IMG/VR virus record: IMGVR_UViG_3300005444_000009
Location: 2,191 to 66,190 of that record
From: a virus
Taxonomy: Duplodnaviria; Caudoviricetes
Reading direction: 5' to 3' (one strand)
Length of the DNA stretch: 64,000 nt
Positions 1 to 64,000 of the stretch are shown one piece after another. The position numbers were made by a program, and so were the translations under genes. Position 1 is the stretch's first letter; every line of letters begins with the position of its first letter. The notes beneath the pieces are model-generated. The model was not told where the DNA came from. It made no database searches and worked only from the letters and a program-made list of their open reading frames with translations.

Positions 1-228
1 CCACGAGCCCCACCTGAAGTCAGGCCAGCACGTCTGCCGACACGGCCGCAGCTTCACCTCACACACGCTAAAGCGCTGTGCGGTAAGGTGATATAGAATC
101 TCAGACGCCGCGGCGACGGCGACACCACTTACCGCGGCGGCACCCGTCTCGAGTAGCACGTTGCACTCGCCACCTGGCCAGGTCGGCGTCCACGCCTGGC
201 AGGGCCCCCAGCTGTACGTATCAGCCAC
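1..228 (-). CDS. Head-to-tail adaptor, N-terminal part (runs off window edge)
   Basis: Not in ORF track. GTG at 228 with GGAGG SD; reads MADTYSWGPCQAWTPTW...AASEILYHLTAQRFSVCEVKLRPC, like actinophage adaptors; lies downstream of the major tail gene. Confidence 0.65.
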   Translation of the reverse strand, partial: MADTYSWGPCQAWTPTWPGGECNVLLETGAAAVSGVAVAAASEILYHLTAQRFSVCEVKLRPCRQTCWPDFRWGSW

Positions 229-334
229 TTGAACACCTCCCTGAGCCAAATCTATGCCGTCTGAGACACCCGTAGACGGGCAAACGCCGGCAGCTGCGGC
301 GTTGCCGCTGGCCACCGGCGTTCAGCACCGTAGC

Positions 335-1018
335 TTACGTCAGCAGGAACGCGCCACACTGCGTCGGAACGGTAGGTGGCGGCGTCGTAGTGATGTTCCA
401 GAGCCAGTCGTCGATGTATGACGTCGTGTCGATCGCGCCCGGAAGCCACGACGTACCGGTACCCGGACCGTCACCCCACAACGAGGACGGGAAGTTCGTC
501 ATCGCCTCGGCGGACAACTCCAGGGGACCGTTCTCGATCGTAAACGAGCCGACCTTGGCGTTCCACACGTGTGGCCACGCCCAGTACACGTACCGCTGCG
601 CGCCGGTGATCGGATCACACTGACCTGGACCGCTCAGAGGTTGCCACGTCTCCAGCGAGAAGTGCGCCTCGGGGTTGTTGTAGCCGTAGGCACCACCCGT
701 GCCGGTGACCGACGCCGCGAGTAGCAGACGTGAGCCAAAGATGATGACCGACGCGTCCGGGTCGAGAACGCAGAGCTGGAGTGTCAGGTTCGAGTTTACG
801 TACTGGTTGGGACCCTGACGGTTGATGCACATCTTACCGTTGGCCTTCTTAGTACGAATCTGATCGCCGTCCTCGTACTGCGGCTCGGACTGGACGCTAA
901 TGTAGCCGTCCGTCACGACCACCGCGCTCGAGGCTCCGGTGACCGGCGAGCCGCACGTGTCGAGCTTGACTAAGCGCAGAACGGTACCCTGCGCAGCGGC
1001 ACCACACTGAGCTACCAT
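335..1018 (-). CDS. Major tail protein
   Basis: Start reassigned to ATG 1018 (AGGAG SD); MVAQCGAAAQGTVLRLVKLDTCGSP pattern of cluster-B-like tail tube proteins; follows the capsid genes. Confidence 0.7.
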   Translation of the reverse strand: MVAQCGAAAQGTVLRLVKLDTCGSPVTGASSAVVVTDGYISVQSEPQYEDGDQIRTKKANGKMCINRQGPNQYVNSNLTLQLCVLDPDASVIIFGSRLLLAASVTGTGGAYGYNNPEAHFSLETWQPLSGPGQCDPITGAQRYVYWAWPHVWNAKVGSFTIENGPLELSAEAMTNFPSSLWGDGPGTGTSWLPGAIDTTSYIDDWLWNITTTPPPTVPTQCGAFLLT

Positions 1019-1026
1019 GATGTCTC

Positions 1027-1926
1027 CTACGTCGCAGAGTTCCAGGTGCCTGTAATGACACCTCCGAGACTGACGGGAATCGCGAAGTGGCAGCAGTCCC
1101 ACATTAATGTAAACTGCTGCTCGACGATCAGCACCGTGTCATTGGTGCTGCGGCGCAGGATCTCACTCGCGTCTTGATCGATGAACATAGGTTCAGACTG
1201 CAGCATCTTCACGCTGCCCGTTGCGTAGATCCAGGTCGTACCCGCCGTAGGCGTCGCGCCAGCCGGTGACGTGCCTGTGTATCCCGGAGCTGGTACGATG
1301 ATTGAACCAAGCGGCGTAAGCAGTCGAGGGCCCTTCTTCTCCAAAACATGATTCGCCGCAAGGTGAACCCCGACGCCGCGCTGCATGTGAAGAATAGGTG
1401 TGCCGCTGTAGCAGTCGGCCATCGCCTGCTCGAGTCGACCGATGCCCTCGACGACGTCGACTGCACCTGTGACGATAGTGGTGGCCGCGGACTGAAGAGT
1501 AACTGTGGAGCCGCCGACAACCTCCGTGATTGCGGTGTCTTCGGCGAGGTGCTGTGACGTGTTGAAGTCGCCACCCGACCAAAACACACGCTCGACGATC
1601 GTCTGTGCGTTGTTGTTGTGCGCCGCTAGGGTTCGACGCCGCAGCTCTTCCATGCCCATGCCAACGAGTGAGCAGTCAACCCACGTGTAGACCGCGAACG
1701 AGTTCGAGGCCCGGTTACCCAGTGAGCCGGTGGCGGTCTTCGATGTACCAAAGCCGGTGACGCACTCCGTAGTCGTCTGCAGTGGGAATGAGCAGATATC
1801 AGGCGTGAACTGCACGCCAAGCTTCTGGTGTCCTCGATACGGATGTGGACCGTCGATCGCGTCGCGGAGCCGGTACAGCAGAGGCTCGAACTTCGGCGGG
1901 GTTACCCAGTCGCGGTTACTTACCAC
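1027..1926 (-). CDS. Second capsid protein, probable major capsid pentamer protein
   Basis: 299 aa directly downstream of the major capsid gene; same position and size as the Rosebush-type pentamer gene. Confidence 0.6.
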   Translation of the reverse strand: MVSNRDWVTPPKFEPLLYRLRDAIDGPHPYRGHQKLGVQFTPDICSFPLQTTTECVTGFGTSKTATGSLGNRASNSFAVYTWVDCSLVGMGMEELRRRTLAAHNNNAQTIVERVFWSGGDFNTSQHLAEDTAITEVVGGSTVTLQSAATTIVTGAVDVVEGIGRLEQAMADCYSGTPILHMQRGVGVHLAANHVLEKKGPRLLTPLGSIIVPAPGYTGTSPAGATPTAGTTWIYATGSVKMLQSEPMFIDQDASEILRRSTNDTVLIVEQQFTLMWDCCHFAIPVSLGGVITGTWNSAT

Positions 1927-1977
1927 CGGTCATCCCTCCTCTCCTGTACCGGTTCGCTGGGGAGTGGTGAGCAAGGC

Positions 1978-3657
1978 TTAGACGCCACACTCGGTGAGGT
2001 CGGCCGCGCCGGTCGTACCGTCCGGGCAGATGTTGACCGTCAACCTGCGCACCTCGTGGCCCGGGTTGAACATCAGCCAGCACTCCTCCATCCACTCCGC
2101 GGTAAAGTCGTTGGTCTGGTTGAGAACCGAGTCGCGGATGATGCCGAGGTCGAGGCGTAGACCCGTGCCGAGCACGACGGTGCCGGGCGCGAAGAGCATG
2201 AACTCGACGGTGGTCGGCCACGCGGTGGGAATCGTACCAGGAACGCCCGGGAAGCCCGCGGTGCGCTCCTGGTAGTCAGCGACCCACTGAATGCGAATGT
2301 TGATCGCGTCGAACAGCGACATCAGGTAGGCGTCAGTCGCCGCCAGCATGTCGGTACCCGAGCCCATGCGCCTCCGCAGGTCGGATCGCATCGGACCGCG
2401 GAGCCAGCGGGGCGCCACAACCTCGAGAACCGCGTCCTGGCACATCGAATACCGCGACCGATAGTCCGTCGCCTGCAGCTCGAGCGCGCCGAGCACGTTG
2501 GCGACGACGCCGGCGCTCGCCGAGCCGTTGGTGACGGTGAACGAGGCGCTGAAGGCCCTGAGCTCGTTGATGCGCGCTCGGTTGATCTTGCGGAAGTGCG
2601 ACACCATCACGAGGCGCGTGTGATTCGCGATGAGCTCCGGGTAGGAGTCGTTGGTCAGGTTGCCGACGGTAAGGCAGATGCCGTCACAGTGGAGGCGAGC
2701 CTCGTTGAAGCCGGGACACGGCACTCGACCGCAGGTCTTAACGCCGGACTGCGCGGTACCAGTGACGGCCGCGATGTCTTGCGTCTCCGTCCAGGACCAG
2801 AGCGCGCCACCAAGCACGACGTCGGCAAACGACGGCGAGGTGGGCCAACGAAGGCCGCCACGGTTGATGCCGACGGTCGGCAGGTCGAGCGCGCCGTCCT
2901 CACAGACGATGTTGAAGAAGTCGTACGAGATCTCGGACGGAGAGCACCAGCCGCCGGCCGCGACGAGGATGTCCGGGTTCGCAGCTGCCGTCATGACGGC
3001 GTTGAACTCGGCCAACGTCGAGTCCGGACCGAGCGTGTACTTGTGGTCACGGATCAGCGAGGCGATCGGGATGCGCGGCGCGTCGAGGCCCCGCTGCGTG
3101 ATCGGCATGTGCTGCGCTCGCGCGGTCATCGCCGCTACGAGCTCCTCCATGCCGTCGAGCTTCTGTCCAGCGGCGAAGCCCGGGATGTCGGACGAGGCCG
3201 TCAGCACGGGCTCGGCGCGAGGAGCCGCGACGGCGGGCGCCTGGCGCTGCGCGTCGGCCAGCGACGGATTTCGGAAGTTACCCATCGGCCGAGGCTGCGT
3301 GGTCGCGCCGCCAACGTTGGCGGCCGCGGTGACGGGTTCGGCGACGGGAGCGGGCTCCGGCATCGGCTCAGGCTCCGGCTCGCGCAACTCGTCCATCAGC
3401 GCCTTGGCCGCGGTCTTCTTGTCGGTCGCCGCGGTAACCGCAGTCGCACGTCGCGTCTGCTCAAGCTTGACACGCTTGATGTCTCCGGCCAAGGTGGCCA
3501 TCTCGTCGGCCTCGGCAGCCTGCGTCGCTACGTCCGCGGTGTCACTCGCGAAGAGTGTGTCGAACCGCGTGTTTGCGGCCTCGACGAACTGAGTGAGCTG
3601 CTCAACGCTGAGGGCTGTGATGTCCTCAGGGAGGCTCGGAGTCTGCTGCTCAGGCAC
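1978..3657 (-). CDS. Major capsid (hexamer) protein with N-terminal scaffold-like domain
   Basis: 559 aa; helical Ala/Glu/Pro-rich N-terminus, then LVAAGGWCSPSEISYDF, the signature of cluster-B-like capsids. Confidence 0.85.
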   Translation of the reverse strand: MPEQQTPSLPEDITALSVEQLTQFVEAANTRFDTLFASDTADVATQAAEADEMATLAGDIKRVKLEQTRRATAVTAATDKKTAAKALMDELREPEPEPMPEPAPVAEPVTAAANVGGATTQPRPMGNFRNPSLADAQRQAPAVAAPRAEPVLTASSDIPGFAAGQKLDGMEELVAAMTARAQHMPITQRGLDAPRIPIASLIRDHKYTLGPDSTLAEFNAVMTAAANPDILVAAGGWCSPSEISYDFFNIVCEDGALDLPTVGINRGGLRWPTSPSFADVVLGGALWSWTETQDIAAVTGTAQSGVKTCGRVPCPGFNEARLHCDGICLTVGNLTNDSYPELIANHTRLVMVSHFRKINRARINELRAFSASFTVTNGSASAGVVANVLGALELQATDYRSRYSMCQDAVLEVVAPRWLRGPMRSDLRRRMGSGTDMLAATDAYLMSLFDAINIRIQWVADYQERTAGFPGVPGTIPTAWPTTVEFMLFAPGTVVLGTGLRLDLGIIRDSVLNQTNDFTAEWMEECWLMFNPGHEVRRLTVNICPDGTTGAADLTECGV

Positions 3658-3711
3658 AGGACAACCCTCTCGTGTGTGCTCTAAAGCTGGTGACCTGGCC
3701 CGTCGATTGCG

Positions 3712-3740
3712 ATACTACCTGACACTAAGCTACTTGTAAA
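3712..3740 (-). promoter_or_regulatory. Sigma70-type promoter for the capsid gene
   Basis: TTTACA-N17-TAGTAT, about 55 nt upstream of the capsid start. Confidence 0.55.
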
Positions 3741-3745
3741 AATTC

Positions 3746-3916
3746 CTACTCCGAGTTGGCGTTGCCGATCGCGTTCTGCGCCGACTGTGTGTACGTCTCA
3801 GCCTCACGCACCGCCTGCGCTGCCAGCGTCGCGAGCGCGAGCTGCGCGTCCGCCGCGTCCTGCGCGGCCTGCACGCTGGTAACCTGATCAGGTCGAGTAC
3901 GACCACATCCGCACAT
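3746..3916 (-). CDS. 56-aa head-module protein (MCGCG...)
   Basis: Not in ORF track. GGAGG SD; MCGCGRTRPDQ then Ala-rich helix; fills the gap between protease and capsid genes. Confidence 0.6.
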   Translation of the reverse strand: MCGCGRTRPDQVTSVQAAQDAADAQLALATLAAQAVREAETYTQSAQNAIGNANSE

Positions 3917-3918
3917 CT

Positions 3919-5928
3919 CTACCTCCCGAGTGACTTAGCCAGCTCCCGCTTACGCGACGCTGGATCACGACCGATGCTCTCCGCCAGCGCCTGCTTCGTG
4001 GACCGCACCAGCTGGTGCATGTCGACGCCCGCCGTCACCGGCGCATCGGTGAAGTTGACCGGCACCGCGGCCGCGGAGAGTACGCCGTCATTGTACAGCA
4101 CACTTGCCTTCGTCCTAGCGAGCGGAAAGCCCGGCACCGGCACGAGGTGAGCTGCGATGAACTCACGGATACCCGCGCGGTCAGGATGCGGCTGCACGTC
4201 CAGCGACAGGGCGCAGCCGAGCGCCTGCGCAACCTGGCTTGAGTCGGCCCCCGGGTTCAGCGCGCCTCCGACCCAGATGGCGCCGTCACGCGCGTAGCCG
4301 ACCCGGACGTTAGCCAGTACCGAGCACGAGTTATCGTAGTGCTCGATGCGGTCGTTGAGGGTGCCGTAGTTCTGCGTAGCCGCGTGACCGCAGCCGGCGG
4401 TGATGACTCCAGTAACAACCCTCTCACCTCCCTGCACGATGGTCTCGCCCTTGTGGAACCGGCTGAAGTCGAGGCTGCGCGGCACCTTAGTCTTGACGCT
4501 GCGGTGAGTCGTGTCGGCCGGCGCCACGATTCCGAACACGCGTCCCTCATCCGTGATCGTTAGCGCGCCAGTCGACACGACATCCGTGGGTTCATTGAAC
4601 CAGTGAGCGGGTGGCAGGTTCGGAATCGTGATCGTGTGCGACGACGCCGTTAGAACCGTCGAGTCGCAGTCGCAGTTCTCGGTCGGCTCGGCGGACGCCT
4701 TCAACGCGCCGGTGAAGCGGAGCTTCGCCTCGACGAACGCGGGGAACGGCACCATCGTCGCGCCACGGATGCGGCCGCGGTGAAAGATCGTGGTCTCGGG
4801 CTTAGCGAATGGGTTGCTTCCGTCCTCCGAGTCGGCGAAGACCATTTCGACATCGGCGTCCTTGACCTTGTCCACATCCACGGAGACGCCGCCAACGTTC
4901 ATCGTGTTGCGGATGCCGTCGCCGTGTTCGCCGGCCAGCGCTGAGCCGAACACGTTGCCCCAACCGTAGATCTCATTCGAGCGACGCGCAGCGTGCGTGA
5001 TCTCACCGACCGTGATGGAGCCGTTGTGTCCACCGATGTTCGCCGGCTGGTACTGCAGCGGCATCGGCAGTTCGGCCCAGTCGAGGCTACCCATGCCGAA
5101 CAGGCGACTGTCCCCCGACTCGACTCCCTCTACAACGAGCACACCCTCCCAAGGTTCATCGGCGTAGGTCTGCATCTCCTCAACCTTCTTTTTCTTACTG
5201 GCGGCAGTCAGCGCGAAGTCATTGTCATCTTCCTCGTCATAGTCGTTACTTTTACGATTAAGAAGTGAGTCATCATCCGCTACTGGAGGTCCCGGTTTAT
5301 ACTTCGCACGTCCCTCACGCGACAGTCGACTCTTCGTAGCCTCAAACTGATCTGATGTGACGTCTAGCATACCCTTCAGTGGGTTATCGACGAATTTTCC
5401 GTCTTTACCGTGTCGATGACCGTGATCATCAACGATGTCGAACGCCTCCATCACCGACCACCCATCAGGCAAGTTACCCGTAGCCTTGAGTTCACGTGCG
5501 CGCTTCTTAATAAACGTTAGCGCGCGTGCTCGATTCTTCGCTCGACCGATCGCCTGAATGGCATTACCTAGGTCCTTCGTGTTGCGGATTGGGTATGAAC
5601 CGTCGGGAAGTGCCTTACCCTCCTGGGCGAGGCGCTCGCGCTCCTCCTGGCTAATGTCCGCGAAGTAGATCAGCTCAGAGCCGCTCTCCACACCCTTCTC
5701 TGCGGGCCACTCACCCGTCGCAGCCTTATGGTACTCGGCGCACAGTCCCTGCGGCCGCGAGACGTGCCTGCCGAGCTGCGCCACGCAGCGTGCGAACGAG
5801 CCGTCGGTGCCCCACCCGATCTTAATGGCACCTGGACCGTGAACCCAGTAGTTGCGCAGGTCGTGTCCACCGCCCGGCGCGTTGACGTCACGCTCACGCG
5901 CGAGCTCCAGCTCGATGTCATCACTCAT
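3919..5928 (-). CDS. Capsid maturation protease with extra N-terminal domains
   Basis: Start reassigned to ATG 5928 (MSDDIEL). WEGVLVVEGVESGDSRLF...LPMPL protease core, preceded by a WGTDGSFARC...CAEYHKAATGEWP domain and an ALPDGSYPIRN...AIQAIGR domain. Confidence 0.75.
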   Translation of the reverse strand: MSDDIELELARERDVNAPGGGHDLRNYWVHGPGAIKIGWGTDGSFARCVAQLGRHVSRPQGLCAEYHKAATGEWPAEKGVESGSELIYFADISQEERERLAQEGKALPDGSYPIRNTKDLGNAIQAIGRAKNRARALTFIKKRARELKATGNLPDGWSVMEAFDIVDDHGHRHGKDGKFVDNPLKGMLDVTSDQFEATKSRLSREGRAKYKPGPPVADDDSLLNRKSNDYDEEDDNDFALTAASKKKKVEEMQTYADEPWEGVLVVEGVESGDSRLFGMGSLDWAELPMPLQYQPANIGGHNGSITVGEITHAARRSNEIYGWGNVFGSALAGEHGDGIRNTMNVGGVSVDVDKVKDADVEMVFADSEDGSNPFAKPETTIFHRGRIRGATMVPFPAFVEAKLRFTGALKASAEPTENCDCDSTVLTASSHTITIPNLPPAHWFNEPTDVVSTGALTITDEGRVFGIVAPADTTHRSVKTKVPRSLDFSRFHKGETIVQGGERVVTGVITAGCGHAATQNYGTLNDRIEHYDNSCSVLANVRVGYARDGAIWVGGALNPGADSSQVAQALGCALSLDVQPHPDRAGIREFIAAHLVPVPGFPLARTKASVLYNDGVLSAAAVPVNFTDAPVTAGVDMHQLVRSTKQALAESIGRDPASRKRELAKSLGR

Positions 5929-6169
5929 CTTCACTACCTCCGACCGCGGCGCGGTACGCGCCGCCGAGCTGAGCGTACTGCTTAGGTGTGAGGCGCGAGT
6001 CGTACTGCACCTCATCAAACGAGTTCTCCGCAGGCTCCGAGTCCTCGAGCGAGTTCTCGTCGACCTCGGCGCGCGGCTCCCAGCCAAAGTCGCGGAAGCG
6101 CGCGACGGTCTGACCAAGCGTAGTCCGGCCCTCGACCAGGGCATCAATCATGTCTGTGACTGCTGACAC
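5921..6169 (-). CDS. 82-aa acidic hypothetical protein
   Basis: Start and stop overlap both neighbours. Confidence 0.6.
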   Translation of the reverse strand: MSAVTDMIDALVEGRTTLGQTVARFRDFGWEPRAEVDENSLEDSEPAENSFDEVQYDSRLTPKQYAQLGGAYRAAVGGSEDE

Positions 6170-7689
6170 TACACCGCACCTTCCTTCGACACCAGCTTAG
6201 CAGGTTGGCCGTCAACGTCATTGCTGTACACAGCCCAGTTGTCGAAGGCGTTCGCCTTACGCAGCGACGAGAATCCGTGGCGCGTGTCAGCCGAGGTCAT
6301 CGCGTTCTGAATGTTCGCGGGAACGAATCGGCCGCCGAGGCCGTGTCCGCCGAGCCAGCTCTGCAGGTCCTGCCGGTAACGCTGCGCCACGCGCCGGCGG
6401 GAGGTCTCGTCGGAGACGTCGACGAAGATGCCGTCAACCCGCTTGTAGCCAGCCTCATCCATGCGCTTCACGCGGCTGAAGACGAGTCCTGGGTTAGCCA
6501 TCGTGCCGTCGAAAATGATGTTCTTGCGGTCACGAAACGCGCGATCGGCCAGCATGTCCGCGATTCGAACAGACTCACGGTGAACCAGCGTCGACCGCTC
6601 CATCGGCGAGAAGTCACCGGGTAGGTCCGGAACGAGGCCGCGTCTCGCTAGCTCATCCTTGATCTCATCAGGATCGATCTTGAGAAACTGGCTGAGGTCA
6701 ACTCCCGCCTGCTGCGTGATGACGGTAGACTTACCGGCGCCGGCGTTGCCGCCGAGCAGAATCGCCCGACCACCGTTCGGCACGTCGGCGGCCTTGGCGT
6801 AGAAGTCGTCAACGATCTCACGGTGAATCGCGTCGCGTTCGCGGCTCCAGACGCCGTTCTTATCTTGGTGCGTGAAGTTGGTACCGCTGTAGCGGTTCTT
6901 GTAGAGAGTCGACTCCAGCGCATGAACACGCTTCGCCAGATTCACGTCGCTGATAACGCGGAAGCCCTTGTACGGATTGTGGTCCTGCTGGTTGTGTTGC
7001 CCGGGAAGGTGGAACTCCTCCAGCGCGGCGGCCGTCAGCGACCCGAGCGGCACGTCGACGTTCTCTCCCCCGAAGGCGACACGCACACGGTCGAACGTCA
7101 CAGGACCGACGCGCTCGGCGGCCTGCGTGAACAGCTCGTGCGGGTGCTCGGAGTACGCCAGCGTCACGTGCGGTATCCACGGGCTGTGGTTCTCAGCGAT
7201 CGTGTAGTCGTCCGACTCTCGTACCTCGTCGAAAACGTTGTCGTGAAGCTGCTCGAGCTCCGCGCCGCCGTTCCCGACGCCGAGTACCAGGGCGGGCTCA
7301 TCACCTGTCGGGTTGAAGACGTTGACCGCAAACGCCTGCGCCTGGATCGGTCCAAGGCCGCTGGCAGCGTTCCGGACGACTCCTAGGATCTGATCCCGCT
7401 GGTCAGGCGTGAAGTTTGTCGCGTCGCCGAGGTAGACCAGCGTCAGGTGCAGCTGATCGGGATCCTCGAAGCCGTCCAGCGCCAGTCGACGCGCGTCCTC
7501 CTCGGTTGGCACCAGCGCGATCATTGCGCCGTCGTGCGTGTCAGCGGCCGCTACTGTGATCTTCGGTACGCCGAAGGTGTACGTGTCAGCTCCCGCGAGG
7601 AACGCAACTGCCTCAGCCTCGGTGAAGCCGGGCTCGTCGTCGATCAGCTCGAACTGGACGTTAGTCGGGTCACTCAGCGGGGTCGTCAC
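6169..7689 (-). CDS. 2H phosphoesterase (LigT/Acb1-like) fused to a zeta-toxin-like P-loop kinase
   Basis: Two HxT motifs (HLTLVY, HVTLAY); C-terminal GGNAGAGKST Walker A, IDPDEIK and FDGT motifs. Confidence 0.8.
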   Translation of the reverse strand: MTTPLSDPTNVQFELIDDEPGFTEAEAVAFLAGADTYTFGVPKITVAAADTHDGAMIALVPTEEDARRLALDGFEDPDQLHLTLVYLGDATNFTPDQRDQILGVVRNAASGLGPIQAQAFAVNVFNPTGDEPALVLGVGNGGAELEQLHDNVFDEVRESDDYTIAENHSPWIPHVTLAYSEHPHELFTQAAERVGPVTFDRVRVAFGGENVDVPLGSLTAAALEEFHLPGQHNQQDHNPYKGFRVISDVNLAKRVHALESTLYKNRYSGTNFTHQDKNGVWSRERDAIHREIVDDFYAKAADVPNGGRAILLGGNAGAGKSTVITQQAGVDLSQFLKIDPDEIKDELARRGLVPDLPGDFSPMERSTLVHRESVRIADMLADRAFRDRKNIIFDGTMANPGLVFSRVKRMDEAGYKRVDGIFVDVSDETSRRRVAQRYRQDLQSWLGGHGLGGRFVPANIQNAMTSADTRHGFSSLRKANAFDNWAVYSNDVDGQPAKLVSKEGAV

Positions 7690-10600
7690 GGCTCCACCCT
7701 CAATCTTACCTTCGCGCCGGAGCTGTACAACGGCTGAACGCTGAGCACACGGTATCGAAGTCCCGCCGCGAGCAGCATCTCATACTCCGACTTGTGTTTA
7801 CTGATGTTCCCGTAACCGCCGACGTATGCCGCTGGGGTACCCTCTGGAACCTCAATAGTGATCTCAACGTTGCCGGACCACGTTCCCTTCTCGACGCTAG
7901 TAGATAGGAACCCCTTATCCTGAAAGACCTTACCCTCAAACTTCTTAATGTCGTTAAACGTTGCGGCGTCCGTAAGACCGGGAAACTGTGATGCATCGGT
8001 CTTCCGATAGACGATAATGTCACGTGTAATCGGCCTCATTGCGTCCTGCGCATGCTGCGCGCTTCGCGCAGCGGAGAGGTTTAGGCTCGACTCCGACGTC
8101 TTAAGGCCGCGAAGAACGCCATTCATCTCCTTGTATGAATCTCCCGTGTACTTAATCAGTGCAGATCTCTGAGAAGACTTCCACTCAGTATCCGGTGTAC
8201 CGGTCATAGTCTTCTGCATAAACTGCGCTTCGGAGTCGGAGATCGGCTCAAACGTCACATTTTTCGTGTGAGGTACACCAAGTTCACTTGGGTTCTTGAC
8301 CTTCGCCAGAAGCGCCTGTAGACCTAACCCCGGAACGGTTGAGCCGGACGGCGTCGTTACGGTCGACGAGTTCAGGACCTTCGTCGCGGTGCTCTTACCT
8401 GACGGCGTCTGTAGCCAGTCGAGAATTTTCTTCTCGTATGCGTTCTTATTTCCACCCACGGTGTACTTTGACGCACGCTCATCAATGACCTTGAGTGCCT
8501 GTAGAAGGTTAAGCTTGTCGAGCGGGTAACTCGCGTTGTGCGCCTCGACGGCCTTGTGCAGCTTCTTAAAGATGTTGGCGGGCTGTGAACTTAGGGTTGT
8601 CGGCGTGCCGCCATACTTAAAGTTCTGCCAGATGGCGTTCTTCTGCGTGTCCGCGAGTAGCGGTGGTGTGCCGTGCATCGCCTGCAGCTGCGCCGCGTCG
8701 AACTTAGAGGGCGCGGTCGGCTTCTTTGGTGGTGTTGGTAGCGCGGGCGCTGACAGCGTCGGCACCGCGGGTGTCGGCGTACCGGAGACGCTCGGTCCAA
8801 AGCCGCTGGTGCCGAGCGCCGACGCGCCGGGTGGCGGCGTCACCCAGTCCGTGTCACCGCTAAACTTCTTGTAGGCCTCACCCTTTCCGTAGCCCGCGAA
8901 GTTAGTCCACGTGCCGTCACTCATTTGTGTCTGAAGAATGAACTTCTTGGTGGACTCTCTCCACGCGAGTCTCATCTTCAAACCGTTAAGTGAGTTAGTT
9001 TTCTCCGCGATAACCGCGCCGTCGGGATAAGACTGCTTATAGATCGCGTTCGTGTTCAATTTGATTGGGACGCCGCCCTTACCGCCGAGCGTGCCGGTGG
9101 ACTTCAGGGTCGACGTGGTCGAGTTCGCGGGACTCGGCAGAGCTGACGTACTCGGCGGCGCGGTAGTCGTCAGCGCGGCGGTCTTACCGGGGATACCCTT
9201 AGAACTGATGTCCTTCGGTCCCTGCTTACTCGCGGGCACGACGGTCAGCGTGACGACCTGTTCGGTGTGATCACCGTACTGCGCCTTGTCGGCGGCGGTC
9301 GCGGCGCGAACCTCGTTCACGTGGAAGTTCGTACCGGCGCCGAGAATGAACTCGTTCTCGTGGCTGTAGCCGGGAGTGGCGCTGCTGACGTAGACGCCCG
9401 GCGTACCCTCGGGTGCATTAATGATGACCTTGATCGGCTTCTTCGCGTAGTCGAAGCTAATGTTCGTCGGCGCCACGACGCTGGTCGACACGAAGCCGCG
9501 GTCAGTGATCTTCGTACCCTCGAGCTTCTTCAGCTTATCGGTCGAGATCTTCATCGTCTCGAAGCCGAACTGCTGCGCACCCGTGCCGCGGTGCAGCTTA
9601 ATGTTCCTCGTCAGCGGCGTCATGGCGCCCTGCAGCGTCGCCGCGGACGTGGCGGCCTGCGCCAACTGTGAGTCACTGAACAGTTTAAGCCGAGTCTCGT
9701 CGTTGCGCAAAACGCCGTTCATCGACTGGTAGCCGGTCTTCGTCGTATAGAAACTGACGGCCGACTTCTCCGCAGGTGTCCACTGCTTCTTACCCGATAG
9801 AAGAAGCATGTCGTGCTGCAACTTATTCATTTCGTCGGTCGTGACGTCGCTAAACGACTTCTGTGAGACCTTAGGTTGGCTAATGTCGCCGACAAACTTC
9901 GTCGCACTGTGTGCCGAGAGATGATGATTGTAGCCGTGTGGTGGTGGAGTCGACGGCGTGGGTGGCAGTGGCGGAGGTAGTGGCGGAATCGACTTAGTGC
10001 CGGCCGTGTTAGTCGCGGTAGGCTTAAGCTTACCATTGTCGATGAGCTTCTGAACCTCGTCCTCGAGCAGCTCATTGCCCTTGAAGTCGACGAGTCCTGC
10101 CCAAATGCCGTAGCCACCTGCGCCGTCAGGACCACCGAAGTCAGGCGAGTCCAGCGAGTACACCGCGGCGCCTGAGCCGTCGTTGAAGTACTTAATCCAG
10201 GCAATCTGCTTACCGTCGGCGTTGAACGCGGGCGACATGAACTGCGGTCCAGAAATGTCATCCGGGTCGACCTTGACCTTCGAGGTCACCTTCGGCGCCG
10301 GACTTAGCGGTGGAGCACTGCCCGACTTAAGGCTGTCCATAAACGCAACGAGGTTGCTCCACTTACCCATGGCTTTCAGCGTTGCGGTCTTCTTCTCTGC
10401 GACTGCCTTTGCCGCAGGTGACATTGAGTCCCACTTGGCCTGATCGACCTCGAGCGCAGCCCAACTTGCGAAGTCGCCGTTAGTCATGTTAGTGAGCTTG
10501 TCCACCAGTGCGGCGTCGCTGTCGTTAGACACGTCGATCGTGTGCCACGTCGAGATCTGGGTACTAGCCGAACCCATGCCAAACGTCGTGGCGTTGTACG

Positions 10601-12479
10601 CACCTGCCTCAATGAGCTTCTTGTCGTTGTCAGAGAGCTTGTCCCAGACGTCCTTCTTACCCGCTAGGTTCTTCGCAAACCACGCGTCGAATGCCAGCGG
10701 CGCGGTCGCTCCACCGGGTGGGAAGTTAAGACTGGCCAACGTAACGGGGGCGTTCGGGTCAGGTGCGTCGGGCTCGAAGCCGGGCATAATCTGCTTACCC
10801 GACGACGCCGCCCAGTTCGGGTCGTTCTCCAGGTACGTCTGCAACTGCCCCTGGTCATACGTCGCGACCGCGAGCCAACCGGGTCCCATCTGCGTCTGGC
10901 GCACGAACTGCTTCTTGTCGTCATTCCAGACGATGCGCTGCGGGTTGCCGTACAGAGGATTGTTCTTCTCGGCGATCAGCGCGCCGTGTGCGAACTTCTG
11001 GCCGAGGTCAATTCCGATCTTCTCCGCCGGCGACTTGACCGTCGGCGCGGCGGAGCCGGGCACCACCCAGTCGCTCTCCTTTGAGAACTTCTTATAGGCT
11101 TCACCCTTACCGTAGCCCGCGTGAGGCACCCACGTCGCGCCGTCGAGCTTGTACACGACGAACTTCTTCGTACTCTCGTTCCAGCGAAGCTGCCACTCGC
11201 CCTTCGCGTCGACCTTCTCCGCCACAACCGCCATGTGTGCGTACTTCTGCTTATAGATGACGTTCGTGTTGATGTGAATCGGCTTGCCGGTAGGCTTCTT
11301 AGGATTTAGCTTAGGTGTTGGCGCAGGCACTCCACCGCCGGCGGCTGCCTCAGCCTCAGCTACAGCCTCCTTTACGTCCTTCCAGTCACCACCGTGAAGT
11401 TTCTTTTCGAGCTCACCGATCGTCAACTTTTCGGAAACGTTCATCCACTTACCGGAGATCAGCTTCTGAACGTAGTACCCAGAGCCGCTTTTTTGTACGC
11501 GCTTTCCTGAACTCTCGTTAACGCCGAGAAGTAGGGTACCATTCGACGTTGCACTTTGAACGATCTCTAGGAGCTTAGGTATGCTTACCATTTTTTCGGC
11601 AAACTGTCCGTGAGCATCACGAGGGTGCTTTGCCTCGTCGGCGGCGGTCCACTTCTTGGCGGCAGTTAACGTCTCGGAATCGTCATCACTAAAGACAAAC
11701 TCTACGGTGCAGCGGCACTGAATGACGTTGTCGGCGCGGCCGTTCGGGTCGCCGGGAAACTGCAGGTACTCGCCGCCGACGCTGAACGCTTGGTTGAGGC
11801 CAACGGTCTGGCCGTCGGCGAGCCGGTGCTCCGGTCGTGTGCGCTCATCATCGGTGGCCAGCCAGCGCTTAGAGCACTCGGCGTCTGTAAAGCCGCCGAG
11901 CTGCACCTGCGCCACCGACGCGGCGTTCGCGGCGGAGATCACCTCCGTCTTTGCAATGACCAGCGCACGCTTCTCGCCGATGTCCTTCGCCACGTTGCGA
12001 ACCCGCGCGGCGAGCTGGTGCGTCGTCTCGCCCGCCTCATAGCCCTCGGCCAGCGTGTCTTTGATCGAGTTCCAGATCAGGTTGCCAACGTTCTTTAGTC
12101 GATTCACCGCGGCACGAAGGTAGTCCTCGGCGGTCAGCGGGTCGATCGGCAAGGTGTCAACGTGCAAAGTGTCGCCGACGAAGCTCCAGGTCTGCTGCGC
12201 CGCGGCGGTGTACGTCTCAAGGAGAAACGGGTACAGCACGGCATCCACGTAGCTGGACCACGTGTCGGGCGCGGCGCTCAGCTCGACGGGGGCCAGGGTG
12301 GCGACCCCGGCCACGGCCGCGGTGGTCGAAATGCTCGGCACCGGTCCAGCCGCCGCGGTAACCAGGGGGTTAAGGCTGACGGCTCTGAAGGCGGCACGGA
12401 TGCCGTTCCGCGCGAGGCCCTCCATGACCTGCTCGCGTGTTTCAAGCTGCGACATGGATAGACCAGCTACATGCCTCAT
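7686..12479 (-). CDS. MuF (gpF-like) minor head protein with repeat domains and two VIP2-like ADP-ribosyltransferase domains
   Basis: MuF motif KRWLATDDERTRPEH...FPGDP...IQCRC; ART1 HRG/FVSTS/ENE; ART2 YRK/FLSTS/EYE; alternative start ATG 12455. Confidence 0.85.
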   Translation of the reverse strand: MRHVAGLSMSQLETREQVMEGLARNGIRAAFRAVSLNPLVTAAAGPVPSISTTAAVAGVATLAPVELSAAPDTWSSYVDAVLYPFLLETYTAAAQQTWSFVGDTLHVDTLPIDPLTAEDYLRAAVNRLKNVGNLIWNSIKDTLAEGYEAGETTHQLAARVRNVAKDIGEKRALVIAKTEVISAANAASVAQVQLGGFTDAECSKRWLATDDERTRPEHRLADGQTVGLNQAFSVGGEYLQFPGDPNGRADNVIQCRCTVEFVFSDDDSETLTAAKKWTAADEAKHPRDAHGQFAEKMVSIPKLLEIVQSATSNGTLLLGVNESSGKRVQKSGSGYYVQKLISGKWMNVSEKLTIGELEKKLHGGDWKDVKEAVAEAEAAAGGGVPAPTPKLNPKKPTGKPIHINTNVIYKQKYAHMAVVAEKVDAKGEWQLRWNESTKKFVVYKLDGATWVPHAGYGKGEAYKKFSKESDWVVPGSAAPTVKSPAEKIGIDLGQKFAHGALIAEKNNPLYGNPQRIVWNDDKKQFVRQTQMGPGWLAVATYDQGQLQTYLENDPNWAASSGKQIMPGFEPDAPDPNAPVTLASLNFPPGGATAPLAFDAWFAKNLAGKKDVWDKLSDNDKKLIEAGAYNATTFGMGSASTQISTWHTIDVSNDSDAALVDKLTNMTNGDFASWAALEVDQAKWDSMSPAAKAVAEKKTATLKAMGKWSNLVAFMDSLKSGSAPPLSPAPKVTSKVKVDPDDISGPQFMSPAFNADGKQIAWIKYFNDGSGAAVYSLDSPDFGGPDGAGGYGIWAGLVDFKGNELLEDEVQKLIDNGKLKPTATNTAGTKSIPPLPPPLPPTPSTPPPHGYNHHLSAHSATKFVGDISQPKVSQKSFSDVTTDEMNKLQHDMLLLSGKKQWTPAEKSAVSFYTTKTGYQSMNGVLRNDETRLKLFSDSQLAQAATSAATLQGAMTPLTRNIKLHRGTGAQQFGFETMKISTDKLKKLEGTKITDRGFVSTSVVAPTNISFDYAKKPIKVIINAPEGTPGVYVSSATPGYSHENEFILGAGTNFHVNEVRAATAADKAQYGDHTEQVVTLTVVPASKQGPKDISSKGIPGKTAALTTTAPPSTSALPSPANSTTSTLKSTGTLGGKGGVPIKLNTNAIYKQSYPDGAVIAEKTNSLNGLKMRLAWRESTKKFILQTQMSDGTWTNFAGYGKGEAYKKFSGDTDWVTPPPGASALGTSGFGPSVSGTPTPAVPTLSAPALPTPPKKPTAPSKFDAAQLQAMHGTPPLLADTQKNAIWQNFKYGGTPTTLSSQPANIFKKLHKAVEAHNASYPLDKLNLLQALKVIDERASKYTVGGNKNAYEKKILDWLQTPSGKSTATKVLNSSTVTTPSGSTVPGLGLQALLAKVKNPSELGVPHTKNVTFEPISDSEAQFMQKTMTGTPDTEWKSSQRSALIKYTGDSYKEMNGVLRGLKTSESSLNLSAARSAQHAQDAMRPITRDIIVYRKTDASQFPGLTDAATFNDIKKFEGKVFQDKGFLSTSVEKGTWSGNVEITIEVPEGTPAAYVGGYGNISKHKSEYEMLLAAGLRYRVLSVQPLYSSGAKVRLRVEP

Positions 12480-14125
12480 CCAGCGCCTCCTCGTGGTCGA
12501 GAGGGCTGCTGGGGTTCGGCGACCGACGAGCTCGTCGGCGACGGGCCAGCGTTACCGCTCCGCCCGCCGGCCGCCTGGTCTGGGTTGGGCTTAGGCTGCT
12601 CGAGCCGCTGGGGCTGGCCGGCGAGCTGCGCCTTGGCCAACTGCTCCGCCTGCTGAACCGTCTGCTCGGGCGGCTTCTCATCGGGAAACAGCTTGTAGAA
12701 CGAGTCGGGAATTGGAAGACCCTGGGCCGCCAGGCCGACCAGAATCTGCTTCTTAAGTTCCTGGTCATCGGGCTTGTCGGCGTCGTCCAAGCCGATGCTC
12801 TTGAGGTACGCCTCATCGGAGATCGAGTTTCGACCGCGTGCGTCCCGCGCGTTCTCGGAGTTGTCGGGATCTGCCGTTAGGTCGGAGATGTCGTACCAGA
12901 CGACGTACCGACCCTTGCCGTCCGGTGTCGTGATACTGCCGCCACCCGCGGTCAGCATCGGCCAGAGAAACACCTCAGTCAAGCCGCCGACGAGCAGCTC
13001 CATCGTGCTGCCGAAGTAGTACTTGACGTTGTCGGCGCTGTCGAGGTAGGCGTTCCAGTGGTTAAGGTCGCCCTTACCCTCCATTGCCTCAGGAGGTGCG
13101 GGAAGTTGACGCGCCAGGCTTTCGACGGCCGCGCGACGCGCATCAATAACCTTCTCGTCAACCCCGTTCGCGATAATGAGGTGCTGAAATTTATCGATGA
13201 ACTCCGACTTAACGCGCAGCGGTACCGGCATCGCACTTCCCGGACTACCCGGGTCGCGAATGCCACGTTGGCCGATAGCGACAAGCTCGGCGATGAACGG
13301 GTCTGGCGCGTCCTTGAACTGCGGGTTAACCGGAAACGTGATTTCCTCCGGAATGAGGAGAAAGCCGTTGAAGACCAATCGAGAGAGCAGCGTCGCGACA
13401 ATGTGTCGGTTGTACAGGTCAACCTGGCGCAGCGTCGTCAACGCGTTCCGTGACCAGCTGGTGACGTTGAAGTCGAGCTCGTCGTCAGGTCGGAAGATGC
13501 GCGCCACGAGACTCTGCGGTCCGAGCGGTCTCCAGCGGTCCGGCTCGTCGAGAACGTCGAAACCCGTCAGAACCTCACCGTAGGCATTCTTTAGTGGTCG
13601 ACCCTGCGCGTCTCTCAGTGGCTGCGTAGAGCGCCTGACCTGCTTCGCCGACTTAACATCGTAGACTCGCCGACCCCCCTGGTTTAACTTGTCTTCGGCG
13701 ATGAAGAAGCCGACGCCGGGAATGCCGAGGTGTCGACCCCACTTAAAGAGGTACTGCGTCTCACCACCTTTAGCGTTGTTGACGAGGTCCTGCACCAGCT
13801 CGGCGGCGGGACCTTCGGTAATCGGCTCGGGCTCCCTAAGACCGTCATCGTAGCGCTGGATTCCCGCCACTAGGTGCATTCGACTAATGCCCGACGCGTA
13901 CCAGTCCATCACGCTGCCGTACTCACCGACGCTACGCGAGTACTCCCAGAGTTCATCCTGCCAGCTTCGGTAGTTCAGAGCGTAGGACTCGCGGTTGACG
14001 CCCTGCAGCGACTGTGCCGACGCGATGAGGATCTGCCGCTCGTGCTCGCTGAGCTCCAGCAGCGCGCGCTGCTCGGCCAGCGCTCCCCCGCGGGGTCGTG
14101 TGCGGTTCGCCGGCAGGTCAGCCAC
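12476..14125 (-). CDS. Portal protein
   Basis: 549 aa upstream of MuF; WQDELWEYSRSVGE, FNGFLLIPEEI and HWNAY patterns of cluster-B-like portals. Confidence 0.8.
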   Translation of the reverse strand: MADLPANRTRPRGGALAEQRALLELSEHERQILIASAQSLQGVNRESYALNYRSWQDELWEYSRSVGEYGSVMDWYASGISRMHLVAGIQRYDDGLREPEPITEGPAAELVQDLVNNAKGGETQYLFKWGRHLGIPGVGFFIAEDKLNQGGRRVYDVKSAKQVRRSTQPLRDAQGRPLKNAYGEVLTGFDVLDEPDRWRPLGPQSLVARIFRPDDELDFNVTSWSRNALTTLRQVDLYNRHIVATLLSRLVFNGFLLIPEEITFPVNPQFKDAPDPFIAELVAIGQRGIRDPGSPGSAMPVPLRVKSEFIDKFQHLIIANGVDEKVIDARRAAVESLARQLPAPPEAMEGKGDLNHWNAYLDSADNVKYYFGSTMELLVGGLTEVFLWPMLTAGGGSITTPDGKGRYVVWYDISDLTADPDNSENARDARGRNSISDEAYLKSIGLDDADKPDDQELKKQILVGLAAQGLPIPDSFYKLFPDEKPPEQTVQQAEQLAKAQLAGQPQRLEQPKPNPDQAAGGRSGNAGPSPTSSSVAEPQQPSRPRGGAG

Positions 14126-14127
14126 GG

Positions 14128-14517
14128 TTAGCTCCGATCACGGTTAACGCACGACTCGGCGGTGACGCTCCAGCCCGTCGCGTACGACGCCGTCAGCGCG
14201 ACCAGCACCCACAGCATAGTCTCGGGCCAACGGTACGTCAGGTACGTCAAGCCGCCGCCGACCCACACAGACATGCACCAGTCGCACTCCCAGAGGTATG
14301 CCAGCGACGACATCACGAGGTTGGTTTGCCTACCCCCGATCGCGATCTTGCGTTCCGCACCCTTCGCGTCAGCCCAGGCGCCCCACCGTTGGATGAACGC
14401 CTCGCGCGGAACACCGATTAGTGGAATCTTGTCGCGCGTCACGAGCCTCGTTCCGCGCGCCGTCGCTGGCAGCAGCAGAACGATGAGTAGCACGAGGTTG
14501 GGGAGAGAGAGCGACAC
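14128..14517 (-). CDS. Membrane protein, DUF1360-like
   Basis: RGTRLVTRDKI and LWECDWCMSVW motifs; hydrophobic segments; precedes portal. Confidence 0.6.
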   Translation of the reverse strand: MSLSLPNLVLLIVLLLPATARGTRLVTRDKIPLIGVPREAFIQRWGAWADAKGAERKIAIGGRQTNLVMSSLAYLWECDWCMSVWVGGGLTYLTYRWPETMLWVLVALTASYATGWSVTAESCVNRDRS

Positions 14518-14546
14518 AGAGAGATACTACAACGGAGAGACGGAAA

Positions 14547-14576
14547 AGCCGCCTGGCCGGTGTTGGCCAGGCGGCT
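14547..14576 (-). terminator. Intrinsic terminator
   Basis: 12-bp stem AGCCGCCTGGCC with 6-nt loop, followed by T-run on the minus strand. Confidence 0.7.
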
Positions 14577-14645
14577 CTCTTAAGGCTAGGGCAACTTCTC
14601 TCGGAGCGGTCGCACCCAGCTTTTAAGTTATTTTCTCTACGTTGC

Positions 14646-15122
14646 TCAGGCCTTCGGCTTAAGCAGCTCCGCAATGCAGGAGTCGACCCAGACCGTCTCC
14701 GCCGGTGAGGCCTGCGGAATCACGGAGTACGTGTCCGCGAGGAACTTCGTCACGAACTCCCGCGACAGTCGAATCATCGGATTGATCGACTCACCTGTGC
14801 TGAGCACAACGGGCGGGAACTTGAACGTCATGATGTAGCCGTAACGCTTGCTAATGCGCAGTACGGTCTCACCCAGTGAGAGCGACGTGCCGAGCATCGC
14901 GTCCTGCAGCCACTCAGCGACGTAGTCGCGCGAGAACCACATCGTCAGCGTGCGAATGTTGTCTGGGTCGGCGGCCTCACCGTACCTGAAGCTCATGCCG
15001 AATGCGAGCGGGTTGTCCGTGTTGTAGATGAACGTGACCAGTGCCTGGCCGTGGTCGTGACCCTTCAGGCACGTCGCGACGCCGATGGCCTTGCGCTTCA
15101 GGGCGTTGTTCTTTCTGTTCAT
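14646..15122 (-). CDS. Divergent SsgA-like protein (SALP)
   Basis: YNTDNPLAFGMSF, WFSRDYVAEWL and KFLADTYSVIP...VDSCIAELL align with SsgA/SsgB motifs as recalled. Confidence 0.65.
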   Translation of the reverse strand: MNRKNNALKRKAIGVATCLKGHDHGQALVTFIYNTDNPLAFGMSFRYGEAADPDNIRTLTMWFSRDYVAEWLQDAMLGTSLSLGETVLRISKRYGYIMTFKFPPVVLSTGESINPMIRLSREFVTKFLADTYSVIPQASPAETVWVDSCIAELLKPKA

Positions 15123-15147
15123 GTCGATCCTCACTTCTCGATGTCGT

Positions 15148-15288
15148 CTACTCGCCCGAGTAGCAGGTGTCGCAGCACAGAACGGTCAGGAACTCGATCA
15201 GCTCATCCTCGGGAACAAACTTCCCGCAGCTCTCACAGCGCGCGAGGTCGTTGAGCTCGGCTTCCAGTTCCCGTGCTGTCATCATCAT
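15148..15288 (-). CDS. 46-aa zinc-ribbon microprotein
   Basis: Not in ORF track. CESC...CCDTC; ATG 6 nt below a -10 box (leaderless). Confidence 0.6.
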   Translation of the reverse strand: MMMTARELEAELNDLARCESCGKFVPEDELIEFLTVLCCDTCYSGE

Positions 15289-15294
15289 GCTACT

Positions 15295-15323
15295 ATCATA
15301 TCACATTAATGGGCGCCGTGCAA
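15295..15323 (-). promoter_or_regulatory. Sigma70-type promoter with extended -10
   Basis: TTGCAC-N17-TATGAT; the -35 sits mostly in the loop of an 8-bp hairpin (15311-15336). Confidence 0.7.
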
Positions 15324-15342
15324 CCGCGCGGCGCCCAAAACT

Positions 15343-15765
15343 TCACTTAAATACGTAGACGCACTTGACCTCGAGCGCGCCGCCGACCTTAGAATCACGT
15401 GCAACCTCAGTCGTGCCGCGCGTGATTCGACAGTCTAGTCTTTCACCGTAGATCTGTGAGGCCTGGACGAGAATGCGTTGTCCCTGCCGAACGGGCGCCA
15501 GGGCGCGCTGGTAGGGCGACGTAAGTGCGTACTCCTTGTACCGCTCCGGGCTGGCCTCGACCTCAACGGTTACCTGGTCCTTAAGAGTTCGACCCTTCGG
15601 CGGTTGACCGGTGCGCTCCGCAGGCGTGAATTCCACCCACACAATGATCAGGTCGTCCCTGTCGATCAGCTGCTTAACCTTGGGCACAATCGCAAACGCC
15701 GCGACCGCCACCGCGAGAACCACGATGACCCCGATGGGCTTGATTGTCTTAGTGTCGCTGCTCAA
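15343..15765 (-). CDS. Membrane-anchored MmpS-like protein
   Basis: TTG start 6 nt after GGGAGG; N-terminal TM helix; C-terminal LDCRIT...EVKC disulfide pattern. Confidence 0.55.
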   Translation of the reverse strand: MSSDTKTIKPIGVIVVLAVAVAAFAIVPKVKQLIDRDDLIIVWVEFTPAERTGQPPKGRTLKDQVTVEVEASPERYKEYALTSPYQRALAPVRQGQRILVQASQIYGERLDCRITRGTTEVARDSKVGGALEVKCVYVFK

Positions 15766-15992
15766 GTCTTTCCTCCCAAGCGGGAGGGACGCGGGTCGTC
15801 GCCGTAGCCACATTCTCCCGCGTCCCTCTCGGGTTTCCGGTGAGGATCCCTGCCGCACATTCTTCGCCCCGCGCCAGCCTCAGGTCCCAGTTGCCGACCA
15901 GCACGGCCGTGTCTTGGCTAACGCGTCTCCCTCACCGGAGGTCTTTAGTTGTAGCTGGGCAGGTGCGCCGTCGGAGGTAGACCTACCCAACT
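15766..15992 (-). ncRNA. Candidate structured 5' leader / cis-regulatory RNA
   Basis: About 225 nt between a promoter and a start codon; three stems of 10-12 bp plus an anti-SD hairpin; G-U pairs in P1 favour the minus strand. Confidence 0.5.
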
Positions 15993-15997
15993 AGTTC

Positions 15998-16026
15998 ATC
16001 GTATCACTTCGCTGTGATCGATGCAA
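15998..16026 (-). promoter_or_regulatory. Sigma70-type promoter with palindromic spacer
   Basis: TTGCAT-N17-TACGAT; ATCAC-N6-GTGAT at 16003-16018. Confidence 0.7.
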
Positions 16027-16042
16027 ACTCCCTCACTATCGG

Positions 16043-16165
16043 CTACCGGTTCTGCGAGTTTCCGAAGCAGGGCTTCGTGTTCTTGTGCCGGTTGCACGAG
16101 TCGATGCACGCCACCGCGCCGAACAGGACGAGAACGATGGAGATGAAGATGACAGCTTGCTTCAT
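16043..16165 (-). CDS. 40-aa lipoprotein-like microprotein
   Basis: Not in ORF track. MKQAVIFISIVLVLFGAVAC signal/lipobox-like sequence; GAGG SD. Confidence 0.55.
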   Translation of the reverse strand: MKQAVIFISIVLVLFGAVACIDSCNRHKNTKPCFGNSQNR

Positions 16166-16189
16166 GTGTAAACATCCCTCAAACTTGGA

Positions 16190-16342
16190 CTACTTGACAC
16201 CGGGAAGGTCGATCTCTCCAGGATTCGGCATCTTCGAGCTCGGATCAATGAAGAGGTCAGCGAGCCAGCTGAACTGATCGCGGAGGAGCACAATCAACAC
16301 GAGGATGATGACAAAACCCCACACGATGGTCTTAACCTTCAC
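16190..16342 (-). CDS. 50-aa single-TM microprotein
   Basis: Not in ORF track. MKVKTIVWGFVIILVLIVLL; GAGG SD. Confidence 0.55.
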   Translation of the reverse strand: MKVKTIVWGFVIILVLIVLLRDQFSWLADLFIDPSSKMPNPGEIDLPGVK

Positions 16343-16351
16343 TCTTCTTCC

Positions 16352-16633
16352 TCACTTCTCGTGCTTCTTCATGCTGCGCCAGAAGAACGTAAACACGACG
16401 GCCAGAATGATCGCCGTGACGATCAGCGACGTCGCGTTGAACGCGACGGCGCGCTCTCCGTTGTCTGGAGCTGGCGAAGGCGACGGCGCCGCGGCGTGCG
16501 CCGCGTTGTCGCCGATCGGCCAGCAGCCGGTCAGGATGGCCGTGCCGATCCAGATGAGCAGAATCAGTGGAACGATCCACGCCCACCAGCTCTCGGGAAT
16601 CTTGAACTTCCGATCCGCCACACATTCTCCCAT
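16352..16633 (-). CDS. Two-TM membrane protein
   Basis: Two hydrophobic helices joined by an APSPSPAP linker; start uncertain. Confidence 0.6.
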   Translation of the reverse strand: MGECVADRKFKIPESWWAWIVPLILLIWIGTAILTGCWPIGDNAAHAAAPSPSPAPDNGERAVAFNATSLIVTAIILAVVFTFFWRSMKKHEK

Positions 16634-16647
16634 CTGCAGTTGTTTAC

Positions 16648-16689
16648 CTGAGTTTATCATACCAAACGAGTATGATCAAGTAAACTCAG
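16648..16689 (-). promoter_or_regulatory. Promoter embedded in a 42-bp imperfect palindrome
   Basis: TTTACT-N17-TATGAT inside CTGAGTTTATCATAC-N7-GTATGAT-CAAG-TAAACTCAG. Confidence 0.6.
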
Positions 16690-16776
16690 TTCTTAAGATT
16701 TACACCGACGGTCTCATCGGCAGCCGCCTCACGGCTGGACCCGCTCTGCCTCCCGGCGATCGGGTTTCGACCTGTC

Positions 16777-17412
16777 TTACTTGTCGGCGTCCACGACCTC
16801 GAACGTGGGCTCATCGCCCTCGTCGGGCACCTGGCCGACCTGCTCCTCGAGCACCTCGGTCAGCTCATCGTCATCGTCGACCGCGTCGACCGCGTCGGCC
16901 GACTCGGCGAACACGACGTCGTGGCGCGAGAAGACGTCCTCGACGAACCCGTCCGGGTGGATGATGCGCATCCGCGCGTCATCTGACATGTCCTTCATGC
17001 GCTCGCCGATCTCGTTGCGCGCGGCGGTGAAGGTGCGCGAGCGCCAGTCGATGCCGTTCTCGCCGTACTGCACGCGCTCCCAGACCTCGCCGGCCTCCGG
17101 GTCGACGCCGGTCAGGGTCTCGATGTACCGCCACCGCGGAACGATGACCTCCTCGTGGAACGTACGCTTCACCACGCGGTAGCGCTCGTGCGTGTCGGCG
17201 TCCGGGTCCTCCTCCGCGCGCAGCGTATCAACATAGTTCGCCGCAGTCACGAAGCGCCGGGAGCGCCACCGGAGCGCGACGACGTTGCCGTCCTTGACGA
17301 AGGGAACGTCGGACCAGACCTCCTGCTTAAGCACCTCCGGGTGCTCCGGAGTGGGCTGGGTCTCGACCTCGCCGATGTACCGCTGCACGTAGTGGAAGGT
17401 ACCGTTTTCCAT
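16777..17412 (-). CDS. Hypothetical protein with internal duplication and acidic tail
   Basis: EVW...WRSRxFxxA appears twice; D/E-rich C-terminus. Confidence 0.7.
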   Translation of the reverse strand: MENGTFHYVQRYIGEVETQPTPEHPEVLKQEVWSDVPFVKDGNVVALRWRSRRFVTAANYVDTLRAEEDPDADTHERYRVVKRTFHEEVIVPRWRYIETLTGVDPEAGEVWERVQYGENGIDWRSRTFTAARNEIGERMKDMSDDARMRIIHPDGFVEDVFSRHDVVFAESADAVDAVDDDDELTEVLEEQVGQVPDEGDEPTFEVVDADK

Positions 17413-17514
17413 GATCTTCTCCCTCTGTGGGGTTCTCAGACGTGGCTTCTAGTTAGGGCCATCATCAGCAGTCGCGTTACGACTGGACACCCGGTAATGG
17501 GCGGGTGTTTCGGC

Positions 17515-17628
17515 CTAGCGGGACAGCACCTTCAGCAGGAGGTAGCCTCCCACGACTAGCACCATCGACCCAATCATGATCCAGGGGTGGTCCAGACCCC
17601 ACTGCAGGACGTCCCAGCGCGTAATCAC
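17515..17628 (-). CDS. 37-aa single-TM microprotein
   Basis: Not in ORF track. GTGA overlap with upstream gene; MITRWDVLQWGLDHPWIMIGSMVLVVGGYLLL. Confidence 0.5.
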   Translation of the reverse strand: MITRWDVLQWGLDHPWIMIGSMVLVVGGYLLLKVLSR

Positions 17629-17777
17629 GGCTGGCAGCAGCGGTAGTCGCCGCAGCTCTCACCCGGGGCAAGCTCGGGGCAGAGGTTCTGGGAGTAGTGG
17701 TAGTGGCCGCAGCTGCGGCAGTGGTCCTCATCGCGAACGAGCTCGAACTGCGGGTCGTCATCTTCGATGTAGTTCAT
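17625..17777 (-). CDS. 50-aa Cys/His-rich microprotein
   Basis: Not in ORF track. AGGAG SD; CRSCGHYH...C...CGDYRCC. Confidence 0.6.
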   Translation of the reverse strand: MNYIEDDDPQFELVRDEDHCRSCGHYHYSQNLCPELAPGESCGDYRCCQP

Positions 17778-17817
17778 CTTCGGTCTCCTTAGTTGGCCGT
17801 TTTTTCCTCCTGAGTTA

Positions 17818-17854
17818 ATTGTATCACATTATTGTGACCATAGTCACAATAATG
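17818..17854 (-). promoter_or_regulatory. Promoter overlapped by a 12-bp inverted repeat containing a perfect CRP-type box
   Basis: -10 TACAAT; CATTATTGTGAC-CATA-GTCACAATAATG; TGTGA-N6-TCACA at 17833-17848. Confidence 0.6.
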
Positions 17855-17886
17855 CGGTAAAACTTTTGTCACGTTTGTGACTTATT

Positions 17887-18201
17887 CTAGTCCTCGGCCG
17901 CGATAGTCGTGCCCGGGAAGTACAGGATGACGTCCAGACCCATGTTGTCGAGGCAGGGCCGCGACATCATCTCGGCGAGCAGGCCGCGGTTCTCGATGTC
18001 ATTGTGGAGAACTACAGCCAGCGCCGCGCCGAGCGCGGCGATGTGCTGAAGCTCGATGACGAAACCCACGCAGTGCGTGCCGCCCATGCCGCGACCAGAG
18101 TAGGTCTCGCGAATGTAGTCATCGCCGACCCCGACGCCGAACATATCGAAGAGAACGCCCTCGACCGCAGCGAGCTGGCTGCGCTTAATCGTCCTTCTCA
18201 T
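17887..18201 (-). CDS. Hypothetical protein
   Basis: GAGGAG SD; YSGRGMGGTHCVGF and LDNMGLDVILYFP are conserved-looking motifs. Confidence 0.7.
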   Translation of the reverse strand: MRRTIKRSQLAAVEGVLFDMFGVGVGDDYIRETYSGRGMGGTHCVGFVIELQHIAALGAALAVVLHNDIENRGLLAEMMSRPCLDNMGLDVILYFPGTTIAAED

Positions 18202-18217
18202 CTTCTCACTCCTCAGC

Positions 18218-18430
18218 TTAGAACTTCTCGACGGGCGTGCAGTCGTACTGCACGATGTAGTTGCGAACGACGGCCTTGGCCTGAGTCTCGACGGCCCGGC
18301 GGCCGTTGACTATGATGACATATGAGTCTCGACCGTACCGCGCACGCGGCGCGGCGAGGAACGTACGAACGCACACCTTATCTCCGGTGCTCCGGCTGAC
18401 GTACCTAGAGTCGACGTACGGACGCTTCAT
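18218..18430 (-). CDS. Basic hypothetical protein
   Basis: Start reassigned to ATG 18430 after AAGTGAGGAGTGAGAAG. Confidence 0.6.
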   Translation of the reverse strand: MKRPYVDSRYVSRSTGDKVCVRTFLAAPRARYGRDSYVIIVNGRRAVETQAKAVVRNYIVQYDCTPVEKF

Positions 18431-18441
18431 CTTCTCACTCC

Positions 18442-18567
18442 TCACTTAATCAGTAGAACCACTGCGTAGATCAGGGCGCCGCCGACCAGCAAGCCACCCA
18501 CAATCATGCCGCTGTAGGCGATCGCGGCGATGAACAGCTCAACCAGGTTCTTTTCCGTTTTCCTCAT
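18442..18567 (-). CDS. 41-aa TM microprotein (leaderless)
   Basis: Not in ORF track. ATG 6 nt below -10; long hydrophobic run. Confidence 0.6.
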   Translation of the reverse strand: MRKTEKNLVELFIAAIAYSGMIVGGLLVGGALIYAVVLLIK

Positions 18568-18573
18568 ACGTTA

Positions 18574-18602
18574 ATCATATCACATTAATGTGATGTATGC
18601 AA
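18574..18602 (-). promoter_or_regulatory. Sigma70-type promoter with perfect 16-bp palindrome
   Basis: TTGCAT-N17-TATGAT; ATCACATTAATGTGAT at 18579-18594. Confidence 0.75.
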
Positions 18603-18622
18603 CTACTAATGTGAGCTAATTT

Positions 18623-20221
18623 TCAGTAGCCTCGACGCTCCCCGGACCAGCTACCAAACCCGGCGTTCGATCCTAGGCCGGTGAAGCTGCCGTTCATCAG
18701 GTCGCTGGCACCGACGGAGCCGAGAAGGCTGGGCGCCTCCAGTAGCGCGTTCGTCTTGAGCTCAGCCGTCCAGCTCGCGGGCACGAACGCCAGCAGCGCA
18801 GACTCGGCCAAGTCGGGCGACACGCCGAGCCTCTCGATGATCTTACTCTTCGCCTCGATCTGCACACGACCCTTAGCGTCGACGATCTTATACAGCGGCA
18901 TCGTCAGCTCGCTGATCAACTGGTCCTGCAGCTCTGGGTTCAGCGCAGATAGGTCCCAGCTCTTCGTGCGCGACAGCTCGCGGCCAAGCCACCACATCTC
19001 GGCGCGGCGGTTAAAGTACAGGTGCTCGTTGCCCACCGTAGCCGTCATCGCGACGTTGATCGGCACCACGGACGCGTCGTGCCCCGTCGCATCGGTCGCA
19101 CGCTGCGCGTCGAGCACCTCCAGTGGCGCCGAGGCGTGCCTGCTGGACAGGGCGCGTAGGTGACCGTAGACGCCCCAGCCGACGCCGATGCTGTCGACCT
19201 TGACGAACGCGACGCCCCACTCGCGTAGAAGCTGAACGATCGACCCGACTGTGGTCGTTGGGTCGGGCGACACGAACTGCTGGACGTGAAGTATCGTGTT
19301 GCCTCGTCGGATCGTCACGACGGTCCGGTCGTTCCCGGCGCCGACGTCGACCCCGGCCTCGGTGTGCATCGTCGGGTCGACAGGCAGCTCGAGGTAGCGA
19401 CACTGCGACGCCCAGTCGTGCGGCACGACCTGCCAGGGCGAGCCGACGGTCGGAAAGTTACCCTCGCACTTTGACTGGAACAGCGCCGAGTGCGCACCCC
19501 AGACCTTACGGCGGTCCTCCACCCAGCCGGGGCTAATGAGCATCTCGCGCAGGCGGTCGGAGACGACCTCACCGGTAAAGTTTGGCGTGTGCTGATAAGA
19601 AATGTGAATTACGTGCCAACCCGAGCCCGGCTTGCAGATGTCCTCGAACATACCAGCGCCGTCGGGGTTACCCACGGCCACCATGCGCGCGTTCTCGTTG
19701 GACGCCAGTGATGACCCCTCGTTCCACAGGTGCAGGGGTATCCCGTACGCCTCGTCGAATATCACCATGAGGTAGCGAGCGTGAAGGCCCTGGAAGGCGG
19801 CCTCCACGTGGTCGGGTGGCTTCCGGCCGAGCGCCGCCAGGAACTTTCCGAGGAACCACTCCCGCTTATTGGTGTGGCCGGCGAGGCCGAGTCGCTCGTG
19901 GTGCTGGTTGATCTCGTTCCACAGAACCGCGTCGACCTGCTTAGACGTCGGCGCCGTTGAGATGACGCGAGCCTCACCTGCCGGGTGAGCGTCGATCCAC
20001 CAGCACGTCAGCAGTCCCATTGTGTAGCTCTTACCCGCGGAGTGGCACGATCGGATCGCCACCTTCGGGTGATCCCGGACGGCCTGCAGAATCTCACGCT
20101 GCTTCGACCAGATCTCGACCTTGGCCCGCTCGATCGCCCAGCGCGTCGGGTCGCGGCGCCACTTCAGGTTGGCGGGCGCCGCGTACTCGGCGAACAGCTG
20201 AGCTCTCGTCTTAGCCTGCAC
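18623..20221 (-). CDS. Terminase large subunit
   Basis: Walker A IRSCHSAGKS, Walker B VIFDEA, nuclease motifs GVDVG and SPDLAES. Confidence 0.9.
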   Translation of the reverse strand: MQAKTRAQLFAEYAAPANLKWRRDPTRWAIERAKVEIWSKQREILQAVRDHPKVAIRSCHSAGKSYTMGLLTCWWIDAHPAGEARVISTAPTSKQVDAVLWNEINQHHERLGLAGHTNKREWFLGKFLAALGRKPPDHVEAAFQGLHARYLMVIFDEAYGIPLHLWNEGSSLASNENARMVAVGNPDGAGMFEDICKPGSGWHVIHISYQHTPNFTGEVVSDRLREMLISPGWVEDRRKVWGAHSALFQSKCEGNFPTVGSPWQVVPHDWASQCRYLELPVDPTMHTEAGVDVGAGNDRTVVTIRRGNTILHVQQFVSPDPTTTVGSIVQLLREWGVAFVKVDSIGVGWGVYGHLRALSSRHASAPLEVLDAQRATDATGHDASVVPINVAMTATVGNEHLYFNRRAEMWWLGRELSRTKSWDLSALNPELQDQLISELTMPLYKIVDAKGRVQIEAKSKIIERLGVSPDLAESALLAFVPASWTAELKTNALLEAPSLLGSVGASDLMNGSFTGLGSNAGFGSWSGERRGY

Positions 20222-20230
20222 CAGCTCAGC

Positions 20231-20401
20231 CTAGCTCAGGGTCCAGCCGAGCATCAGGTCGCGCAGGTTGAGGCCCGCCGCGTAGATGAGGCCGAGCAGT
20301 AGAAGAACGCTGGCGGCGTACCGGTGCAAGTTACGCTCAACCCAGCGCTTCACCCGGTTCCACCAACTACGACGCTTGAACGGAAGTGCATAGGTACTCA
20401 T
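20231..20401 (-). CDS. Small TM protein
   Basis: Start reassigned to ATG 20401; C-terminal hydrophobic helix. Confidence 0.55.
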   Translation of the reverse strand: MSTYALPFKRRSWWNRVKRWVERNLHRYAASVLLLLGLIYAAGLNLRDLMLGWTLS

Positions 20402-20461
20402 AGTGACTAACTGTAGCACGCGTGTCAAACCGTAGCCACACTAAGTCACATTATGTACGGC

Positions 20462-20495
20462 GAAGGCCCCCAGCCTGGCGGGGCTGGGGGCCTTC
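20462..20495. terminator. Terminator-like hairpin
   Basis: 14-bp stem GAAGGCCCCCAGCC with 6-nt loop. Confidence 0.7.
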
Positions 20496-20521
20496 TCCTC
20501 CCGGGGATTAAGGTCTAGGTG

Positions 20522-21061
20522 CTACTTCTGGTCGACGTAGAGCTGAGGCGCCTTAACCGCCAGCGGCCGGTCGGTCTGCTGATACATGCCGTTCCACGTC
20601 ACCTTCGTGCCGTCCACGGTGAAGAAGAAGATGCCGTCCTCGTTCGGACCGTAGGAGCCGTCGTCACCCGGCGCCTCACCGAGCGCGTAGCACGCGGCGT
20701 CGGCGTAGGTGCAGATGTGAACCGCGGAGTCCATCGGCGCCATCTGCGACTGGTTGCTGGACACCTTACCCTTCACGACGTAGTACCCGATGACCTCACC
20801 GGTCCACGAGAACGTGTAGACGTAAGTGACCCGGTTCGGGTCGTTGTCACGGTCGAACTTGCGCCTGAGGTTAACGCACTCCTGCGACTCGTTCTTCTCG
20901 CCGCAGAGCACGACCGACTTCTCCTTGTTGGCGCGAGCCTCCTCACCCTTCGTTGAGGTCGAGCCGCCGCAGGCAGTAGCCACAACGAAGACGGCGACGA
21001 CGCCGAGGCCAGTCAGGCTCTTCACCAGTGTGGACACCTTGATCGTACGCTCACTTGTCAC
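20522..21061 (-). CDS. Lipoprotein of unknown function
   Basis: VVATAC lipobox; GKVSSNQSQM and DGSYGPNEDGIFFFT are conserved-looking motifs. Confidence 0.75.
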   Translation of the reverse strand: MTSERTIKVSTLVKSLTGLGVVAVFVVATACGGSTSTKGEEARANKEKSVVLCGEKNESQECVNLRRKFDRDNDPNRVTYVYTFSWTGEVIGYYVVKGKVSSNQSQMAPMDSAVHICTYADAACYALGEAPGDDGSYGPNEDGIFFFTVDGTKVTWNGMYQQTDRPLAVKAPQLYVDQK

Positions 21062-21501
21062 TTCACGTTCTCCTTGCAGTCGGTCCGGGAGTCCTCGTCA
21101 TTGATCCGGTTGGGTGTCTCGCTGTCGTGCCAGTCCTCGACCAGGACCTTGCCCGACTCCGCGTTGTAGTCCTCCACAGCCGTCCGGCAAGCCATGATCT
21201 GGCCGTCCAGGTTCTGCTGCGCGATGCGGTCGTTGGGATGCGCCCTGACGGTCGCCGCGAGCTGGTCGATGTTCCGGTCCAGCGCGATGACCCCGTAGTA
21301 CTTATCCCGCAGCATCGACTGCGCCGCCACGCGGTTTTTGGCGTTCTGGTTCATGATCACCGTGTCGCCGTCGCCCTTGATCCCCGCAGTGTTGACGCGG
21401 AAGAACCAGACGCCGATCGAGATCGCGGCGATGATGCCCAGTACCAGGAGTCCAACCCCAAGAATCTTCCAGATGCTCGGGCCTTCGTCGTAGTCGTTCA
21501 C
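21058..21501 (-). CDS. Single-TM coiled-coil protein coupled to the lipoprotein
   Basis: N-terminal TM; CRTAVEDYNAES; 4-nt overlap with next gene. Confidence 0.75.
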   Translation of the reverse strand: MNDYDEGPSIWKILGVGLLVLGIIAAISIGVWFFRVNTAGIKGDGDTVIMNQNAKNRVAAQSMLRDKYYGVIALDRNIDQLAATVRAHPNDRIAQQNLDGQIMACRTAVEDYNAESGKVLVEDWHDSETPNRINDEDSRTDCKENVK

Positions 21502-21566
21502 CGGGTTTTAGTCTCCCCTCTAGTGGTGAACTCGCTCATACAGACTAATGTATCACACGTCTGCAA

Positions 21567-21947
21567 CTAAACGGGTCTAACCTCACCAAGATTTAGTAGA
21601 ACCTCGCTGGGCTCCACCTCGCCACCGGTCGCGACGTCCACGTCGAGCGTCCAGGGCGACCGCAGCGTCACCTGCCGCTTAATGAGAACCAGGCCGTCGC
21701 GCGCGTCCATGCCGTTGCGTCGGCGGTCCTCGTTGGTCAGGCGCGCGTGGCGCAGGATTCGGTCGCCGTCGTCGTCCTCGTACAGCGGAGTCTCAAGAAG
21801 CAGCTCTCGCATGGAGTCTGGGATTGTGCCGCCGTTCGACTTGAACTTCGGCTCCCAGACCTGCTCGTCGTTGAAGACCCCGAACGTCGTTGTGACCGTG
21901 AAGTCGTTGACGTCGAAGCCCTCGAATGTGTCGTGTTGTTCGCTCAT
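21567..21947 (-). CDS. Hypothetical protein
   Basis: 126-aa ORF in operon context. Confidence 0.65.
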   Translation of the reverse strand: MSEQHDTFEGFDVNDFTVTTTFGVFNDEQVWEPKFKSNGGTIPDSMRELLLETPLYEDDDGDRILRHARLTNEDRRRNGMDARDGLVLIKRQVTLRSPWTLDVDVATGGEVEPSEVLLNLGEVRPV

Positions 21948-22030
21948 CCGAAGAACCCCAGTAGGTAGAGTACGAACCCCAGCAGCGCCGCGATGATCAG
22001 TGCTGTACCAATCTGATCAAGTACCTTCAC
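21944..22030 (-). CDS. 28-aa TM microprotein
   Basis: Not in ORF track. MKVLDQIGTALIIAALLGFVLYLLGFFG; 4-nt overlaps on both sides. Confidence 0.55.
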   Translation of the reverse strand: MKVLDQIGTALIIAALLGFVLYLLGFFG

Positions 22031-22575
22031 TGGTGCCTTACCTCCTCCCGGGCGTGCTCGGGCAGACCGAGCTTACCCCAACGGTTCCACAGTTCTTGAC
22101 TTCGTGCCGCGGTACACGCGTCGCACGGCACGTTGTACGACGTGAGGTGCCGGTTGTACCCGCGCAGCGTCCCGACGTCGGAGCCGCAGGTGGGCACCAG
22201 TGAGTGCCTGGTGACGTTGCGCCGCAGCGGCGTAGGCGACGCCGCGGGTACCTCGGTGACCTCCGTCTCGCCCTTCTCGTAGCGCCGCGCCTTGCGCATT
22301 GCCTCACGGGGCTGCCGTGCTGCCTTGTGATACCGGTCGACCCGGCCGTAGGCGTTGAGCCGGAAGTCGGCGACGCCGAAGTCCTGCTTGACCCTGAAGC
22401 CGAGCGCCGCGAGTACCTCGGCGCAAGCCCAGATCTGCTCATCATCGTCGCCGTCCGGATCGTAAAACGTGCTGGCGACGAAGAGGGCCGTAGCCCGCAG
22501 CTCCTGAGGAGTACGACCTACGGCCGGAGTAATGTGCCTCTTGTGCATGGAGTCGCCGTCGGTCTGGGACCTCAC
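22027..22575 (-). CDS. Hypothetical protein with C-terminal CGTxxGY..H..C..C metal-binding motif
   Basis: CGSDVGTLRGYNRHLTSYNVPCDAC, a motif common in actinophages. Confidence 0.7.
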   Translation of the reverse strand: MRSQTDGDSMHKRHITPAVGRTPQELRATALFVASTFYDPDGDDDEQIWACAEVLAALGFRVKQDFGVADFRLNAYGRVDRYHKAARQPREAMRKARRYEKGETEVTEVPAASPTPLRRNVTRHSLVPTCGSDVGTLRGYNRHLTSYNVPCDACTAARSQELWNRWGKLGLPEHAREEVRHQ

Positions 22576-22823
22576 TTGACGCCCCAGCAGACCTGGAGCC
22601 CGTTGTTCGCGGCGGGCTCACACGTTACCTGGGTGTTCGGCTCCCTATCGGCATTCTTCGGTACGCAGCCGCTCAGCAGCAGACCGGCGCCGATCAGCGT
22701 GAGCCATAGGACCGCCATGATAATCATCCAGCCCCAACGGTTCGAGAACCCAACCCAGCGGCGACGTCCGCAGCGCAAGTCGTCGCAGACCAGAGCAAAT
22801 TGTCCCCTGTACCTTCGTCTCAT
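22572..22823 (-). CDS. Lipoprotein-like protein with N-terminal Cys motif
   Basis: GAGGAG SD; TM helix ending in LLSGC. Confidence 0.55.
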   Translation of the reverse strand: MRRRYRGQFALVCDDLRCGRRRWVGFSNRWGWMIIMAVLWLTLIGAGLLLSGCVPKNADREPNTQVTCEPAANNGLQVCWGVK

Positions 22824-22833
22824 CTTCACTCCT

Positions 22834-23103
22834 CTACAGCGTGACGTTGTGGTAGAGCCGTGCGTGACGAGCTGCGGAGCCCCACGCGTCACTCCAGGTT
22901 TGCGTCGTTGACATGACCACCTTGTACTCGACGATGCAGCAGTCACAGCGCATTCGCCAGACTACGCGAGTGTCGGAGCGCCAGCGCTGGTCATCTCGCC
23001 AGATCTTAATCTTTCCGCTCAACCAGATCACCCTCACGTCACGCTCGGGAAGCCAAACTCTCTCGCCGTTCCGCCAGACCCGGCGCCCTTGCGCGTAGGA
23101 CAC
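22834..23103 (-). CDS. Trp/Arg-rich hypothetical protein
   Basis: ORF in operon context; CDCC...H motif. Confidence 0.55.
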   Translation of the reverse strand: MSYAQGRRVWRNGERVWLPERDVRVIWLSGKIKIWRDDQRWRSDTRVVWRMRCDCCIVEYKVVMSTTQTWSDAWGSAARHARLYHNVTL

Positions 23104-23132
23104 GATGGGGCGCGGGATCCGGTAGGTCGGCG

Positions 23133-23528
23133 CTAGTCTTTTGGGTCCTCCACGGCCGGAACGTCGGGAGGCGCGGTGTAGTCCATGTCCGCCGTCAGCG
23201 GGTGACCGTCGTCCCTGAACACGACCCGAACGCTCTCCGCGTCACGCATCACGTAGGTCAACCTCTCCCAGTCGAGCCGGTTCGGCCGACCCGTGTCGAG
23301 AGCGTCGCTGGTGATGCCGGACAGGTACCACTGCGTGTCCGTGGCCTTAACCGCGGCGTAGTGGAACACCGTATCGCTGTCAGCGTACACCTTGTCAAAC
23401 GCAATGATGGTGCCGACCTCGAAGCGGTCGCCGGGGAAGCGCTCCAGCTCCGTCAGCTCCTGCTGCATGTTAGCGATCTGCGCCCGCAGAACGTTGACGC
23501 GACTCACGCGCGTAACTCGACTCGTCAC
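23133..23528 (-). CDS. Hypothetical protein
   Basis: Strong SD; YAAVKA...WYLSG motif. Confidence 0.7.
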   Translation of the reverse strand: MTSRVTRVSRVNVLRAQIANMQQELTELERFPGDRFEVGTIIAFDKVYADSDTVFHYAAVKATDTQWYLSGITSDALDTGRPNRLDWERLTYVMRDAESVRVVFRDDGHPLTADMDYTAPPDVPAVEDPKD

Positions 23529-23690
23529 TTCCTCACTCCTCTCAATCTCCTTGGCGTACTGACCGGCCAGCGCTGTGAAGGTCCGGCCGGTACCCAGGAA
23601 CCCCTGGTTAATTCCTCCCGGTAAGACTCATTCCGGGACACGTCGTGCCGTTCCAGTGGTTAGGGGTGTGGCGGATGCGTCTTAGTGTTT

Positions 23691-23867
23691 TCACAGCGCA
23701 GCATCGCTACCCTGATGAATGGGGCATCGTTCATCCTGATCCAGTATCCTCTCTGCCCACTCGGTAGGCTCACGCGGGTCGACGCCAAAGCCTCGCAGCC
23801 AAGCGCACGTGCACCCAGCGACGCGCGCTTCGTAGCAGTCCTGACCCGGCTCCAGCTCGATTCCCAC
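23691..23867 (-). CDS. 58-aa protein with CTC...CPIH motif (leaderless)
   Basis: Not in ORF track. GTG 6 nt below TAGGAT -10. Confidence 0.55.
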   Translation of the reverse strand: MGIELEPGQDCYEARVAGCTCAWLRGFGVDPREPTEWAERILDQDERCPIHQGSDAAL

Positions 23868-23909
23868 GATTAGATCCTACCATATGAGTGCAACCGATAC
23901 GCCTCACGG

Positions 23910-24002
23910 TCAACCGGTTATCAGCTCACCCAGGCAAGCCACAGCGACAAACAGTACACCGATGATGACGGCGACGGTGAAGCACTTCCAGAACAGATTC
24001 AC
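23910..24002 (-). CDS. 30-aa TM microprotein
   Basis: Not in ORF track. MNLFWKCFTVAVIIGVLFVAVACLGELITG. Confidence 0.45.
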   Translation of the reverse strand: MNLFWKCFTVAVIIGVLFVAVACLGELITG

Positions 24003-24005
24003 TCG

Positions 24006-24389
24006 TCAGCACCTCTCACACTTTCTAAAGCCGGCGTTCCACTCACTTTGGGCAACGGCGTGTCGACACATTCCGACGACGTAACCCTCACGCGGCCCGA
24101 ACGCCTCCGAGACGAACGGTTCGCCGGGCGTGAAGTTGCGCGTGTATGACGTCTTCACTGCGTTCTCAGCCGTTCCGGGCATCGGGTCGACGGAGAGCGC
24201 AATGATTGGCTGGTTCCCCTCGAGCAATGCGTCGACGTCAGCCTGCCTGAACCGGCAGTGACCACCCGGCGTCCTAATCGCGCTGATCCGACCCGCCTTG
24301 GCCCAGCGCGTAACCGTCTTAGGATCCACTCGGAAGAGCGCGGCGACCTCGCCTGGGGTCAGCAGTTCCGACTTCGAGCCGTTCTTCAT
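24006..24389 (-). CDS. bldC-like: BldC-like MerR-type regulator fused to a C-terminal Cys/His domain
   Basis: LLTPGEVAALFRVDPKTVTRWAKAG..IRTPGGH closely matches Streptomyces BldC as recalled; C-terminal CRH...SEWNAGFRKCERC. Confidence 0.8.
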   Translation of the reverse strand: MKNGSKSELLTPGEVAALFRVDPKTVTRWAKAGRISAIRTPGGHCRFRQADVDALLEGNQPIIALSVDPMPGTAENAVKTSYTRNFTPGEPFVSEAFGPREGYVVGMCRHAVAQSEWNAGFRKCERC

Positions 24390-24603
24390 TCTCAACCGCC
24401 CTTCTCACTTCTCCGTCTGGCGCCATCCTAGCGCCCTCCGTCCAGTACCGGCCCGCTCCCTGCACCCACACCGAGTAGAAGTTCTCACGCTGGTCGAGCT
24501 TAATGTCGGTTGTAATGAAACCGGCGTTGAACTCGATCGCGTGCGTTGTGCCGTCATCGAGCTTCACGACAACACCAGCCCACTTAACTCTAGGACTACT
24601 CAT
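24319..24603 (-). CDS. Hypothetical protein
   Basis: Start reassigned to ATG 24603; overlaps bldC-like gene by about 70 nt. Confidence 0.5.
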   Translation of the reverse strand: MSSPRVKWAGVVVKLDDGTTHAIEFNAGFITTDIKLDQRENFYSVWVQGAGRYWTEGARMAPDGEVRRAVENEERLEVGTADPRRGRRALPSGS

Positions 24604-24808
24604 CGATGTCCTCACCGCGTTTGATGAGCAGCACCTGCTCCTGCAGGGTAGTCGCCGCATTGATGTCAAGATGGTGAAGTGCCTCAGATTCCTTGCGCAG
24701 CTTGTCGCGGTAGTCCGCCAGCGCTAGGTCGAGCACTCGCAGCTCAATGTCAGTCAGGTCAATCAGCGACGCCTCAGGAATGCGCCGGAATCGAATCTTG
24801 GCCATCAT
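24596..24808 (-). CDS. Small helical protein
   Basis: GAGGAG SD before ATG 24808. Confidence 0.6.
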   Translation of the reverse strand: MMAKIRFRRIPEASLIDLTDIELRVLDLALADYRDKLRKESEALHHLDINAATTLQEQVLLIKRGEDIDE

Positions 24809-24838
24809 TACTCTCCTCAAAGACTCACTTCTCACTTC

Positions 24839-25045
24839 TCACTTCTTTGGCCAGTAGAAGAAGGCACAGCAGCCGAGAATCGCCAGGATGATGACGACTC
24901 CGATCAACTGTCCAACCTTACGCGCCCACCACAAGTCATTCACGACGTAACCTTCTCCGTCTTCTCGCTGGTTCTTAGGCCTAGAGCCCTCGAGCCCTGT
25001 AGTCATCCACTGTCCAGTGATTCCCGCAGCCTGGACAGTAACCAC
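24839..25045 (-). CDS. Small TM protein
   Basis: C-terminal hydrophobic helix; start uncertain. Confidence 0.5.
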   Translation of the reverse strand: MVTVQAAGITGQWMTTGLEGSRPKNQREDGEGYVVNDLWWARKVGQLIGVVIILAILGCCAFFYWPKK

Positions 25046-25232
25046 AGATCCACACTAGGTAGCAGTCTGGGCACTCATCGCCGTCCGGCATTTCACTGAC
25101 GTCAGAGTCGACACCAGGCGGGCACACAACTCCGCAGAACATGAGATTAGGTCTGCAGTCGCAGAAGATGTGATTACGCACAAGCTTAGCCAGCGCTGCG
25201 ACCTGCTCACTTACGAGCTCATCACCGATCAT
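24981..25232 (-). CDS. Cys-rich small protein
   Basis: Multiple CxC/CxxC motifs. Confidence 0.55.
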   Translation of the reverse strand: MIGDELVSEQVAALAKLVRNHIFCDCRPNLMFCGVVCPPGVDSDVSEMPDGDECPDCYLVWICGYCPGCGNHWTVDDYRARGL

Positions 25233-25995
25233 CTACTCGTTCCTCACTAGTCTCGGCCGCCTCCAGCTCCAGCAGCTTCCTACTCATTATACCAAGCGCA
25301 CGCTCACGAACGTCTTCACTAAGACCCAACTCCTCGAAGGTCAGCGACGTGGCTCTGAGCATGAGCTGCGCCTCCAGCTCGACCTGCCTAACCAGTCGCT
25401 CAGCGACGCCCGACTGGATCGCCATCTGGCTCACGCGCGCCAACTTGTCGTGCCACAGCTCAGACTGCTTAACCCAGTAGTGCATGTTCGTACCCTGTGC
25501 ATCATGCGTGCGTCCCGCCTCCGAGATCGCGTTCTCGCTCGGCGGCTCGAGCTGCCTATCCACCTCAGCCTGCGCCAGCTTCTGCTCACAGAAGGCCACC
25601 TTGCCCGCCGCTATCTTCACCGCCGTCAGCAGCGCCTCCCAGGGCGTCACGTCCAGCGCCCGTGCGAACGCGTGCGCCACGATCCACGCTCCCTCCCTGT
25701 TGCCTCGCTCCGTGTTGCCGCCGTGTCGATAGCATAGCCCAACTCCCGCGTGCGACGTGCCGGACCCGGCGGGCACGTCGCACAGGTACCCGCGGTTCGG
25801 CCCCGACTCGATGAGCGCGAAGCACAGAGTGACGTCCGGGTTCCGCCGCAGCGCCTCACCTCGCTGCCCCTCGCCCGCCCACGTCAGAGTCTCCACGTCC
25901 ACTACGAGTCCGTCCCCGAGCCACGTTCGCTCCTCCGCGACTCGCCGGGATTCAGCCACCTCCCAGGGCATCAGCTCGAACCTCGGCTCAGTCAC
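25222..25995 (-). CDS. Probable terminase small subunit (HGGxSTG-like)
   Basis: C...CDVPAGSGTSHAGVGLCYRHGGNT zinc motif followed by long helices; first gene after the repeat-rich intergenic region. Confidence 0.6.
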   Translation of the reverse strand: MTEPRFELMPWEVAESRRVAEERTWLGDGLVVDVETLTWAGEGQRGEALRRNPDVTLCFALIESGPNRGYLCDVPAGSGTSHAGVGLCYRHGGNTERGNREGAWIVAHAFARALDVTPWEALLTAVKIAAGKVAFCEQKLAQAEVDRQLEPPSENAISEAGRTHDAQGTNMHYWVKQSELWHDKLARVSQMAIQSGVAERLVRQVELEAQLMLRATSLTFEELGLSEDVRERALGIMSRKLLELEAAETSEERVDDR

Positions 25996-26007
25996 CTTAA
26001 GCCTCCT

Positions 26008-26373
26008 CCGTTTCCGTTTCCGTTAGTTTCTTGTATGAGCCGAAAAACGCCGCAGATTGTCTGTGTTGTCCGTCTGAGTCCAGATCCCGTATCTACATAG
26101 TCGGTCTAGATGAGTCCAAACTCCGTATTGGCAATAGAATCTATATAACTGGAAACTGGAAACAAATATATCTCAATCTAAGCATCTAGAAACTCATTCA
26201 TCGAGCTCAGCTGGCTCACACCTACTTATGATCCTACCTCTTCGACCGGAAACAGAACCGGAAACGCAACCGGAAACTTTCACCGATTTCGTCCGACCGG
26301 AAACTCACGTACTCACGCATTCGTCTCACTTAAGCTCATACTCGACGCCGACCGGCAACGGCTTGTTTCCGGT
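26008..26373. repeat. ACCGGAAAC repeat array beside an AT-rich stretch (candidate ori/pac)
   Basis: Copies at 26245, 26257, 26269 (12-bp period) and 26296; inverted copy at 26365; variants at 26148-26163 and 26351. Confidence 0.75.
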
Positions 26374-26406
26374 TTCGACGCCCGCTCCGAAGCCGCCGCG
26401 CCTCGG

Positions 26407-28962
26407 CTACGGGCCCTCGACGGCCGGCGAGTCGACCAGCAGCCGCACGCCGTGCCAGACCTTCGGCGTCTTTCCCGCGATGCGCATCGTGTCCCGCTTC
26501 AGGCCGCGCGCTCCGAGCTCACGGCCGAGCTTCGTGCTGCTCTGCACGTCCTTAAACCCGTTCTCGAGGCACCACCACCGGTACGACCCGTACAGCCTCG
26601 CGGACTCGCAGTACGAGTCGACGGCGCCGAGCTCGACGCAGTCGGCCAGCCACGAGCCGATCGTGTCCTCCTCGGCGCGGTACTCCCTGGTCGCGAGCGC
26701 GACGGCCTCCACGCCGCCGAGCTGCCCGAGCGTCCGCCAGTCCCGCAGGCCCGTCACGGCCCAGTTCAGTATGCCCGGCAGCTCGCTAGCGAGCACGTCC
26801 TCGTAGTCCAGGATCTTCGTGTCCGCGGTCAGCGCCGCCGTGAACGGCACGAGCTGCAGCCTGCGCCAGATGCCCTCGTCGTTGCCGCGGATCTCCGGCT
26901 TGTGGTTGCCCGAGATCCACAGCTTGAACTGCGGCGTGTACCTGAAGAAGTCCTGCCGCATGAACCGCGCCTTGATCTCGCGCCCGGTCATCATCTTGAT
27001 CCGCTGCTCCGCGAGCTTCTTATCACGGTCGGTCTCGTCGCAAACGACCAGGCGCGCGCCGCGTAGGTCCGCCAGCTGGGTCGGGTGGCCGCCGGTGCCG
27101 GTCAGCAGGTTCTCGTCCCCGGTAGTCGCGTACGTCCCCATGAGAGTCTTAACGATGTCCAGGAACGTCGACTTACCGTTGTCCCCAGTTCCCCACAGAA
27201 AGAACAGCTTCTGCTCACCGGTCTGGCCCGTTAGGGTGTACCCGACCGCCCGGCGCAGCCACGCGGCCAGGTTCACGTCGCCCCTGGTAACGAACTCGAC
27301 GTGCTTCTCCCACAGCGGGCAGGTAGCCCCGGCGTCGAAGGCTACGTCCGCCAGCCGGGTGTTTAGGTCCTCCGGCAGCGAGTCTCGGAGGAGCCCGGTG
27401 CGCAGGTCCAGCGTGCCGTTGCGCAGGACCAGCAGCCACGGGTCCGAGTCCAGGTGATCCGGCTTGATCGCGATGCCGGGCTCCGCCGCCGCCGAGTCGA
27501 GCATCGCGCGGCGCCGGGCCAGCGCCTGTGAGGTCTTAGCCCAGTTCTCCACGTGCTCCCGCCGGTCGCCCTCCAGGCGGCCCGCCTCCACGTACAGGTC
27601 CTCGATGACCACCCGGGTCAGGTTTAGCGCACGGTTCAGCTCGTCCGGCGCCCAGCGCGCGCCGTCCCACAGGTACCAGCGGCCCTCGCCGACGCAGAAG
27701 CGGACCGCCTCGCGCATGCGCTGCGCGAACCGCGAGCCGTTCCCCGTGTCCGTCGTGTGGAACGTCAGGTCCGGGCGCTCCAGGAGCTCGGCGGCGGTCG
27801 CTCCGCCCGCGCCTCCCCGAGCCGCGCCGTCGACCTCACCTCCTGGTATGATTACCGACGTTGCTCCCTCCGAGGATGTGACCATGCCGGACTCGGCACC
27901 AGCTGGCGACCATGCAGCTGGTGCCGCGTTCGCTTCTTCAGCCGAGCGCTCCGACCTCGGCGGGCGCCACGCCGGAATGTCCGAGACGTCCTCCGGCTGG
28001 ACCTCATCCCAGACCCGCCTGAGCTTGTAGGCGCACGACTCCCAGGGAAACACGTCGCCCGGCGGGTGCTCCATGCGCAGCCACTCGTGACGCAGCGCCG
28101 CGGCCGCGTCCGCCCGGGTACTCCCGGCCCGCCGCAGTCGGAAGCACAGGTCGTTGATGAAGTAGTCCCGGTGCCCCGCTGGGCAGCCTCCGCCGTGAAT
28201 GATCTGGTGAAAGTTATAGTCGTCCGGGACCGACGCCGCCGAGTCACCCACCTTACGAGAGGTGTAGCGGCCGCCCTTAACCGTCAGCAGCCAGCTCAGC
28301 AGGTTCCCGGTCGCCTCCGCCTCCGCGGCGTCCACGAGCGTGCTGTACTGCCCACCCGCCACGTGCGCCGACGGCGGAGCTAGGACGTAGCCGCCGTCCG
28401 CCTTGACGTCCACTCCCGGCAGGACCCTATTTCTACTCTTAACGCGCAGGTTCGGGTCGACGCGCAGCCACAGGTGCACGCCTCCCGACCCGGTCTGGAT
28501 CCGCCGCGTCGGCGTTGGCAGGCTCGACCCGCCGGTCCACGACTCCCAGTCGTCCAGGACCTCCAGGCCCGCCGGGAGGTCCACCCTGGACGGCTTGGCC
28601 TCGGCGTCGATGACGACCAGTCCGCGACCCGTGGCCACGCCTAAGTTGAACGGCGCCCAGCCGTGCGGCTTGATCCCCGGCGGAGTGAACCACTGCCGAA
28701 CGGTGTCTACGGCGAGCTCCGCGTCATTGTGCCCGTGTGGGACCAGTCGGCCGACGGGGTGCTTTCCCGCGTTCTCGCAGGTAGGTGAGCCGCAGGCGCA
28801 GCGCAGCTCGGTGACGAGCTCACCGCCCAGCTCCAGTCGGTGTGCCCGGACGCCCCAGATCGGGAACACGCGAACACCACGGCCGACCAGCGCCAGCGCG
28901 GACTCGAGAACTTGACCTCCCAGCTCCGCCGGGTCCCAGCCTACCTGTGGTAGATTAGACAA
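26407..28962 (-). CDS. Bifunctional primase-polymerase fused to D5/P4-type SF3 helicase
   Basis: FPIWG, NLGVATG, LVVIDAE, TGSGGVHLW, GVDVKADGGYV; helicase WGTGDNGKSTF and KFxPQFKLW-like motif. Confidence 0.92.
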   Translation of the reverse strand: MSNLPQVGWDPAELGGQVLESALALVGRGVRVFPIWGVRAHRLELGGELVTELRCACGSPTCENAGKHPVGRLVPHGHNDAELAVDTVRQWFTPPGIKPHGWAPFNLGVATGRGLVVIDAEAKPSRVDLPAGLEVLDDWESWTGGSSLPTPTRRIQTGSGGVHLWLRVDPNLRVKSRNRVLPGVDVKADGGYVLAPPSAHVAGGQYSTLVDAAEAEATGNLLSWLLTVKGGRYTSRKVGDSAASVPDDYNFHQIIHGGGCPAGHRDYFINDLCFRLRRAGSTRADAAAALRHEWLRMEHPPGDVFPWESCAYKLRRVWDEVQPEDVSDIPAWRPPRSERSAEEANAAPAAWSPAGAESGMVTSSEGATSVIIPGGEVDGAARGGAGGATAAELLERPDLTFHTTDTGNGSRFAQRMREAVRFCVGEGRWYLWDGARWAPDELNRALNLTRVVIEDLYVEAGRLEGDRREHVENWAKTSQALARRRAMLDSAAAEPGIAIKPDHLDSDPWLLVLRNGTLDLRTGLLRDSLPEDLNTRLADVAFDAGATCPLWEKHVEFVTRGDVNLAAWLRRAVGYTLTGQTGEQKLFFLWGTGDNGKSTFLDIVKTLMGTYATTGDENLLTGTGGHPTQLADLRGARLVVCDETDRDKKLAEQRIKMMTGREIKARFMRQDFFRYTPQFKLWISGNHKPEIRGNDEGIWRRLQLVPFTAALTADTKILDYEDVLASELPGILNWAVTGLRDWRTLGQLGGVEAVALATREYRAEEDTIGSWLADCVELGAVDSYCESARLYGSYRWWCLENGFKDVQSSTKLGRELGARGLKRDTMRIAGKTPKVWHGVRLLVDSPAVEGP

Positions 28963-29011
28963 AGGTACGACCTCCTCGGTTGTGCCGCCCGTCGGGCGTC
29001 GGGTCCCCCCC

Positions 29012-29171
29012 GTAACCGGTGTCGACGGCGGCGCCCCGGGCTCGAGTTACTTGCTAGGTAGCTCGGTCCCGGGGCGCCTGGGTTCAGTTAGCCGGTCACA
29101 ACTCGATTCTAAACCGAACCGCGGTCGCGTGATCAGCATCAGGAACCACACGCGCGACGGCGATCGGTTAC
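29012..29171. other. Structured divergent intergenic region
   Basis: Closing 7-bp GTAACCG/CGGTTAC, 11-bp stem 29030-29078, 8-bp stem 29124-29158. Confidence 0.4.
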
Positions 29172-29223
29172 CGTAGACCCGTAGGCGTTGACCTTGAGGC
29201 TAGGACAAGTGAGGTGAGAGAAG

Positions 29224-29673
29224 GTGACGAGTAAGTTGACCGTTCAGCCGAGTCTCGTGGAGCTCGAGGGCCGTAACGGCTCGCGACACGAGTTCACCGG
29301 CGCGCTGCTGGGATCAGGCAGCAGCCGCAGCGAGCACCACTCCGACCACCGCGGCGAGTCCGCACAGCGCGGCACCAAGTGCTCCGCATGCCGCTGGTTC
29401 GAGGTGGCCATCTACCGGCGAGAGCCCAATCGTCACAATCGCGGCGTCGCGGACTACGTCGTGCACACTGTCGGCAACACAACGGTGCACGGTGAACGTC
29501 GCCTCAGCCGCATTAAGTACACCCGCAGCGCGTTCGACGTCCTTGAGCTGCTGACGGTGCGACCCGTCGACCGCGACCCGTTCATCGCCGCGCAGTCGGC
29601 GCGCGCACTGGCGCAGGCCGCTCAGCTCGATGAAGACATTCGTGACGCGTACATCAACCGAGCGGTGGTGTAG
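29224..29673 (+). CDS. Hypothetical protein
   Basis: First gene of the plus arm; CSACRWFEVAIYR motif. Confidence 0.7.
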   Translation: MTSKLTVQPSLVELEGRNGSRHEFTGALLGSGSSRSEHHSDHRGESAQRGTKCSACRWFEVAIYRREPNRHNRGVADYVVHTVGNTTVHGERRLSRIKYTRSAFDVLELLTVRPVDRDPFIAAQSARALAQAAQLDEDIRDAYINRAVV

Positions 29674-29675
29674 CG

Positions 29676-29858
29676 ATGCACGAGGCCATACTTGCCGCGG
29701 CGGTCGTTGGCGTGGCGCTAATCACCGGAGTCATCGTTGGACTGGTCGTGTACCTCGTGTTCATGCGTAGCCTCGGGGAGGACGACGGCTACCCACGGCT
29801 GCGCGCCGCTAGGACGCCGGCTCGTCGGTCGCCGTTCGCGCCGGAGCGCACCGAGTGA
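29676..29858 (+). CDS. Small TM protein
   Basis: N-terminal hydrophobic helix. Confidence 0.55.
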   Translation: MHEAILAAAVVGVALITGVIVGLVVYLVFMRSLGEDDGYPRLRAARTPARRSPFAPERTE

Positions 29859-30181
29859 TCCAGTACGGCTCTGGGCGCTACCGCCGCGGCGCGTCGCTGA
29901 TCTGGTACGCCCGCGGCGCGGGTGGCCGGATCTGCGACCTTCCGCATAGGCACCTTGACATGATCGCTGAGGCGATCATTCACGCTCACCCGAAGTACGT
30001 AACGCGTCCCGTGCGTGAGCTGCTCGTCTCCGGTCGGTTCATCCGGTCACAGCACTGGCAGCTGCGCGGCGTTACTCTGGCGCAACTGCGAGAGCGGCAG
30101 CTACTGAACTCGTCGCGCGCCTACGCGATTCGGCGACACAAGATGATTACGATTATGTCGACAGCGCCGCCTACCGTGTGA
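29855..30181 (+). CDS. Basic hypothetical protein
   Basis: GTGA overlap with upstream gene. Confidence 0.55.
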   Translation: MIQYGSGRYRRGASLIWYARGAGGRICDLPHRHLDMIAEAIIHAHPKYVTRPVRELLVSGRFIRSQHWQLRGVTLAQLRERQLLNSSRAYAIRRHKMITIMSTAPPTV

Positions 30182-30187
30182 TAGTAT
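30158..30187 (+). promoter_or_regulatory. Possible promoter for the tRNA
   Basis: TCGACA-N18-TAGTAT with extended TG. Confidence 0.45.
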
Positions 30188-30255
30188 TAGTCCTATCCTG
30201 AATACGCGGGCGGTCGCTGACGCCCTGGTCACGACCGCTCGTAGTCAGGTAGCAG

Positions 30256-30330
30256 CGCGGGTTGGGGAAGCTCGGAGTTCCCGCGGGCCTCATAAGCCCG
30301 AGATCACTGGTTCGAATCCAGTACCCGCGT
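30256..30330 (+). tRNA. tRNA with CAT anticodon (Met-type), CCA not encoded
   Basis: Full cloverleaf: CGCGGGT/ACCCGCG, GGGA/TCCC, CGGGC-CTCATAA-GCCCG, ACTGG-TTCGAAT-CCAGT. Confidence 0.92.
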
Positions 30331-30451
30331 CGAGGGGACCCCCGGCTGTGGAGATGCCAGGATAACAAGGGGGATAGTGAGCTCGAGCGGAACAGACCGG
30401 TCACACCGGCGTCCCCCCGCTCAAGATAAGTGAGAAGTGAGGTGATGAGCT

Positions 30452-30757
30452 GTGCCGCAGCTCGACGTAAGTCTCGTACTCCAGGTCAATGAGTATCGAG
30501 CTCTTCTTGAGGTCGCGATGTCCAACGCCGCGGACGCCGACGCGCGAGTTGTCTTTCACAGGCGCCGGATCCGGCGCTACTGCATTCGGCAGCACTACTC
30601 CGAGAACGCCATGCGCGACAAGTTCAAGTTGGACTACGACTTGAGTGACGCTCTGGACTCATACCGCTACTGGTGTAGCGAGGTCCAGCGGTACGCGTCC
30701 GCGATTCAGGCGCTCGCCGCCGTCTACCAGGTAAAATCTTCTAGTGAAAGAGAGTAG
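30452..30757 (+). CDS. Hypothetical protein
   Basis: Preceded by tandem AAGTGAG and GAGGTG SD. Confidence 0.65.
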   Translation: MPQLDVSLVLQVNEYRALLEVAMSNAADADARVVFHRRRIRRYCIRQHYSENAMRDKFKLDYDLSDALDSYRYWCSEVQRYASAIQALAAVYQVKSSSERE

Positions 30758-30763
30758 TGAAAA

Positions 30764-31648
30764 GTGAGTAACCAGGACTGGCAGAACAACTTCATTAAGC
30801 GCTGTGAAGGTGTCGACTGGCGCGTCGAGCTCTCGGCGTCGAACCACTACAAGGTCTACTCGGCCGAGCGTGGCTTTCTGTTCTCCTTCTCGAAGACGCC
30901 GGGCGACAAGCGAGCCATGCTCAACGCGGTCTCCGCCGCGAAGAAGCACGGCATCGAGCAGCTGGAGACGCAGGTGAAGCTGCAGCGTGAGCGTGAGCGA
31001 CTGGTCCGAATCGAGAAGGACCGCGAGACCAACGGCTTCGTTGTAAGTGACGTGACGACGGAGGCCGACCTTAAGCCAGCCGCAGCCGTCGAGCAGCCCA
31101 ACCTCGGCTTCGTCAACGGCGTTCAGATCATCGCCATCGCGCCGGCAAAGATTAAGACTCCCGTGATGACAGAGCCGCGTCCGCTGGCGGACGCCGAGGA
31201 GCTCATGCTGGCCGATGAGTCGGTGGTGTACCGCTGCCGCAAGCCTGCGGCGACGACTAACCACCCCGAGCTGGAGGGCATCTGTGAGCGAACGTTTCCA
31301 GTCGTCGGCAGCCTGCAGGCGCACATCACGTACCACAGTCGTAAGACCATGCCGTCGGTGACGATAGCCAACCAGACCCGGCTCGCCCGGGCAAGCTCGA
31401 AGGAGACTCCCGAGGTGCCCACCACGAAGACCAAGGCCGAGAAGGTGACCAACGCTAACTCACCCACCGAGCTCGGCAAGCGCATCGACGCGGCGCTCGA
31501 CGCCGTCGGACTGCTCGCTGCGGCGGCAACATCGATCAAGGCCGAGCTGACTGACCTCAAGACGGACCTCGACAAGATTCAGATCGCGGACCCCGCGACG
31601 GTCCAGAAGGCCGCACAGTTCGACAACCTCAAGGCCATGCTGAGCTAG
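30764..31648 (+). CDS. HicA-like N-terminal domain, C2H2 zinc finger and coiled coil
   Basis: WRVELSASNHYKV...KTPGDKRAMLN; CERTFPVVGSLQAHITYH. Confidence 0.65.
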   Translation: MSNQDWQNNFIKRCEGVDWRVELSASNHYKVYSAERGFLFSFSKTPGDKRAMLNAVSAAKKHGIEQLETQVKLQRERERLVRIEKDRETNGFVVSDVTTEADLKPAAAVEQPNLGFVNGVQIIAIAPAKIKTPVMTEPRPLADAEELMLADESVVYRCRKPAATTNHPELEGICERTFPVVGSLQAHITYHSRKTMPSVTIANQTRLARASSKETPEVPTTKTKAEKVTNANSPTELGKRIDAALDAVGLLAAAATSIKAELTDLKTDLDKIQIADPATVQKAAQFDNLKAMLS

Positions 31649-31659
31649 TTTTATACCTA

Positions 31660-31694
31660 CGGCTCGGGACGCCCCAGCTCAGCGTCCCGAGCCG
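31660..31694 (+). terminator. Terminator-like hairpin
   Basis: 13-bp stem CGGCTCGGGACGC with 9-nt loop. Confidence 0.65.
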
Positions 31695-31734
31695 CCGTTC
31701 CTTCCTAATCTACTTTGAAGTTGGAGAATGACAA

Positions 31735-32277
31735 GTGACCGTTGAGATCATCGAGGCCGCCCCGGACGCTGACGTCCCGGGCGGTTCCTCATTTCTAGCC
31801 GACGCACTGACACACGACGATGAGGTCGACAGCGACGCGACGCAGGTACTCCAGAGCGTCGCGTGGCCAATGGACCCGGAACTCGAGCCTAATCCTCCAC
31901 GTAGGTCGTGGTACCGTCGCGCCCTCGGCGTTCTGCGTCGAGCTCTGGCGTGCGTTCGAGAGTCTGTCGGCCGGTTGACCAGCGGCATCGACGTCGCTAC
32001 CCGGCGTTGGGTCTACGCCGGTCGGCACCACATCGTCAAGCCCGTAGGCCACCGGGTTCGCACGACCCCGCTCGGACGTGACCGGTCCACCTCCGAGTAC
32101 AGCCGCGCCGTCCAGCGGCGCACCCGCGAGGCCGCCGACCAGGAGGGTGACTTAGCCGACTACTTCCGACCCGGCGACACGTTCGTCGACTGGTGGACCG
32201 CGACGCACGAGTCGCTCCGCCGGGCGCAGTTCAACCGCAAGTATCTACCGGCGCACGGTGAGTGGCTATGCTCATAA
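31735..32277 (+). CDS. Hypothetical protein
   Basis: 180-aa ORF translationally coupled to the kinase gene. Confidence 0.6.
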   Translation: MTVEIIEAAPDADVPGGSSFLADALTHDDEVDSDATQVLQSVAWPMDPELEPNPPRRSWYRRALGVLRRALACVRESVGRLTSGIDVATRRWVYAGRHHIVKPVGHRVRTTPLGRDRSTSEYSRAVQRRTREAADQEGDLADYFRPGDTFVDWWTATHESLRRAQFNRKYLPAHGEWLCS

Positions 32278-33344
32278 TCCTCGAGGGGCCGGACGGCGTC
32301 GGTAAGACGACGCTGGCCGAGAAGCTGCGTTCACTGATTCTCAAGGTCGATCCACGGAGCACGGTGTGCGTGCTGCGCAAGGGTCCGCCGACGTCTCATC
32401 CACTGGATGAGTACCTCACGCCGCTGCTCAACTACCGGCCGAACCAGGGACTTCACCTGATCCTCGACCGTTGGCACATCGGCGAGTGGGTATACCCACG
32501 CCTCAGCTACCGCAACTCTCAACTCGATAACGCGGTGTACTGGTACCTCAACCAGTGGATTCGCCGACTCGGCGGCCTACTGGTGTACTGCCACACCGAC
32601 GCGGCGCGCGCCGAGCAGATCTACCGTGAGAGAAGCTCAACCCACTACTTCGAGCAACCCGGCGTGTACGAGAAGGCTGAGCTGCTGTTCACCCAGGCGT
32701 TGAACTTGGCCGAGCTTCCGCAGGTGACCTACGACTGGGACGATCCCGAGGTCGTCGACCCGGCGAACATCGTGCGCACGGCACAGACTCGCGACGACTA
32801 CATGACGCACCTTAACGACTTCGTGACATATGTCGGTCGACGTCGTCCCGAGTACCTACTGGTTGGTGAGGTGCGACACGGCCTCGACGTCCAGGCGCAG
32901 CAGTCGTTCTCAACCGATCCACGTCCGGCGTTCATGCCCTACCGAGCGACGTCGGGCCACTGGCTCATAAGTTCACTTCTCACCAGTGAGAGGTTGCGCC
33001 AGTCGGCGGGACTGGCCAACGCGTGTGACGTCGACGACGTACACGCCCTGTGGTACCTCCTGGACAAGCCTAAGGTAGTCGCACTGGGTCGCAGCGCAGC
33101 CAAGGAACTTGGTAGGATCGGCGACATACCGTTTGGGATCACGCCGCACCCGCAGTTTGGCCGACGCTTTCACTACCGAGATCAGGCGTCATACGCGGAT
33201 ACGATCTTTCGCGCACTCGAGAATCAGGAGGACCACTCTAAGTGGCGAGGCTCATTGAAGGACGCTACGGCTGTGACATCTACGGCGAGGTCATTGAGAC
33301 CGTTAGGCGCTTCGGTAGACGGCAAGACTCCCGCAACGGAGTAG
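32268..33344 (+). CDS. dNMP (thymidylate-like) kinase fused to a UDG-fold domain
   Basis: LIILEGPDGVGKTT, ILDRWH; C-terminal LLVGE...SGHWL...VVALGRSA...HPQF. Confidence 0.75.
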   Translation: MLIILEGPDGVGKTTLAEKLRSLILKVDPRSTVCVLRKGPPTSHPLDEYLTPLLNYRPNQGLHLILDRWHIGEWVYPRLSYRNSQLDNAVYWYLNQWIRRLGGLLVYCHTDAARAEQIYRERSSTHYFEQPGVYEKAELLFTQALNLAELPQVTYDWDDPEVVDPANIVRTAQTRDDYMTHLNDFVTYVGRRRPEYLLVGEVRHGLDVQAQQSFSTDPRPAFMPYRATSGHWLISSLLTSERLRQSAGLANACDVDDVHALWYLLDKPKVVALGRSAAKELGRIGDIPFGITPHPQFGRRFHYRDQASYADTIFRALENQEDHSKWRGSLKDATAVTSTARSLRPLGASVDGKTPATE

Positions 33345-34192
33345 TCTACGACCTATCCGACATCACAATTTCTCTCGAGTCGCCGCTGAACGCGCTGCCC
33401 GTCGGCTGCGGACGTAACCTCAACCCGCGTATCGCCGCGGCGGAGGCTCTTCAGCTAATCGGCGGCTTCACCGAGCCTGAGTGGTTGTGCCGCATCGCGC
33501 CGCAATTCAGTAGATTTCGCGAGGATATCGTCATCGGAAGCAGCAAGTCGCCTTGGTTTCACGGCTCATACGGCATGAGAATCAGTACGAGTAACCAGCT
33601 CGAGGTTGCTTACCGACGCCTGTACTCGACTCCAGAGACTCGACAGGCGGTCGTGACGCTGTGGGACCCTAAGATGGACACCGAGGAGGATCACCTCGAC
33701 TACCCGTGCACCGTCGCGCTCAACTTTAGGTTGAGTGGCACGCACTATCGGCAGCACGATCGCCTCAACATGCAGGTACTGATGCGATCAAACGACGTGT
33801 GGCTCGGTCTTCCCTACGATCTGTTCCAGTTCACGCAACTTCAGTTGACGATGTGCAATGTACTTGGCGTTCAGCCCGGCACGTACACACACACAGCGTG
33901 GTCGATGCACCTCTACCTCACCGACCTCGAAAAGTCATATGACGTGACCGATACACTCAACACTCCTAAGCTAATGCCGCACGTTCGTGGCTTCGGCGGG
34001 CGTGGCGAACACTTCATTGAGGCACGTGATCGTGCACGTCACACAGCTCTTCGTGTTATAGAAGATCCGACCGAAAGTGAGAAGTGGTATCTTGACACCC
34101 TCAAGGACTTTCCCATTAATCCATCCTCGGTCGACGTGGCACCAGACCCGGATCGCGATGGCGCGGGAGCTGGCGAAGCGCAGTCTGTGTGA
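33242..34192 (+). CDS. Thymidylate-synthase-fold enzyme, probable dCMP hydroxymethylase
   Basis: YPCT catalytic Cys; MRSNDVWLGLPYD has Asp at the specificity position. Confidence 0.8.
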   Translation: MARLIEGRYGCDIYGEVIETVRRFGRRQDSRNGVVYDLSDITISLESPLNALPVGCGRNLNPRIAAAEALQLIGGFTEPEWLCRIAPQFSRFREDIVIGSSKSPWFHGSYGMRISTSNQLEVAYRRLYSTPETRQAVVTLWDPKMDTEEDHLDYPCTVALNFRLSGTHYRQHDRLNMQVLMRSNDVWLGLPYDLFQFTQLQLTMCNVLGVQPGTYTHTAWSMHLYLTDLEKSYDVTDTLNTPKLMPHVRGFGGRGEHFIEARDRARHTALRVIEDPTESEKWYLDTLKDFPINPSSVDVAPDPDRDGAGAGEAQSV

Positions 34193-34631
34193 CCGCGACC
34201 AGGTCGGCTGCATCATTACCGACGCCAACAACAAGGTCATCGGCGAGGGCTACAACGGTCCGCCGCGCGGCTTCTGGCACGGCAACGCGTCGTGCTCAAG
34301 CTGGTGTCAACGCACCGTGAACGCGATGATCGACTCGGATCAGGGGATGTACGCCGACTACTCGGACTGCCCCGCGCTCCACGCGGAGGCCAACGCCTTG
34401 ATGATGTCGGATCGAACGCTACGTGCCGGCGGTACGATCTACGTCACCAGTAACGTCTGCATCGGCTGCGCGAAGCTCATCGCCAACTCAGGTCTTGCGT
34501 CTGTAGTCGTCGAAACCGAGTCGGCCGCGGAGCACCGCAACCCCAGTAAGTCATACGAGTTCTTAGTTGGCTGCGGACTCAACGTGCGCGTTAACTCCGT
34601 GGACTTAAGTAGGAAGGCAACACAGGAGTGA
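34077..34631 (+). CDS. dCMP deaminase
   Basis: RSLCDRDQVGC, GYNGPPRG, LHAEANAL, CIGCAKLI. Confidence 0.9.
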   Translation: MRSGILTPSRTFPLIHPRSTWHQTRIAMARELAKRSLCDRDQVGCIITDANNKVIGEGYNGPPRGFWHGNASCSSWCQRTVNAMIDSDQGMYADYSDCPALHAEANALMMSDRTLRAGGTIYVTSNVCIGCAKLIANSGLASVVVETESAAEHRNPSKSYEFLVGCGLNVRVNSVDLSRKATQE

Positions 34632-36406
34632 GCGTACTTAGCAGCTGTAAACTGCACCTCATCGAGTCGTTCGACGAGGCGCAGGCGTTCATGGACTGGT
34701 TTGGCAACCTCGACGCCGAGGCCGCGGTCGGGGTCGACACGGAGACCACCGGCTTTAAGTGGCACGGCAGTGATCACGTACGCATGGTGCAGGTCGGCGA
34801 CGGTATACACGGCTGGGCGATGCAGTGGGACCGCTGGTCGGGTCTGTTCGCCGCGGCCATGAAGCTGCACGAGGGTCCGATCGACATGATGAACGCTAAG
34901 TTCGACTACCCATTCCTGCGTAAGGGTGGAGTTCTTTTGCCCAAGTCGCAGATTCGCGACGTCGGCGTCATGGCGCACATCCTCGAGCCGCACATGTCAC
35001 GCGCGCTTAAGAACCAGGCGAAGCGGCACATCGACCCGCAGGCGAACGCGCTGCAGTGGCGACTCGACGAGGCCATCGGCGCGCACGGCGGCTGGAGTTG
35101 GGCCACCGTGCCGTGCGACTTCGAGCCGTACTGGTCATACGCCGCCCTCGACCCGGTGCTCACGTACCTCCTCAGCGAGCATCACCTGCCGACGATCCAG
35201 GAGCAGGCGCCCTACGCCTACGAGCTGGAGAACGCCTTCCAGTGGGTCGCCCTCAACATGGAGACGCTCGGCGTGCCGGTCGACGTCGAGTACGCACAGC
35301 TTCACTACGATAAGTTCATGCGCTACTGCGAGGAGGTCGAGGACTGGTGTAAGCGCGAGTACGGCATCAAGCCGGGCAGTAACGCGGCGGTGATAGAGGT
35401 GCTGTCGCGTGCTGGATTCGTGTTCTCGAAGGCTACGGCGTCCGGCGCAGTTTCGCTGGACAAGGAGGTCCTGGGGGGCATTGAACACCCGCTCGCGAAG
35501 GCCGTCCTCCAGCGTCGACAGCTCCAGAAGATCGCGTCGACTTACCTGCGGTTCTACGTCGAGCACGTCGACTCCGACGGCCGGATTCACCCGTCGATCA
35601 ACACGCTCGGCGCTCGCACGAGTCGGATGTCGATGTCCGAGCCCAACTTCCAGAACCTGCCTGTGCGTGGTGGCAACCCAGGTATTAAGGTCGTCCGCAA
35701 CTGCGTGCGCTCACGTGACGGCTACACGCTTGTGTTCGCCGACTTCGACCAGATCGAGATGCGCGGCCTCGCTATCATGTCGCAGGACCCGGGTCTCATC
35801 GCGGCGTTCAACCTGCCCGATGACTTCTTCGTCACCATCGCTCGCAACCTGTACGGCGACACGACGCTGGAGAAGTCCGACCCGCGGCGGCAGCCGACTA
35901 AGAACGGTATGTACGCGAAGATCTACGGTGCGGGCATTCAGAAGCAGGCGGTGACCGCGGGCGTCTCCTATGACGTCATGCGCTTCATCAACGACTCGCT
36001 GAACCTAGCCTACCCAGGCGTCGAGCGCTTCGCCAGCTACACGCTCGCCGAGGCGCTGAGCCGCGCCAGCGGCGACAGCCTCGGGTACACGACGTGTCCC
36101 CTGACCGGCCGCAGGCACTACGCGGAGCGTGGCAAGGAGTACGCGCTGGTGAACTACAAGATTCAGGGGTGGGCCGCCGCGCTGTTCAAGCAGAAGCTCC
36201 TCGAGGCGGACGCCGCGGGTCTTGACCCATACATGATCATTCCGGTTCACGACGAGATCATTCTCGAGGTACCGGACGAGGACGTTCGGGACGTCGTTCA
36301 CACACTCCACAAGGTCATGAACGACGACAAGACGTACCCCGTGCCGATCTCTGCCAGCGTCGCCACGGGCAAGCGCTGGGGCGAGAAGAAGGAGTGGGAA
36401 GAGTGA
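34628..36406 (+). CDS. polA: DNA polymerase family A with 3'-5' exonuclease
   Basis: VDTETTG; ADFDQIEMR; motif B RQPTKNGMYAKIYG; motif C PVHDE. Confidence 0.95.
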   Translation: MSVLSSCKLHLIESFDEAQAFMDWFGNLDAEAAVGVDTETTGFKWHGSDHVRMVQVGDGIHGWAMQWDRWSGLFAAAMKLHEGPIDMMNAKFDYPFLRKGGVLLPKSQIRDVGVMAHILEPHMSRALKNQAKRHIDPQANALQWRLDEAIGAHGGWSWATVPCDFEPYWSYAALDPVLTYLLSEHHLPTIQEQAPYAYELENAFQWVALNMETLGVPVDVEYAQLHYDKFMRYCEEVEDWCKREYGIKPGSNAAVIEVLSRAGFVFSKATASGAVSLDKEVLGGIEHPLAKAVLQRRQLQKIASTYLRFYVEHVDSDGRIHPSINTLGARTSRMSMSEPNFQNLPVRGGNPGIKVVRNCVRSRDGYTLVFADFDQIEMRGLAIMSQDPGLIAAFNLPDDFFVTIARNLYGDTTLEKSDPRRQPTKNGMYAKIYGAGIQKQAVTAGVSYDVMRFINDSLNLAYPGVERFASYTLAEALSRASGDSLGYTTCPLTGRRHYAERGKEYALVNYKIQGWAAALFKQKLLEADAAGLDPYMIIPVHDEIILEVPDEDVRDVVHTLHKVMNDDKTYPVPISASVATGKRWGEKKEWEE

Positions 36407-36624
36407 GTAGTAGAGCTACGTGGGTTAACATCATTCAACGCGAGCTCGTCAAGCACAAGAACGTGATGGCAGTCGCCGTCACGCTGCGCTCTAGCGTTCG
36501 GTTCAGCGGCAAGGTAACTGACGCTCCTGAGACGTCGGTCCTTACGCTCTACCGCGCAGTCACCGGCATCGACCGAGCCACGTACGTCGACCTCGACGAA
36601 GTCGCTGCGATCGAGGTGCTCTAG
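36403..36624 (+). CDS. Small hypothetical protein
   Basis: GTGA overlap with polA stop. Confidence 0.55.
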   Translation: MSSRATWVNIIQRELVKHKNVMAVAVTLRSSVRFSGKVTDAPETSVLTLYRAVTGIDRATYVDLDEVAAIEVL

Positions 36625-36806
36625 TGGCTTCACTCTGGAAAGTCAGCCGCAGCGACAGCTACCTAGGACCGTTTGCTGAGCTAGCTGATGACGTAACAGG
36701 CGAGTACTCACTAACCGTGGCAGACGGCGCTGAGGGTGCACATATTACAGTAAGTCGTGAAGAACTGCTTGACCTAGCGTACAAGATCTATGAGGAACTT
36801 AGATGA
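36624..36806 (+). CDS. Small hypothetical protein
   Basis: Coupled to both neighbours. Confidence 0.55.
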   Translation: MASLWKVSRSDSYLGPFAELADDVTGEYSLTVADGAEGAHITVSREELLDLAYKIYEELR

Positions 36807-36955
36807 ATCTTAAGTACTGGTGGCGCATTATTACTCGTCGTGAGACCCCGATAGAGAAGGCGCGACGTGCGTCGCGCAGCGCACAGCGTATCAGCCGTCA
36901 GCTTGGGAAGCGACCCTTCAGCGATCAGGACACAAATGATCCTCATTGGCGTTGA
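36803..36955 (+). CDS. 50-aa basic microprotein
   Basis: Not in ORF track. ATGA overlap; MNLKYWWRIITRRETPIEKARR. Confidence 0.45.
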   Translation: MNLKYWWRIITRRETPIEKARRASRSAQRISRQLGKRPFSDQDTNDPHWR

Positions 36956-37385
36956 CCCAGGTAAAATCACGGGCATCGCCGTGTGGTGGTCACCCGACTT
37001 CTGGGAGGCAGAGAACGGTAAGAAACCCCTGGACACCGCAGAGGTTGAAGCTTCAGCAGTTGCACGTGTGCTGCGCCGCATGCTCGACGGCGAGCGGCCT
37101 ACACTTATGGCCGTGGAGCGATACGTCCAGGGACAGAAGAAGACGCACCAGCCCGAGGCGCATCAGGTCATCGGCGTCGTCCGGTCACTGGCCGATGAGC
37201 TCGTGGTCCGCTGCGTGTACCAGAACCCGGGCTCGGCGAAGAAGATCGGCACCACGGCGAGACTTAAGAAACTCGGCTATCACGTTCCCACCAAGGACAA
37301 CCACGCCAACTCAGCGACCGCGCACATGCTACTGCTGATGGCGACGTTCCACCCAACTGTGTATGCAGAACTCGTGGGAATTTGA
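36936..37385 (+). CDS. RuvC-like Holliday junction resolvase
   Basis: MILIGVDPGKITGIA, VERY, DNHANSA. Confidence 0.8.
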   Translation: MILIGVDPGKITGIAVWWSPDFWEAENGKKPLDTAEVEASAVARVLRRMLDGERPTLMAVERYVQGQKKTHQPEAHQVIGVVRSLADELVVRCVYQNPGSAKKIGTTARLKKLGYHVPTKDNHANSATAHMLLLMATFHPTVYAELVGI

Positions 37386-37416
37386 TAGAATCTTAGTGAC
37401 AAGTGAGGAGTGAGGT

Positions 37417-39258
37417 GTGCCACACGCTGACATTGTGAGTATGGAGTCGAGCAAGATAGTCGTACAGACTCACTGGAATGAACGTGAACTCGTTAAACAG
37501 ATACCTGGCGCGGGCTGGGACAACGACGCGAAGGTCTGGACGGTTCCGCTAACGTGGCCCGCTTGCATTCAGCTTCGCGGCATCTTCGGCCAGCAGCTGA
37601 CGATCGGGCAGCTTCTGCAGCACTGGGCCTACGTGGAGCGCGAACGCCGAGTCGATAAGGCCCTCGCGCTGCGCAACCTAACCGAGGCGCCGATGCCGCC
37701 GTCTGATGACCGACTTCGGCTGTTCCAGCGTGCAGGCGTCAACTTCATGTACGTTGGCGAGTCGATCGTGCTGGGCGACGACATGGGATCAGGTAAAACA
37801 ATTCAGGCCCTCGAGTTGCTTCGGTTCATCGAGTCCCTCGCTGAGGAGTCGCTGCCGGCTCTGGTCGTCTGCCCCAACTCGATGAAGTTTACGTGGGCAC
37901 TGGAGGCCGGAATCTGGTGTAAGGCGGCCAAGCCCTACGTCGTGGACGGCGGATTGGTGACTAGGCGGAAGATTCTCCAGGAAGCGCAGGCTGACCCCAA
38001 GGCGCTCATCATCATTAACTACGAGGGTCTTCGCAGCCACTCACGGCTCACGGGATTCGGCTCCGAGCGGCTGCGTCGCTGTGAGCCCTGCGGCGGTTCA
38101 GCGACCACGAAGTACACGGCGTGTGAGGTCCACAACAAGGAGCTCAACGTCATACCACTTAAGACGGTGATCCTCGACGAGGCGCACAAGATTAAGGATC
38201 CGCACGCGAAGCAGACCCGCGCCGCGTGGGCTGTCGGCCAGACCGACACGGTCACGCGACGCTACGCCCTCACCGGCACAGTCATCGCCAACGACCCGTC
38301 GGACGCCTGGTCCATCTTCCACTTCATCGCCCCGCGGGAGCATCCCACGAAGACGAAGTACGTCGACCGCTACTGCCTCCAGTCGTGGAACGCCTACGGC
38401 GGCCTCGATGTCAAAGGTCTCCACCCGGCAACGCGCGACGAGTTCTACCGGCTCATCGACCCGCGGTTTCGTCGGATGCCCAAAGCACTAGTGCTGGCGC
38501 AACTGCCGCCGAAGATTCACTCGGTACGACACGTCGAGCTGACGCCGAAGCAGCTTAAGGCCTACCGCGACATCGACGCGGAGCTCGTCACACGGCTGCC
38601 GGACGGCAGCATCATGGTGGCGGCCAACGACCTCGTGGCGCAGACCCGACTTCTCCAGTTCGCCAGCGCCACAATGGAGTCGACGCCCGATGGGTTCCGC
38701 ATGTGCGATCCGTCCAGTAAGGTCGACGCGCTGGTGGACATCCTCGAGGAGCGTGACGGTAAGCCAACGCTCGTATCTGCGATGCACGTGCAGCTCATCA
38801 ACCTCGCGGCTTCGCGGCTGACGAAGCTTAAGATTCCGTACGGTCTCATCACCGGGCAGCAGCAGAACTTCGAGCGTGAGGTCGCGCTTCGAGCCTTCCA
38901 GGACGGTAAGCTTCCCGTTCTTATGTTCACGCTCGCTGCCGGCGGCAGCGGCCTGACGATGACGGCGGCCGACACGCAGGTTCGACTCCAGCGATCGTGG
39001 TCACTCATCGACAACCTACAGGGTGCCGATCGTAACCACCGCATCGGGTCGGAGATCCACGAGTCGATCCACTACATCGACGTCGTTGCACAGGACACGG
39101 TGGAGGAGGACCAGGTCGAGCGGCTGTGGGAGAAGGCCGAGCGGCTTGAGGAGATCAACCGAGACCGCGCGCGGCTGCAGCTCGACCGACAGTCAACCGA
39201 CGAGCTCGACGTCGAGGCGGCACGCATCGAGAGCATGCCTATGATGGAGGCACTGTGA
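37417..39258 (+). CDS. SNF2-family helicase
   Basis: GDDMGSGKT, LDEAH, LTGT, QGADRNHRIG. Confidence 0.92.
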   Translation: MPHADIVSMESSKIVVQTHWNERELVKQIPGAGWDNDAKVWTVPLTWPACIQLRGIFGQQLTIGQLLQHWAYVERERRVDKALALRNLTEAPMPPSDDRLRLFQRAGVNFMYVGESIVLGDDMGSGKTIQALELLRFIESLAEESLPALVVCPNSMKFTWALEAGIWCKAAKPYVVDGGLVTRRKILQEAQADPKALIIINYEGLRSHSRLTGFGSERLRRCEPCGGSATTKYTACEVHNKELNVIPLKTVILDEAHKIKDPHAKQTRAAWAVGQTDTVTRRYALTGTVIANDPSDAWSIFHFIAPREHPTKTKYVDRYCLQSWNAYGGLDVKGLHPATRDEFYRLIDPRFRRMPKALVLAQLPPKIHSVRHVELTPKQLKAYRDIDAELVTRLPDGSIMVAANDLVAQTRLLQFASATMESTPDGFRMCDPSSKVDALVDILEERDGKPTLVSAMHVQLINLAASRLTKLKIPYGLITGQQQNFEREVALRAFQDGKLPVLMFTLAAGGSGLTMTAADTQVRLQRSWSLIDNLQGADRNHRIGSEIHESIHYIDVVAQDTVEEDQVERLWEKAERLEEINRDRARLQLDRQSTDELDVEAARIESMPMMEAL

Positions 39259-40250
39259 CTGTAGTGGATGGAGTTCGCCTCCTCTCCAACTCCGAGGTGC
39301 AGACGTTCAAGGACTGTCCGCGTAAGTGGTGGCTCGCCTGGCACCGCGGCCTGAAGCCTAAGCGTCGGTCTGTGATCGGACCGCGCTCCACGGGGCAGCG
39401 TGAGCACGCTGCGCTAGCGGCGCTGTACACGCCGGGTGGGGTGCCCCAGGACGCCTGGCGCGTCCTCAGTGAGGTGCACACCGAGGATGAGCAGCGCCTG
39501 AATGAGTACGTCGCGGCGCTCGAGTTCGGCGAGAACCCGGGAGGTGGCGCCGACGAGCTTCGCAGGAAGCTCGTCAGCGACTTTGACCTAGAGCGCGCCA
39601 TGCTCGAGGGCTACCTCGAGTGGCTCGTCGAGACCGGCGTCGACTCACAGCTCGAGGTCATCTCCGCAGAGCAGCGGGTGGAGGTACCGTTCACGACGCT
39701 CAACGGGCAGCAAGTCAACCTCATCGCGAAGATCGACGCTCGCGTGCGCAACCTACTGACCGGCGGCCTCAAGTTCATTGATCACAAGACCGTCGGGTCG
39801 CTACTCGACCCGGTTCTCGGACTCAACCAGCAGATGCTCCACTATCACGTCATCGAGGATCTACTGACGCAACCTAGGCAGCCGCGCTGCGAGGGCGCGC
39901 TATACAACATGCTTCGTAAGGTTAAGCGCACCCGCGCCTCGAAGCCGCCGTACTTCGGCCGGACGCCGATTGATCACAACAGGCACGAGCTGAGCGCCTA
40001 TAGGCTGCAGCTTCTCGGCGTCATTGACAAGATTACATTAGCTGAGCAGTTCCTCAACTCCGCGGTGCCTCACCAGCGTGCGGTGCCTGCTCGGCCGTCG
40101 CGCGACTGCTCGTGGAAGTGCGACTTCTTTAAGATCTGCCGCATGTTCGACGACGGCTCTCGCGTCGAGGCCGCGATCGAGGATCACTACGTTGCTGGCA
40201 ATCCGCTGGCGTACTACGACGACAGGGAGACGGATGAATCGAGTAGTTGA
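39255..40250 (+). CDS. Cas4/RecB-like PD-(D/E)xK exonuclease
   Basis: FKDCPRKW, KIDA...IDHKT, CSWKCDFFKIC. Confidence 0.85.
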   Translation: MTVVDGVRLLSNSEVQTFKDCPRKWWLAWHRGLKPKRRSVIGPRSTGQREHAALAALYTPGGVPQDAWRVLSEVHTEDEQRLNEYVAALEFGENPGGGADELRRKLVSDFDLERAMLEGYLEWLVETGVDSQLEVISAEQRVEVPFTTLNGQQVNLIAKIDARVRNLLTGGLKFIDHKTVGSLLDPVLGLNQQMLHYHVIEDLLTQPRQPRCEGALYNMLRKVKRTRASKPPYFGRTPIDHNRHELSAYRLQLLGVIDKITLAEQFLNSAVPHQRAVPARPSRDCSWKCDFFKICRMFDDGSRVEAAIEDHYVAGNPLAYYDDRETDESSS

Positions 40251-41016
40251 CACGGACAACGTCGCGTCATTCCTCATCTTCTCCAACTCGAAGGAGGGTA
40301 AGTCGACGCTGGCCAGCACGGCGCCGCTACCGCTTCTCGTGCTGGACGCGGAGGGAAGTTGGAAGTTCATCGATGAGGTCGGCTACAAGTCTGGGGTGCC
40401 GCTGCGTAAGAAGGCGTGGAACCCGATGCTCGAGCCGATCCCGCGGTACGACGGCACGTGGGACGTCGTGCGCGTTCACGTCGACTCGTGGCAGACCATG
40501 CAGCAGGTCTACCGTCACCTCACGCAGGTGGAGCACGACTTCGTCACCATCGTGCTGGACTCGGTAACCGAGCTCCAGCGGCGCTGCAAGGCGAACATCC
40601 GCACCACCAGTCCGCAGATGGACCAGCAGCGCTGGGGTCAGCTGCTGGACGAGATGGACGGCGTCATCCGCGGGTTCCGCGACCTGACGCTGCTCAGCAA
40701 CACGATTCGCTGCGTCGTCTTCGTGTCAGAGATGGCTATGAAGGACGGCCAGTTCCGGCCCTACATGCAGGGTCAGATTCGTGACACCATGCCGTACTGG
40801 GTCGACGCCTGCGGCTGCCTCTTCACCGAGCTCCGCCCGAACGGCGACCAGCAGGTTAAGGTGAAGAGGCTGCTCATCGGCGCCGGCGTCAGCGCGGCGC
40901 ACGTTGTCGGCGAACGCTTCCAGGGGCGGCTGCCCGACATCGTGGACAACCCGAACATCACCGAAATGATGAACGCAATCTATCCAGGCACGAACGGTAG
41001 CAAGGAGAGCAAGTGA
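40234..41016 (+). CDS. Sak4-like AAA ATPase / ssDNA-annealing protein
   Basis: Start reassigned to ATG 40234; SKEGKST, LDAEG, IVLDSVTELQ. Confidence 0.8.
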   Translation: MNRVVDTDNVASFLIFSNSKEGKSTLASTAPLPLLVLDAEGSWKFIDEVGYKSGVPLRKKAWNPMLEPIPRYDGTWDVVRVHVDSWQTMQQVYRHLTQVEHDFVTIVLDSVTELQRRCKANIRTTSPQMDQQRWGQLLDEMDGVIRGFRDLTLLSNTIRCVVFVSEMAMKDGQFRPYMQGQIRDTMPYWVDACGCLFTELRPNGDQQVKVKRLLIGAGVSAAHVVGERFQGRLPDIVDNPNITEMMNAIYPGTNGSKESK

Positions 41017-41627
41017 GCGAAATCGACTGGGCATCACTACACAAGGACGCGACAACCACGCTGACCGGCGACTTTCCCGTCGTCATCGTGGAGGCCACCG
41101 CGCAGAAGACCAGTAACGGCGACAAGGACATGATCAAGTACAAGGCCAAGGTCGAGTCCGGCCAGTACGCGGGTCGACCGCTGTGGGGTAACTTCACCAT
41201 CTCCCCCGAATCCCCGGGAGCCATGCGGATCCTGTTCTCGCACTGGGCCGCGCTCGGCATCGACGGCGCCTTCTTCCAGGCCAACCCGCAGGCCCCCGTG
41301 GCCGTGATCGCGCAGGCGCTGGTGGGTCGCAAGGCAATCGTCACCATCGGCACGCGCCAGTGGAACGGCGCCGACCGCGAGGAGATTCAGGCGTGGAAGC
41401 CGCCGGCGATCGGTCAAGCTGCAGGTGTCATTGGTGGTCTGCCGGGGCTTCCCAGCGGTATTCCCAACGCGGGCGGTAATCTCGGCTTGCCGATCGCTAC
41501 GCCGCCCGCAGCCACCGGTAAAGGCGTGCCTCCGATGCGCATGGCCTCCGTTCCGGAGGCCGGCGCCGTCGCCACCGAGCCGGCGGTCGCCGAGAACGGT
41601 GAGGCTCCGCCCCAGCTTCCGTTCTAG
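41013..41627 (+). CDS. ssDNA-binding protein (DUF669-like)
   Basis: OB-fold-like pattern after the AAA gene; flexible tail ending PPQLPF. Confidence 0.7.
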   Translation: MSEIDWASLHKDATTTLTGDFPVVIVEATAQKTSNGDKDMIKYKAKVESGQYAGRPLWGNFTISPESPGAMRILFSHWAALGIDGAFFQANPQAPVAVIAQALVGRKAIVTIGTRQWNGADREEIQAWKPPAIGQAAGVIGGLPGLPSGIPNAGGNLGLPIATPPAATGKGVPPMRMASVPEAGAVATEPAVAENGEAPPQLPF

Positions 41628-41655
41628 GAAGTACAACTAACGACGATCATATGGT

Positions 41656-41686
41656 AGAGTGGTGGATGTGAGACATCCACCACTCT
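41656..41686 (+). promoter_or_regulatory. 14-bp inverted repeat overlapping a possible extended -10
   Basis: AGAGTGGTGGATGT-GAG-ACATCCACCACTCT, just upstream of the DNA glycosyltransferase operon. Confidence 0.5.
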
Positions 41687-41708
41687 CATCCTAAGTGAGG
41701 AGTGAACT

Positions 41709-43052
41709 TTGAGAAAGCGAGTCGGCTACGCGAAGCTCGGCCGGTCGATGCCCCTAGCGCTCGAGAACTGCGGCAGCCTCGGCGGCGACGTCGAGATGGT
41801 GCCCACACTGAAGCTGCTGGCGGAGCGTCACCCAGACGTGGACTTCATCCTGATCGGCCGGAACTCGGGTGAGCTGCCCGAGGACGTCGGTCTGCCGAGC
41901 AACGTGCTCAACCCGTGGCGAGTCTGGAAGCCGATCATTCGGCGTGAGCTTCAACGTGCGGGCCTGAACTACTCGAACCTGACGATCCCCGACCACCGTG
42001 AGGTTACCGCGCTGATTCACAAGTACACCTGGGAGGAGTTCAGCCTCCTCGATGAAATGATCATGTGGCTTGGCCAACACGGCACCACGAACACACCTCT
42101 GCCGTCCGTCAGCGATCGTCAAAAGCTCACCAAGCCCTACGACTGGGCGACGCTGTATGGCTCGTACCTGCTGCAGGGAATCAACGCCTGGCGCGACGTC
42201 GACCCACTTAACCGCGAGGAAGTGCTGCTCAACGCGGACGTTCGCAACTACGTCAAGTACCGCGACAGTAAGTGGCCGTGGCAGCATCCTGTACTGGCAC
42301 AGTACACGTACACAAACAATGTGAAGCACGAGAGGTACGGCGCCGACACAGACATGTTCCTAGAGTTCTCACAGCGCCCAGTGTCAGACAGTGTGAACTG
42401 GATCGAGAACGGCGCGATCTGGACGTCGCGAGTCCAGAACGTCTACTCACGCCTAGAGATCTCGTCGCTGATTCCCGGCACGCCGTTCGGCGACACGATC
42501 AAGTTCAACGGCGACTTCAACCGGCCGCACGACTTCGGCATCGTCGTCAACGAAACGCGGCGTGAGGTCAGCGAGGCGAAGGCACGCCGCACGGTGCTGC
42601 GCGACTGGGTGCTGCCGATTGACAACATTGGGTTCATTCACGGTAAGTGGTCGCAGCGCTCGCTGGACGAGCTAGGCGTCGACATCAATCCGGTGCCGCA
42701 GCTCGAGTACATCCCGAAGCTGCAGACCGCGCGGTGCACCTTCACGACACCGGCCAGCGGCTCGGGCTGGGCGACCGCGAAGCCGTGGGAGGCGTTCGCC
42801 GCGGGAGTGGTGTGCTTCTTCCACCCAGACTACGATGACCAGAACAACATCCTCGGTGACATGCGCAACCGGGAGGTCGCCGACTGGCTTCGCTGCGAGA
42901 GTCCGCAGCAGCTCGCGGATCGAATCAGGTACACGTGCTACAACCGTGAGGTCTGGGAGTGGCTCGTCGACGAGCAGCGTGAGCACTTCAACAAGGCGGT
43001 CGAAGAGAAGACGTACCTTAAGATGATCGAGGAGAGGTTAGACCTGCCGTGA
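41709..43052 (+). CDS. T4 beta-glucosyltransferase-like DNA glycosyltransferase (GT-B)
   Basis: C-terminal KPWEAFAAGVVCFFHPDYDDQNNIL...LADRI...EQREHFNK parallels T4 BGT as recalled. Confidence 0.7.
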   Translation: MRKRVGYAKLGRSMPLALENCGSLGGDVEMVPTLKLLAERHPDVDFILIGRNSGELPEDVGLPSNVLNPWRVWKPIIRRELQRAGLNYSNLTIPDHREVTALIHKYTWEEFSLLDEMIMWLGQHGTTNTPLPSVSDRQKLTKPYDWATLYGSYLLQGINAWRDVDPLNREEVLLNADVRNYVKYRDSKWPWQHPVLAQYTYTNNVKHERYGADTDMFLEFSQRPVSDSVNWIENGAIWTSRVQNVYSRLEISSLIPGTPFGDTIKFNGDFNRPHDFGIVVNETRREVSEAKARRTVLRDWVLPIDNIGFIHGKWSQRSLDELGVDINPVPQLEYIPKLQTARCTFTTPASGSGWATAKPWEAFAAGVVCFFHPDYDDQNNILGDMRNREVADWLRCESPQQLADRIRYTCYNREVWEWLVDEQREHFNKAVEEKTYLKMIEERLDLP

Positions 43053-43897
43053 GAGGTTCATCAGGCGCACGGTTCATTGACAGTTCTCCCGTTATGATCA
43101 CTAAGCAAGACACGGCCGTTACCGGTCGACGTGTACGCGACCAGGGGATCTGGCTCCAGCAGCTGAACGAGTCGTCCGTGCTTCCTGTAGTCTTCGCGGT
43201 GCACCAGAATCGCTACGACATGGAGCGACTCGACGTCGGCACCATTCCCACCACGTGGGAGCAGACGTTCGAACTCTGCAGCGACATCATCGCTGAGTTG
43301 GAGACTCACCTGTGGTACAAGAACTTCAAGGGACGCGTGCCGCACCTCATGGAGTTCGACCGTGGTGAGCACAACGGCTACATCATCGACCTCCTGACGG
43401 ACGTCGGGCTGCGCAGCTACCGCCGAAAGCTTCACCAGTTCGTTGGGAACGTCGACTGGTTCGGCTACAAGACGCCGCGGGTGGCGCGTACGCACGGCGA
43501 CTGCATCATCGACAACGTCGCCTGGCGGCGCACCGAGTCAGAACTTAACAAGCTGGTGCTGCTCGACCCGATTCCTGCGACGTCGGCGCTACCCGACCTC
43601 GCCTGCGTCGACGTCGGCCGCGTCATCCAGTCCGCCGCTGGCTACGAGGTGACGCGCTACTTCGAGGACACGCGGCCGCTGCTCGGCATTCCACTCGATC
43701 AGCGTGTTGACGACGTCCTTAACGGCTGGCTAAGTGATGAGTTCTGTCTCAACGAGGTACGCGCGTCGCTTCACTTCAGCATCATTCACATGCTGCGCGG
43801 ACTACGCACGGCGCAGCGCGTCGCACCTAAGAGCTGTAAAGCTCTCGAGCTACTAGTCGATCAACTTGTGGAGGTTACAGAGACGTGGATGCAGTAA
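43049..43897 (+). CDS. APH/choline-kinase-fold phosphotransferase (putative sugar kinase)
   Basis: THGDCIIDNV and LLDP motifs. Confidence 0.75.
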   Translation: MRGSSGARFIDSSPVMITKQDTAVTGRRVRDQGIWLQQLNESSVLPVVFAVHQNRYDMERLDVGTIPTTWEQTFELCSDIIAELETHLWYKNFKGRVPHLMEFDRGEHNGYIIDLLTDVGLRSYRRKLHQFVGNVDWFGYKTPRVARTHGDCIIDNVAWRRTESELNKLVLLDPIPATSALPDLACVDVGRVIQSAAGYEVTRYFEDTRPLLGIPLDQRVDDVLNGWLSDEFCLNEVRASLHFSIIHMLRGLRTAQRVAPKSCKALELLVDQLVEVTETWMQ

Positions 43898-44610
43898 TCC
43901 TCGCCGGCGGCAGGGGACAGCGCGTCGCCGGCATTACCAAGCTGTTTCACAAGCCGCTGCTCGAGATCGAGGGTGAGCCTCTGCTCCTGCGCGCCGTTCG
44001 GCAGGCACGTAGCCTCGGCGTCGAGGTACCCGTAGTCGTTACGTCGCCAGCCATCGCCACGCTGGTAGCGCAGGTCCTCGGCGACGTACCCGCTAACCTG
44101 ATCATCCAGCGTGAGCCGCTTGGACCGGGCGACGCTCTTCGGGTCGGCCTGCAGGTGCGCAACCGCAGCGTCGGCAGCTACCGCGTTCTCGTGCTGCTGA
44201 GCGACAACTACACCAGCGACGCCGACCTCACCGCGGTCTGTTCGTACGAGGTCGCCGTCGGCGTGCACACCACCCCGCGAGCCGAGGCGCAGCGATTCAC
44301 ATGGTACGACCCCGACCGCGACACGTGGATCGAGAAGCAGACCATTCCCGACGGCTCACCCGTGGAGTGCTGGGTCGGACCGTTCGTGGGTTGGCGTAGT
44401 AAGATGGAACGCGTTATGAGTCGTGTGTGTGAAACTCGTAAGCTCAACGGCGGTGAGGCCCTCATCGGCCCGTACCTCGGAGAAATGACCAACGAGACGC
44501 GCACGGTTCGGGTTGAGGTCGACTCGATCGACGTCGGTACCGTCGAGTCTTACCAAGCAGTGAAGGAGCGAGTAGGTGACTCAAGTATTGCCGTCGGACG
44601 ATCCCACTGA
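43885..44610 (+). CDS. Sugar-1-phosphate nucleotidyltransferase
   Basis: VILAGGRGQR...HKPLL; LLSDN; DVGT. Confidence 0.85.
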   Translation: MDAVILAGGRGQRVAGITKLFHKPLLEIEGEPLLLRAVRQARSLGVEVPVVVTSPAIATLVAQVLGDVPANLIIQREPLGPGDALRVGLQVRNRSVGSYRVLVLLSDNYTSDADLTAVCSYEVAVGVHTTPRAEAQRFTWYDPDRDTWIEKQTIPDGSPVECWVGPFVGWRSKMERVMSRVCETRKLNGGEALIGPYLGEMTNETRTVRVEVDSIDVGTVESYQAVKERVGDSSIAVGRSH

Positions 44611-44737
44611 CGAGGCACTCAAGGGACACATCGAGGGAAACCCGTGGCCGTGCGCCGTCATGGTGTTGATCGTCTGTCTAACGTTCCTCGGCATATGCCT
44701 GGGGGGCGTCTACATGGTTGTGAATTTGAGGCAGTAA
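44576..44737 (+). CDS. 53-aa TM microprotein
   Basis: Not in ORF track. Hydrophobic C-terminal half; TAATG coupling to next gene. Confidence 0.5.
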   Translation: MTQVLPSDDPTDEALKGHIEGNPWPCAVMVLIVCLTFLGICLGGVYMVVNLRQ

Positions 44738-45402
44738 TGAACGCTATGGACACGTTCTCGCGCATGCTGAAGCTGCAGGAGCAGCTTCAAACCGAGTCAT
44801 TCGGGTACAACTTTCAGCAGATGCTGGCGTCCGAGCGCATCCAGTACGTCAAGGACATGAAGTTAGCCCTAGAGGCGGAGCTTCAGGAGGCGCTGGACGA
44901 GACGTGGTGGAAGCCGTGGACTAAGCCACGAGGTTCGTGGGTTAACCGTGAGGCCTACTTCGGCGAGCTGGTGGACGTACTCCACTTCTGGATGAACATG
45001 ATCCTGGTGCTCGGCGACGACCCGGAGGAACTCGCCAGTGAGATTTTCACGCGCTACTGCCTGAAGAATCACATTAACGAGCGGCGCCAGCGTGAAGGCT
45101 ACGACGGCGTCTCGACGAAGTGTGGCGGCTGCGGCCGTGCGCTAGACGACACAGCGGTCGCGTGTCGCCGTGTCGGCGATCAAGGGTGGTGCGCGTCTCG
45201 CAATGCAGACATCAACTATATCGGTGACGGCGCGAGTCGAGACGCAAAAGCTGAGTTGAAGCCAATTAAGCCGGTGATCTGTGAGCACTGCCGCTACACG
45301 ATCAACGAGCACGGCTGTGTTCCAGCGACGATCGAACGGTGGGGTCACTGCGGCGCCGACCAGCGGCAGCTGCCGCCGATCAAGCCACACGCGATACAGT
45401 AG
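44737..45402 (+). CDS. Dimeric dUTPase/dCTPase (all-alpha NTP-PPase) with C-terminal Cys motifs
   Basis: Start reassigned; ELQEALDETWWKPW and GELVDVLHF. Confidence 0.8.
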   Translation: MNAMDTFSRMLKLQEQLQTESFGYNFQQMLASERIQYVKDMKLALEAELQEALDETWWKPWTKPRGSWVNREAYFGELVDVLHFWMNMILVLGDDPEELASEIFTRYCLKNHINERRQREGYDGVSTKCGGCGRALDDTAVACRRVGDQGWCASRNADINYIGDGASRDAKAELKPIKPVICEHCRYTINEHGCVPATIERWGHCGADQRQLPPIKPHAIQ

Positions 45403-45406
45403 CATC

Positions 45407-46927
45407 GTGACGTATACCGCTATCGACTGTCAGGGATTCGCCGGAGGCTTCACGCTAGGAGTAGCGCAGGCTGGCTTTAAGCTGGTGGCTAAGCGTGAGA
45501 TGAAGGGTGGCTTCGGGGTTCGAAACTGCGAGGTCAACCGGCACCTCCTCGGCGACTCGTGGACAGTCGAGGCGGTCAACCCGGAGGCGTGGTCCGTGCC
45601 GCTCGGCGGCGCGGACCTCGTCTTTGGCAACCCACCCTGCTCAGGATTTAGCGTGCTCTCTACGAAGAGCTTTCGCGGCACCGACTCGAAGATCAACGCC
45701 TGCATGTGGGCCTTCGCCGAGTACGCGGCGCGGGTTCGTCCAGCGGTCGCCGTCTTCGAGTCGGTGCAGCTCGCGTTTACCCAGGGACGATCGCTGATGC
45801 AGGACCTGCGGACACGCGTCGAGGAGTTGACCGGTGAACAGTGGGAGCTCTGTCACGTGCTCCACAACGCCTACTCGGTCGGCGGACCGGCGATGCGTAA
45901 GCGCTACTTCTGGGTCATCAGTCGGATTCCGTTCGGCGTCGAGGTGCCGAGGTTTGACCGCTACCCCGTGCTCACCGACGTCATCGGCGACCTCGAGTTT
46001 CAGCCCGAGGCGTGGGAGGCACGACCGTACCGCGATGACGCTACGTGGTACTCAGCGCAGTTGAGGAATGTGTTCACGGGACGTGTGGACGGTCACATCT
46101 CGATCGATAACCCGAACACACGACGCACACGATCACTTCTCGCAGCGGTTGAGTGGAATCCCGGCGAGCACGCGCAGGTCGTGACTCGGCGCTACTTCGA
46201 CGAGCACGGCGATCTTCCACCCGGGTGGGAGCACCTCGTGGATAAGCTGAAGGGGCAGGACTTCTTTCAGGGATTCAACACTCCCACGATGTGGCGGCCC
46301 AGCGAGTGGGCACGCGTCATCACGGGCGCCGGTATGCTCAACGGCGTTCACTGGTCCCAGCAGCGCACATTTACGCACCGTGAGACGGCGCGAATCCTCG
46401 GGTTTCCGGACTCGTGGCTGATCGACCCGCTGCGCGGCGCACCTAACCTATTCCTCACCTGGGGTAAGGGCATCACGGTTCACTGCGGCCGGTGGATCGC
46501 AGAGTGGGTCAAGCGTGCGCTGGACGGTAGACCCGGAACGCACGTCGGTGAGGTCATCGGTGAACGTGAACATCGCATTGACGTAACAAACGCCTGGCGA
46601 GTGAACTGTGGTACAGTTAGCTCGACTACGATAATCAACCGGAAGGTGAGCACCATGACCGAAGCAGCCGTGGAAGAGGCTGTCGCAGCTCCGAAGGGCC
46701 GTCCTCGTCCCAACGACACCATCGAGCGGGACGAGCTGGTCTTTAACATCCTCGTCGAGCCGATGAGCCGTGAGACGCTCGCTCTGAAGCTCACCGAGGC
46801 GGGTACCCCGATGGAACCGAAGCTGATCTACCTGAGCCTCTACCGCCTGCGGCGGGACGGCCGGATTGAGGGCAAGCGCGCCGACGGCGCGCACAAGTGG
46901 TCTCGCGTCGAGGCTCCGGCAGCCTAA
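45407..46927 (+). CDS. DNA cytosine-C5 methyltransferase-like enzyme with C-terminal winged-helix domain
   Basis: Start reassigned to GTG 45407; GNPPCSGFS, FESV, RKRYF, RETARILGFP; atypical motifs I and X. Confidence 0.75.
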   Translation: MTYTAIDCQGFAGGFTLGVAQAGFKLVAKREMKGGFGVRNCEVNRHLLGDSWTVEAVNPEAWSVPLGGADLVFGNPPCSGFSVLSTKSFRGTDSKINACMWAFAEYAARVRPAVAVFESVQLAFTQGRSLMQDLRTRVEELTGEQWELCHVLHNAYSVGGPAMRKRYFWVISRIPFGVEVPRFDRYPVLTDVIGDLEFQPEAWEARPYRDDATWYSAQLRNVFTGRVDGHISIDNPNTRRTRSLLAAVEWNPGEHAQVVTRRYFDEHGDLPPGWEHLVDKLKGQDFFQGFNTPTMWRPSEWARVITGAGMLNGVHWSQQRTFTHRETARILGFPDSWLIDPLRGAPNLFLTWGKGITVHCGRWIAEWVKRALDGRPGTHVGEVIGEREHRIDVTNAWRVNCGTVSSTTIINRKVSTMTEAAVEEAVAAPKGRPRPNDTIERDELVFNILVEPMSRETLALKLTEAGTPMEPKLIYLSLYRLRRDGRIEGKRADGAHKWSRVEAPAA

Positions 46928-46945
46928 AACTTCACAGGAGGCGTC

Positions 46946-47278
46946 GTGACATCAGGCGCTGACGCTGACGGCCGGTCGTGGCAAGCGACCGGCCGTCACG
47001 ATCTTGAACCTGACTCCCGCACGGAGCTCGGCATTCTTCGCATCGAAACGAAGCTCGACGGCTTCATCCAGGTGCAGGCCATTCGCGACGAGGCGATCCT
47101 AAGAGAGATCAAGTATCTTCGCGACGCTCACACTACAACGTCGACCGACCATGAGGCTAGAATTCGAGCTCTAGAGGGCAAACGCTACGTAGAGCCAAAG
47201 ACGGTGTGGACAACTTTCAGCATACTTACCGCCTTAAGCAGCGTAATCGTCGCCATTGTGAGCCTAGCCACGCGGTAG
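46946..47278 (+). CDS. Coiled-coil plus C-terminal TM protein (lysis-associated)
   Basis: AGGAGG SD; upstream of the lysin gene. Confidence 0.6.
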   Translation: MTSGADADGRSWQATGRHDLEPDSRTELGILRIETKLDGFIQVQAIRDEAILREIKYLRDAHTTTSTDHEARIRALEGKRYVEPKTVWTTFSILTALSSVIVAIVSLATR

Positions 47279-47289
47279 GAGGTGACACA

Positions 47290-47403
47290 GTGAGTCTTGT
47301 TGATGATGAACCGCAGTTCGAGCCAGTCGAGCCAGTCGAGCCAGTCGATGAAGATGACGGTGGAAATTCTACGACGGACATCGATGTCGAGAGGGAAGAC
47401 TAG
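47290..47403 (+). CDS. 37-aa highly acidic peptide with (EPV)3
   Basis: GGAGGTG SD before GTG 47290; GAGCCAGTC x3 at 47320-47346. Confidence 0.5.
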   Translation: MSLVDDEPQFEPVEPVEPVDEDDGGNSTTDIDVERED

Positions 47404-47405
47404 TT

Positions 47406-48296
47406 ATGTCAACACGAGGAGTTGACTACACCGGCGGCGCAGATATCGCCGCGCTGGTCGCCGCGGGAATCAAGTTCGCGTGCCGCTACGGCGGCCCAGG
47501 CGGGTCGTGGAAGCACATCACCCCGGCGGAGGCGCAGGCTTTGAGCGCGGCCGGGATCGCGGTCGTGGCGAACGCCGAGGGGTCGGCGAGCGGCCTGATC
47601 GGCGGCTGGTCCACCGGTGTGGATTGGGCCCGCCAGGCGGAGGCGCATTTCGCCGCGTGCGGCATGCCACCAGACAAGCCGATCTACTTTAGCGTGGACT
47701 TCAACGTCACCTCGACGCAGTGGGAGGCGGTCGCCGCGGCCCTGCGCGGCGCGGCGGAGGTTCTGGGCGGGGTGCATCGCGTTGGCGTGTACGGCGGCCG
47801 TCGTGCGATCGAGTGGGCTCGCGGGAGTAATGTCGCGCGATGGTTCTGGCAGACCTACGCCTGGTCCAGCGGTGTGTGGATACCGGGTAATCACATCGAG
47901 CAGTACAGCAACGATGTCCCACTTGCGAGTATCCGGCTCGACCTCGACCGAGCTCTGACGAGCGACTACGGCCAGTGGATGATTGGAGATAATATGAGCG
48001 AATGGAGTCAAGCTGATCCGTACGGGCCAGATCCGGATGGCTTTAACCGGACGCCCGCGCAGAAGCAGCGCGACGATCACGCGGCGCTGTTCTTCGGTGA
48101 AAGACCGGTAACTGAAACAGGTCAGCCGGTAGGCCCGGAGCCGTGGATCGTAGCAAAGATGAACGAGATCGAGGCTAAGATTGGTGCACCTGCATCGGTA
48201 GACATCCCCGCGTTAGTCGCGGCGCTCAAGCCGGAGCTCGAGGCGGCGGCCGAGCGTGCGGTGCGCAAGGTTTTTGCGGATGGAGCGACGCCGTAG
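47406..48296 (+). CDS. Endolysin, DUF1906 (Rv2525c/GH25-like) glycoside hydrolase
   Basis: GVDY, FACRY, IYFSVDF, VGVYG, WFWQTYAWS. Confidence 0.88.
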   Translation: MSTRGVDYTGGADIAALVAAGIKFACRYGGPGGSWKHITPAEAQALSAAGIAVVANAEGSASGLIGGWSTGVDWARQAEAHFAACGMPPDKPIYFSVDFNVTSTQWEAVAAALRGAAEVLGGVHRVGVYGGRRAIEWARGSNVARWFWQTYAWSSGVWIPGNHIEQYSNDVPLASIRLDLDRALTSDYGQWMIGDNMSEWSQADPYGPDPDGFNRTPAQKQRDDHAALFFGERPVTETGQPVGPEPWIVAKMNEIEAKIGAPASVDIPALVAALKPELEAAAERAVRKVFADGATP

Positions 48297-48541
48297 TGAC
48301 CAGCATTCTCGAGAAGAAGCCACCACGGTACTGGGAGACCAGCGACTTCTGGAAGGACATCGGCGAGCGCGTCGTGACGTCTTACCTGATCGCGCTGGCG
48401 TTGCTGGTGACCGTCGCGGACTTCGACCTGTGGAGCGGTAAGGCGTGGCTCGGCGCGCTGGTCGGCGCCGGCATCTCCACCGTCAAGGCGCTCATCGGAG
48501 CGCTGCGCAAGAACTCGACCACACCCGTGAGCATCATTTAG
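48296..48541 (+). CDS. Holin
   Basis: FWKDIGERVVTSY motif, two TM helices, coupled to the lysin gene. Confidence 0.75.
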   Translation: MTSILEKKPPRYWETSDFWKDIGERVVTSYLIALALLVTVADFDLWSGKAWLGALVGAGISTVKALIGALRKNSTTPVSII

Positions 48542-48552
48542 TATTCACTAAG

Positions 48553-48583
48553 CGGCTCGCCCAAAAGAATCTTGGGCGAGCCG
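48553..48583 (+). terminator. Intrinsic terminator
   Basis: 12-bp stem followed by TTT. Confidence 0.75.
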
Positions 48584-48584
48584 T

Positions 48585-48613
48585 TTGCATGTGGTCATAC
48601 TGTGTTGTATGAT
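48585..48613 (+). promoter_or_regulatory. Sigma70-type promoter
   Basis: TTGCAT-N17-TATGAT immediately after the terminator. Confidence 0.7.
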
Positions 48614-48678
48614 TAATACGTAAGCCGCTGAACGACACAGAGCGAGTCAGCGCAGGGACTAGTGAGAAGAGATCAGAG

Positions 48679-48885
48679 ATGACGAAGGTCCAGATTAAGG
48701 ACGCCTACGGAAACACCTACGACGCAACGCTAGTCAAGGTTGCGCGAAAGTACGTCTACGTCCAGATCGACTTTGGCTTTGGCCTCGAGACCGTTCCATT
48801 TGAACGTCTTACTGGCCGCACCTCTCAAGGGTACGAAGAGAAGTACAACTCCACGCCGATGTTCTTGCAAAAGACGGCGAGGTAA
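48679..48885 (+). CDS. Small beta-rich hypothetical protein
   Basis: First gene after the promoter. Confidence 0.6.
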   Translation: MTKVQIKDAYGNTYDATLVKVARKYVYVQIDFGFGLETVPFERLTGRTSQGYEEKYNSTPMFLQKTAR

Positions 48886-48890
48886 TCGTA

Positions 48891-49289
48891 ATGAAGTGCG
48901 GACACTGCAAGGCCAAGCACGACACGGTCGCTCAGGTTCGAGCCTGCTCCCTGGGTCACGTTCAACCGACCGCGCCGCAGTTTCACCCAGTGACCGAGCC
49001 CGGGATGTACCGACGCGACGGCGAGATCTACCAGGTCGTTAAGTCGAAGAGCGACAGACTGTACGCTAAGCACCTGGTGTTCACGTATGTAAATGGGCAC
49101 GTCCACAAGATCGAGCTTGACTACAGCAAGGGTATGATCTTCAACATCCACGCCGAGGACCGCTTGACGATCGCCGAGGCCGCTGAGATCGGTAAGCTTA
49201 CCGCACACTGCGTGGTCTGCCGGAAGAAGCTCAAGGTCAAGAAGTCGATCGACGCGGGTATCGGTCCCATCTGCGCCAAGAAGGTGTGA
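48891..49289 (+). CDS. DUF6011-like zinc-binding protein
   Basis: CVVCRKKL...SIDAGIGPICAKK; N-terminal CGHC...H...C. Confidence 0.75.
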   Translation: MKCGHCKAKHDTVAQVRACSLGHVQPTAPQFHPVTEPGMYRRDGEIYQVVKSKSDRLYAKHLVFTYVNGHVHKIELDYSKGMIFNIHAEDRLTIAEAAEIGKLTAHCVVCRKKLKVKKSIDAGIGPICAKKV

Positions 49290-49290
49290 A

Positions 49291-49488
49291 GTGAGTCAAG
49301 AGCGCAACCTCGTTGGAACGTACCGTAGGCAGGGTACATTCCGTGCGCAGCACGCCGAGAAGAGCGGGCGTGCTGCGCAGCGGACTCCGCTGCCCCCGCG
49401 ATGCCGCGACTGTAGACTGCCTGGTACGATAGGTGTAATGATCGACGGTGTGAAGGAGTTCTTCTGCGCCGCGCACGTTGAGATCTGA
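49291..49488 (+). CDS. Small basic zinc-finger-like protein
   Basis: CRDC...CAAH. Confidence 0.55.
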   Translation: MSQERNLVGTYRRQGTFRAQHAEKSGRAAQRTPLPPRCRDCRLPGTIGVMIDGVKEFFCAAHVEI

Positions 49489-49502
49489 GGAGAAGTGAGA
49501 AG

Positions 49503-50489
49503 ATGACCGTAGAGATCGAGGACCAGACCCAGACTTACGCAGACGTGGACCAGGCGTTCAGTGCACGTGAGGTTCCCTGGATGAAGATGGGCAAGCTAAC
49601 CAGCGAGCCCGTGACAGCGGCTGAGGCCGCGGAGCTCGGGGGACTCAACTTCGAGGTGGAGATGCTCGACGTCGCGTACGTGTCCGGCACCATCGGGCAG
49701 AATCCGGTCTGGAAGCCCATCCCGACGCGCAAGGCGATCGTCGCCAAGGACAACGGTGACTTCATGGGGTTCGCGTCAACGAAGATGTACAACTCGCTGC
49801 AGTACGCGGAGGCGTTCAACTTCATGGACACCGTCGGGCTGCACTACGTCGCGGCAGGCACGCTGCGGAAGCGGCGGCAGGGCTTCATGGTCGTCAAGCC
49901 GGAGATCCAGTTTAACGTACTCGACGGCGACGACCCACATAGCCTATACGCGGTGCTTCGCACCAGTCACGACTGCTCGCGCGGCATCGAGGTGTCCGTC
50001 ATGCCTCTTCGCGAGCGCTGCATGAACCAGTTGACCCTTCGCACCTTCGCCAAGGACGCGCAGTACCGCTGGTCGATCAAGCACACCACCACGATGCACG
50101 CCAAGCTCAAGGAGGCACAGGACTCGCTCGCTAAGATCGGCATGTACGTCAAGCGGTTCGAGGGAATCGCCAAGCGTCTGGCCGACGTCACCGTCAGCGA
50201 GGACAAGGCGCACAACCTGCTGAAGATCGTCATCCCGCAGCCGAACGGCAAGACGGACCGGACCGAGGAGCAGTGGAAGGAGCGCCTGAACGACATCATC
50301 AACCTCTGGCAGACGGCGCCGACCGTAGCCTACGCGGGTACCGGCTGGGGGCTCATCAACGCGGTCTCGGAGCACTTCGACTGGATGCGCACTGGCGGAA
50401 CGCCCGAGTCTCGGTTCCTCAACGCACTCGAGGGTGAGACCCACAAGAAGGTCAACAAGATGGCCGGTCTTCTGCTTTCGGCGCACTAA
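49503..50489 (+). CDS. DUF932 (TIGR03299-like) protein
   Basis: PWMKMG, LRTSHDCS, RCMNQL, WGLINAVSEHFD. Confidence 0.85.
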   Translation: MTVEIEDQTQTYADVDQAFSAREVPWMKMGKLTSEPVTAAEAAELGGLNFEVEMLDVAYVSGTIGQNPVWKPIPTRKAIVAKDNGDFMGFASTKMYNSLQYAEAFNFMDTVGLHYVAAGTLRKRRQGFMVVKPEIQFNVLDGDDPHSLYAVLRTSHDCSRGIEVSVMPLRERCMNQLTLRTFAKDAQYRWSIKHTTTMHAKLKEAQDSLAKIGMYVKRFEGIAKRLADVTVSEDKAHNLLKIVIPQPNGKTDRTEEQWKERLNDIINLWQTAPTVAYAGTGWGLINAVSEHFDWMRTGGTPESRFLNALEGETHKKVNKMAGLLLSAH

Positions 50490-50797
50490 TGAAAGCTCAC
50501 TGGGAGCACCGAGCACTCTGTCGAAGAGTCAACCCGGAGGTGTTCGAGGACCCCGCGCACGAGGAGACGGCGCTGGCGATCTGCCAGCGCTGCCCCGTAC
50601 GCATTCAGTGCCTCGAGTATGCGCTCAACCTGACTCCAGCGCCCGAGGGCGTCTGGGGTCAGACCACGTTTGAGGAGCGTCAAAAGATCAAACGGGGCGG
50701 ACACCGCGCCTCGTGTCCCGGCTGCGGCGGCTACGACCTGTACAGCGACGGAGTCGCTGAGATCTGCGTGAGCTGCGGCATCTCGTGGCTGACCTAG
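50489..50797 (+). CDS. whiB-like: WhiB-family regulator with C-terminal zinc ribbon
   Basis: ALC...ICQRCPVRIQCL...GVWG; then CPGC...CVSC. Confidence 0.88.
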   Translation: MKAHWEHRALCRRVNPEVFEDPAHEETALAICQRCPVRIQCLEYALNLTPAPEGVWGQTTFEERQKIKRGGHRASCPGCGGYDLYSDGVAEICVSCGISWLT

Positions 50798-50835
50798 TCG
50801 TAATCACACCTCCTCAGACACCCGCTCGCAGGCGA

Positions 50836-50873
50836 AAGCCCGTCTCCTGGTAGTAACACCAGGAGACGGGCTT
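50836..50873. terminator. Bidirectional terminator at the convergence of the two arms
   Basis: 16-bp stem AAGCCCGTCTCCTGGT with 6-nt loop. Confidence 0.85.
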
Positions 50874-50880
50874 CCTACTT

Positions 50881-51957
50881 TTACGCCTGGCTACGCCGCC
50901 CGAGCGGGCTGGATCGCTGGATAGCCAGCGCGTCAGCCCACGACTCCCACCAGCGCCAGGCGTTTTCCTCGATGGTCTGCTTCGAGACGGCCTCACGCGA
51001 CTTAGCGCCGAGCTCCAGCCGCGCCTGCTCACTGTCGATCAAGGTGCGCAGCTTAGTCTTCCACTCACTAGGTTTACTGGCGAGCCAACCAACGCCGAGC
51101 TTATGTAGGCGAGAGTACTCGGCGCGCGGAGACGCAATCGCTGGAATGCCAAGGGCGCCATACTCAAGCAACTTAAGCCACGACTTCGCCGCATTGAACT
51201 TACTGTCGGCCAGTGGAGCAACGCCGATGCCGAGTGAGTTGACGGCTAGCGGCCACGCCTCGATGTCGACCGGTCCCGTGAACTCGATTTCAACGCTCAG
51301 CGGCACACCGAACGCCTTATGGATGCCGTCGAGCGGCCCGGCGATCTTGAACTTAGCGCCGAGCTGTAGAAGCTGCGCCGGCGTGGGTCCCATCACCTGT
51401 AGGTCGGTCGGGTGGGAGTGAACCGAGCCTGCCCAACCCACGACGTTCGAGTCGACGTGAGGCACGTCAAGCATCATCTTCGGTACCGCGTTGTAGAGCA
51501 CTCGACCACGACCGTGCTTGGCATATCGCTGCAGTAGCGCCGGCGTCGACACGGTGACCAGCGTCGCAGTCTCACAAGCCAGCAGCGTGTTCTGCCACGA
51601 GTGATCGGCGTACGGGCTGCTCGGGTGAAGCATGTGAAACGCCGGATTCGCTGGGTGAATGCACGTTAGGTCGTCGTCCATGTCGACAACCACGGCGATG
51701 CCGTTCTGCCGCAGCAGCGCGAACGCCTGTACCAGGTACTTATGCGTAACACGCTGGAACACGATTACGTCGGCGTCGCGCGGCACGTTCACCGAGACCA
51801 TTCGATCGCCACTCATCTTCGCCTGCAGCGCGCGGTTGCGCTCCCTCGTTGCCACGATCTCGATGGAGTGACCCATTCGTTGGAGCTGCTCCGCCGGCCA
51901 GATCAGGCGATAGTGTCCGCAGCCTGCCTCATCCGCGGGAAAGACATAGACCTTCAC
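50881..51957 (-). CDS. GT-B (GT4-like) glycosyltransferase
   Basis: GCGHYRL, VDMDDD, KSWLKLLEYGALGIPAIAS. Confidence 0.85.
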   Translation of the reverse strand: MKVYVFPADEAGCGHYRLIWPAEQLQRMGHSIEIVATRERNRALQAKMSGDRMVSVNVPRDADVIVFQRVTHKYLVQAFALLRQNGIAVVVDMDDDLTCIHPANPAFHMLHPSSPYADHSWQNTLLACETATLVTVSTPALLQRYAKHGRGRVLYNAVPKMMLDVPHVDSNVVGWAGSVHSHPTDLQVMGPTPAQLLQLGAKFKIAGPLDGIHKAFGVPLSVEIEFTGPVDIEAWPLAVNSLGIGVAPLADSKFNAAKSWLKLLEYGALGIPAIASPRAEYSRLHKLGVGWLASKPSEWKTKLRTLIDSEQARLELGAKSREAVSKQTIEENAWRWWESWADALAIQRSSPLGRRSQA

Positions 51958-52205
51958 CTACGAACCGCCTTCCACGCTGGACGAAGCTCCCACGAAGGCA
52001 CCTCGTAGCCGATCGCGTCGCATATGATAACGAAGCATGGAATACAGAATATGCCGCCCGGATCGTAGCCGGTCCATGGTTCACTCTTCCACTCGGCGAC
52101 GACGTTGTTCCAGAACGTGCTCTCGGTCCACCAGCGAACGTTAACCACGCCGCAGATCTGGCACGGACCATCACCCACAAGGTGTTCCGGAATGATCGCT
52201 ACCAC
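51954..52205 (-). CDS. Small Cys-containing protein
   Basis: CQIC...CIPC. Confidence 0.55.
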   Translation of the reverse strand: MVAIIPEHLVGDGPCQICGVVNVRWWTESTFWNNVVAEWKSEPWTGYDPGGIFCIPCFVIICDAIGYEVPSWELRPAWKAVRR

Positions 52206-52786
52206 CGGTCCGTCCTTCCCGAGGTGTTATAACCGTGATGATGCCACGTCCACGTGATCTCTGGAACGTGAAGAAATCGCGCGCCGAGGTCCAGCAGTCG
52301 AAGGTAGAATCCCCAGTCGTCGTAATCTGACTGCACGGATGCCGGTGGTCCGAAGAGCGCCTGCTGCGCCAGTCCCGTGTGCACCAGCGACGTTACCGGA
52401 ATGTATGATTGCTTTCGAAGCAAGTCGGCGTCGAACGGCCTACCGAAGCGACCCCACTCGTCGTTGAGAGGAATTGATACACCGGCGGCGTCAACTACAC
52501 GGCAGCCGCTGTACACCACCGTAGCGCCCTCTCGAAGCGCGTAGTGGACCAGTATGTCGAGGTGCTGCGGCAGTAACTCATCATCATCATCCAGGAACGC
52601 TACCCACGATGTGTTGGCCTGCACCAGCGCGCGGTTGCGAGTTGCGGCCGAGCCCTCACGCTTCGTATCCACACTGATAATGATGTCCACCGGCTGGTGC
52701 ACCTGCGCCGCGACGCTGGCAACGGCGCGCGTCAGCTCAAACTGTCGCGTAGGAATGTGCGGCGTCACTACGGTTACTCGATCCAC
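52199..52786 (-). CDS. GT2-family glycosyltransferase
   Basis: Start reassigned to GTG 52786; TRN, VAFLDDDD, YDDW. Confidence 0.85.
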   Translation of the reverse strand: MDRVTVVTPHIPTRQFELTRAVASVAAQVHQPVDIIISVDTKREGSAATRNRALVQANTSWVAFLDDDDELLPQHLDILVHYALREGATVVYSGCRVVDAAGVSIPLNDEWGRFGRPFDADLLRKQSYIPVTSLVHTGLAQQALFGPPASVQSDYDDWGFYLRLLDLGARFLHVPEITWTWHHHGYNTSGRTDRW

Positions 52787-52787
52787 G

Positions 52788-53363
52788 TCACCACCTCGTT
52801 GAGAGTCCACTGGTGTGTGAACCGTGTAGTCGATAGTGCCAGGTGATCTTATCTGTTCCCGCGAAGTTGCCACCACTGAGCTCTGAGCAGCGCAGTACGA
52901 ACATCCAGTCCTCACCCATCCAGTCCTGGTGTAGCGGACCGTTAGGCAGTAAAAAACCCGCCTCCTTGGCTAGCTCGGTGCGCACCATCACCGTCATTGT
53001 CGTGTGATGCGGCTCAGCGGGATTCCACTGCCGACCACGGTGCATCGGGAACGGGTTGTTGCCGTCGAACCACGAGTACACGTAGTCGGCGTTGAGGTCG
53101 TGCGCGAGTGACCACAGCGTTTCGATGTGATCAGGGTAGAAGTAGTCGTCATCATCGAGGAACGCGACCCACGACGTGCGAACACCGTCTAAAGCTCGCT
53201 GGCGGTTGATCGCGGCGCCGTGCTTCTCGACGTCGAGCGAACACGAGATGCCGCCGGTGAGTGACACGGTTTGTCCGTGAACGCTCGCGACTGCGGCCTG
53301 CAGTAGGTTGTCGACCCGCGGTGGAATTGCCGAGATCGCGACGGTTACGTCGAGTTCAGTCAC
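52788..53363 (-). CDS. GT2-family glycosyltransferase (paralogue)
   Basis: Start reassigned to GTG 53363; VAFLDDDD, GEDW; same TSG..RW ending as its neighbour. Confidence 0.85.
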   Translation of the reverse strand: MTELDVTVAISAIPPRVDNLLQAAVASVHGQTVSLTGGISCSLDVEKHGAAINRQRALDGVRTSWVAFLDDDDYFYPDHIETLWSLAHDLNADYVYSWFDGNNPFPMHRGRQWNPAEPHHTTMTVMVRTELAKEAGFLLPNGPLHQDWMGEDWMFVLRCSELSGGNFAGTDKITWHYRLHGSHTSGLSTRW

Positions 53364-53872
53364 CGCTTCAGAGCTCCTACGGCGCACTGCCACCTAGGTC
53401 GTGGATCGGCAACCGGCCAGAGCAGCTTGACCTCATCCATGTCCATCGAGGTAACGTTTGACCAGCCTGTGTCTTCCAGTAGCTCCATGATTCGCTGCTC
53501 AGTGCACTCCCACAGGTGAACGTCGCCCATCCAGCGACCTGCGCCGAAGCGCAGCGAGTCCAGCGTAGCTCCGTACTCGTCGGACCCAGTTTCGCCGAGC
53601 AGTTCACGGCCGCGAGTGACGTCCGGGCCAACTACCATGATCGCACCGTTGTTGATCATACATGCACGTAGGTTCACCAGCAACCTACCGGCGTCCACCA
53701 GGTTGAGGTGCTCGAGCACGTGGCCTAGATAGGCGCACTCAACGCTGTTCGCCGGCCACGGCAGGTCACCAGCTAGGTCGACACGCTGGTCTACACGGTG
53801 CGGCATCTCTGGTAGGTCGACGTTGATCCAGCCGTCTGCGTAGCGATCTCCACAGCCGAGGTTGAGCTGCAT
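53360..53872 (-). CDS. Class I SAM methyltransferase
   Basis: Start reassigned; LNLGCG, INVD, GHVLEHL. Confidence 0.85.
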   Translation of the reverse strand: MQLNLGCGDRYADGWINVDLPEMPHRVDQRVDLAGDLPWPANSVECAYLGHVLEHLNLVDAGRLLVNLRACMINNGAIMVVGPDVTRGRELLGETGSDEYGATLDSLRFGAGRWMGDVHLWECTEQRIMELLEDTGWSNVTSMDMDEVKLLWPVADPRPRWQCAVGALKR

Positions 53873-53883
53873 ATTCACCTCAC

Positions 53884-55095
53884 TTAGATAATGATAGGAG
53901 CCGGAATCGGCACGATCCAGCGTCCGTCGCTGGCCGTGAACTGCTGCTCGTTTCGCATGATCGAACCCGCGTAGTTCCACGCCAGTAGTAGGTACGTATC
54001 TACGTGCTCAGTGGCCGTAGGTTTGCAGATCTTGATGGCGGTACCGGGAATGTAGCGGTCTTGCTTGGCGATCGTCGTATCCGTTACGAACTTAACGAGA
54101 CTTCCGTCAATACCGCAAAAGTTGAGTAGCGTCGTCGCCTTGGCTGGCGCGCCGTAGCCAGCGACCACACGTCCGGCGGCACGTTCAACCATGAGCAGCC
54201 GCAGAAGCCGCTCTCGCAGGCGCTCAGCACGTCCCTGAAGACCAAGGTAGACGTTCGTGTCGGCTAACCAGGCCTCGGAGTTGCTGATGCTTGAAACCGC
54301 TCTCAACGCCTCACTCTTCCGACGTAGCTTGACACGTAGTGAGCCACCCTGTCGATCGGTCAACTGTGCGTCTACGACGTAGAGACCGTGATTACGAGCG
54401 GCTGATCGTAAACTGGTTAGTGAGAAGAAGTTGCGGTGCTCGTGATACACCAAGTCGATCGCGTTGTTGAGCAGCATGTCCGGCAGGTACTGCACCTCAA
54501 CGTAGACGACGCCGTCGTGCGTAAGCAGTTCATCAACACCTGCAAAGACATCGGAGACGCTTTCAACGTGAGCGAGGACGTGGTTCGCGACGATGACGTC
54601 GGCAGGTCCGTGCTGCGCGTGGATCTCGTGAGCTAGGTTACGACCAAACGGCTTGACGATCGTTTCAATTCCTCGCATTCCCGCGACCTCAGCGGGACCG
54701 AGCGCGGGATCGACGCCGAGGACGCGCCAGCCAGCCTGTGTGAGGTGACGCGAGAAGTCTCCGTCATTTACACCGATCTCAACGACGAACGGCTTTCTCG
54801 CGAGGCCGCCGTCTCGTAGGTGCCACTCGTTGAGAACGTCACTCGCGTAGCGCGTGTGATATGCTGACAGCGGCGCAGACGCGCTGGAGTAGAACGAGTA
54901 GCCGGAACCGAACAGGTCCGGTACGACCTCGAGAAGCTGAACCAGATGACAACCGGCACAGACCGCGAGCTGCAGTGGGTAGTGCGTGACTGACTCATCG
55001 TCCTTAGTGTAGTTGTCGGCGATTGGCGACAGCCCGAGGTCGAGGATTAGCCGGAGGTCGTTGTAGCCGCAGGCGCTACAGTTGGTTCTCTTCAC
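53884..55095 (-). CDS. NDP-hexose C-methyltransferase (TcaB9/NovU/EryBIII-like)
   Basis: CSAC/CAGC zinc site, VEIGVNDG, ANHVLAH, YHEH, GYGAPAKATTLLN. Confidence 0.88.
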   Translation of the reverse strand: MKRTNCSACGYNDLRLILDLGLSPIADNYTKDDESVTHYPLQLAVCAGCHLVQLLEVVPDLFGSGYSFYSSASAPLSAYHTRYASDVLNEWHLRDGGLARKPFVVEIGVNDGDFSRHLTQAGWRVLGVDPALGPAEVAGMRGIETIVKPFGRNLAHEIHAQHGPADVIVANHVLAHVESVSDVFAGVDELLTHDGVVYVEVQYLPDMLLNNAIDLVYHEHRNFFSLTSLRSAARNHGLYVVDAQLTDRQGGSLRVKLRRKSEALRAVSSISNSEAWLADTNVYLGLQGRAERLRERLLRLLMVERAAGRVVAGYGAPAKATTLLNFCGIDGSLVKFVTDTTIAKQDRYIPGTAIKICKPTATEHVDTYLLLAWNYAGSIMRNEQQFTASDGRWIVPIPAPIII

Positions 55096-55707
55096 TCATC
55101 TGCTCCACTTCGCGTTAAAGATCTGTTCAGCACGCTCTCTCATCTCACGTGATTTCTCGGTCTTGTAGCCGAGAACGGTGTGATGGTGCGTATCGATGTC
55201 CGCGACGTAGACGCGCTTACCGGCGCGTTTTGCCTCGAGGCAGACGTCGTCGTAGCCGTGAAACTCGTAGCGCTCGTCGAAGCGCAGCTCCTGGATCGCC
55301 CACGGCGAGAACGCCATGAACGATCCCTCCACGATGTCAACGTCACCCGCTTGTCGGCCGAAGTCGATAAGCTGTGCGTCGGTAAGCTGGTGACCGACCG
55401 GGTCGACGTTCCACCAGTGAAGAGACGGTCCTCCGCCAGCGACACCAATGATCGCGATCTCTGGGACCGTAAAGATAGAGACGACTTTATGTTCAGTTAA
55501 TGGATCAGTCATCTCAAGGTCATCATGCAGCAAAATGACAGCGTCTAGGTCATAGACCCGGAAGCCGTCTAGGATCGCGTTGTAGGCCACCGAGATCGAC
55601 GTCTGGTTGAACGCCGTCAGAACTGGTCGGTCCTTCGGAATACGTGGTTCGACGTACCTATGAAACTTGTCCCACGTGCCGACGCAGCATCCGTAGCCAA
55701 TCTTCAT
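55096..55707 (-). CDS. GT2-like glycosyltransferase (StrF-like)
   Basis: AYN, LHDD, IIGVAG, FDERY.FHGYD. Confidence 0.75.
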   Translation of the reverse strand: MKIGYGCCVGTWDKFHRYVEPRIPKDRPVLTAFNQTSISVAYNAILDGFRVYDLDAVILLHDDLEMTDPLTEHKVVSIFTVPEIAIIGVAGGGPSLHWWNVDPVGHQLTDAQLIDFGRQAGDVDIVEGSFMAFSPWAIQELRFDERYEFHGYDDVCLEAKRAGKRVYVADIDTHHHTVLGYKTEKSREMRERAEQIFNAKWSR

Positions 55708-55871
55708 CCTATTCTTCTCCTCAACTCTTCACGCTTCAGCTGCTCGCGACGCACTTTCATCCAGTCAGAACGCTCACAGCGACATAGCCACGAGCCGTCA
55801 AACAGCGCGTGCCACAACCAAAACCAACGGTAGCGTCGGCTCTCATAGTAGTCGTCGTCTGGCGCTACCAC
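55704..55871 (-). CDS. Small hypothetical protein
   Basis: Fills the gap with short overlaps on both sides. Confidence 0.4.
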   Translation of the reverse strand: MVAPDDDYYESRRYRWFWLWHALFDGSWLCRCERSDWMKVRREQLKREELRRRIG

Positions 55872-56584
55872 GGCCGTCGTCCCCACTTGAGTGCAAACGT
55901 CTCGCCGTCGCGTCCGGCCTGCTCAGCGAGCGCGCCGTGCGTCGTTGAGTTAGCCAGCGTGTTGAGAGGCGCCTCGCCCGGCAGCATCAGAACGCCGCCG
56001 GCTCGAATTGCCTGCCACTCGAAGTCAGTGTCGCCCCACCACCAGCGCATGGACTCGTCGGCTCGCAGACCGAGTTCACCCCGGACGACGAACGCCCACG
56101 GGCACATGCGAGTCGTGATGTTGCCGTCGATCTGTGTCTTAAGGTACGGCATACCGTGAGCAGTGGTCTGCGTGTGTGTACACGCGATCGCGGGGACGTT
56201 CAGGTGCTTTAGTGCCTCAGGCGTGCGAAACAAACACGCTGCAACGTTGTCGAACCAGTTAGGTGGCAGCGACGTGTCGTCGTTGAGGACTGCGACGTCC
56301 CACAGCTTCTCACCCATGATCTTGGTGGTAGCAGCGATAACGTTAAACGCTGAGTTCCACATCTTGTATAGGTGGGGCGGCTGCTCGTCATCGCGCCTGA
56401 CTATCGTTCGGACGTTGGCCTGGGTACGCAGCCACAGGCTAGACAGCGGCTCATCGGACGCGTTGTCGATGACGTAGACGAGGTCGACTTGATTCTCGAG
56501 CTGTCGCAGCAGCGCAACAAGATGTTCACGCCGATTGCGCGTCGGAATAACTGCGTAGCGAGTAATTGCTCTAGCGGTACTCAC
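55865..56584 (-). CDS. GT2-like glycosyltransferase
   Basis: AVIPTRNR, VIDN, VLNDD, WWWGDTD. Confidence 0.8.
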   Translation of the reverse strand: MSTARAITRYAVIPTRNRREHLVALLRQLENQVDLVYVIDNASDEPLSSLWLRTQANVRTIVRRDDEQPPHLYKMWNSAFNVIAATTKIMGEKLWDVAVLNDDTSLPPNWFDNVAACLFRTPEALKHLNVPAIACTHTQTTAHGMPYLKTQIDGNITTRMCPWAFVVRGELGLRADESMRWWWGDTDFEWQAIRAGGVLMLPGEAPLNTLANSTTHGALAEQAGRDGETFALKWGRRPW

Positions 56585-56622
56585 TCTTCTTACTGTATCA
56601 CGAGGTTTATGTAAAACTAGCG

Positions 56623-57312
56623 CTACGGTGCCGGAACTACCAGTACGCGACGTCGCGCTATGCCACCCGTGCCAGCGCCACCACGGCGATGATACAGTGT
56701 GCAGTTGTACGGTGCGCCGGCATTGAGATCCTCAAGTAAGTGAAAACTACTCGCACGAATGACAGCTATTGTGTCAGTGCGTGCGGTACGTGCGTCGTCC
56801 GCGACGAGTACCGGCGTCCCGGCGTCCAGCGCGCTACCCGTCGCTACCTGCGGCGATACTAAGGTAAATGAACCCAATGTGTTGCTCAGTTCACCGCCCC
56901 AGTAGATGGCAACTCGACCACTCGAAGGTGCGATAAAGTCAACGGCGACGAGAGTAGCCCCTGCACTAGTGTATGCACCCGACACCGTTGTGTCGATCGT
57001 GTCAGATGAGGCAAACCGAGTTACTGCACTGGCGCCTGGAACACCGCCACCGGACGCACTTATCACGTAGTTTCCACTTGGTGGAATAAACACTACCGGT
57101 ACGCGCCAGCCGATACCTAGAGCACCCACCAGTGAAATCAGCGGTACAATCTTAGTGACATCACCGTCGTAGCGGCCGATGGCTTGAATATCACTAAGAA
57201 CGTTTACGACAACTGCATACCTAAGCTGCCAATCAGCGTTGAGTCGACTTACACCGTCGATGATCTGCACCGGGTCAACGGTTGGGTGGCTACCCGTGTA
57301 AAGTTCCGTCAC
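56623..57312 (-). CDS. Minor tail protein
   Basis: Start reassigned to GTG 57312; last gene of the tail operon. Confidence 0.6.
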   Translation of the reverse strand: MTELYTGSHPTVDPVQIIDGVSRLNADWQLRYAVVVNVLSDIQAIGRYDGDVTKIVPLISLVGALGIGWRVPVVFIPPSGNYVISASGGGVPGASAVTRFASSDTIDTTVSGAYTSAGATLVAVDFIAPSSGRVAIYWGGELSNTLGSFTLVSPQVATGSALDAGTPVLVADDARTARTDTIAVIRASSFHLLEDLNAGAPYNCTLYHRRGGAGTGGIARRRVLVVPAP

Positions 57313-58478
57313 GTTGGATACGCCTTTCGCGCAACGTGCTGCATGGCTGCACCCTCGATCAGCGGAAGCGACCACGCCAGTTCGAGCCAGTTGTCTCCCT
57401 GCCAGCGCAGCACATCGTAGCCGTCGTGTCGTGGATCGGGAACTGTGTAGAGCTCTATCCGCTCAAAGATCGTGGCTCGCTGGCCGATATTCGTCGCGAC
57501 TGCCTTAGCCTGCTCAATCGTGTTTACTTGCCGATTCTCTACAAACGGAATGATGAAGCCTCGGTTTGCGATCGAGTGTGGTGCACTTGACGGCACGTCA
57601 TAGCGTCCAATAATCTCACTTGACTGCGCCTCAGCGCCGTTTGAGATAACGACGAACGTGTTTGGTGCATCAATAAGATCATTAGTTCGAGAGATCTTTT
57701 CCTGTATAACACGACTTCCCGAGTCGAGGTCAAATGTTGCAATGGCCGTCGCAGGGTCAAACGAACGAATGAAGTGCATCTTCGAGTCATTGCCAAACCA
57801 AGGGGAGAAGTAGTCTCCGTCCGTGGCAAGCTGTTCAACCATGAAACCCCGTGATGTACCCGCTGGCCAACCCGAGTCGGTAAAGAATGGAGTTGCCTCG
57901 ATATCAACCGTAATGGGAAGGTCAGCAAGTAGTGCGAGAATCACGAGCTGAACTCGAGGTGCTACGGCGTTTACGAGACCACCTACGATCGTTGCGCGCT
58001 GACTAAAGCTCTCAGAGATTCTCTGATCGACGATGAAGCTTTCATCATAAAGCGAGCCACTTGAGATTTCACCATGTCTATGATTTAAGTCGTGATGACG
58101 CGCATCTGTAATTGAACTGCTGTGTGTTACTCCCTCACTAATCTTGATGTGAATTTCACTGTTGTACATGTAGCGACCGAGTGGAAAGTCCTCGCCGTCT
58201 AAAACCATAAATGGTTCGATACGTGACGTGATAACGTCCACCAGTGCTGATTCATCTGCATCAAGTATGAAGTTATCGAGCCGCCGCGTGATGGTACGCC
58301 CTACGTCGTGCGATAGAGTTGGCACCGAGTCTAGAAATGGATGAACTTCCCGCCGGTATCCCGTGTTAATGTCGACAAGGTCAAATCTGTAGGTTGACGT
58401 TCTTTGTCCGACGTAAGGGAGTAGATCGAGCTTCGGTAAAAGTGACTCAAGAGTTAACGTACGCGCCCAGCGACTCAT
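57309..58478 (-). CDS. Minor tail protein (hub-like)
   Basis: Position after the large tail-tip gene; FPLGRYM and PDPRHD motifs. Confidence 0.65.
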   Translation of the reverse strand: MSRWARTLTLESLLPKLDLLPYVGQRTSTYRFDLVDINTGYRREVHPFLDSVPTLSHDVGRTITRRLDNFILDADESALVDVITSRIEPFMVLDGEDFPLGRYMYNSEIHIKISEGVTHSSSITDARHHDLNHRHGEISSGSLYDESFIVDQRISESFSQRATIVGGLVNAVAPRVQLVILALLADLPITVDIEATPFFTDSGWPAGTSRGFMVEQLATDGDYFSPWFGNDSKMHFIRSFDPATAIATFDLDSGSRVIQEKISRTNDLIDAPNTFVVISNGAEAQSSEIIGRYDVPSSAPHSIANRGFIIPFVENRQVNTIEQAKAVATNIGQRATIFERIELYTVPDPRHDGYDVLRWQGDNWLELAWSLPLIEGAAMQHVARKAYPT

Positions 58479-61400
58479 GAGATACCTACCGGATCGATTG
58501 GTGACGCCGTGTCGCTAACCTCGGTAACACGTACCTCCGCCATGTAGACGGTACGGTTCATGCGTACTGAACCCTCAGGCACCGCGACGTTCGCGAACCA
58601 GCGGTTACCGAGTTCATCACGAACACAGACGTAGTCGATGTCAGCCCAGCCCAGGTCGCGTAGGCTGCGGAAGTTTCCGAGAGACGGCAGCGCAACGGCC
58701 GCCGCGTTAACCAGTAACACTCGAGTAAACTGCTCGCCGCCGCGCTCGAGCGGGTGGAACGCCGTGAGGAAGTTTCTGCCGAACATACGCTGCAGCTGGA
58801 GAGTGTCAACCTCAGGGAAGATAAACTGCTCGATCGCCTCACCCTCGAACTGCATCGTGTAAGCCAAGCTAGCGCTAGGTGACTGGTTACTCGTCATAAT
58901 CAACAGTGAGTTACCGTCGCCGCTAATGGTGACTCCCGGCGATGGAATCGTGGCGCTGCCGGTAACCCACGGCCCAGCGAAGTCCAGGGCATTCAGCGTG
59001 CGCATTCGATACTCGCTGAGCTGCCCAACTCGCGCCTCGAGGTCGACGAACGATGTGACGCAATCGGGATGCTCGGTGAGCATGATGGTCTGCCAGTCAG
59101 TGATTGGGTCACGTCGCTGGATCTCAAGTTGACCGCCACCGTAGAGACGGCCGTCGATGACGCTGAAGTCCTCGAAGCTGATCACCGGGTTGATGTTCGT
59201 GTTGCCACCCGACTGTGTGGCGCGTACACCCGACTGCCCCGTCGGGAAGCTCGCGTCGACCGCCTCGAGCGTCCAGTTCACCGGCGGTAAGTCACGATCT
59301 CCGATCCAGACCTTGGCCTTGATACTTGAACCACGCAACTGAATGTAAGCGTATATCTTCGTGTCAGCTTGATATGAGCCGATGACGACCGAGCCGCTGA
59401 TGTTCGTCGACACGCCCGCCAGCACACGGAAGATCGCGACGCTGACGGTCGCCGACGTGTTGAACGCTGCCGACATAACGTAGTAGTTGCTGCCGTCGAC
59501 CGCCCGGAAGCGTGACTGGCCGTTGAGTCCCGCGCCGGTAGCCACCAGTGAGGTTGATATCGTCACAAACTGGTCGACGTCGCCGAACGTCGTCGGAAGC
59601 AGCGCGTTACGCGACGCCGTGTCGCCCGTCGGAAGCAGCATGTTGCCGCGTCCGTCGACGTAGAAGTTTGTGGCAGTACCACCACTAGTCGTCCACAGCA
59701 GGCCACTCGAAGATGTGTCCCACGTATTCGTGTTTACTCTGTTAAAGTTGTCACAACCCCCGAACGTTGCCCACGACAGCCGGTTGCCAAGGATTGCCGT
59801 CGGCACACAGCGCGGATCGGTACCGCAGAACTGGCCGACACCCGTTACAGCCTGCGACGTCGCACTAACTGTGAATCCAGTTACCGCCGGTGGTTCCTGT
59901 GAGAACAGCAGCACCGCGTCGGTAGTCGAGTCAGTTGCCGTGCCGCTGATAGGCGGTGACTGCCACGTCAACTCAATCGTACTGCCACTTGGTGGTGTAT
60001 ACGTCGCAGGTCCCGTCTGCGCAACAGTTGGCACAGAGTCACGTAGATCCGCCGGAGATGACGCCGCCAAAACTTGCCACTGGTTGCCAGCGGTCTCTAG
60101 GGCGGAGGTCCACTGCCACGTCGAGGTAGCACCTGCGGTCTGCGTCGACCCACCACTCGGTAGAGTAAGGTTAACTTCACGCCAGCCATCCACGATCTCA
60201 GGCAACGCGTCGAAGTCAGCTACCGAGATCGACACAACTGAACCGCCACCAGTTGTGCTAAAAGTAAGTGGTACCGTTGTGTCGCCAAACCTACGAGCGT
60301 AGAAGCGAACTTGCGTCACAGTCACGCTAGAGCTCGAGAGGTTCAGTACCTCCTGAATCGGTGCGTGTCCAGCGTAGACGGGAGCACCTACGCTAGTGCC
60401 GTACGCGTGAACACCCGTAACGATCGCCGTTGCGGTATGCAACGTAATCGTAACGATCTCATCAGTCGACTCACTGGTGAACTGCTGCCCCTCAATTACT
60501 CGCGTGTCAATAACGGCGCCACGATGACTTAACAGTTCATAAAGTTGACGAAGCCGACGAAGTCGTGGAGCGCCGCGTGCAATGAACGTTGGCTTAACCT
60601 CGTGATGTCCAAGCGTAAGAAGATATTCACCCGCAGCTAACGCCGTAGGTGTTGCAAAGCTCAGATCTTTCAGTGGAACAAGATTAACTCCCTCATTAAT
60701 CGTGCCTCGACCAGGAAGACCAACGTTCAGCGCTGTAAAGCGACCACCCACGCGAACGCGAGTTTCCTCACAGTAGAAAACTTCAAGTGCGCCGTAGCCG
60801 AAGTCGACGGTACCGTCTAAGTCATCAACAATGATGAAACCACTCGGATGAATCATCACTACTCGACGACTACTAAGAGGAGTTACTGTTGAAAACAGTA
60901 GAAGCTCATCATAACGCCAGGGGAGAGCAAGCGCAGATGGATCTCCAGATGATGAAATAGTTCCCGTGAGATTGATGTTTACGTTACCGAGATCCACGTA
61001 CTTAATGTCAGTTATAAGTGCTAAGGCACCAACTGAGGTGATTGCCGCAGGTCCCTCCGCAAATGACTGATAGTCATTAAAGTGATCGCTTCCCGTGCCA
61101 CCGTCAACCGCGGCGGCGATCGCAAACTCAATGAAGTCTAGCGCTCCGTCTAGGTCGGTGCCTGCTGTGTAGAGAAATCGAACGCTTAAGATGCGTTTAC
61201 CTTGAAGCTCCTGCGCATACTGCTCTACCGCAAAGTTAAGTCCGATGGCTGGAAGTCCAACTAACGTCGTCAGCGACTGTGTAACGTTATCACTTGGATT
61301 TGTCCACGCAGCGGCACCACTGCTTATGAGGGACTCACCGTTTCCCGTGACCAGTGCGTTCGATACGGGAATAACAACTCGCCGAATCGGTCCAGTTTGA

Positions 61401-61624
61401 TCTTCAACACCGACTGGGTAGATGTTAATCGTCTCAGCGACGTAGTTAACAATCTTACTTGGCGGAGACTCAACCCAGAATGCACCCGATACGATCGCGG
61501 TAGCTGCGCTTAGTTGAAACGTATAGCCCGACTCAGTGATCTGATCAGGTTCATAGGCTGCGTCGCGAATTGGCACCCACTCTTGACCCATGATGATCGG
61601 CGTATGAGGATTATAGTTTCCCAT
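58475..61624 (-). CDS. Large minor tail / tail-tip protein
   Basis: 1049 aa after the tape measure gene; beta-rich, with a DNFNR...WTTSGG lectin-like segment. Confidence 0.75.
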   Translation of the reverse strand: MGNYNPHTPIIMGQEWVPIRDAAYEPDQITESGYTFQLSAATAIVSGAFWVESPPSKIVNYVAETINIYPVGVEDQTGPIRRVVIPVSNALVTGNGESLISSGAAAWTNPSDNVTQSLTTLVGLPAIGLNFAVEQYAQELQGKRILSVRFLYTAGTDLDGALDFIEFAIAAAVDGGTGSDHFNDYQSFAEGPAAITSVGALALITDIKYVDLGNVNINLTGTISSSGDPSALALPWRYDELLLFSTVTPLSSRRVVMIHPSGFIIVDDLDGTVDFGYGALEVFYCEETRVRVGGRFTALNVGLPGRGTINEGVNLVPLKDLSFATPTALAAGEYLLTLGHHEVKPTFIARGAPRLRRLRQLYELLSHRGAVIDTRVIEGQQFTSESTDEIVTITLHTATAIVTGVHAYGTSVGAPVYAGHAPIQEVLNLSSSSVTVTQVRFYARRFGDTTVPLTFSTTGGGSVVSISVADFDALPEIVDGWREVNLTLPSGGSTQTAGATSTWQWTSALETAGNQWQVLAASSPADLRDSVPTVAQTGPATYTPPSGSTIELTWQSPPISGTATDSTTDAVLLFSQEPPAVTGFTVSATSQAVTGVGQFCGTDPRCVPTAILGNRLSWATFGGCDNFNRVNTNTWDTSSSGLLWTTSGGTATNFYVDGRGNMLLPTGDTASRNALLPTTFGDVDQFVTISTSLVATGAGLNGQSRFRAVDGSNYYVMSAAFNTSATVSVAIFRVLAGVSTNISGSVVIGSYQADTKIYAYIQLRGSSIKAKVWIGDRDLPPVNWTLEAVDASFPTGQSGVRATQSGGNTNINPVISFEDFSVIDGRLYGGGQLEIQRRDPITDWQTIMLTEHPDCVTSFVDLEARVGQLSEYRMRTLNALDFAGPWVTGSATIPSPGVTISGDGNSLLIMTSNQSPSASLAYTMQFEGEAIEQFIFPEVDTLQLQRMFGRNFLTAFHPLERGGEQFTRVLLVNAAAVALPSLGNFRSLRDLGWADIDYVCVRDELGNRWFANVAVPEGSVRMNRTVYMAEVRVTEVSDTASPIDPVGIS

Positions 61625-63664
61625 TTAAATCGCCCTCACTTGCGCCCGAAGATTACGCTGAGTCAAAAGAGATATGATACCTTCACCCACAGCTCGACCA
61701 ACGGTTCGCGCCTGCTCAGGTGTCGGCGTCGTACCGCTGAAGTTGACATTAATCGCACCTGCGCCAAACGTTACCGACGGACCACCGACCGCGTCTACGA
61801 TCATCTGCTCGAGATCTCCGAGAGGAGCCACAACCTCATCTTGGCCTCCCTCAGCGATCTGCGCGATGACGCCGCCCGGTCGCGCCCCGACGATTCCGCC
61901 GGTAGCCAGCGACGGAATGCGCGACAGCGAGAACGGCAGCAGCGCGTCGAGGTTAGCGATTCCCAAGTTGATCGTAGCAATGAACCTATTGAGGCCAGTC
62001 TTAATGCCTCGTACGATGTCACCTGCGACGTCGTTGATGAAGTTCCCCGCGTTGCGAAAGCCGCCGATAAACGAAGTGATCAACGACTTACCCGCGGCCG
62101 CGAATGTCCCACCCAGTGCCAGTAGTCGACCGGGTATGCTTCCGATCGCGTCAACTATCGTGTTGCCTGCGTTGACTGACGTTGTGCCGATCTGCTCCAT
62201 GCCCCGCGTGACCACGCCGAAGAAGTCGAGAATCACAATGATCGTCGACACAACTACCGTGAACAACTTGAGGAACAAGAGCAAAACCCCGCCAAGCACA
62301 AATGCCGTTACAATACCGAGCTGTGTGAGATCCTTGAGAAACTTCTGTCCGTCCTCTGAATTAAGAAAGTCAGTGATTACTTTAAAGATGTCGGTGAGTA
62401 ACTGCAGAAGAATCGCGCCGCCCTCGATGGTAGCCGGCGTAAATAACGCGCCGAAAAAGTCAAGGATAGCGCCACCCAGGTCGCCAATCTGCTTAAGTGC
62501 CACGAGTGCGTCGTCGATAAACTTCTGAAACGATCCGTTCTCGATCGACTTATTGATGAACTCTGCGAAGCGCAGCAGCAGCCCCGAGAACTTGTCCGCA
62601 AGAGTCTTAATTGTCGGAAGCGCGGCGACTGCGATGTTCATGAATGCGCCCGCCAACGCGATCATCGCTGGACCGAGTGTCTTCAAGATATCATTAGTCG
62701 TGGTGAATAACTGGTTTATGAAGTTAACGCCGTCCGCGCTGTTGAAGAGATCAATGAACATCGCAATTAGCTGCCCGGTAGTTCCTGCCACGAGCACGAG
62801 GCCGTTTTGCAGCGGACCAATGATGGTCTTAACTAGTCGAGTCAGCTCGCCAACCAGTGGGGCGAAGAGTGCCTGCTGCACAGCGAGCTGCAGCTTGCGG
62901 AACGGATCAACGATCTTTGCAAACTCCTTGGCAACTGCGCGAGCCGACGGCGCCAACTTCTTCAGCGCCTCGTTGATGCCCTCCTTGTCACCCTGAAGAA
63001 TGGCACTAAGCGCGTCGCCGAAGTTCTGGAAGCCGATGATCAGCGGGGCGAGAGCGGCGACGAGGACGGCGATGGATCCGGGCAGTAGGCCAATTAGGCC
63101 GATGAGCTGTGACACAGCCGCGCCGAGACTAACGAGCATACCGATTAGTCCAGGTAAGATCGTAATAAACAACGGCATAAGTGAACTCAACAGAGTCGAC
63201 CCAAATGACGTAAAGAATGTGCCTAATGTACTTAAACCGGTCTTCGTCGAGTTGAAGAGATCACTGAATGACTCACCTATGTGCCTAAAGGCCTGCTTCC
63301 ACAGAGGAACAACACGCCGCTCTAGGTGTGTACCGTTCTGAACAGCGTGGAGGAACATGTTGTCAAAGTTCTTACCGACGATCCGTCGTAGGCCGTCGCT
63401 CTCGACTCCGAGGCCGTGGATCGCGTCGCCCATCTCGTGCTCAATGACGTTGGCTGTCTTCTTGACCGCATCATCGACCTCCTTGAGCGCCTTCTCAGCC
63501 TCCTTCGAGGTCTTCTTGAAGTGCGCGTCGATGTCGTCAAGCGCGTCATTCATCGACTTGTCGAGTTCCTTCACCTCATCGTCGATGATGTCCTTGATGT
63601 CCTTGCGGAACTCCTTGGTGCGCGCCACGATGTCGACGTAGGCGACGTCGATCGGTGCAGTCAC
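61625..63664 (-). CDS. Tape measure protein (679 aa)
   Basis: Start reassigned to GTG 63664; long amphipathic repeats; LATGGIV...IAEGGQDEVVAPL. Confidence 0.88.
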   Translation of the reverse strand: MTAPIDVAYVDIVARTKEFRKDIKDIIDDEVKELDKSMNDALDDIDAHFKKTSKEAEKALKEVDDAVKKTANVIEHEMGDAIHGLGVESDGLRRIVGKNFDNMFLHAVQNGTHLERRVVPLWKQAFRHIGESFSDLFNSTKTGLSTLGTFFTSFGSTLLSSLMPLFITILPGLIGMLVSLGAAVSQLIGLIGLLPGSIAVLVAALAPLIIGFQNFGDALSAILQGDKEGINEALKKLAPSARAVAKEFAKIVDPFRKLQLAVQQALFAPLVGELTRLVKTIIGPLQNGLVLVAGTTGQLIAMFIDLFNSADGVNFINQLFTTTNDILKTLGPAMIALAGAFMNIAVAALPTIKTLADKFSGLLLRFAEFINKSIENGSFQKFIDDALVALKQIGDLGGAILDFFGALFTPATIEGGAILLQLLTDIFKVITDFLNSEDGQKFLKDLTQLGIVTAFVLGGVLLLFLKLFTVVVSTIIVILDFFGVVTRGMEQIGTTSVNAGNTIVDAIGSIPGRLLALGGTFAAAGKSLITSFIGGFRNAGNFINDVAGDIVRGIKTGLNRFIATINLGIANLDALLPFSLSRIPSLATGGIVGARPGGVIAQIAEGGQDEVVAPLGDLEQMIVDAVGGPSVTFGAGAINVNFSGTTPTPEQARTVGRAVGEGIISLLTQRNLRAQVRAI

Positions 63665-63666
63665 CG

Positions 63667-63999
63667 CTACCTCCCCGCTCTCTGCGTCACCGCAATGGCG
63701 GTGACGTCGGCGAAGCTGACTCCACCGGAGTTGAACCACGTCGGCGGTCGAACGCCGGTGCGAGTTTGCACCTCAGCGACCGCCGGCGCAATATCACGCT
63801 CGGCAACGCTAAGCTCACCGATGAGCTTCAAGTTGAGGTCGTTACGTAGGCGAACGTGCTCCTTAACTCGGTGCTCCACGATCGCCTCCTCAACTAGGTA
63901 GAAGTGCAGTAGGTCTAAGAAGTCTCCTGGGTCAAGTCGGCGGGGATAAGCTCCTCGAGCGAGGCACCAGCCGTTGAAGAGGTGCCACCGTCGTCGGTC
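63667..63999 (-). CDS. Tail assembly chaperone, post-frameshift part (partial)
   Basis: Frame stays open to the window edge: LFNGWCLARG...FLDLLHFYL; another frame reads TDDGGTSSTAGAS and ends near 63916. Confidence 0.6.
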   Translation of the reverse strand, partial: DRRRWHLFNGWCLARGAYPRRLDPGDFLDLLHFYLVEEAIVEHRVKEHVRLRNDLNLKLIGELSVAERDIAPAVAEVQTRTGVRPPTWFNSGGVSFADVTAIAVTQRAGR

Positions 64000-64000
64000 T

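Follow-up and report, generated by a model that had tools for sequence, protein, structure and literature searches.

To our knowledge, the phage prohead proteases characterised so far cut after Glu or Lys and not after Ala, and gp21 of phage T4 cuts after Glu (L/I-x-E). In several respects the locus described here resembles T4, where gp21 acts on gp23, IPI-III and Alt: both have one prohead protease with the assemblin/gp21 fold, one short consensus on the capsid and on packaged proteins, and N-terminal leaders that are, here putatively, removed (PMC5512222, in part general knowledge). The ADP-ribosyltransferase Alt is moreover packaged and delivered with the T4 DNA, and a similar delivery may be presumed here. 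Unlike in T4, the conserved residue of our motif is Ala and not Glu, the cargo is fused to MuF or 2H domains and would be freed at inter-domain joints, beyond N-terminal trimming, and the phage, an actinophage of siphovirus type, has distinct capsid proteins for hexamers and pentamers. The giant phages phiKZ (protease gp175) and SPN3US (gp245) also place one cleavage motif on many head and ejection proteins, cut long propeptides with several motif copies to pieces and have a protease that trims itself; for SPN3US, it is established that propeptides are degraded at several sites and that ejected proteins carry N-terminal ones (PMC10052503). In contrast to our locus, the giant-phage motif ends in Glu (A-x-E), the substrates lose N-terminal propeptides instead of being split into several enzymes, and the cuts were measured by mass spectrometry, whereas the sites reported here are predicted from sequence. 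In HK97 (gp4/gp5), a co-assembled protease removes the scaffold-like N-terminal part of the capsid protein (the delta-domain), as is proposed here; the HK97 cut is after Lys103, and our pro-region has over twice the length and holds a conserved stretch of 80 residues that separates two strong candidate sites. Cleavage after Ala is known from herpesvirus proteases (PrV Y-L-Q-A/T and V-Q-A/S; PMC4498786), and the UL26 assemblin shares with our protease the fold, the type of site (hydrophobic-x-Ala, then Ser, Ala or Thr) and the order of core, immediate site, further domain and candidate site some 50 residues short of the C-terminus. The two differ in that they have no sequence similarity, the capsid protein here carries its own pro-region and the protease has an extra N-domain. 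Finally, the MuF polymorphic toxins and polyvalent proteins (Jamet 2017; Iyer, Aravind 2017) and the MuF-VIP2 of Microbacterium phages have in common with this locus that MuF adjoins the portal gene and is fused to ART, 2H or other effectors, predicted to be head passengers. The processing proposed in those papers relies on zincin-like or C-terminal assemblin-like peptidases and comes without a cut-site consensus.

The window, that is, the whole stretch of 64,000 nucleotides analysed, comes from a soil phage of high-GC bacteria. The initial annotation had reported the same short motif at domain borders in four head proteins. All the copies that it quoted were found on the minus strand at the positions given there, and profile matches (Pfam, PHROG) agree with its domain identities, namely a phrog_777 capsid, a protease, 2H with zeta, and MuF with two ART domains:

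1978–3657, minus strand: major (hexamer) capsid protein, 559 aa (phrog_777, E 8.5e-123; AF2 model)
3919–5928, minus strand: head protease protein, 669 aa, ATG at 5928 (PHROG maturation-protease families; AF2 model)
6169–7689, minus strand: 2H phosphoesterase–zeta kinase fusion, 506 aa (Pfam)
7686–12479, minus strand: MuF–double ADP-ribosyltransferase protein, 1597 aa (Pfam, PHROG)

The recognition pattern as read here is the tetrapeptide [L/V/I/M]-[T/V]-A-[A/S], often with acidic residues upstream and small residues downstream. Counted against a composition-matched null, the four head proteins hold 10 copies for 1.52 expected, a number reached in 0 of 5000 composition-preserving shuffles, and the other 75 ORFs hold 6 for 5.36 expected; L-T-A-[AS] alone occurs five times in the head proteins (0.42 expected) and never in the remaining ORFs. 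In 82 related loci, there are 232 copies in the protease, 2H, MuF and ART proteins for 44 expected (5.3x), 200 in the capsid for 20 expected, 85 in 779 other ORFs for 100 expected (0.85x) and one in the pentamer protein for 7.7 expected, counts that share ancestry and are not independent events. Permuted control motifs stay around 1x in the protease, 2H, MuF and ART proteins of these loci. They are not flat elsewhere, one reaching 4.3x in the capsid and another 4.0x in the pentamer protein because of conserved blocks. Cultured phages from five host genera show the same pattern and have a pentamer-type protein free of sites, and the position of the motif is kept down to 46% capsid identity. The high alanine content of the proteins (10-14%) and the shortness and degeneracy of the motif might suggest a functionless by-product of Ala/Thr-rich linkers in a high-GC phage. 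Yet the shuffles, the permuted motifs in the same proteins and the conserved position make this extremely improbable, as does the unrelated actinophage L5, whose Ala-rich portal, protease, scaffold and capsid contain 0 sites. Positional conservation within otherwise variable linkers is stronger evidence than the homologue counts: the motif is located in such linkers, in independently formed domain fusions and at the ends of N-terminal leaders. Since the codons differ between motif sites, selection acts at the protein level. That the motif is a functional signal common to the head proteins, placed at domain borders, is strongly supported by these comparisons.

All the capsid copies fall in its N-terminal part:

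2956–3657, minus strand: capsid pro-region, residues 1–234, with all six motif copies (at 74, 109, 152, 173, 222 and 231)
3322–3333, minus strand: motif V-T-A-A, identified in the sequence (EPVTAAA in the initial annotation)
3193–3204, minus strand: candidate site L152-T-A-S155, within the conserved sequence R-x-E-x-V-L-[VT]-A-S-[AS]-D-I-P
2956–2967, minus strand: candidate site L231-V-A-A234, adjoining the invariant G-G-W-C-x-P-S-E

The three copies quoted earlier are present, and three more lie at residues 74, 173 and 222. In the AF2 model, a helical scaffold-like region is followed by a linker and an HK97-fold body (Z 13-14 to the phiRSA1, HK97 and Che8 capsids). L152-T-A-S155 is kept in 37 of 39 distinct contexts, with T, V, I or L in the second position, and most capsid alignments obtained by tblastn against cultured phages begin exactly at residue 152. 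L231-V-A-A234 recurs in almost every relative, Acadian, GTE6, TP1604 and Leaf among them; this last candidate site lies where the HK97 maturation site aligns in the structure alignment, in which the mature HK97 chain (104-383) corresponds to residues 218-543 of the capsid model. Across 50 distinct capsids, 183 sites are found upstream of the G-G-W-C block for 14.2 expected, versus 13 for 10.9 expected, that is, background, in the HK97 body.

Several observations on the capsid would also fit an uncut binding or assembly signal, such as a short docking strand to the scaffold, the capsid interior or the protease, or a capsid-targeting tag. Residues 151-154 of the capsid model are in a predicted beta strand, as are residues 616-621 of the protease, and the capsid blocks are conserved on either side of the motif. 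Moreover, fully tryptic peptides of the capsid pro-region, one of them spanning an uncut L-V-A-S, are listed in the virion mass spectrometry of the distant relative GTE6 (PMC4524720 Table S5); therefore, processing in GTE6 is incomplete or absent, or that copy is unused. Some copies, those of capsid 151-154 and protease 616-621 as well as one in a portal block conserved among relatives, are in predicted strands and may have a structural role. As a general explanation, however, a docking signal is distinctly unlikely: linkers that end domains and are modelled with low confidence hold most of the copies, a pro-region with as many as six of them and a protease core with one at either end suit degradation and release better, and the herpesvirus proteases, which are structurally related, have a substrate consensus that agrees with the pattern.

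The protease itself carries candidate sites on both sides of its core:

4696–5175, minus strand: protease core, residues 252–411 (assemblin/T4 gp21 fold)
5200–5211, minus strand: candidate site L240-T-A-A243, upstream of the core, in linker 206–251 (pLDDT<50)
4642–4653, minus strand: candidate site L426-T-A-S429, downstream of the core, R-site-like, in linker 410–431 (pLDDT<50)
4123–4635, minus strand: protease C-domain (prC), residues 432–602, with invariant His475, His515, His530, Ser575 and Asp577
4069–4080, minus strand: variant site L617-S-A-A620, M-site-like candidate about 50 residues from the protease C-terminus

Its tblastn matches are features annotated as capsid maturation protease, and the AF2 model consists of an N-domain, the core, the C-domain and C-terminal helices. 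The core aligns with the proteases of VZV (Z 9.1), T4 (gp21, Z 8.6-8.7), PRV (Z 8.5) and HCMV (Z 8.0) in VIA-align, and those of VZV, T4 and PRV are also its top matches in an unbiased search of 48,161 chains. Ser349 is invariant (39/39 sequences) and His301 largely conserved. Downstream of the core, the strict motif is kept at the position of L426-T-A-S429 in 43 of 58 relatives, with a nearly invariant Ala428, and is followed by (H/Y)-T-I-T-I-P; the linker between the N-domain and the core has it in 7 of 19 relatives and lacks it in 12. L617-S-A-A620, in the low-pLDDT stretch 603-633, corresponds to [LI]-[VTS]-A-[AS] in the aligned sequences of most relatives, the MuF-fused clade excepted. 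The initial annotation had cited T4 gp21 as a precedent; the specificity read here would be assemblin-like, after Ala, and not that of T4, after Glu.

The C-domain raises the question of whether another activity, either its own or that of a host peptidase preferring Ala-x-Ala-like sites, might cut the motif. It is better conserved than the core, its invariant residues look catalytic and its language-model neighbours include S80/S77 protease clusters (0.93-0.94), while a Pfam search of the protease gave no S77, S78 or S80 match, for the core either. Such an alternative nevertheless seems very unlikely, as the core has the assemblin/gp21 fold with its invariant Ser, the C-domain has no Pfam match, resembles no peptidase by fold or profile and shows no homology to the core (hhalign probability 2%), and the proteins lack signal peptides through which signal peptidase could reach them.

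In the putative cargo proteins, the motif is found at the end of the leaders and behind the first domain:

7546–7557, minus strand: variant site T45-V-A-A48, end of the 47-residue leader before 2H (positional homology)
7027–7038, minus strand: candidate site L218-T-A-A221, between 2H and zeta (sequence and relatives)
12351–12362, minus strand: candidate site V40-T-A-A43, end of the 42-residue N-terminal leader of the MuF protein (relatives)
11658–11669, minus strand: candidate site L271-T-A-A274, directly after the MuF domain (relatives)

The Pfam matches are 2_5_RNA_ligase2 (E 6.9e-11, residues 77-194) and Zeta_toxin (E 2.1e-19, residues 309-467) in the 2H-zeta protein, and Phage_Mu_F (E 1.1e-13, residues 138-259) and ADPrib_exo_Tox (E 1.5e-47, two stretches) in the MuF-ART protein, where phrog_3895 spans residues 897-1059. 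The copy I-T-V-A-A-A quoted for the 2H leader falls outside the regular expression of the initial annotation itself, but it is aligned with canonical sites in about 25 relatives, which have [LVI]-[TVI]-A-[AS] 5-10 residues ahead of the first 2H strand, T-G-A-M-I-A-L. Most MuF proteins of related loci have the motif 40-50 residues from their N-terminus. The stand-alone 2H proteins of the related loci L003, L007, L008, L009 and L010 end at the point that corresponds to L218-T-A-A221 of the fusion. Among independent fusions, the motif is at the joint in 3 of 8 2H-protease fusions (with M-T-A-S or L-T-A-A in loci L006 and L023), in the one 2H-zeta fusion and in 2/2 MuF-2H fusions. Behind the MuF domain, 15 of 19 MuF-ART relatives have the strict motif, often after an acidic run, in linkers that are otherwise unalignable. 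The position is kept in homologues after the protease core and after MuF, but several joints are without the strict motif: it occurs at none of the 10 joints between 2H and the protease core of relatives and at only 2 of 16 between MuF and the core. The release of the two ART domains anticipated by the initial annotation would be possible at the site right after MuF, but not between them: the 1324 residues past L271-T-A-A274, with both ART domains, contain no further strict site, so the ARTs would come off as one piece of that length.

These cargo joints are also where one may doubt that the motif is cut outside the capsid pro-region and the protease linkers, the MuF-ART and 2H-zeta proteins staying intact or unpackaged. 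The best-conserved sites are those of the capsid and the one after the protease core, many cargo joints of relatives lack the strict motif, and MuF-effector fusions are generally discussed as working as fusions (PMC5512222, PMC7302621). Still, we consider it unlikely that the cargo is spared, given the conservation after MuF in unalignable linkers, the 2H ends that coincide with the motif in some independent fusions, the 2H and MuF leaders that end in it, and the 5.3x enrichment of the cargo group against permuted controls around 1x.

The motif is probably the cut signal of the head protease in these proteins. This reading of the sequences is well supported, indirectly, by the fold of the core, the predicted disordered linkers that hold the sites on either side of it, the confinement of the capsid copies to the pro-region and the 2H ends; the interpretation of the initial annotation as a whole is partly supported. 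We infer the cleavage itself and the scissile bond, which by analogy with herpesvirus assemblin would follow the first Ala (P1). In the proposed scenario, the prohead serine protease, through its assemblin/T4 gp21-fold core, would recognise the motif and act inside the assembled prohead. It would make up to six cuts in the 234-residue scaffold-like pro-region of the hexamer capsid protein, allowing the fragments to exit, and detach the N- and C-terminal domains from its own core (about residues 243-428). It would also take leaders of 42 to 47 residues off the MuF and 2H proteins, split 2H (about 173 aa) from the zeta kinase (about 286 aa), and separate MuF (about 231 aa) from the piece with both ADP-ribosyltransferases. 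The released enzymes would remain in the head and enter the host together with the DNA. That virions contain 2H, zeta and ART and eject them is proposed from parallels with Alt and the internal proteins of T4, with MuF/gp7 proteins and with SPN3US, and we give the entry of the freed enzymes into the host roughly even chances. Beyond what has been proposed for the MuF toxins, a specific motif here connects the cargo with both capsid and protease.

A short motif, (L/V)(T/V)A(A/S), had been noticed by the initial annotation at the domain junctions of the head proteins and taken as the mark of an enzyme cargo released by the head protease. Every copy quoted there is present in the sequence, at the coordinates given. 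The window covers nearly all of a 66.2-kb phage genome (61% G+C) for which megablast found no close DNA relative among sequenced phages. At the protein level, about 880-930 sequenced phages that infect Mycobacterium, Gordonia, Microbacterium, Arthrobacter and Streptomyces carry homologues of its capsid protein and protease, with identities below 40% throughout. The head operon is encoded on the minus strand of the window, in the order portal, MuF-ART (ART, ADP-ribosyltransferase), 2H-zeta, protease, small ORF and capsid, which puts the protease gene after the portal and MuF genes and ahead of the capsid gene.

Features of the head operon and its neighbours (window coordinates)
12476-14125, minus strand, portal
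7686-12479, minus strand, MuF protein of 1597 residues with two ADP-ribosyltransferase domains
6169-7689, minus strand, 2H phosphoesterase-zeta kinase fusion of 506 residues
5921-6169, minus strand, acidic ORF of 82 residues
3919-5928, minus strand, head protease of 669 residues from the ATG at 5928
3746-3916, minus strand, ORF of 56 residues
1978-3657, minus strand, phrog_777 capsid protein of 559 residues
1027-1926, minus strand, pentamer-type capsid protein
335-1102, minus strand, major tail protein

The MuF-ART gene adjoins the portal gene and overlaps its end; its product combines a MuF domain (PF04233, E 1.1e-13) with a C-terminal effector made up of two ART domains (PF03496, E 1.5e-47). 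A module of about 80 residues precedes each ART domain (window 8835-9074 and 11058-11288, residues 1136-1215 and 398-474 of MuF-ART), and BLAST self-hits reveal the same repetition within the ART proteins of relatives. The acidic ORF runs over the end of the zeta gene and the beginning of the protease gene. It has no copy of the motif, and its product could act on the zeta kinase as a partner or an inhibitor. A longer reading of the protease ORF (742 residues) was discarded as an Arg-rich, wrong-frame extension across this acidic ORF.

The four head proteins (capsid, protease, 2H-zeta and MuF-ART) contain 10 copies of the motif against 1.52 expected, and none of 5000 composition-preserving shuffles reached 10, which bears out the suspected excess. 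The other 75 ORFs of the phage have 6 copies against 5.36 expected, and all five genomic occurrences of the form L-T-A-[AS] fall within the head proteins. Two details of the original reading had to be amended: the capsid copies that it listed exist, but the total is six and not three; and I-T-V-A-A-A in the 2H protein falls outside the proposed pattern, although it aligns with the motif that ends the leaders of relatives. The comparison was extended to about 80 head modules retrieved in two IMG/VR scans (capsid identity 46-98%) and to six cultured phages. Across the related loci, the protease, 2H, MuF and ART proteins have 232 copies against 44 expected and the capsid proteins 200 against 20, while 779 other ORFs have 85 against 100. 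The whole pattern is repeated in the cultured phages TP1604, phiSAJS1, Atuin, Leaf, GTE6 and Acadian, a pentamer-type protein free of the motif included.

An artefact of amino acid composition was considered as an explanation of these counts. Three control motifs, permuted so as to keep the composition, are found at about the expected frequency (~1x) in the protease/2H/MuF/ART group; their behavior is uneven elsewhere, conserved blocks bringing one of them to 4.3x in the capsid and another to 4.0x in the pentamer-type protein. The head proteins of L5, an unrelated, Ala-rich phage, have no copy of the motif. Shuffles, permuted motifs and the L5 control together rule this explanation out. The pentamer-type protein has a single copy against 7.7 expected (50 proteins from 50 loci), a depletion that would suit a need to resist the protease; this protein lacks a pro-region, and its homologues in TP1604, Atuin and Leaf have no copy. 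Some motif copies may be structural strands and not cut sites. That is probably the case in the portal, where a 5.8x enrichment comes from an M-H-L-V-A-A block; this block was seen at about residues 79-97 in three related loci (L003, L008 and L010), and the phage studied here has L-V-A-G in its place.

Because counts across related loci share ancestry, the position of the motif is stronger evidence than its frequency. The proposed conservation of position in homologues was recovered at four kinds of place: after the protease core, after the MuF domain, in a capsid block and at the ends of leaders. Of 58 relatives, 43 keep the site after the protease core, the linkers that hold it being otherwise variable in length (20 to 350 residues); the site after the MuF domain is kept in 15 of 19. 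In the 2H and MuF proteins of relatives the motif ends N-terminal leaders of 40-70 residues; the corresponding leaders of this phage (42 residues in MuF, 47 in 2H) end in the motif at the same conserved position, and the consensus that closes them is common to the capsid protein.

The modules themselves have been shuffled among relatives. There are 13 proteins with a stand-alone 2H domain and 17 with a 2H-protease fusion; one protein joins 2H to MuF alone, one joins it to zeta, and two more combine 2H with both MuF and the protease. MuF-protease fusions account for 17 proteins, and in locus L010 the MuF and ART parts are two overlapping ORFs. The stand-alone 2H proteins have their C-terminal end at the exact place of the L-T-A-A of this phage. 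At joints that were formed independently, the motif is present in one of one 2H-zeta, three of eight 2H-protease and two of two MuF-2H cases. Several joints in relatives lack the strict motif, a point against the cut-site reading; L-N-A-A and L-Y-A-S, at conserved joints of the MuF-protease fusions, fit a looser rule, [LVIM]-x-A-[AS], which was left out of the counts as too degenerate. A recombination signal acting at the DNA level on the module joints can be ruled out, as the codons used for identical motif residues vary from site to site, which implies that the signal was selected at the protein level. Around the motif, P5-P8 tend to be acidic, with a preference for Val or Ala at P4, a small P2' residue, Asp as P3' and Pro in the P4'-P5' positions, which supports a recognition site of more than four residues. 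Directly after the 2H|zeta site lies a His-rich motif, F-H-(L)-x-G-x-H-(N/D)-Q-x-x-H (window 6970-7010, residues 226-241), which is seen again, as one or two copies, in 2H proteins and protease linkers from relatives (L008, L005, L033, L045 and L057) and may be a metal-binding or targeting tag.

In the capsid protein, all six copies lie ahead of residue 235. Among 50 distinct capsids, the region before an invariant G-G-W-C block has 183 copies against 14.2 expected, and the region after it 13 against 10.9. Such confinement to the pro-region is to be expected if this region is degraded to small fragments. Of 39 distinct capsid contexts, 37 preserve the block R-x-E-x-V-L-[VT]-A-S-[AS]-D-I-P. Sequence searches found no solved structure for either the capsid or the protease. 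The capsid model comprises long helices (18-91), a disordered stretch (96-149), a moderately confident part (150-233), a low-confidence segment (234-247) and, beyond it, the HK97-fold body. HK97-fold capsids align to the model from about residue 218-250 on: the mature chain of HK97 (104-383) aligns to 218-543 and its prohead II form (125-383) to 249-543. The final cut could be placed at residue 154 or 233, and the structural alignment favors a position at about 218-234; the upstream candidate is favored by the sequence conservation of residues 152-233 and by one peptide of GTE6, a distant relative. The GTE6 data are the sole virion mass spectrometry found and consist of tryptic peptides only. 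They list peptides from the capsid pro-region in virions, one of which spans an intact L-V-A-S (PMC4524720, Table S5). The spanned copy does not belong to the conserved positions, and the sample may have contained proheads. Even so, the GTE6 pro-region is not cleanly absent, and this counts against the reading of the motif as a cut site.

The protease model has four folded parts joined by low-confidence linkers, with L-T-A-A (240) in the linker before the core and L-T-A-S (426) in the one after it. In an unbiased comparison with 48,161 chains, the best matches to this core (residues 253-411) were the proteases of VZV (Z 9.1, rmsd 3.2, 116 aligned residues), T4 (gp21, Z 8.6-8.7, 124 aligned), PRV (Z 8.5) and HCMV (Z 8.0); as modelled, the core has the characteristic beta-barrel of the assemblin/gp21-fold prohead serine proteases. 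Of the candidate catalytic residues, Ser349 is invariant (39/39 sequences). His301 is found in its own column in 24 of 39, and some of the others have a His in neighboring columns, a scatter that suggests alignment wobble. Pfam (Peptidase_S77, S78 and S80) gave no match, either with the whole protein at E<=0.01 or with the core alone at E<=1, the sequence-family matches being confined to PHROG families named maturation protease. It might be the C-domain (residues 432-602; window 4123-4635, minus strand), and not the core, that acts at the motif. This domain is more conserved than the core, with His475, His515, His530, Ser575 and Asp577 invariant in 39 of 39 sequences, and its language-model neighbors include Peptidase_S80/S77 clusters at 0.93-0.94; it has no Pfam match, and whole-model searches, which mainly probe the core, found no convincing match for its fold or for that of the N-domain. 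The C-domain could serve as a scaffold or have a catalytic role of its own. Its origin by tandem duplication of the core was ruled out (hhalign probability 2%).

We read the motif as the probable substrate signal of the prohead protease. The cut is placed after the first Ala because herpesvirus assemblins, which share this fold, cut after Ala in hydrophobic-x-Ala-Ser/Thr; PrV, for instance, uses Y-L-Q-A/T as release site and V-Q-A/S as maturation site (PMC4498786). In its sequence pattern the protein would also fit a protease-scaffold polyprotein of the herpesvirus UL26 type: L-T-A-S (426), in a linker, is a candidate release site and L-S-A-A (617) a candidate maturation site near the C-terminus, each with a hydrophobic-x-Ala and a small residue after it. 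These cuts are predicted, a scaffold role of the C-part is putative, and the MuF-fused clade lacks the C-terminal site. The predicted products are a capsid chain that would start at residue 234 (326 aa) or 155 (405 aa), a protease core of ~186 aa, a 2H domain of ~173 aa, a zeta kinase of ~286 aa and a MuF domain of ~231 aa. No motif copy lies between the two ART domains, and a single double-ART protein of 1324 residues would be released. That the cargo enzymes are packaged in virions and delivered to the host is inferred from the MuF fusion and from the place of the genes within the head operon. No measured cleavage site was found in the literature for this capsid/protease family; the N-terminal sequencing of cluster J concerns an unrelated HK97-type capsid.

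Each inferred step has a precedent. In SPN3US, packaged proteins with the cut motif of the capsid and long, multi-copy propeptides have both been measured (PMC10052503); T4 packages and injects the ADP-ribosyltransferase Alt (PMC5512222); and MuF-effector fusions have been predicted to be head cargo (PMC5512222, PMC7302621). Systems of this kind are already known: the prohead proteases of T4, phiKZ and SPN3US trim the capsid protein, themselves and packaged proteins at one consensus, and so is polyvalent MuF cargo. What is new here is a predicted cut rule with an assemblin-like Ala at P1 in place of Glu or Lys, its predicted use at the inter-domain joints of MuF, 2H, zeta and ART fusions, and its reach over a large group of actinophages, for which a structural survey of capsids had called the delta-domain cleavage site unpredictable (10.1101/2022.09.09.507160).

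It is conceivable, if rather doubtful, that the head protease of these ~880-930 actinophages and the herpesvirus assemblin share, beyond their fold, a substrate rule (hydrophobic-x-Ala, Ser/Ala) and a polyprotein layout (protease, release site, further domain, C-terminal site). Were this true, the mature capsid protein and the set of head enzymes would be readable from sequence alone, and the maturation proteases of phages and herpesviruses would be tied more closely in function by a phage enzyme specific for Ala. If the code holds, the mature capsid, protease and head cargo would become predictable for phages of Mycobacterium, Gordonia, Streptomyces, Microbacterium and Arthrobacter, among them the widely used cluster B mycobacteriophages. 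It would also show a medium-sized, siphovirus-type phage loading ready-made head enzymes (a 2H phosphoesterase, a zeta-type kinase and two ADP-ribosyltransferases) within MuF and 2H fusions from which proteolysis frees them, a matter relevant to the ways in which phages forestall host defences during the first seconds after infection.

Follow-up and report, generated by a model that had tools for sequence, protein, structure and literature searches.

One phage genome encodes a BldC-family fusion protein, a predicted WhiB-like (Wbl) Fe-S regulator and a divergent SsgA-like protein (SALP). We lean slightly towards the view that each of the three mimics a host developmental protein and probably acts alone; the infected hypha would thereby be kept vegetative. 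The three genes lie in separate variable regions and look like independent gains and losses, not a genetic module. The window analysed (64,000 nt) represents most of a complete phage genome of 66,190 bp with terminal repeats. All the elements were located on this single complete virus contig, so that the co-occurrence of BldC, WhiB and SsgA homologues, first reported by a sequence-only reading, is real; scores and fold confirmed the three identities. The three reading frames were intact, with a high third-position GC content. Coordinates are given in Table 1.

Table 1 Features of the phage genome discussed in the text (positions in the window).
Feature	Position	Strand	Remarks
Portal gene	12476..14125	-	PHROG 776, 252 bits; lower border of accessory island
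DUF1360 membrane-protein gene	14128..14517	-	Pfam DUF1360 39.9 bits; PHROG 781 50 bits; directly downstream of SALP gene
Divergent SsgA-like protein (SALP fold), 158 aa	14646..15122	-	Pfam, NCBIfam, Foldseek, VIA-align, profile search
26-bp palindrome ATTATTGTGAC-CATA-GTCACAATAAT	17828..17853	.	Contains Crp-type box
Large terminase gene	18623..20221	-	PHROG 2, 98 bits; upper border of accessory island
BldC-family winged helix-turn-helix with C-terminal Cys/His module, 127 aa from ATG	24006..24389	-	
C-terminal 42-aa module of BldC-like protein (FTPGEPFVSE...C.H...C..C)	24009..24134	-	Probable small zinc-binding domain
DUF932 gene	49503..50489	+	Pfam DUF932 119 bits; stop overlaps WhiB start (TAATG)
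Wbl (WhiB-like) Fe-S regulator (predicted), 102 aa	50489..50797	+	Last gene of rightward arm

Alignment with homologues indicated that the SALP gene starts at the ATG at 15122 and not at the GTG at 15134; the N-terminus of the protein carries a family-specific TC..(G/M)H.HG motif. Against the Pfam SsgA model (PF04686), the protein scored 11.5 bits (E 0.0135), below the gathering cut-off of 25, with model positions 7-95 of 98 covered; Pfam gave no match at E <0.01. NCBIfam SsgD matched nearly the full length with 16 bits. Searches of solved structures gave no match with the single sequence and only a weak SsgB match with the profile (E 0.17). The AlphaFold model (pLDDT 79) predicted an SsgB fold, made of two four-stranded sheets with a helix after each. 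The best 8 Foldseek matches to this model were all SsgB (E 7e-6, TM up to 0.73), and VIA-align superposed it on SsgB with Z scores of 12.4-12.8 and an rmsd of 2.6-3.3 Å over 109-121 residues, at a sequence identity of only ~15%. The next-best folds were the RNA- or ssDNA-binding proteins MRP1/2 and Whirly (Z 8-9.4). The family profile reached distant members scoring 42-52 bits on Pfam SsgA, above the cut-off, and found canonical phage SsgA genes at E 7e-10. Together, the predicted fold and these stepwise profile searches tie the SALP to the SsgA family. Its own family is small and separate (17 representatives among 1.84 billion proteins), and is kept across many diverged members, some on contigs of full-genome size (several of ~67 kb). 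In tblastn searches of GenBank phages, neither the SALP nor P0019, a distant relative, gave a match; IMG/VR scans found no SALP relatives, and a metagenome scan gave one distant match, on a 145-kb contig with no neighbours in common.

The BldC-like protein, encoded between primase and terminase, was assigned by sequence. It matched the BldC structures 6AMA/6AMK with E 2e-19 (36/53 residues identical), scored 98.1 bits on NCBIfam NF033787 HTH_BldC (cut-off 77) and 53 bits on Pfam HTH_17. Residue roles were taken from PMC5859096 and read on the alignment to 6AMA. Lys26, Arg30 and His46 (DNA-reading), Glu16, Arg22 and Gly44 (interface) and Arg48 were identical, and the basic wing Arg47-Arg48 was changed to Cys47-Arg48; in other members of the fusion family, position 47 is Arg, His or Ser. 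On this alignment, the domain retains every residue for DNA reading and head-to-tail oligomerisation except Arg47. Cellular BldC lacks the 42-aa Cys/His module, which is conserved among the ~13 phage-type fusions that were aligned. In the structure model, residues 64-83 form a linker predicted to be disordered (pLDDT <50), followed by the module (pLDDT 70-75), which is a probable small zinc-binding domain. The fusion defines a phage-type family of ~20 members, conserved across many diverged members.

The Wbl protein scored 63 bits on Pfam PF02467 (cut-off 23.6; 63.9 bits in a six-frame search), with cysteines spaced Cys11-X20-Cys32-X2-Cys35-X5-Cys41 and a GVWGQ turn. A C-terminal addition (CPGC...CVSC) forms a zinc-ribbon-like CxxC...CxxC tail, retained in homologues at 69-86% identity. 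Because the stop codon of the DUF932 gene overlaps the Wbl start codon, the two genes are probably translated as a pair. The best PDB matches were WhiB1 (48.5 bits) and Streptomyces WhiB (41.8 bits). The sequence-only reading had placed the three proteins at three tiers of the sporulation cascade; homology to BldC, Wbl and SALP held for all of them, but with WhiB1 as best match the Wbl protein is not demonstrably of the developmental WhiB (WhiB2) class. An open reading frame at 22027-22575 with a 'WhiB-like' PHROG match was rejected as a Wbl, the match being confined to a C-terminal Cys motif.

The Crp-type box proposed earlier was found as one perfect TGTGA-N6-TCACA at 17833-17848. It makes up the inner part of a 26-bp palindrome, and the intergenic gap around it is rich in AT. 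Since it occurs as a single copy and 9/100 shuffles also contained a perfect match, the box alone is weak evidence. The palindrome overlaps a promoter-like site pointing toward the island that holds the SALP gene, and the centre of the box falls between the predicted -35 and -10 elements, a placement that suits repression better than activation. The 10-mer GAGAAGTGAG, considered as a common control element upstream of the SALP, BldC-like and DUF932/WhiB genes, was discarded because it precedes many other genes; it is the general Shine-Dalgarno-like (ribosome-binding) motif of this phage.

The phage was present in rhizosphere and soil metagenome runs. Megablast of 25 kb of its sequence against GenBank phages gave no match, and identity of its PolA to that of any isolated phage does not exceed 38.5%, so that the host cannot be read from a cultured relative. 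The scanned genes showed no integrase, and the phage is therefore probably virulent. Over the BldC domain, identity is 80-84% to the cellular BldC proteins of Micromonosporaceae/Actinomadura and 68% to Streptomyces BldC. Together with the rhizosphere and soil occurrence, this points to a filamentous soil actinomycete that forms spores as the most likely host; judged from these identities, a Micromonosporaceae or Streptosporangiales type is more likely than Streptomyces.

An action on host development is reasonable to propose because the three proteins are true BldC, Wbl and SALP homologues and because the BldC residues for DNA and oligomer contacts are kept except Arg47. A combined effect of the three genes on development would be plausible. 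Each mimic would compete or co-assemble with its host counterpart. The BldC-like protein could bind the AATT-N4-C direct repeats of host BldC, or co-polymerise head-to-tail with host BldC, and sporulation genes would then stay repressed; its Cys/His module may provide one further contact. Other Wbl proteins dock on the principal sigma factor, and docking of the phage Wbl would disturb WhiA/WhiB-type control of septation. The SALP may engage the partners of SsgB (FtsZ, membrane anchors), so that sporulation septa would be mis-set or blocked. The net effect that we infer is a hypha kept vegetative and undivided, which would counter a host that sporulates to contain the infection. BldC delays development (PMC6428758), phage infection speeds sporulation, and infection by phage Alderaan represses developmental genes early (PMC10117723, PMC10276819).

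Alternatively, the three proteins could work for the phage's own programme rather than on host development, a reading that we consider unlikely as a whole. The BldC-like protein would then work as a transcription factor or architectural factor of the phage, in the manner of D29 Gp36, described as a BldC-like/Xis-like regulator of phage genes (PMC12266134), or like Xis-type proteins; the Wbl would turn on phage genes via the host sigma factor; and the SALP-fold protein would bind nucleic acid and help packaging, its fold being common to Whirly and guide-RNA-binding proteins. The SALP gene lies in an accessory island bounded by terminase and portal, and its position next to packaging genes could point to a phage-internal role. 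The low identity of the SALP to SsgB and the Cys at the BldC wing also speak against mimicry of host proteins. The next-best structural matches of the SALP are nucleic-acid binders, but the SsgB matches stand ~3 Z units above them. The phage DNA contains 21 BldC-type direct repeats (AATT-N4-C) against 12.8 in shuffles; however, this excess is not significant (7/100 shuffles reach 21), and the phage DNA has no perfect tandem BldC site (AATT-N4-C twice). The identity of the BldC domain to cellular BldC contrasts with at most 48% to MerR-like proteins of isolated actinophages; this closeness argues for selection keeping a host-type interface.

Joint action of the three mimics against sporulation-based containment seems more doubtful. 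Entry into development, transcriptional execution and septum placement would all be blocked, by a combination that would have arisen independently in several lineages: the Cys/His module would let the BldC fusion hold host BldC filaments fast on whi-type promoters, while the Wbl and the SALP would simultaneously disable the WhiA/WhiB-SsgB-FtsZ route.

The sequence-only reading had gone further and proposed a coordinated trio, that is, one co-selected system either holding the host vegetative or routing phage genomes into spores. We regard this as improbable. At least two further, unrelated viral lineages (G025/G028 and G036) do carry all three families, and in the second of these the SsgA and WhiB-HTH genes overlap. 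However, the genes studied here lie at 14.6 kb (SALP), 24.0 kb (BldC-like) and 50.5 kb (WhiB). They are separated by 9 and 26 kb, are encoded on both strands and stand in three contexts, and what might have been their common upstream motif is a general ribosome-binding sequence. Relatives G003 and G004 keep the capsid and portal genes, and G003-G005 keep primase, PolA and helicase; regions 14128-25232 and 47406-50797 had no match in G003, G004 or G005, and WhiB, BldC and SsgA families were not detected in these three genomes. Among 79 other BldC-positive viral records, 29 encoded WhiB and 3 an SsgA-type SALP gene. All three SALP-positive records also encoded WhiB (Fisher one-sided p = 0.046), but p rose to 0.13 when two records of one lineage were merged, and a shared host type also explains co-occurrence. 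All partial combinations of the three genes exist: Dagobah encodes SsgA only, Belfort and Faust encode SsgA and WhiB without BldC, and the closest relatives of the WhiB gene are found without BldC and SsgA genes. Relatives of the SALP, WhiB or BldC fusion are carried by ~67-kb Logan contigs. The pairing of SALP with WhiB does come back elsewhere: cluster BE phages have it, as do the three SALP-positive records and a contig of 67,566 bp (P0009 and P0156 were linked to one contig only via this shared length), and a functional link between these two may therefore exist. An independent distribution, the outcome that the sequence-only reading had itself set against its proposal, is essentially what the co-occurrence survey returned. 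Three variable regions and independent inheritance thus favour three separate host-mimic genes over a coordinated system. That the genes are recently captured, decaying passengers without function is highly improbable: all three lie in variable regions, but no frame is broken, third-position GC is high, the SALP and BldC fusion families are conserved over many diverged members, some on contigs of full-genome size, and catalytic or binding residues are retained.

Phages have been suspected of countering the sporulation response, and to our knowledge experimental support concerns WhiB only. One virus now offers three clean, testable candidate counter-sporulation genes; co-occurrence of such genes does not make a system without a test of co-inheritance. 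Phage whiB and ssgA genes have already been published (Hardy et al. 2020, PMC7650747), and WhiB-like genes are present in ~24% of actinophage genomes (as cited in PMC10117723). In the papers found, two forms are not described: a BldC domain joined to a conserved Cys/His module, and a very divergent SsgA-like family on several ~67-kb contigs.

The phage BldC-like protein shares the winged helix-turn-helix and the DNA-reading and oligomer-interface residues of Streptomyces BldC (6AMA/6AMK; Schumacher et al. 2018, PMC5859096). Unlike this single-domain protein of ~68-80 aa, it is phage-encoded, is 127 aa long, has Cys at position 47 and carries a predicted disordered linker and the 42-aa module. 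D29 Gp36 and phage Xis/MerR-like helix-turn-helix proteins (PMC12266134) are likewise small MerR-like winged helix-turn-helix proteins that bind direct repeats, but they resemble BldC only structurally, whereas the protein described here belongs to the BldC family by sequence. Phage WhiB-like proteins such as mycobacteriophage TM4 WhiB have in common with the Wbl an actinophage-encoded four-Cys domain above the Pfam cut-off; the CxxC...CxxC tail and the coupling to a DUF932 gene are additional features of the present protein. The Dagobah SsgA (MT711977; PMC7650747) is phage-borne too, belongs to the SsgA-like superfamily and has the fold predicted for the SALP; the SALP differs in lacking BLASTP similarity to it, in scoring below the Pfam cut-off, in its own N-terminal Cys/His motif and in its location between terminase and portal. 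The well-known Streptomyces phages of cluster BE, Belfort and Faust, also encode SsgA-family proteins of this phage-borne SALP superfamily with the same fold; these genes are unannotated, and the isolates are available for experiments.

The SsgA-like (SALP) gene was assigned its ATG start (MNRKNN) because homologues show that start. Pfam returned nothing for the protein at E <0.01 and PHROGs returned no match; in a six-frame search, Pfam SsgA aligned with it at 11.5 bits, below threshold, yet almost end to end, and NCBIfam SsgD scored 16 bits. The best eight Foldseek matches of its AlphaFold model (pLDDT 79) were the SsgB structures 3CM1, 6SLC and 6SUJ (E 7e-6; TM 0.66-0.73 by target length), and VIA-align ranked SsgB (Z 12.4-12.8) ahead of MRP1/2 (9.4) and Whirly proteins (8.5). 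An outward profile search, built from the four closest homologues, picked up 17 proteins among 1.84 billion representatives; its most remote hits clear the Pfam SsgA cut-off (42-52 bits), and those in between score under it in alignments that span the full length. Run back, the family profile recovered canonical SsgA genes from other viral contigs (E 7e-10). Collectively, these three independent lines of model and sequence comparison (fold, outward profile, back profile) establish that the SALP protein is homologous to the SsgA family. This SALP family has its own N-terminal motif, TC..(G/M)H.HG, and several members lie on 67.3-67.6 kb contigs. A DUF1360 membrane-protein gene lies directly downstream of the SALP gene, upstream of the portal, and a Cys-rich ORF directly upstream; this phage has several small proteins and protein tails that are rich in Cys.

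Features of the phage (window coordinates)
Feature	Position	Strand or direction	Evidence or content
SsgA-like gene	14646-15122	-	fold and profile searches
BldC-like gene	24006-24389	-	BldC structures 6AMA/6AMK, E 2e-19; NCBIfam HTH_BldC
WhiB gene	50489-50797	+	Pfam Whib 63 bits, above cut-off
Crp-type box	17833-17848		perfect TGTGACCATAGTCACA, single copy
Primase-helicase	26407-28962	leftward
Large terminase	18623-20221	leftward
Portal	12476-14125	leftward
Protease, then major head protein	1978-3657	leftward
Major tail protein	335-1102	leftward
Tape measure	61625-63739	leftward	then tail genes and glycosyltransferases
Rightward gene run	29224-50797	rightward	nucleotide metabolism, PolA, SNF2 helicase, nuclease, sugar-nucleotide module, C5 methylase, lysin, holin, DUF932, WhiB
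DUF1360 gene	14128-14517		common in phages (PHROG 781)
Cys-rich ORF	15148-15288		46 aa; CxxC...CC..C
ORF with C-terminal Cys motif	22027-22575		182 aa
tRNA-Met (CAT)	30256-30331		sole tRNA gene of window
Nucleotide-enzyme genes	33242-34631, 41709-44610		thymidylate-synthase-fold enzyme, dCMP deaminase, P-loop kinase-like gene, nucleotidyltransferase, unassigned neighbours
Lysin gene	47406-48296		Rv2525c-like glycoside hydrolase domain

The BldC-like protein is identical to 6AMA/6AMK at 36 of 53 residues and passes NCBIfam HTH_BldC (98.1 bits, cut-off 77). Residue roles were taken from Schumacher et al. (PMC5859096): Lys26, Arg30, His46, Trp31, Glu16, Arg22, Gly44 and Arg48 are kept, and Arg47 is replaced by Cys. 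BldC proteins of Micromonospora, Actinoplanes, Dactylosporangium, Allorhizocola and Actinomadura share 80-84% identity with the domain, and similar genes of isolated actinophages no more than 48%. The domain is followed by a variable linker and a 42-aa module (FTPGEPFVSE...C.H...C..C), which is absent from cellular BldC; the same arrangement occurs in about 20 fusions, some of them on 66-67 kb contigs. The predicted model gives pLDDT of about 90 for the HTH and 70-75 for the module, with a disordered linker. In G001, a near-identical viral record, this gene is among the most diverged of those shared (70% identity), owing to an indel in the linker.

Both the turn motif and the four cysteines are present in the WhiB protein, and its extra C-terminal CPGC...CVSC tail is kept in homologues of 69-86% identity. 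Its start overlaps the DUF932 stop (TAATG). Since WhiB1 (48.5 bits) outscores Streptomyces WhiB (41.8 bits, second) among solved structures, we regard it as a generic Wbl, not demonstrably a developmental WhiB. The 182-aa ORF, whose C-terminal CGS..G..GY..H...C..C motif matches a 'WhiB-like' PHROG, was rejected as a Wbl as it lacks the domain.

The 66,190-bp record, of which the window is bases 2191-66190, is rated complete and has direct terminal repeats and a G+C content of about 61%. Its leftward gene run begins at about 29.0 kb and continues past the record ends to the tape measure, tail genes and glycosyltransferases; no integrase was seen among about 65 scanned genes. PolA shows no more than 38.5% identity to that of any isolated phage, the best matches all being actinophages, and many metagenome runs from rhizosphere and soil contain the phage DNA. 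The tRNA gene is located close to where the rightward arm begins. The nucleotide-enzyme genes suggest that the phage DNA may be hypermodified, possibly glycosylated. The lysin gene is missing from the otherwise 94-100% identical G001, so the lysis cassette is mosaic.

The sequence-only reading had inferred coordinated reprogramming of hyphal development from the three genes, noted along with a Crp-type box. The layout, with three contexts on two strands, argues against a single system. The SALP gene belongs to an island of roughly a dozen small genes flanked by terminase and portal. The BldC-like gene is found 9 kb upstream of it, in the stretch from primase to terminase, and WhiB ends the gene run of the opposite strand, at a distance of 26 kb from the BldC-like gene. 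The Crp-type box is the core of a 26-bp palindrome that lies within an AT-rich gap and overlaps a promoter-like site directed toward the island. Perfect matches arose in 9 of 100 shuffles; the site is a plausible operator, but it proves nothing. The 10-mer GAGAAGTGAG, found before the SALP, BldC-like and DUF932/WhiB genes, was rejected as a shared control element, being the phage's general ribosome-binding motif.

Relatives lacking all three genes and partial combinations also count against a system. Three viral records with PolA 41-46% identical (G003-G005) keep primase, PolA and helicase, and two (G003 and the 67.5-kb G004) keep capsid and portal. Neither matches anywhere in 14128-25232 or 47406-50797 nor members of the three families were detected in these records, which are rated 46-83% complete, so that missing sequence may explain some absences. 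Among 79 other IMG/VR records with a BldC-type gene, WhiB occurred in 29 and SALP in 3 (G025 and G028, of one lineage, and G036). All three SALP-positive records had WhiB (Fisher p = 0.046; 0.13 with the shared lineage merged). The five nearest WhiB relatives had neither a BldC-type nor a SALP gene, and one SALP relative and one WhiB relative appear to share a contig, both sources being 67,566 bp. In the 86-kb G036 (L173 1297-2254), the SsgA-family gene overlaps the beginning of a WhiB gene that carries an HTH extension at its C terminus; this pair is likely to be translationally coupled, and the BldC-type gene lies 13 kb away. Among isolated Streptomyces phages, Dagobah carries only SsgA of the three, and the cluster BE phages Belfort and Faust have SsgA and WhiB without BldC. 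Their SsgA-family genes, Belfort gp212 (L179 2471-2851) and Faust gp210 (L180 2450-2827), score 55-60 bits, above the Pfam cut-off, and are annotated only 'hypothetical protein'. Both genomes hold Lsr2 in addition to WhiB. From the patterns across relatives, BldC records and isolated phages, every combination of the three genes exists, and the survey indicated that they are independently distributed. A shared host type best accounts for the trio's repeated appearance in unrelated lineages, perhaps with a loose SALP-WhiB association in addition.

The BldC domain stays near cellular sequence and retains DNA-reading and oligomer contacts; its target would most likely be host BldC sites or host BldC itself. 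BldC keeps growth vegetative for longer (PMC6428758); infection leads to faster Streptomyces sporulation, and developmental genes are repressed early in Alderaan infection (PMC10117723, PMC10276819); and phage Wbl proteins, e.g. that of TM4 as cited in PMC7650747, can block septation. By analogy with the BldC, Alderaan and TM4 literature, a common direction for the three proteins, holding the hypha vegetative and unseptated, would be coherent. The main rival is that each protein has a phage-internal role; D29 Gp36 is a precedent for a phage-internal BldC-like protein, and the SALP gene adjoins packaging genes.

Our literature search found no paper connecting BldC-family genes to actinophages. 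Phage whiB and ssgA genes, and the proposal that they manipulate development, are already published (PMC7650747, PMC10117723); this analysis adds the family of BldC-Cys/His fusions, the divergent family of phage SALP proteins and survey data showing that the three genes occur independently.

Follow-up and report, generated by a model that had tools for sequence, protein, structure and literature searches.

A conserved, modular structured RNA ahead of an MmpS-like gene in an uncultivated actinophage, with relatives in tRNA-associated contexts

The leader that precedes a small membrane-protein gene on the minus strand of the 64,000-nucleotide stretch of viral DNA analysed here (the window) is a real, conserved and modular structured RNA. 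Its core, the P2/P2a domain (15836–15939), is a member of a small and hitherto undescribed structured-RNA family that is carried by a single clade of uncultivated soil actinophages. Three RNA modules, each evolving and moving independently of the others, make up the leader, and the RNA resembles an autonomous module more than it does a switch dedicated to the membrane-protein gene.

The window covers nearly the whole of an IMG/VR virus record that is 66 kb long and bears direct terminal repeats. The best matches of its portal protein among isolated phages were all to actinophages and all showed <28% identity; the window was therefore assigned to an uncultivated actinophage lineage. BLASTN analysis of a 1.1-kb region against isolated phages returned no match. 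The genes around the leader are carried by the minus strand, on which the large terminase (18623–20221) and portal (12476–14125) genes are separated by a 4.5-kb block of small genes. The leader lies inside this block and occupies most of a 277-nt intergenic gap, bounded by a 40-codon membrane microgene (stop codon 16045–16043) and by a 140-codon gene with a TTG start codon at 15765. Elsewhere on the minus strand, the portal gene is followed (below 12476) by a gene for a protein of ~1600 amino acids, for which the precomputed Pfam annotation shows matches to Phage_Mu_F and to an ADP-ribosyltransferase toxin domain, as it is in the relatives. Two palindromes between 17760 and 17900 (minus strand; z = -5.4), one long, perfect and AT-rich and the other short, are found just upstream of a small gene and look like DNA operator sites rather than RNA structure. 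A strong 14-bp GC hairpin with further structure (20215–20520, minus strand; z = -3.9) is located upstream of the terminase gene.

A script check of base pairing confirmed, position for position, all four helices that a preliminary description of this DNA had proposed on the minus strand. P1 has 12 bp including two U-G pairs, P2 has 10 perfect bp, P3 has 12 perfect bp, and a hairpin containing the Shine-Dalgarno (SD) sequence has 6 bp and a 4-nt loop; this last hairpin has 4 nt in common with the 3′ arm of P3, as had been claimed. The G-U pairs in the helices fix the transcribed strand. A second purine copy (15922–15933), said to be able to pair with the 3′ arm of P3, does so, but over only 6 contiguous bp followed by 4 more past a 2-nt bulge. 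The whole leader folded at -106 kcal/mol (z = -2.79), and 2 of 200 shuffled sequences did equally well. The background for 230-nt segments over 9 kb of the same strand had a mean z of -0.77 (sd 1.5), with several segments between -3 and -5.9. As several same-strand segments are more extreme, folding energy alone does not single out the leader: it folds better than most shuffled controls, as the preliminary description would have it, but is not exceptional for this genome. No family in Rfam 15 matched the leader, in agreement with the earlier view that it holds no recognised aptamer. A scan of the whole window at gathering thresholds reported one tRNA only, and a permissive scan of 15500–16300 gave three matches at chance level (E 2.6–8.6). 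Neither ARAGORN nor Rfam detected a tRNA or tmRNA in the leader.

Direct reading of the sequence upstream of P1 revealed a promoter-like site (15998–16026, minus strand) consisting of a -35 element at 16026–16021, a 17-nt spacer and a -10 element at 16003–15998. The expected transcript start, at approximately 15992/15991, is the first base of P1, which agrees with the proposal that the leader begins at a promoter. Near-identical sites were found at 18602–18574 and 15323–15295 on the minus strand and at 48585–48613 on the plus strand; the second of these sits right after a GC-rich hairpin (15311–15336, minus strand) which was read directly just past the stop codon of the MmpS-like gene and which is not followed by a U-tract. 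A consensus promoter scan did not report the leader's site. The same site was present 45–73 nt before the core in loci L005, L072 and L011 and 13–41 nt before it in L032. Three of the five lineages have a promoter-like site ahead of the RNA. A canonical intrinsic terminator, with a 14-bp GC stem and then a U-tract, was observed at 14541–14578 (minus strand) in a 128-nt gap before the DUF1360 gene; this region has a z of approximately -5, much stronger than that of the leader.

The conserved core, together with its linker, extends from 15954 to 15836 on the minus strand. P2 is formed by 15939–15930 and 15845–15836, with an additional G-U pair between 15929 and 15846, and P2a by 15925–15916 and 15879–15870. 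The loop between them has a 5′ strand at 15928–15926 and a 3′ strand at 15869–15846, and the apical part of the domain (15915–15880) is variable. The core thus has two stacked helices of approximately 11 bp flanking an asymmetric internal loop. All members share an A-rich linker, a P2 of 11–12 bp, a short purine 5′ loop strand, a P2a of 7–12 bp and a 3′ loop strand of 21–24 nt. In the window the linker (15940–15954) is single-stranded, lies just 5′ of P2 and is nearly invariant among the window group, L011, L105 and L032. The 3′ loop strand contains a block (15847–15862), with an ATG at 15860–15858, in which 15 of 16 nucleotides are the same across all five lineages and only position 15855 varies; L032 and L038 were found by means of this block, so that its invariance is partly due to ascertainment.

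The domain was identified by two covariance models (R1 and R2), by covariation and by independent folds. Seven sequences representing the five lineages were aligned, and all 17 P2 and P2a pairs were paired in 100% of cells, compared to 34–48% in slid controls, the alignment having been fitted to the covariance model, which flatters these figures. At 10 of these pairs both sides of the helix had changed, and 0 of 500 shuffles reached this result. Folds of single sequences, made independently of the model, reproduced the same architecture. L011 alone folded as P1, linker, P2 domain and P3 (z = -5.6), and in L038 the whole of P2 was resequenced and still formed a perfect 12-bp helix, with P2a likewise resequenced. 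The core has in common with riboswitch classes its covarying stems and its invariant unpaired bases, which resemble a ligand pocket. Inspection by eye revealed no pseudoknot that would join the invariant loop strand to the apical loop or to the 5′ linker.

P1 (15952–15993, minus strand), identified by pairing, folding and covariation, is the 5′-terminal hairpin, with a stem of 12–13 bp and a 16-nt loop (15980–15965). Its stems covary among the window, L072, L011, L012 and L013 and its loop sequence is conserved. P1 is absent in L105, L032 and L038, and it occurs in L012 and L013 with no P2 domain, directly before the pyrimidine tract and SD; it behaves as a separate, mobile module. These P1-type hairpins (L012:855–895 and L013:598–640) have covarying stems of 12–14 bp and conserved loops of 15–16 nt. 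The loop in L013 is the reverse complement of the others, with the stem arms, including their G-U pairs, retaining the orientation of the gene, which suggests a DNA-level inversion between the P1 arms.

P3 (15784–15828, minus strand), supported by pairing and folds, is a strong hairpin of 12 bp, or up to 17 bp with its foot, and has a structured loop. Close relatives showed one compensatory change (A-U to G-C) and wobble changes. At its position the two diverged lineages L011 and L105, both with recognisable homologues of the leader, have long hairpins of unrelated sequence; L105 has the P2 domain and a P3 and lacks P1. P3 is absent in L032 and L038. A minus-strand terminator scan reported no intrinsic terminator at P3, and the tail that follows it in the window is C-rich and has no clear U-tract. 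The tail is more U-rich in close relatives, in which P3 may cause leaky termination.

The core was found in five lineages, in three of which it lies ahead of homologues of the 140-aa gene product, in one within a tRNA array and in one before a tRNA-like element. The array copy, L032, is a locus in the complete 98.9-kb relative G001, where the core is located between the tRNA-Glu and tRNA-Ala genes of a 36-tRNA array and has its own promoter of the same type as that in the window. The homologue of the MmpS-like gene encoded by G001 is 9.7 kb from the core, directly coupled to a small upstream ORF and without a leader. In L038 the tRNA-like element (L038:5470–5544; Rfam tRNA clan, E 1e-5; ARAGORN silent) begins 5 nt after P2 and is followed by the syntenic genes for a microprotein, a 151-aa protein and a DUF1360 protein, and no MmpS-like gene is present. 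A tRNA-Lys gene (L104:303–377) fills the leader slot before the MmpS-like gene of L104. In four further loci, including L003, L014 and L015, the gene has no leader and is coupled to the preceding ORF, and in L012 and L013 it is preceded by the P1-like hairpin only. The core does not therefore show the consistent 5′-leader placement before related genes that marks a riboswitch class. Occurring as it does within a tRNA array and ahead of a tRNA-like element, the RNA is not tied to the gene. A standalone ncRNA, which the preliminary description had kept as its fallback, fits these two contexts better than the switch does; the proposal of a switch dedicated to this gene was not supported, as the core occurs without the gene and homologues of the gene occur without the core.

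L032 and L038 were recovered by scanning viral contigs with a 15-base pattern of the invariant block. This pattern gave 39 matches, of which only these two are members; L033 and L040 were rejected because their matches are inside long ORFs, and L024/L048 because its match is an SD and start codon. Model R1, built on the P2 domain, accepted both as members, with scores of 54 bits for L032 and 33 bits for L038, and the rebuilt model R2 scored the L032 copy at 77 bits. A two-part pattern applied to metagenome and genome collections gave three real matches, the close relatives L068, L072 and L074, and all 21 of its matches in bacterial and archaeal genomes were attributed to chance. An exact 19-mer from the apical loop, which later proved not to be conserved, had no match in viral contigs. 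The core was absent from 16 loci syntenic via the DUF1360 gene and from four further complete phage relatives, the covariance model had no match in 4 actinobacterial genomes, and the invariant block had one chance match only in 401 Actinomycetes genomes. Phage genomes that have the core carry one copy of it.

Only three clusters were matched by the product of the downstream gene at ≥90% identity. The contigs of these clusters provided one diverged copy of the leader, L005, with 89% identity over 800 nt. Where L005 differs from the window within a predicted helix, the pairing is preserved. The genes flanking the L005 leader are 98–100% identical to those of the window; on these sequence comparisons the leader cassette is a local hot spot of divergence. 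The section from 15343 to 16660, which includes small membrane genes, the leader and the MmpS-like gene, is 84–90% identical to the corresponding sections of L005, L072 and L074. In L074, two variants of the leader are combined in a chimera. The cassette is a hot spot of recombination or diversification.

The gene downstream of the leader (15343–15765, minus strand) encodes a 140-aa membrane-anchored MmpS-like protein, as judged from its family, aligned N-terminus and fold. The N-termini of its homologues align at the TTG at 15765, which upholds that start codon. A start further upstream, an alternative raised in the preliminary description, was rejected on this alignment together with two further observations. 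In L005, indels relative to the window (+3 and -1 nt, beside the SD) leave the upstream extension and the gene in separate frames, and stop codons interrupt all frames of the leader in all lineages. These two observations also led us to reject a coding role for the leader. An exhaustive HMMER search placed the protein in a family of 33 representatives (24–41% identity), which have a single membrane helix and a beta-sandwich carrying conserved cysteines. A protein-pattern search of viral contigs with the gene product gave no match, and a reduced alignment of the family used as a query gave two loci, both without the RNA. The earlier MmpS-like label holds at the level of the fold: the AlphaFold model (pLDDT 88) had MmpS5 chains as its top two PDB matches, with a TM-score of 0.81 on the target and an rmsd of 2.0 over 101 columns. 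The Pfam family PF05423 (MmpS) did not match the window protein and matched 2 of the 33 family members weakly, below the Pfam threshold (best E 0.011). Like the MmpS accessory proteins of MmpL transporters, the protein has an N-terminal membrane helix and a small beta-sandwich with conserved cysteines; unlike them, it is phage-encoded and its sequence similarity lies below the Pfam threshold. No gene for an MmpL partner was found in the phage region examined.

The preliminary description had proposed that a hairpin hides the SD of this gene in one of two states. The proposed hairpin (15772–15787, minus strand; pairing check) consists of a pyrimidine tract at 15787–15782, a 4-nt loop and the SD at 15777–15772, and the pyrimidine tract before the SD recurs in L005, L011, L105, L012 and L013. 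For the RNA from P2 through to the start codon, the fold with full P3 was predicted at -39.4 kcal/mol compared to -34.8 kcal/mol with the SD hairpin enforced (4.6 worse), which corresponds to a predicted population of approximately 0.001 for the SD-hairpin state. The mean unpaired probability of the SD was 0.24–0.34, and the median for 55 other SD-bearing ORFs of the phage was 0.33. The predicted dominant state did not have the SD in a weak, meltable helix, as an RNA thermometer would. With its closed state predicted to be so rarely populated and an SD of typical accessibility for this phage, the two-state switch was not supported for this gene, and the modelled folds make a weak case for the proposed SD-hiding switch. 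As the hairpin, pyrimidine tract and SD are also present in L012 and L013, where there is no P2 domain, they probably do not form an expression platform that requires the core.

Our preferred reading, plausible and still tentative, is that of an autonomous, promoter-driven phage RNA module which has a macromolecular partner at its invariant loop and which is, in this phage, the 5′ part of the mRNA of the gene. The core occupies a slot used for tRNA genes in relatives and is therefore read as an autonomous small-RNA module and not as a sensor dedicated to one gene; it would usually come with its own phage promoter. Transcription would begin from the 16026–15998 promoter, making the RNA the 5′ part of the MmpS-like mRNA. 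P1 would cap the 5′ end and may protect the transcript, the invariant loop strand would offer a surface to which a macromolecular partner, in all likelihood a protein, binds, and P3 would be a stable boundary hairpin whose foot, when fully formed, holds the pyrimidine tract and leaves the SD open by default. With the SD open by default, ribosomes would translate the gene on this transcript or on one that arises by read-through. The RNA may accumulate as a separate species, and it may have an effect on the gene. Several observations count against an autonomous module: in three of the five lineages the core is approximately 90–100 nt before a start codon, as a cis-regulator would be; the foot of the hairpin that follows it can trade places with the SD; P3, having no clear U-tract in the window, leaves the release of a separate RNA unexplained there; and the family is tiny, with two of its members found through the invariant block.

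A rival explanation is a cis-acting sensor, a riboswitch or protein-binding leader in which P2/P2a would bind a small molecule or protein and its folding state would open or close the SD of the MmpS-like gene, acting by way of either P3 with the pyrimidine tract or the SD-like P2 arms. The anatomy of the core is aptamer-like, with covarying stems and invariant loop nucleotides, it is a 5′ leader in three lineages with a hairpin and pyrimidine tract adjoining the SD, and in the gene-linked lineages the P2 arms are SD-like and anti-SD-like. In these respects it resembles translational riboswitches and protein-binding leaders that occlude the SD, which also have a conserved core, covarying helices, invariant junction bases and, as in these three lineages, a hairpin foot competing with a pyrimidine tract that pairs with the SD. 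It differs from them in that its context is not tied to one gene class, it matches no Rfam family, the platform-like hairpin occurs without the core and the core without the platform, and the SD-closed state is predicted to be negligible. As the domain is also found in the tRNA array and before the tRNA-like element, is uncoupled in G001 from that phage's own homologue of the gene, and is missing in L012 and L013 from ahead of the same hairpin, tract and SD, and as the SD is of average accessibility and the searches of Rfam, of 4 actinobacterial genomes and of 401 Actinomycetes genomes brought no relative, we consider such a sensor unlikely. More doubtful still is a processing signal or self-cleaving element, in which a double-strand RNase of the host would cleave P2/P2a, or P2/P2a would cleave itself, separating upstream transcripts from the gene or the tRNAs and leaving defined ends protected by hairpins. 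The position of the core between cistrons and beside tRNA genes, which are themselves processing sites, would suit this, as would the conservation of both the loop strand and the flank immediately 5′ of P2. The RNase III processing hairpins of phage T7 are stacked helices of approximately one turn around an asymmetric internal loop and lie between cistrons, and the core, with its two helices of approximately 11 bp, its asymmetric loop and its placement, recalls them. However, its 3′ loop strand of 22–24 nt is invariant and far larger than that in known RNase III sites, no ribozyme family in Rfam matched, and in three lineages its own promoter is immediately upstream, often leaving nothing upstream to be separated.

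That the leader encodes a peptide is highly improbable. The ATG at 15860–15858 opens a frame of 32 codons, from which the gene would be translated by termination-reinitiation; in the window this frame is uninterrupted, its terminal TGA shares bases with the TTG start codon (15765–15762), G-rich SD-like bases are present 7–11 nt before the ATG, and the variable positions 15855 (in the block) and 15846 (just after it) are third codon positions. The overlap of stop and start codons is, however, kept in no other lineage: the frame runs 12 nt into the gene in L005 and stops after 13 codons in L011, and it is 28 codons long in L032 and 20 in L038, with no gene after it in either of these two. Third positions, including that of a rare Arg codon, are invariant and the sole change is non-synonymous, which indicates constraint at the RNA level, and the presumed SD is buried in P2a. 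To a GC-rich intergenic spacer that folds by chance and has no specific function we give almost no credence: the z-score is unremarkable for this genome, but the architecture has been kept through many compensatory changes in five lineages and the loop strand is invariant. A bolder idea, and a doubtful one, is that P2/P2a is a new functional class of RNA, either a ligand-sensing aptamer or a self-cleaving or processing ribozyme, which actinophages would move as a cassette between tRNA arrays and membrane-protein leaders, or else a decoy linked to tRNA arrays and directed against host RNA-targeting defence.

An autonomous phage RNA module would have counterparts among the phage non-coding RNAs that lie beside tRNA genes, such as the stable RNAs C and D of T4 and the GOLLD and ROOL RNAs. 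Like them, the core is phage-borne, structured and found in or next to tRNA clusters, where it is presumably matured with the tRNAs. It is much smaller than they are (approximately 100–120 nt), shows no sequence or model similarity to them in the Rfam scan and is, in most members, fused to the 5′ end of an mRNA.

The structured RNAs of actinobacterial phages are almost unexplored, and this core combines clear covariation support and a promoter of its own with unusual contexts, an MmpS-like leader and a tRNA array, and belongs to no curated family. The covariance model from this analysis can be used for enlarging the family. That the phage encodes an MmpS-like protein suggests that it interferes with MmpL-type transport of its host. 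If the core senses a ligand or is self-cleaving, it would represent a new class of RNA; if it binds a host or phage factor, it would offer a new handle on how translation, the supply of tRNAs or envelope transport is controlled by these phages in the course of infection.
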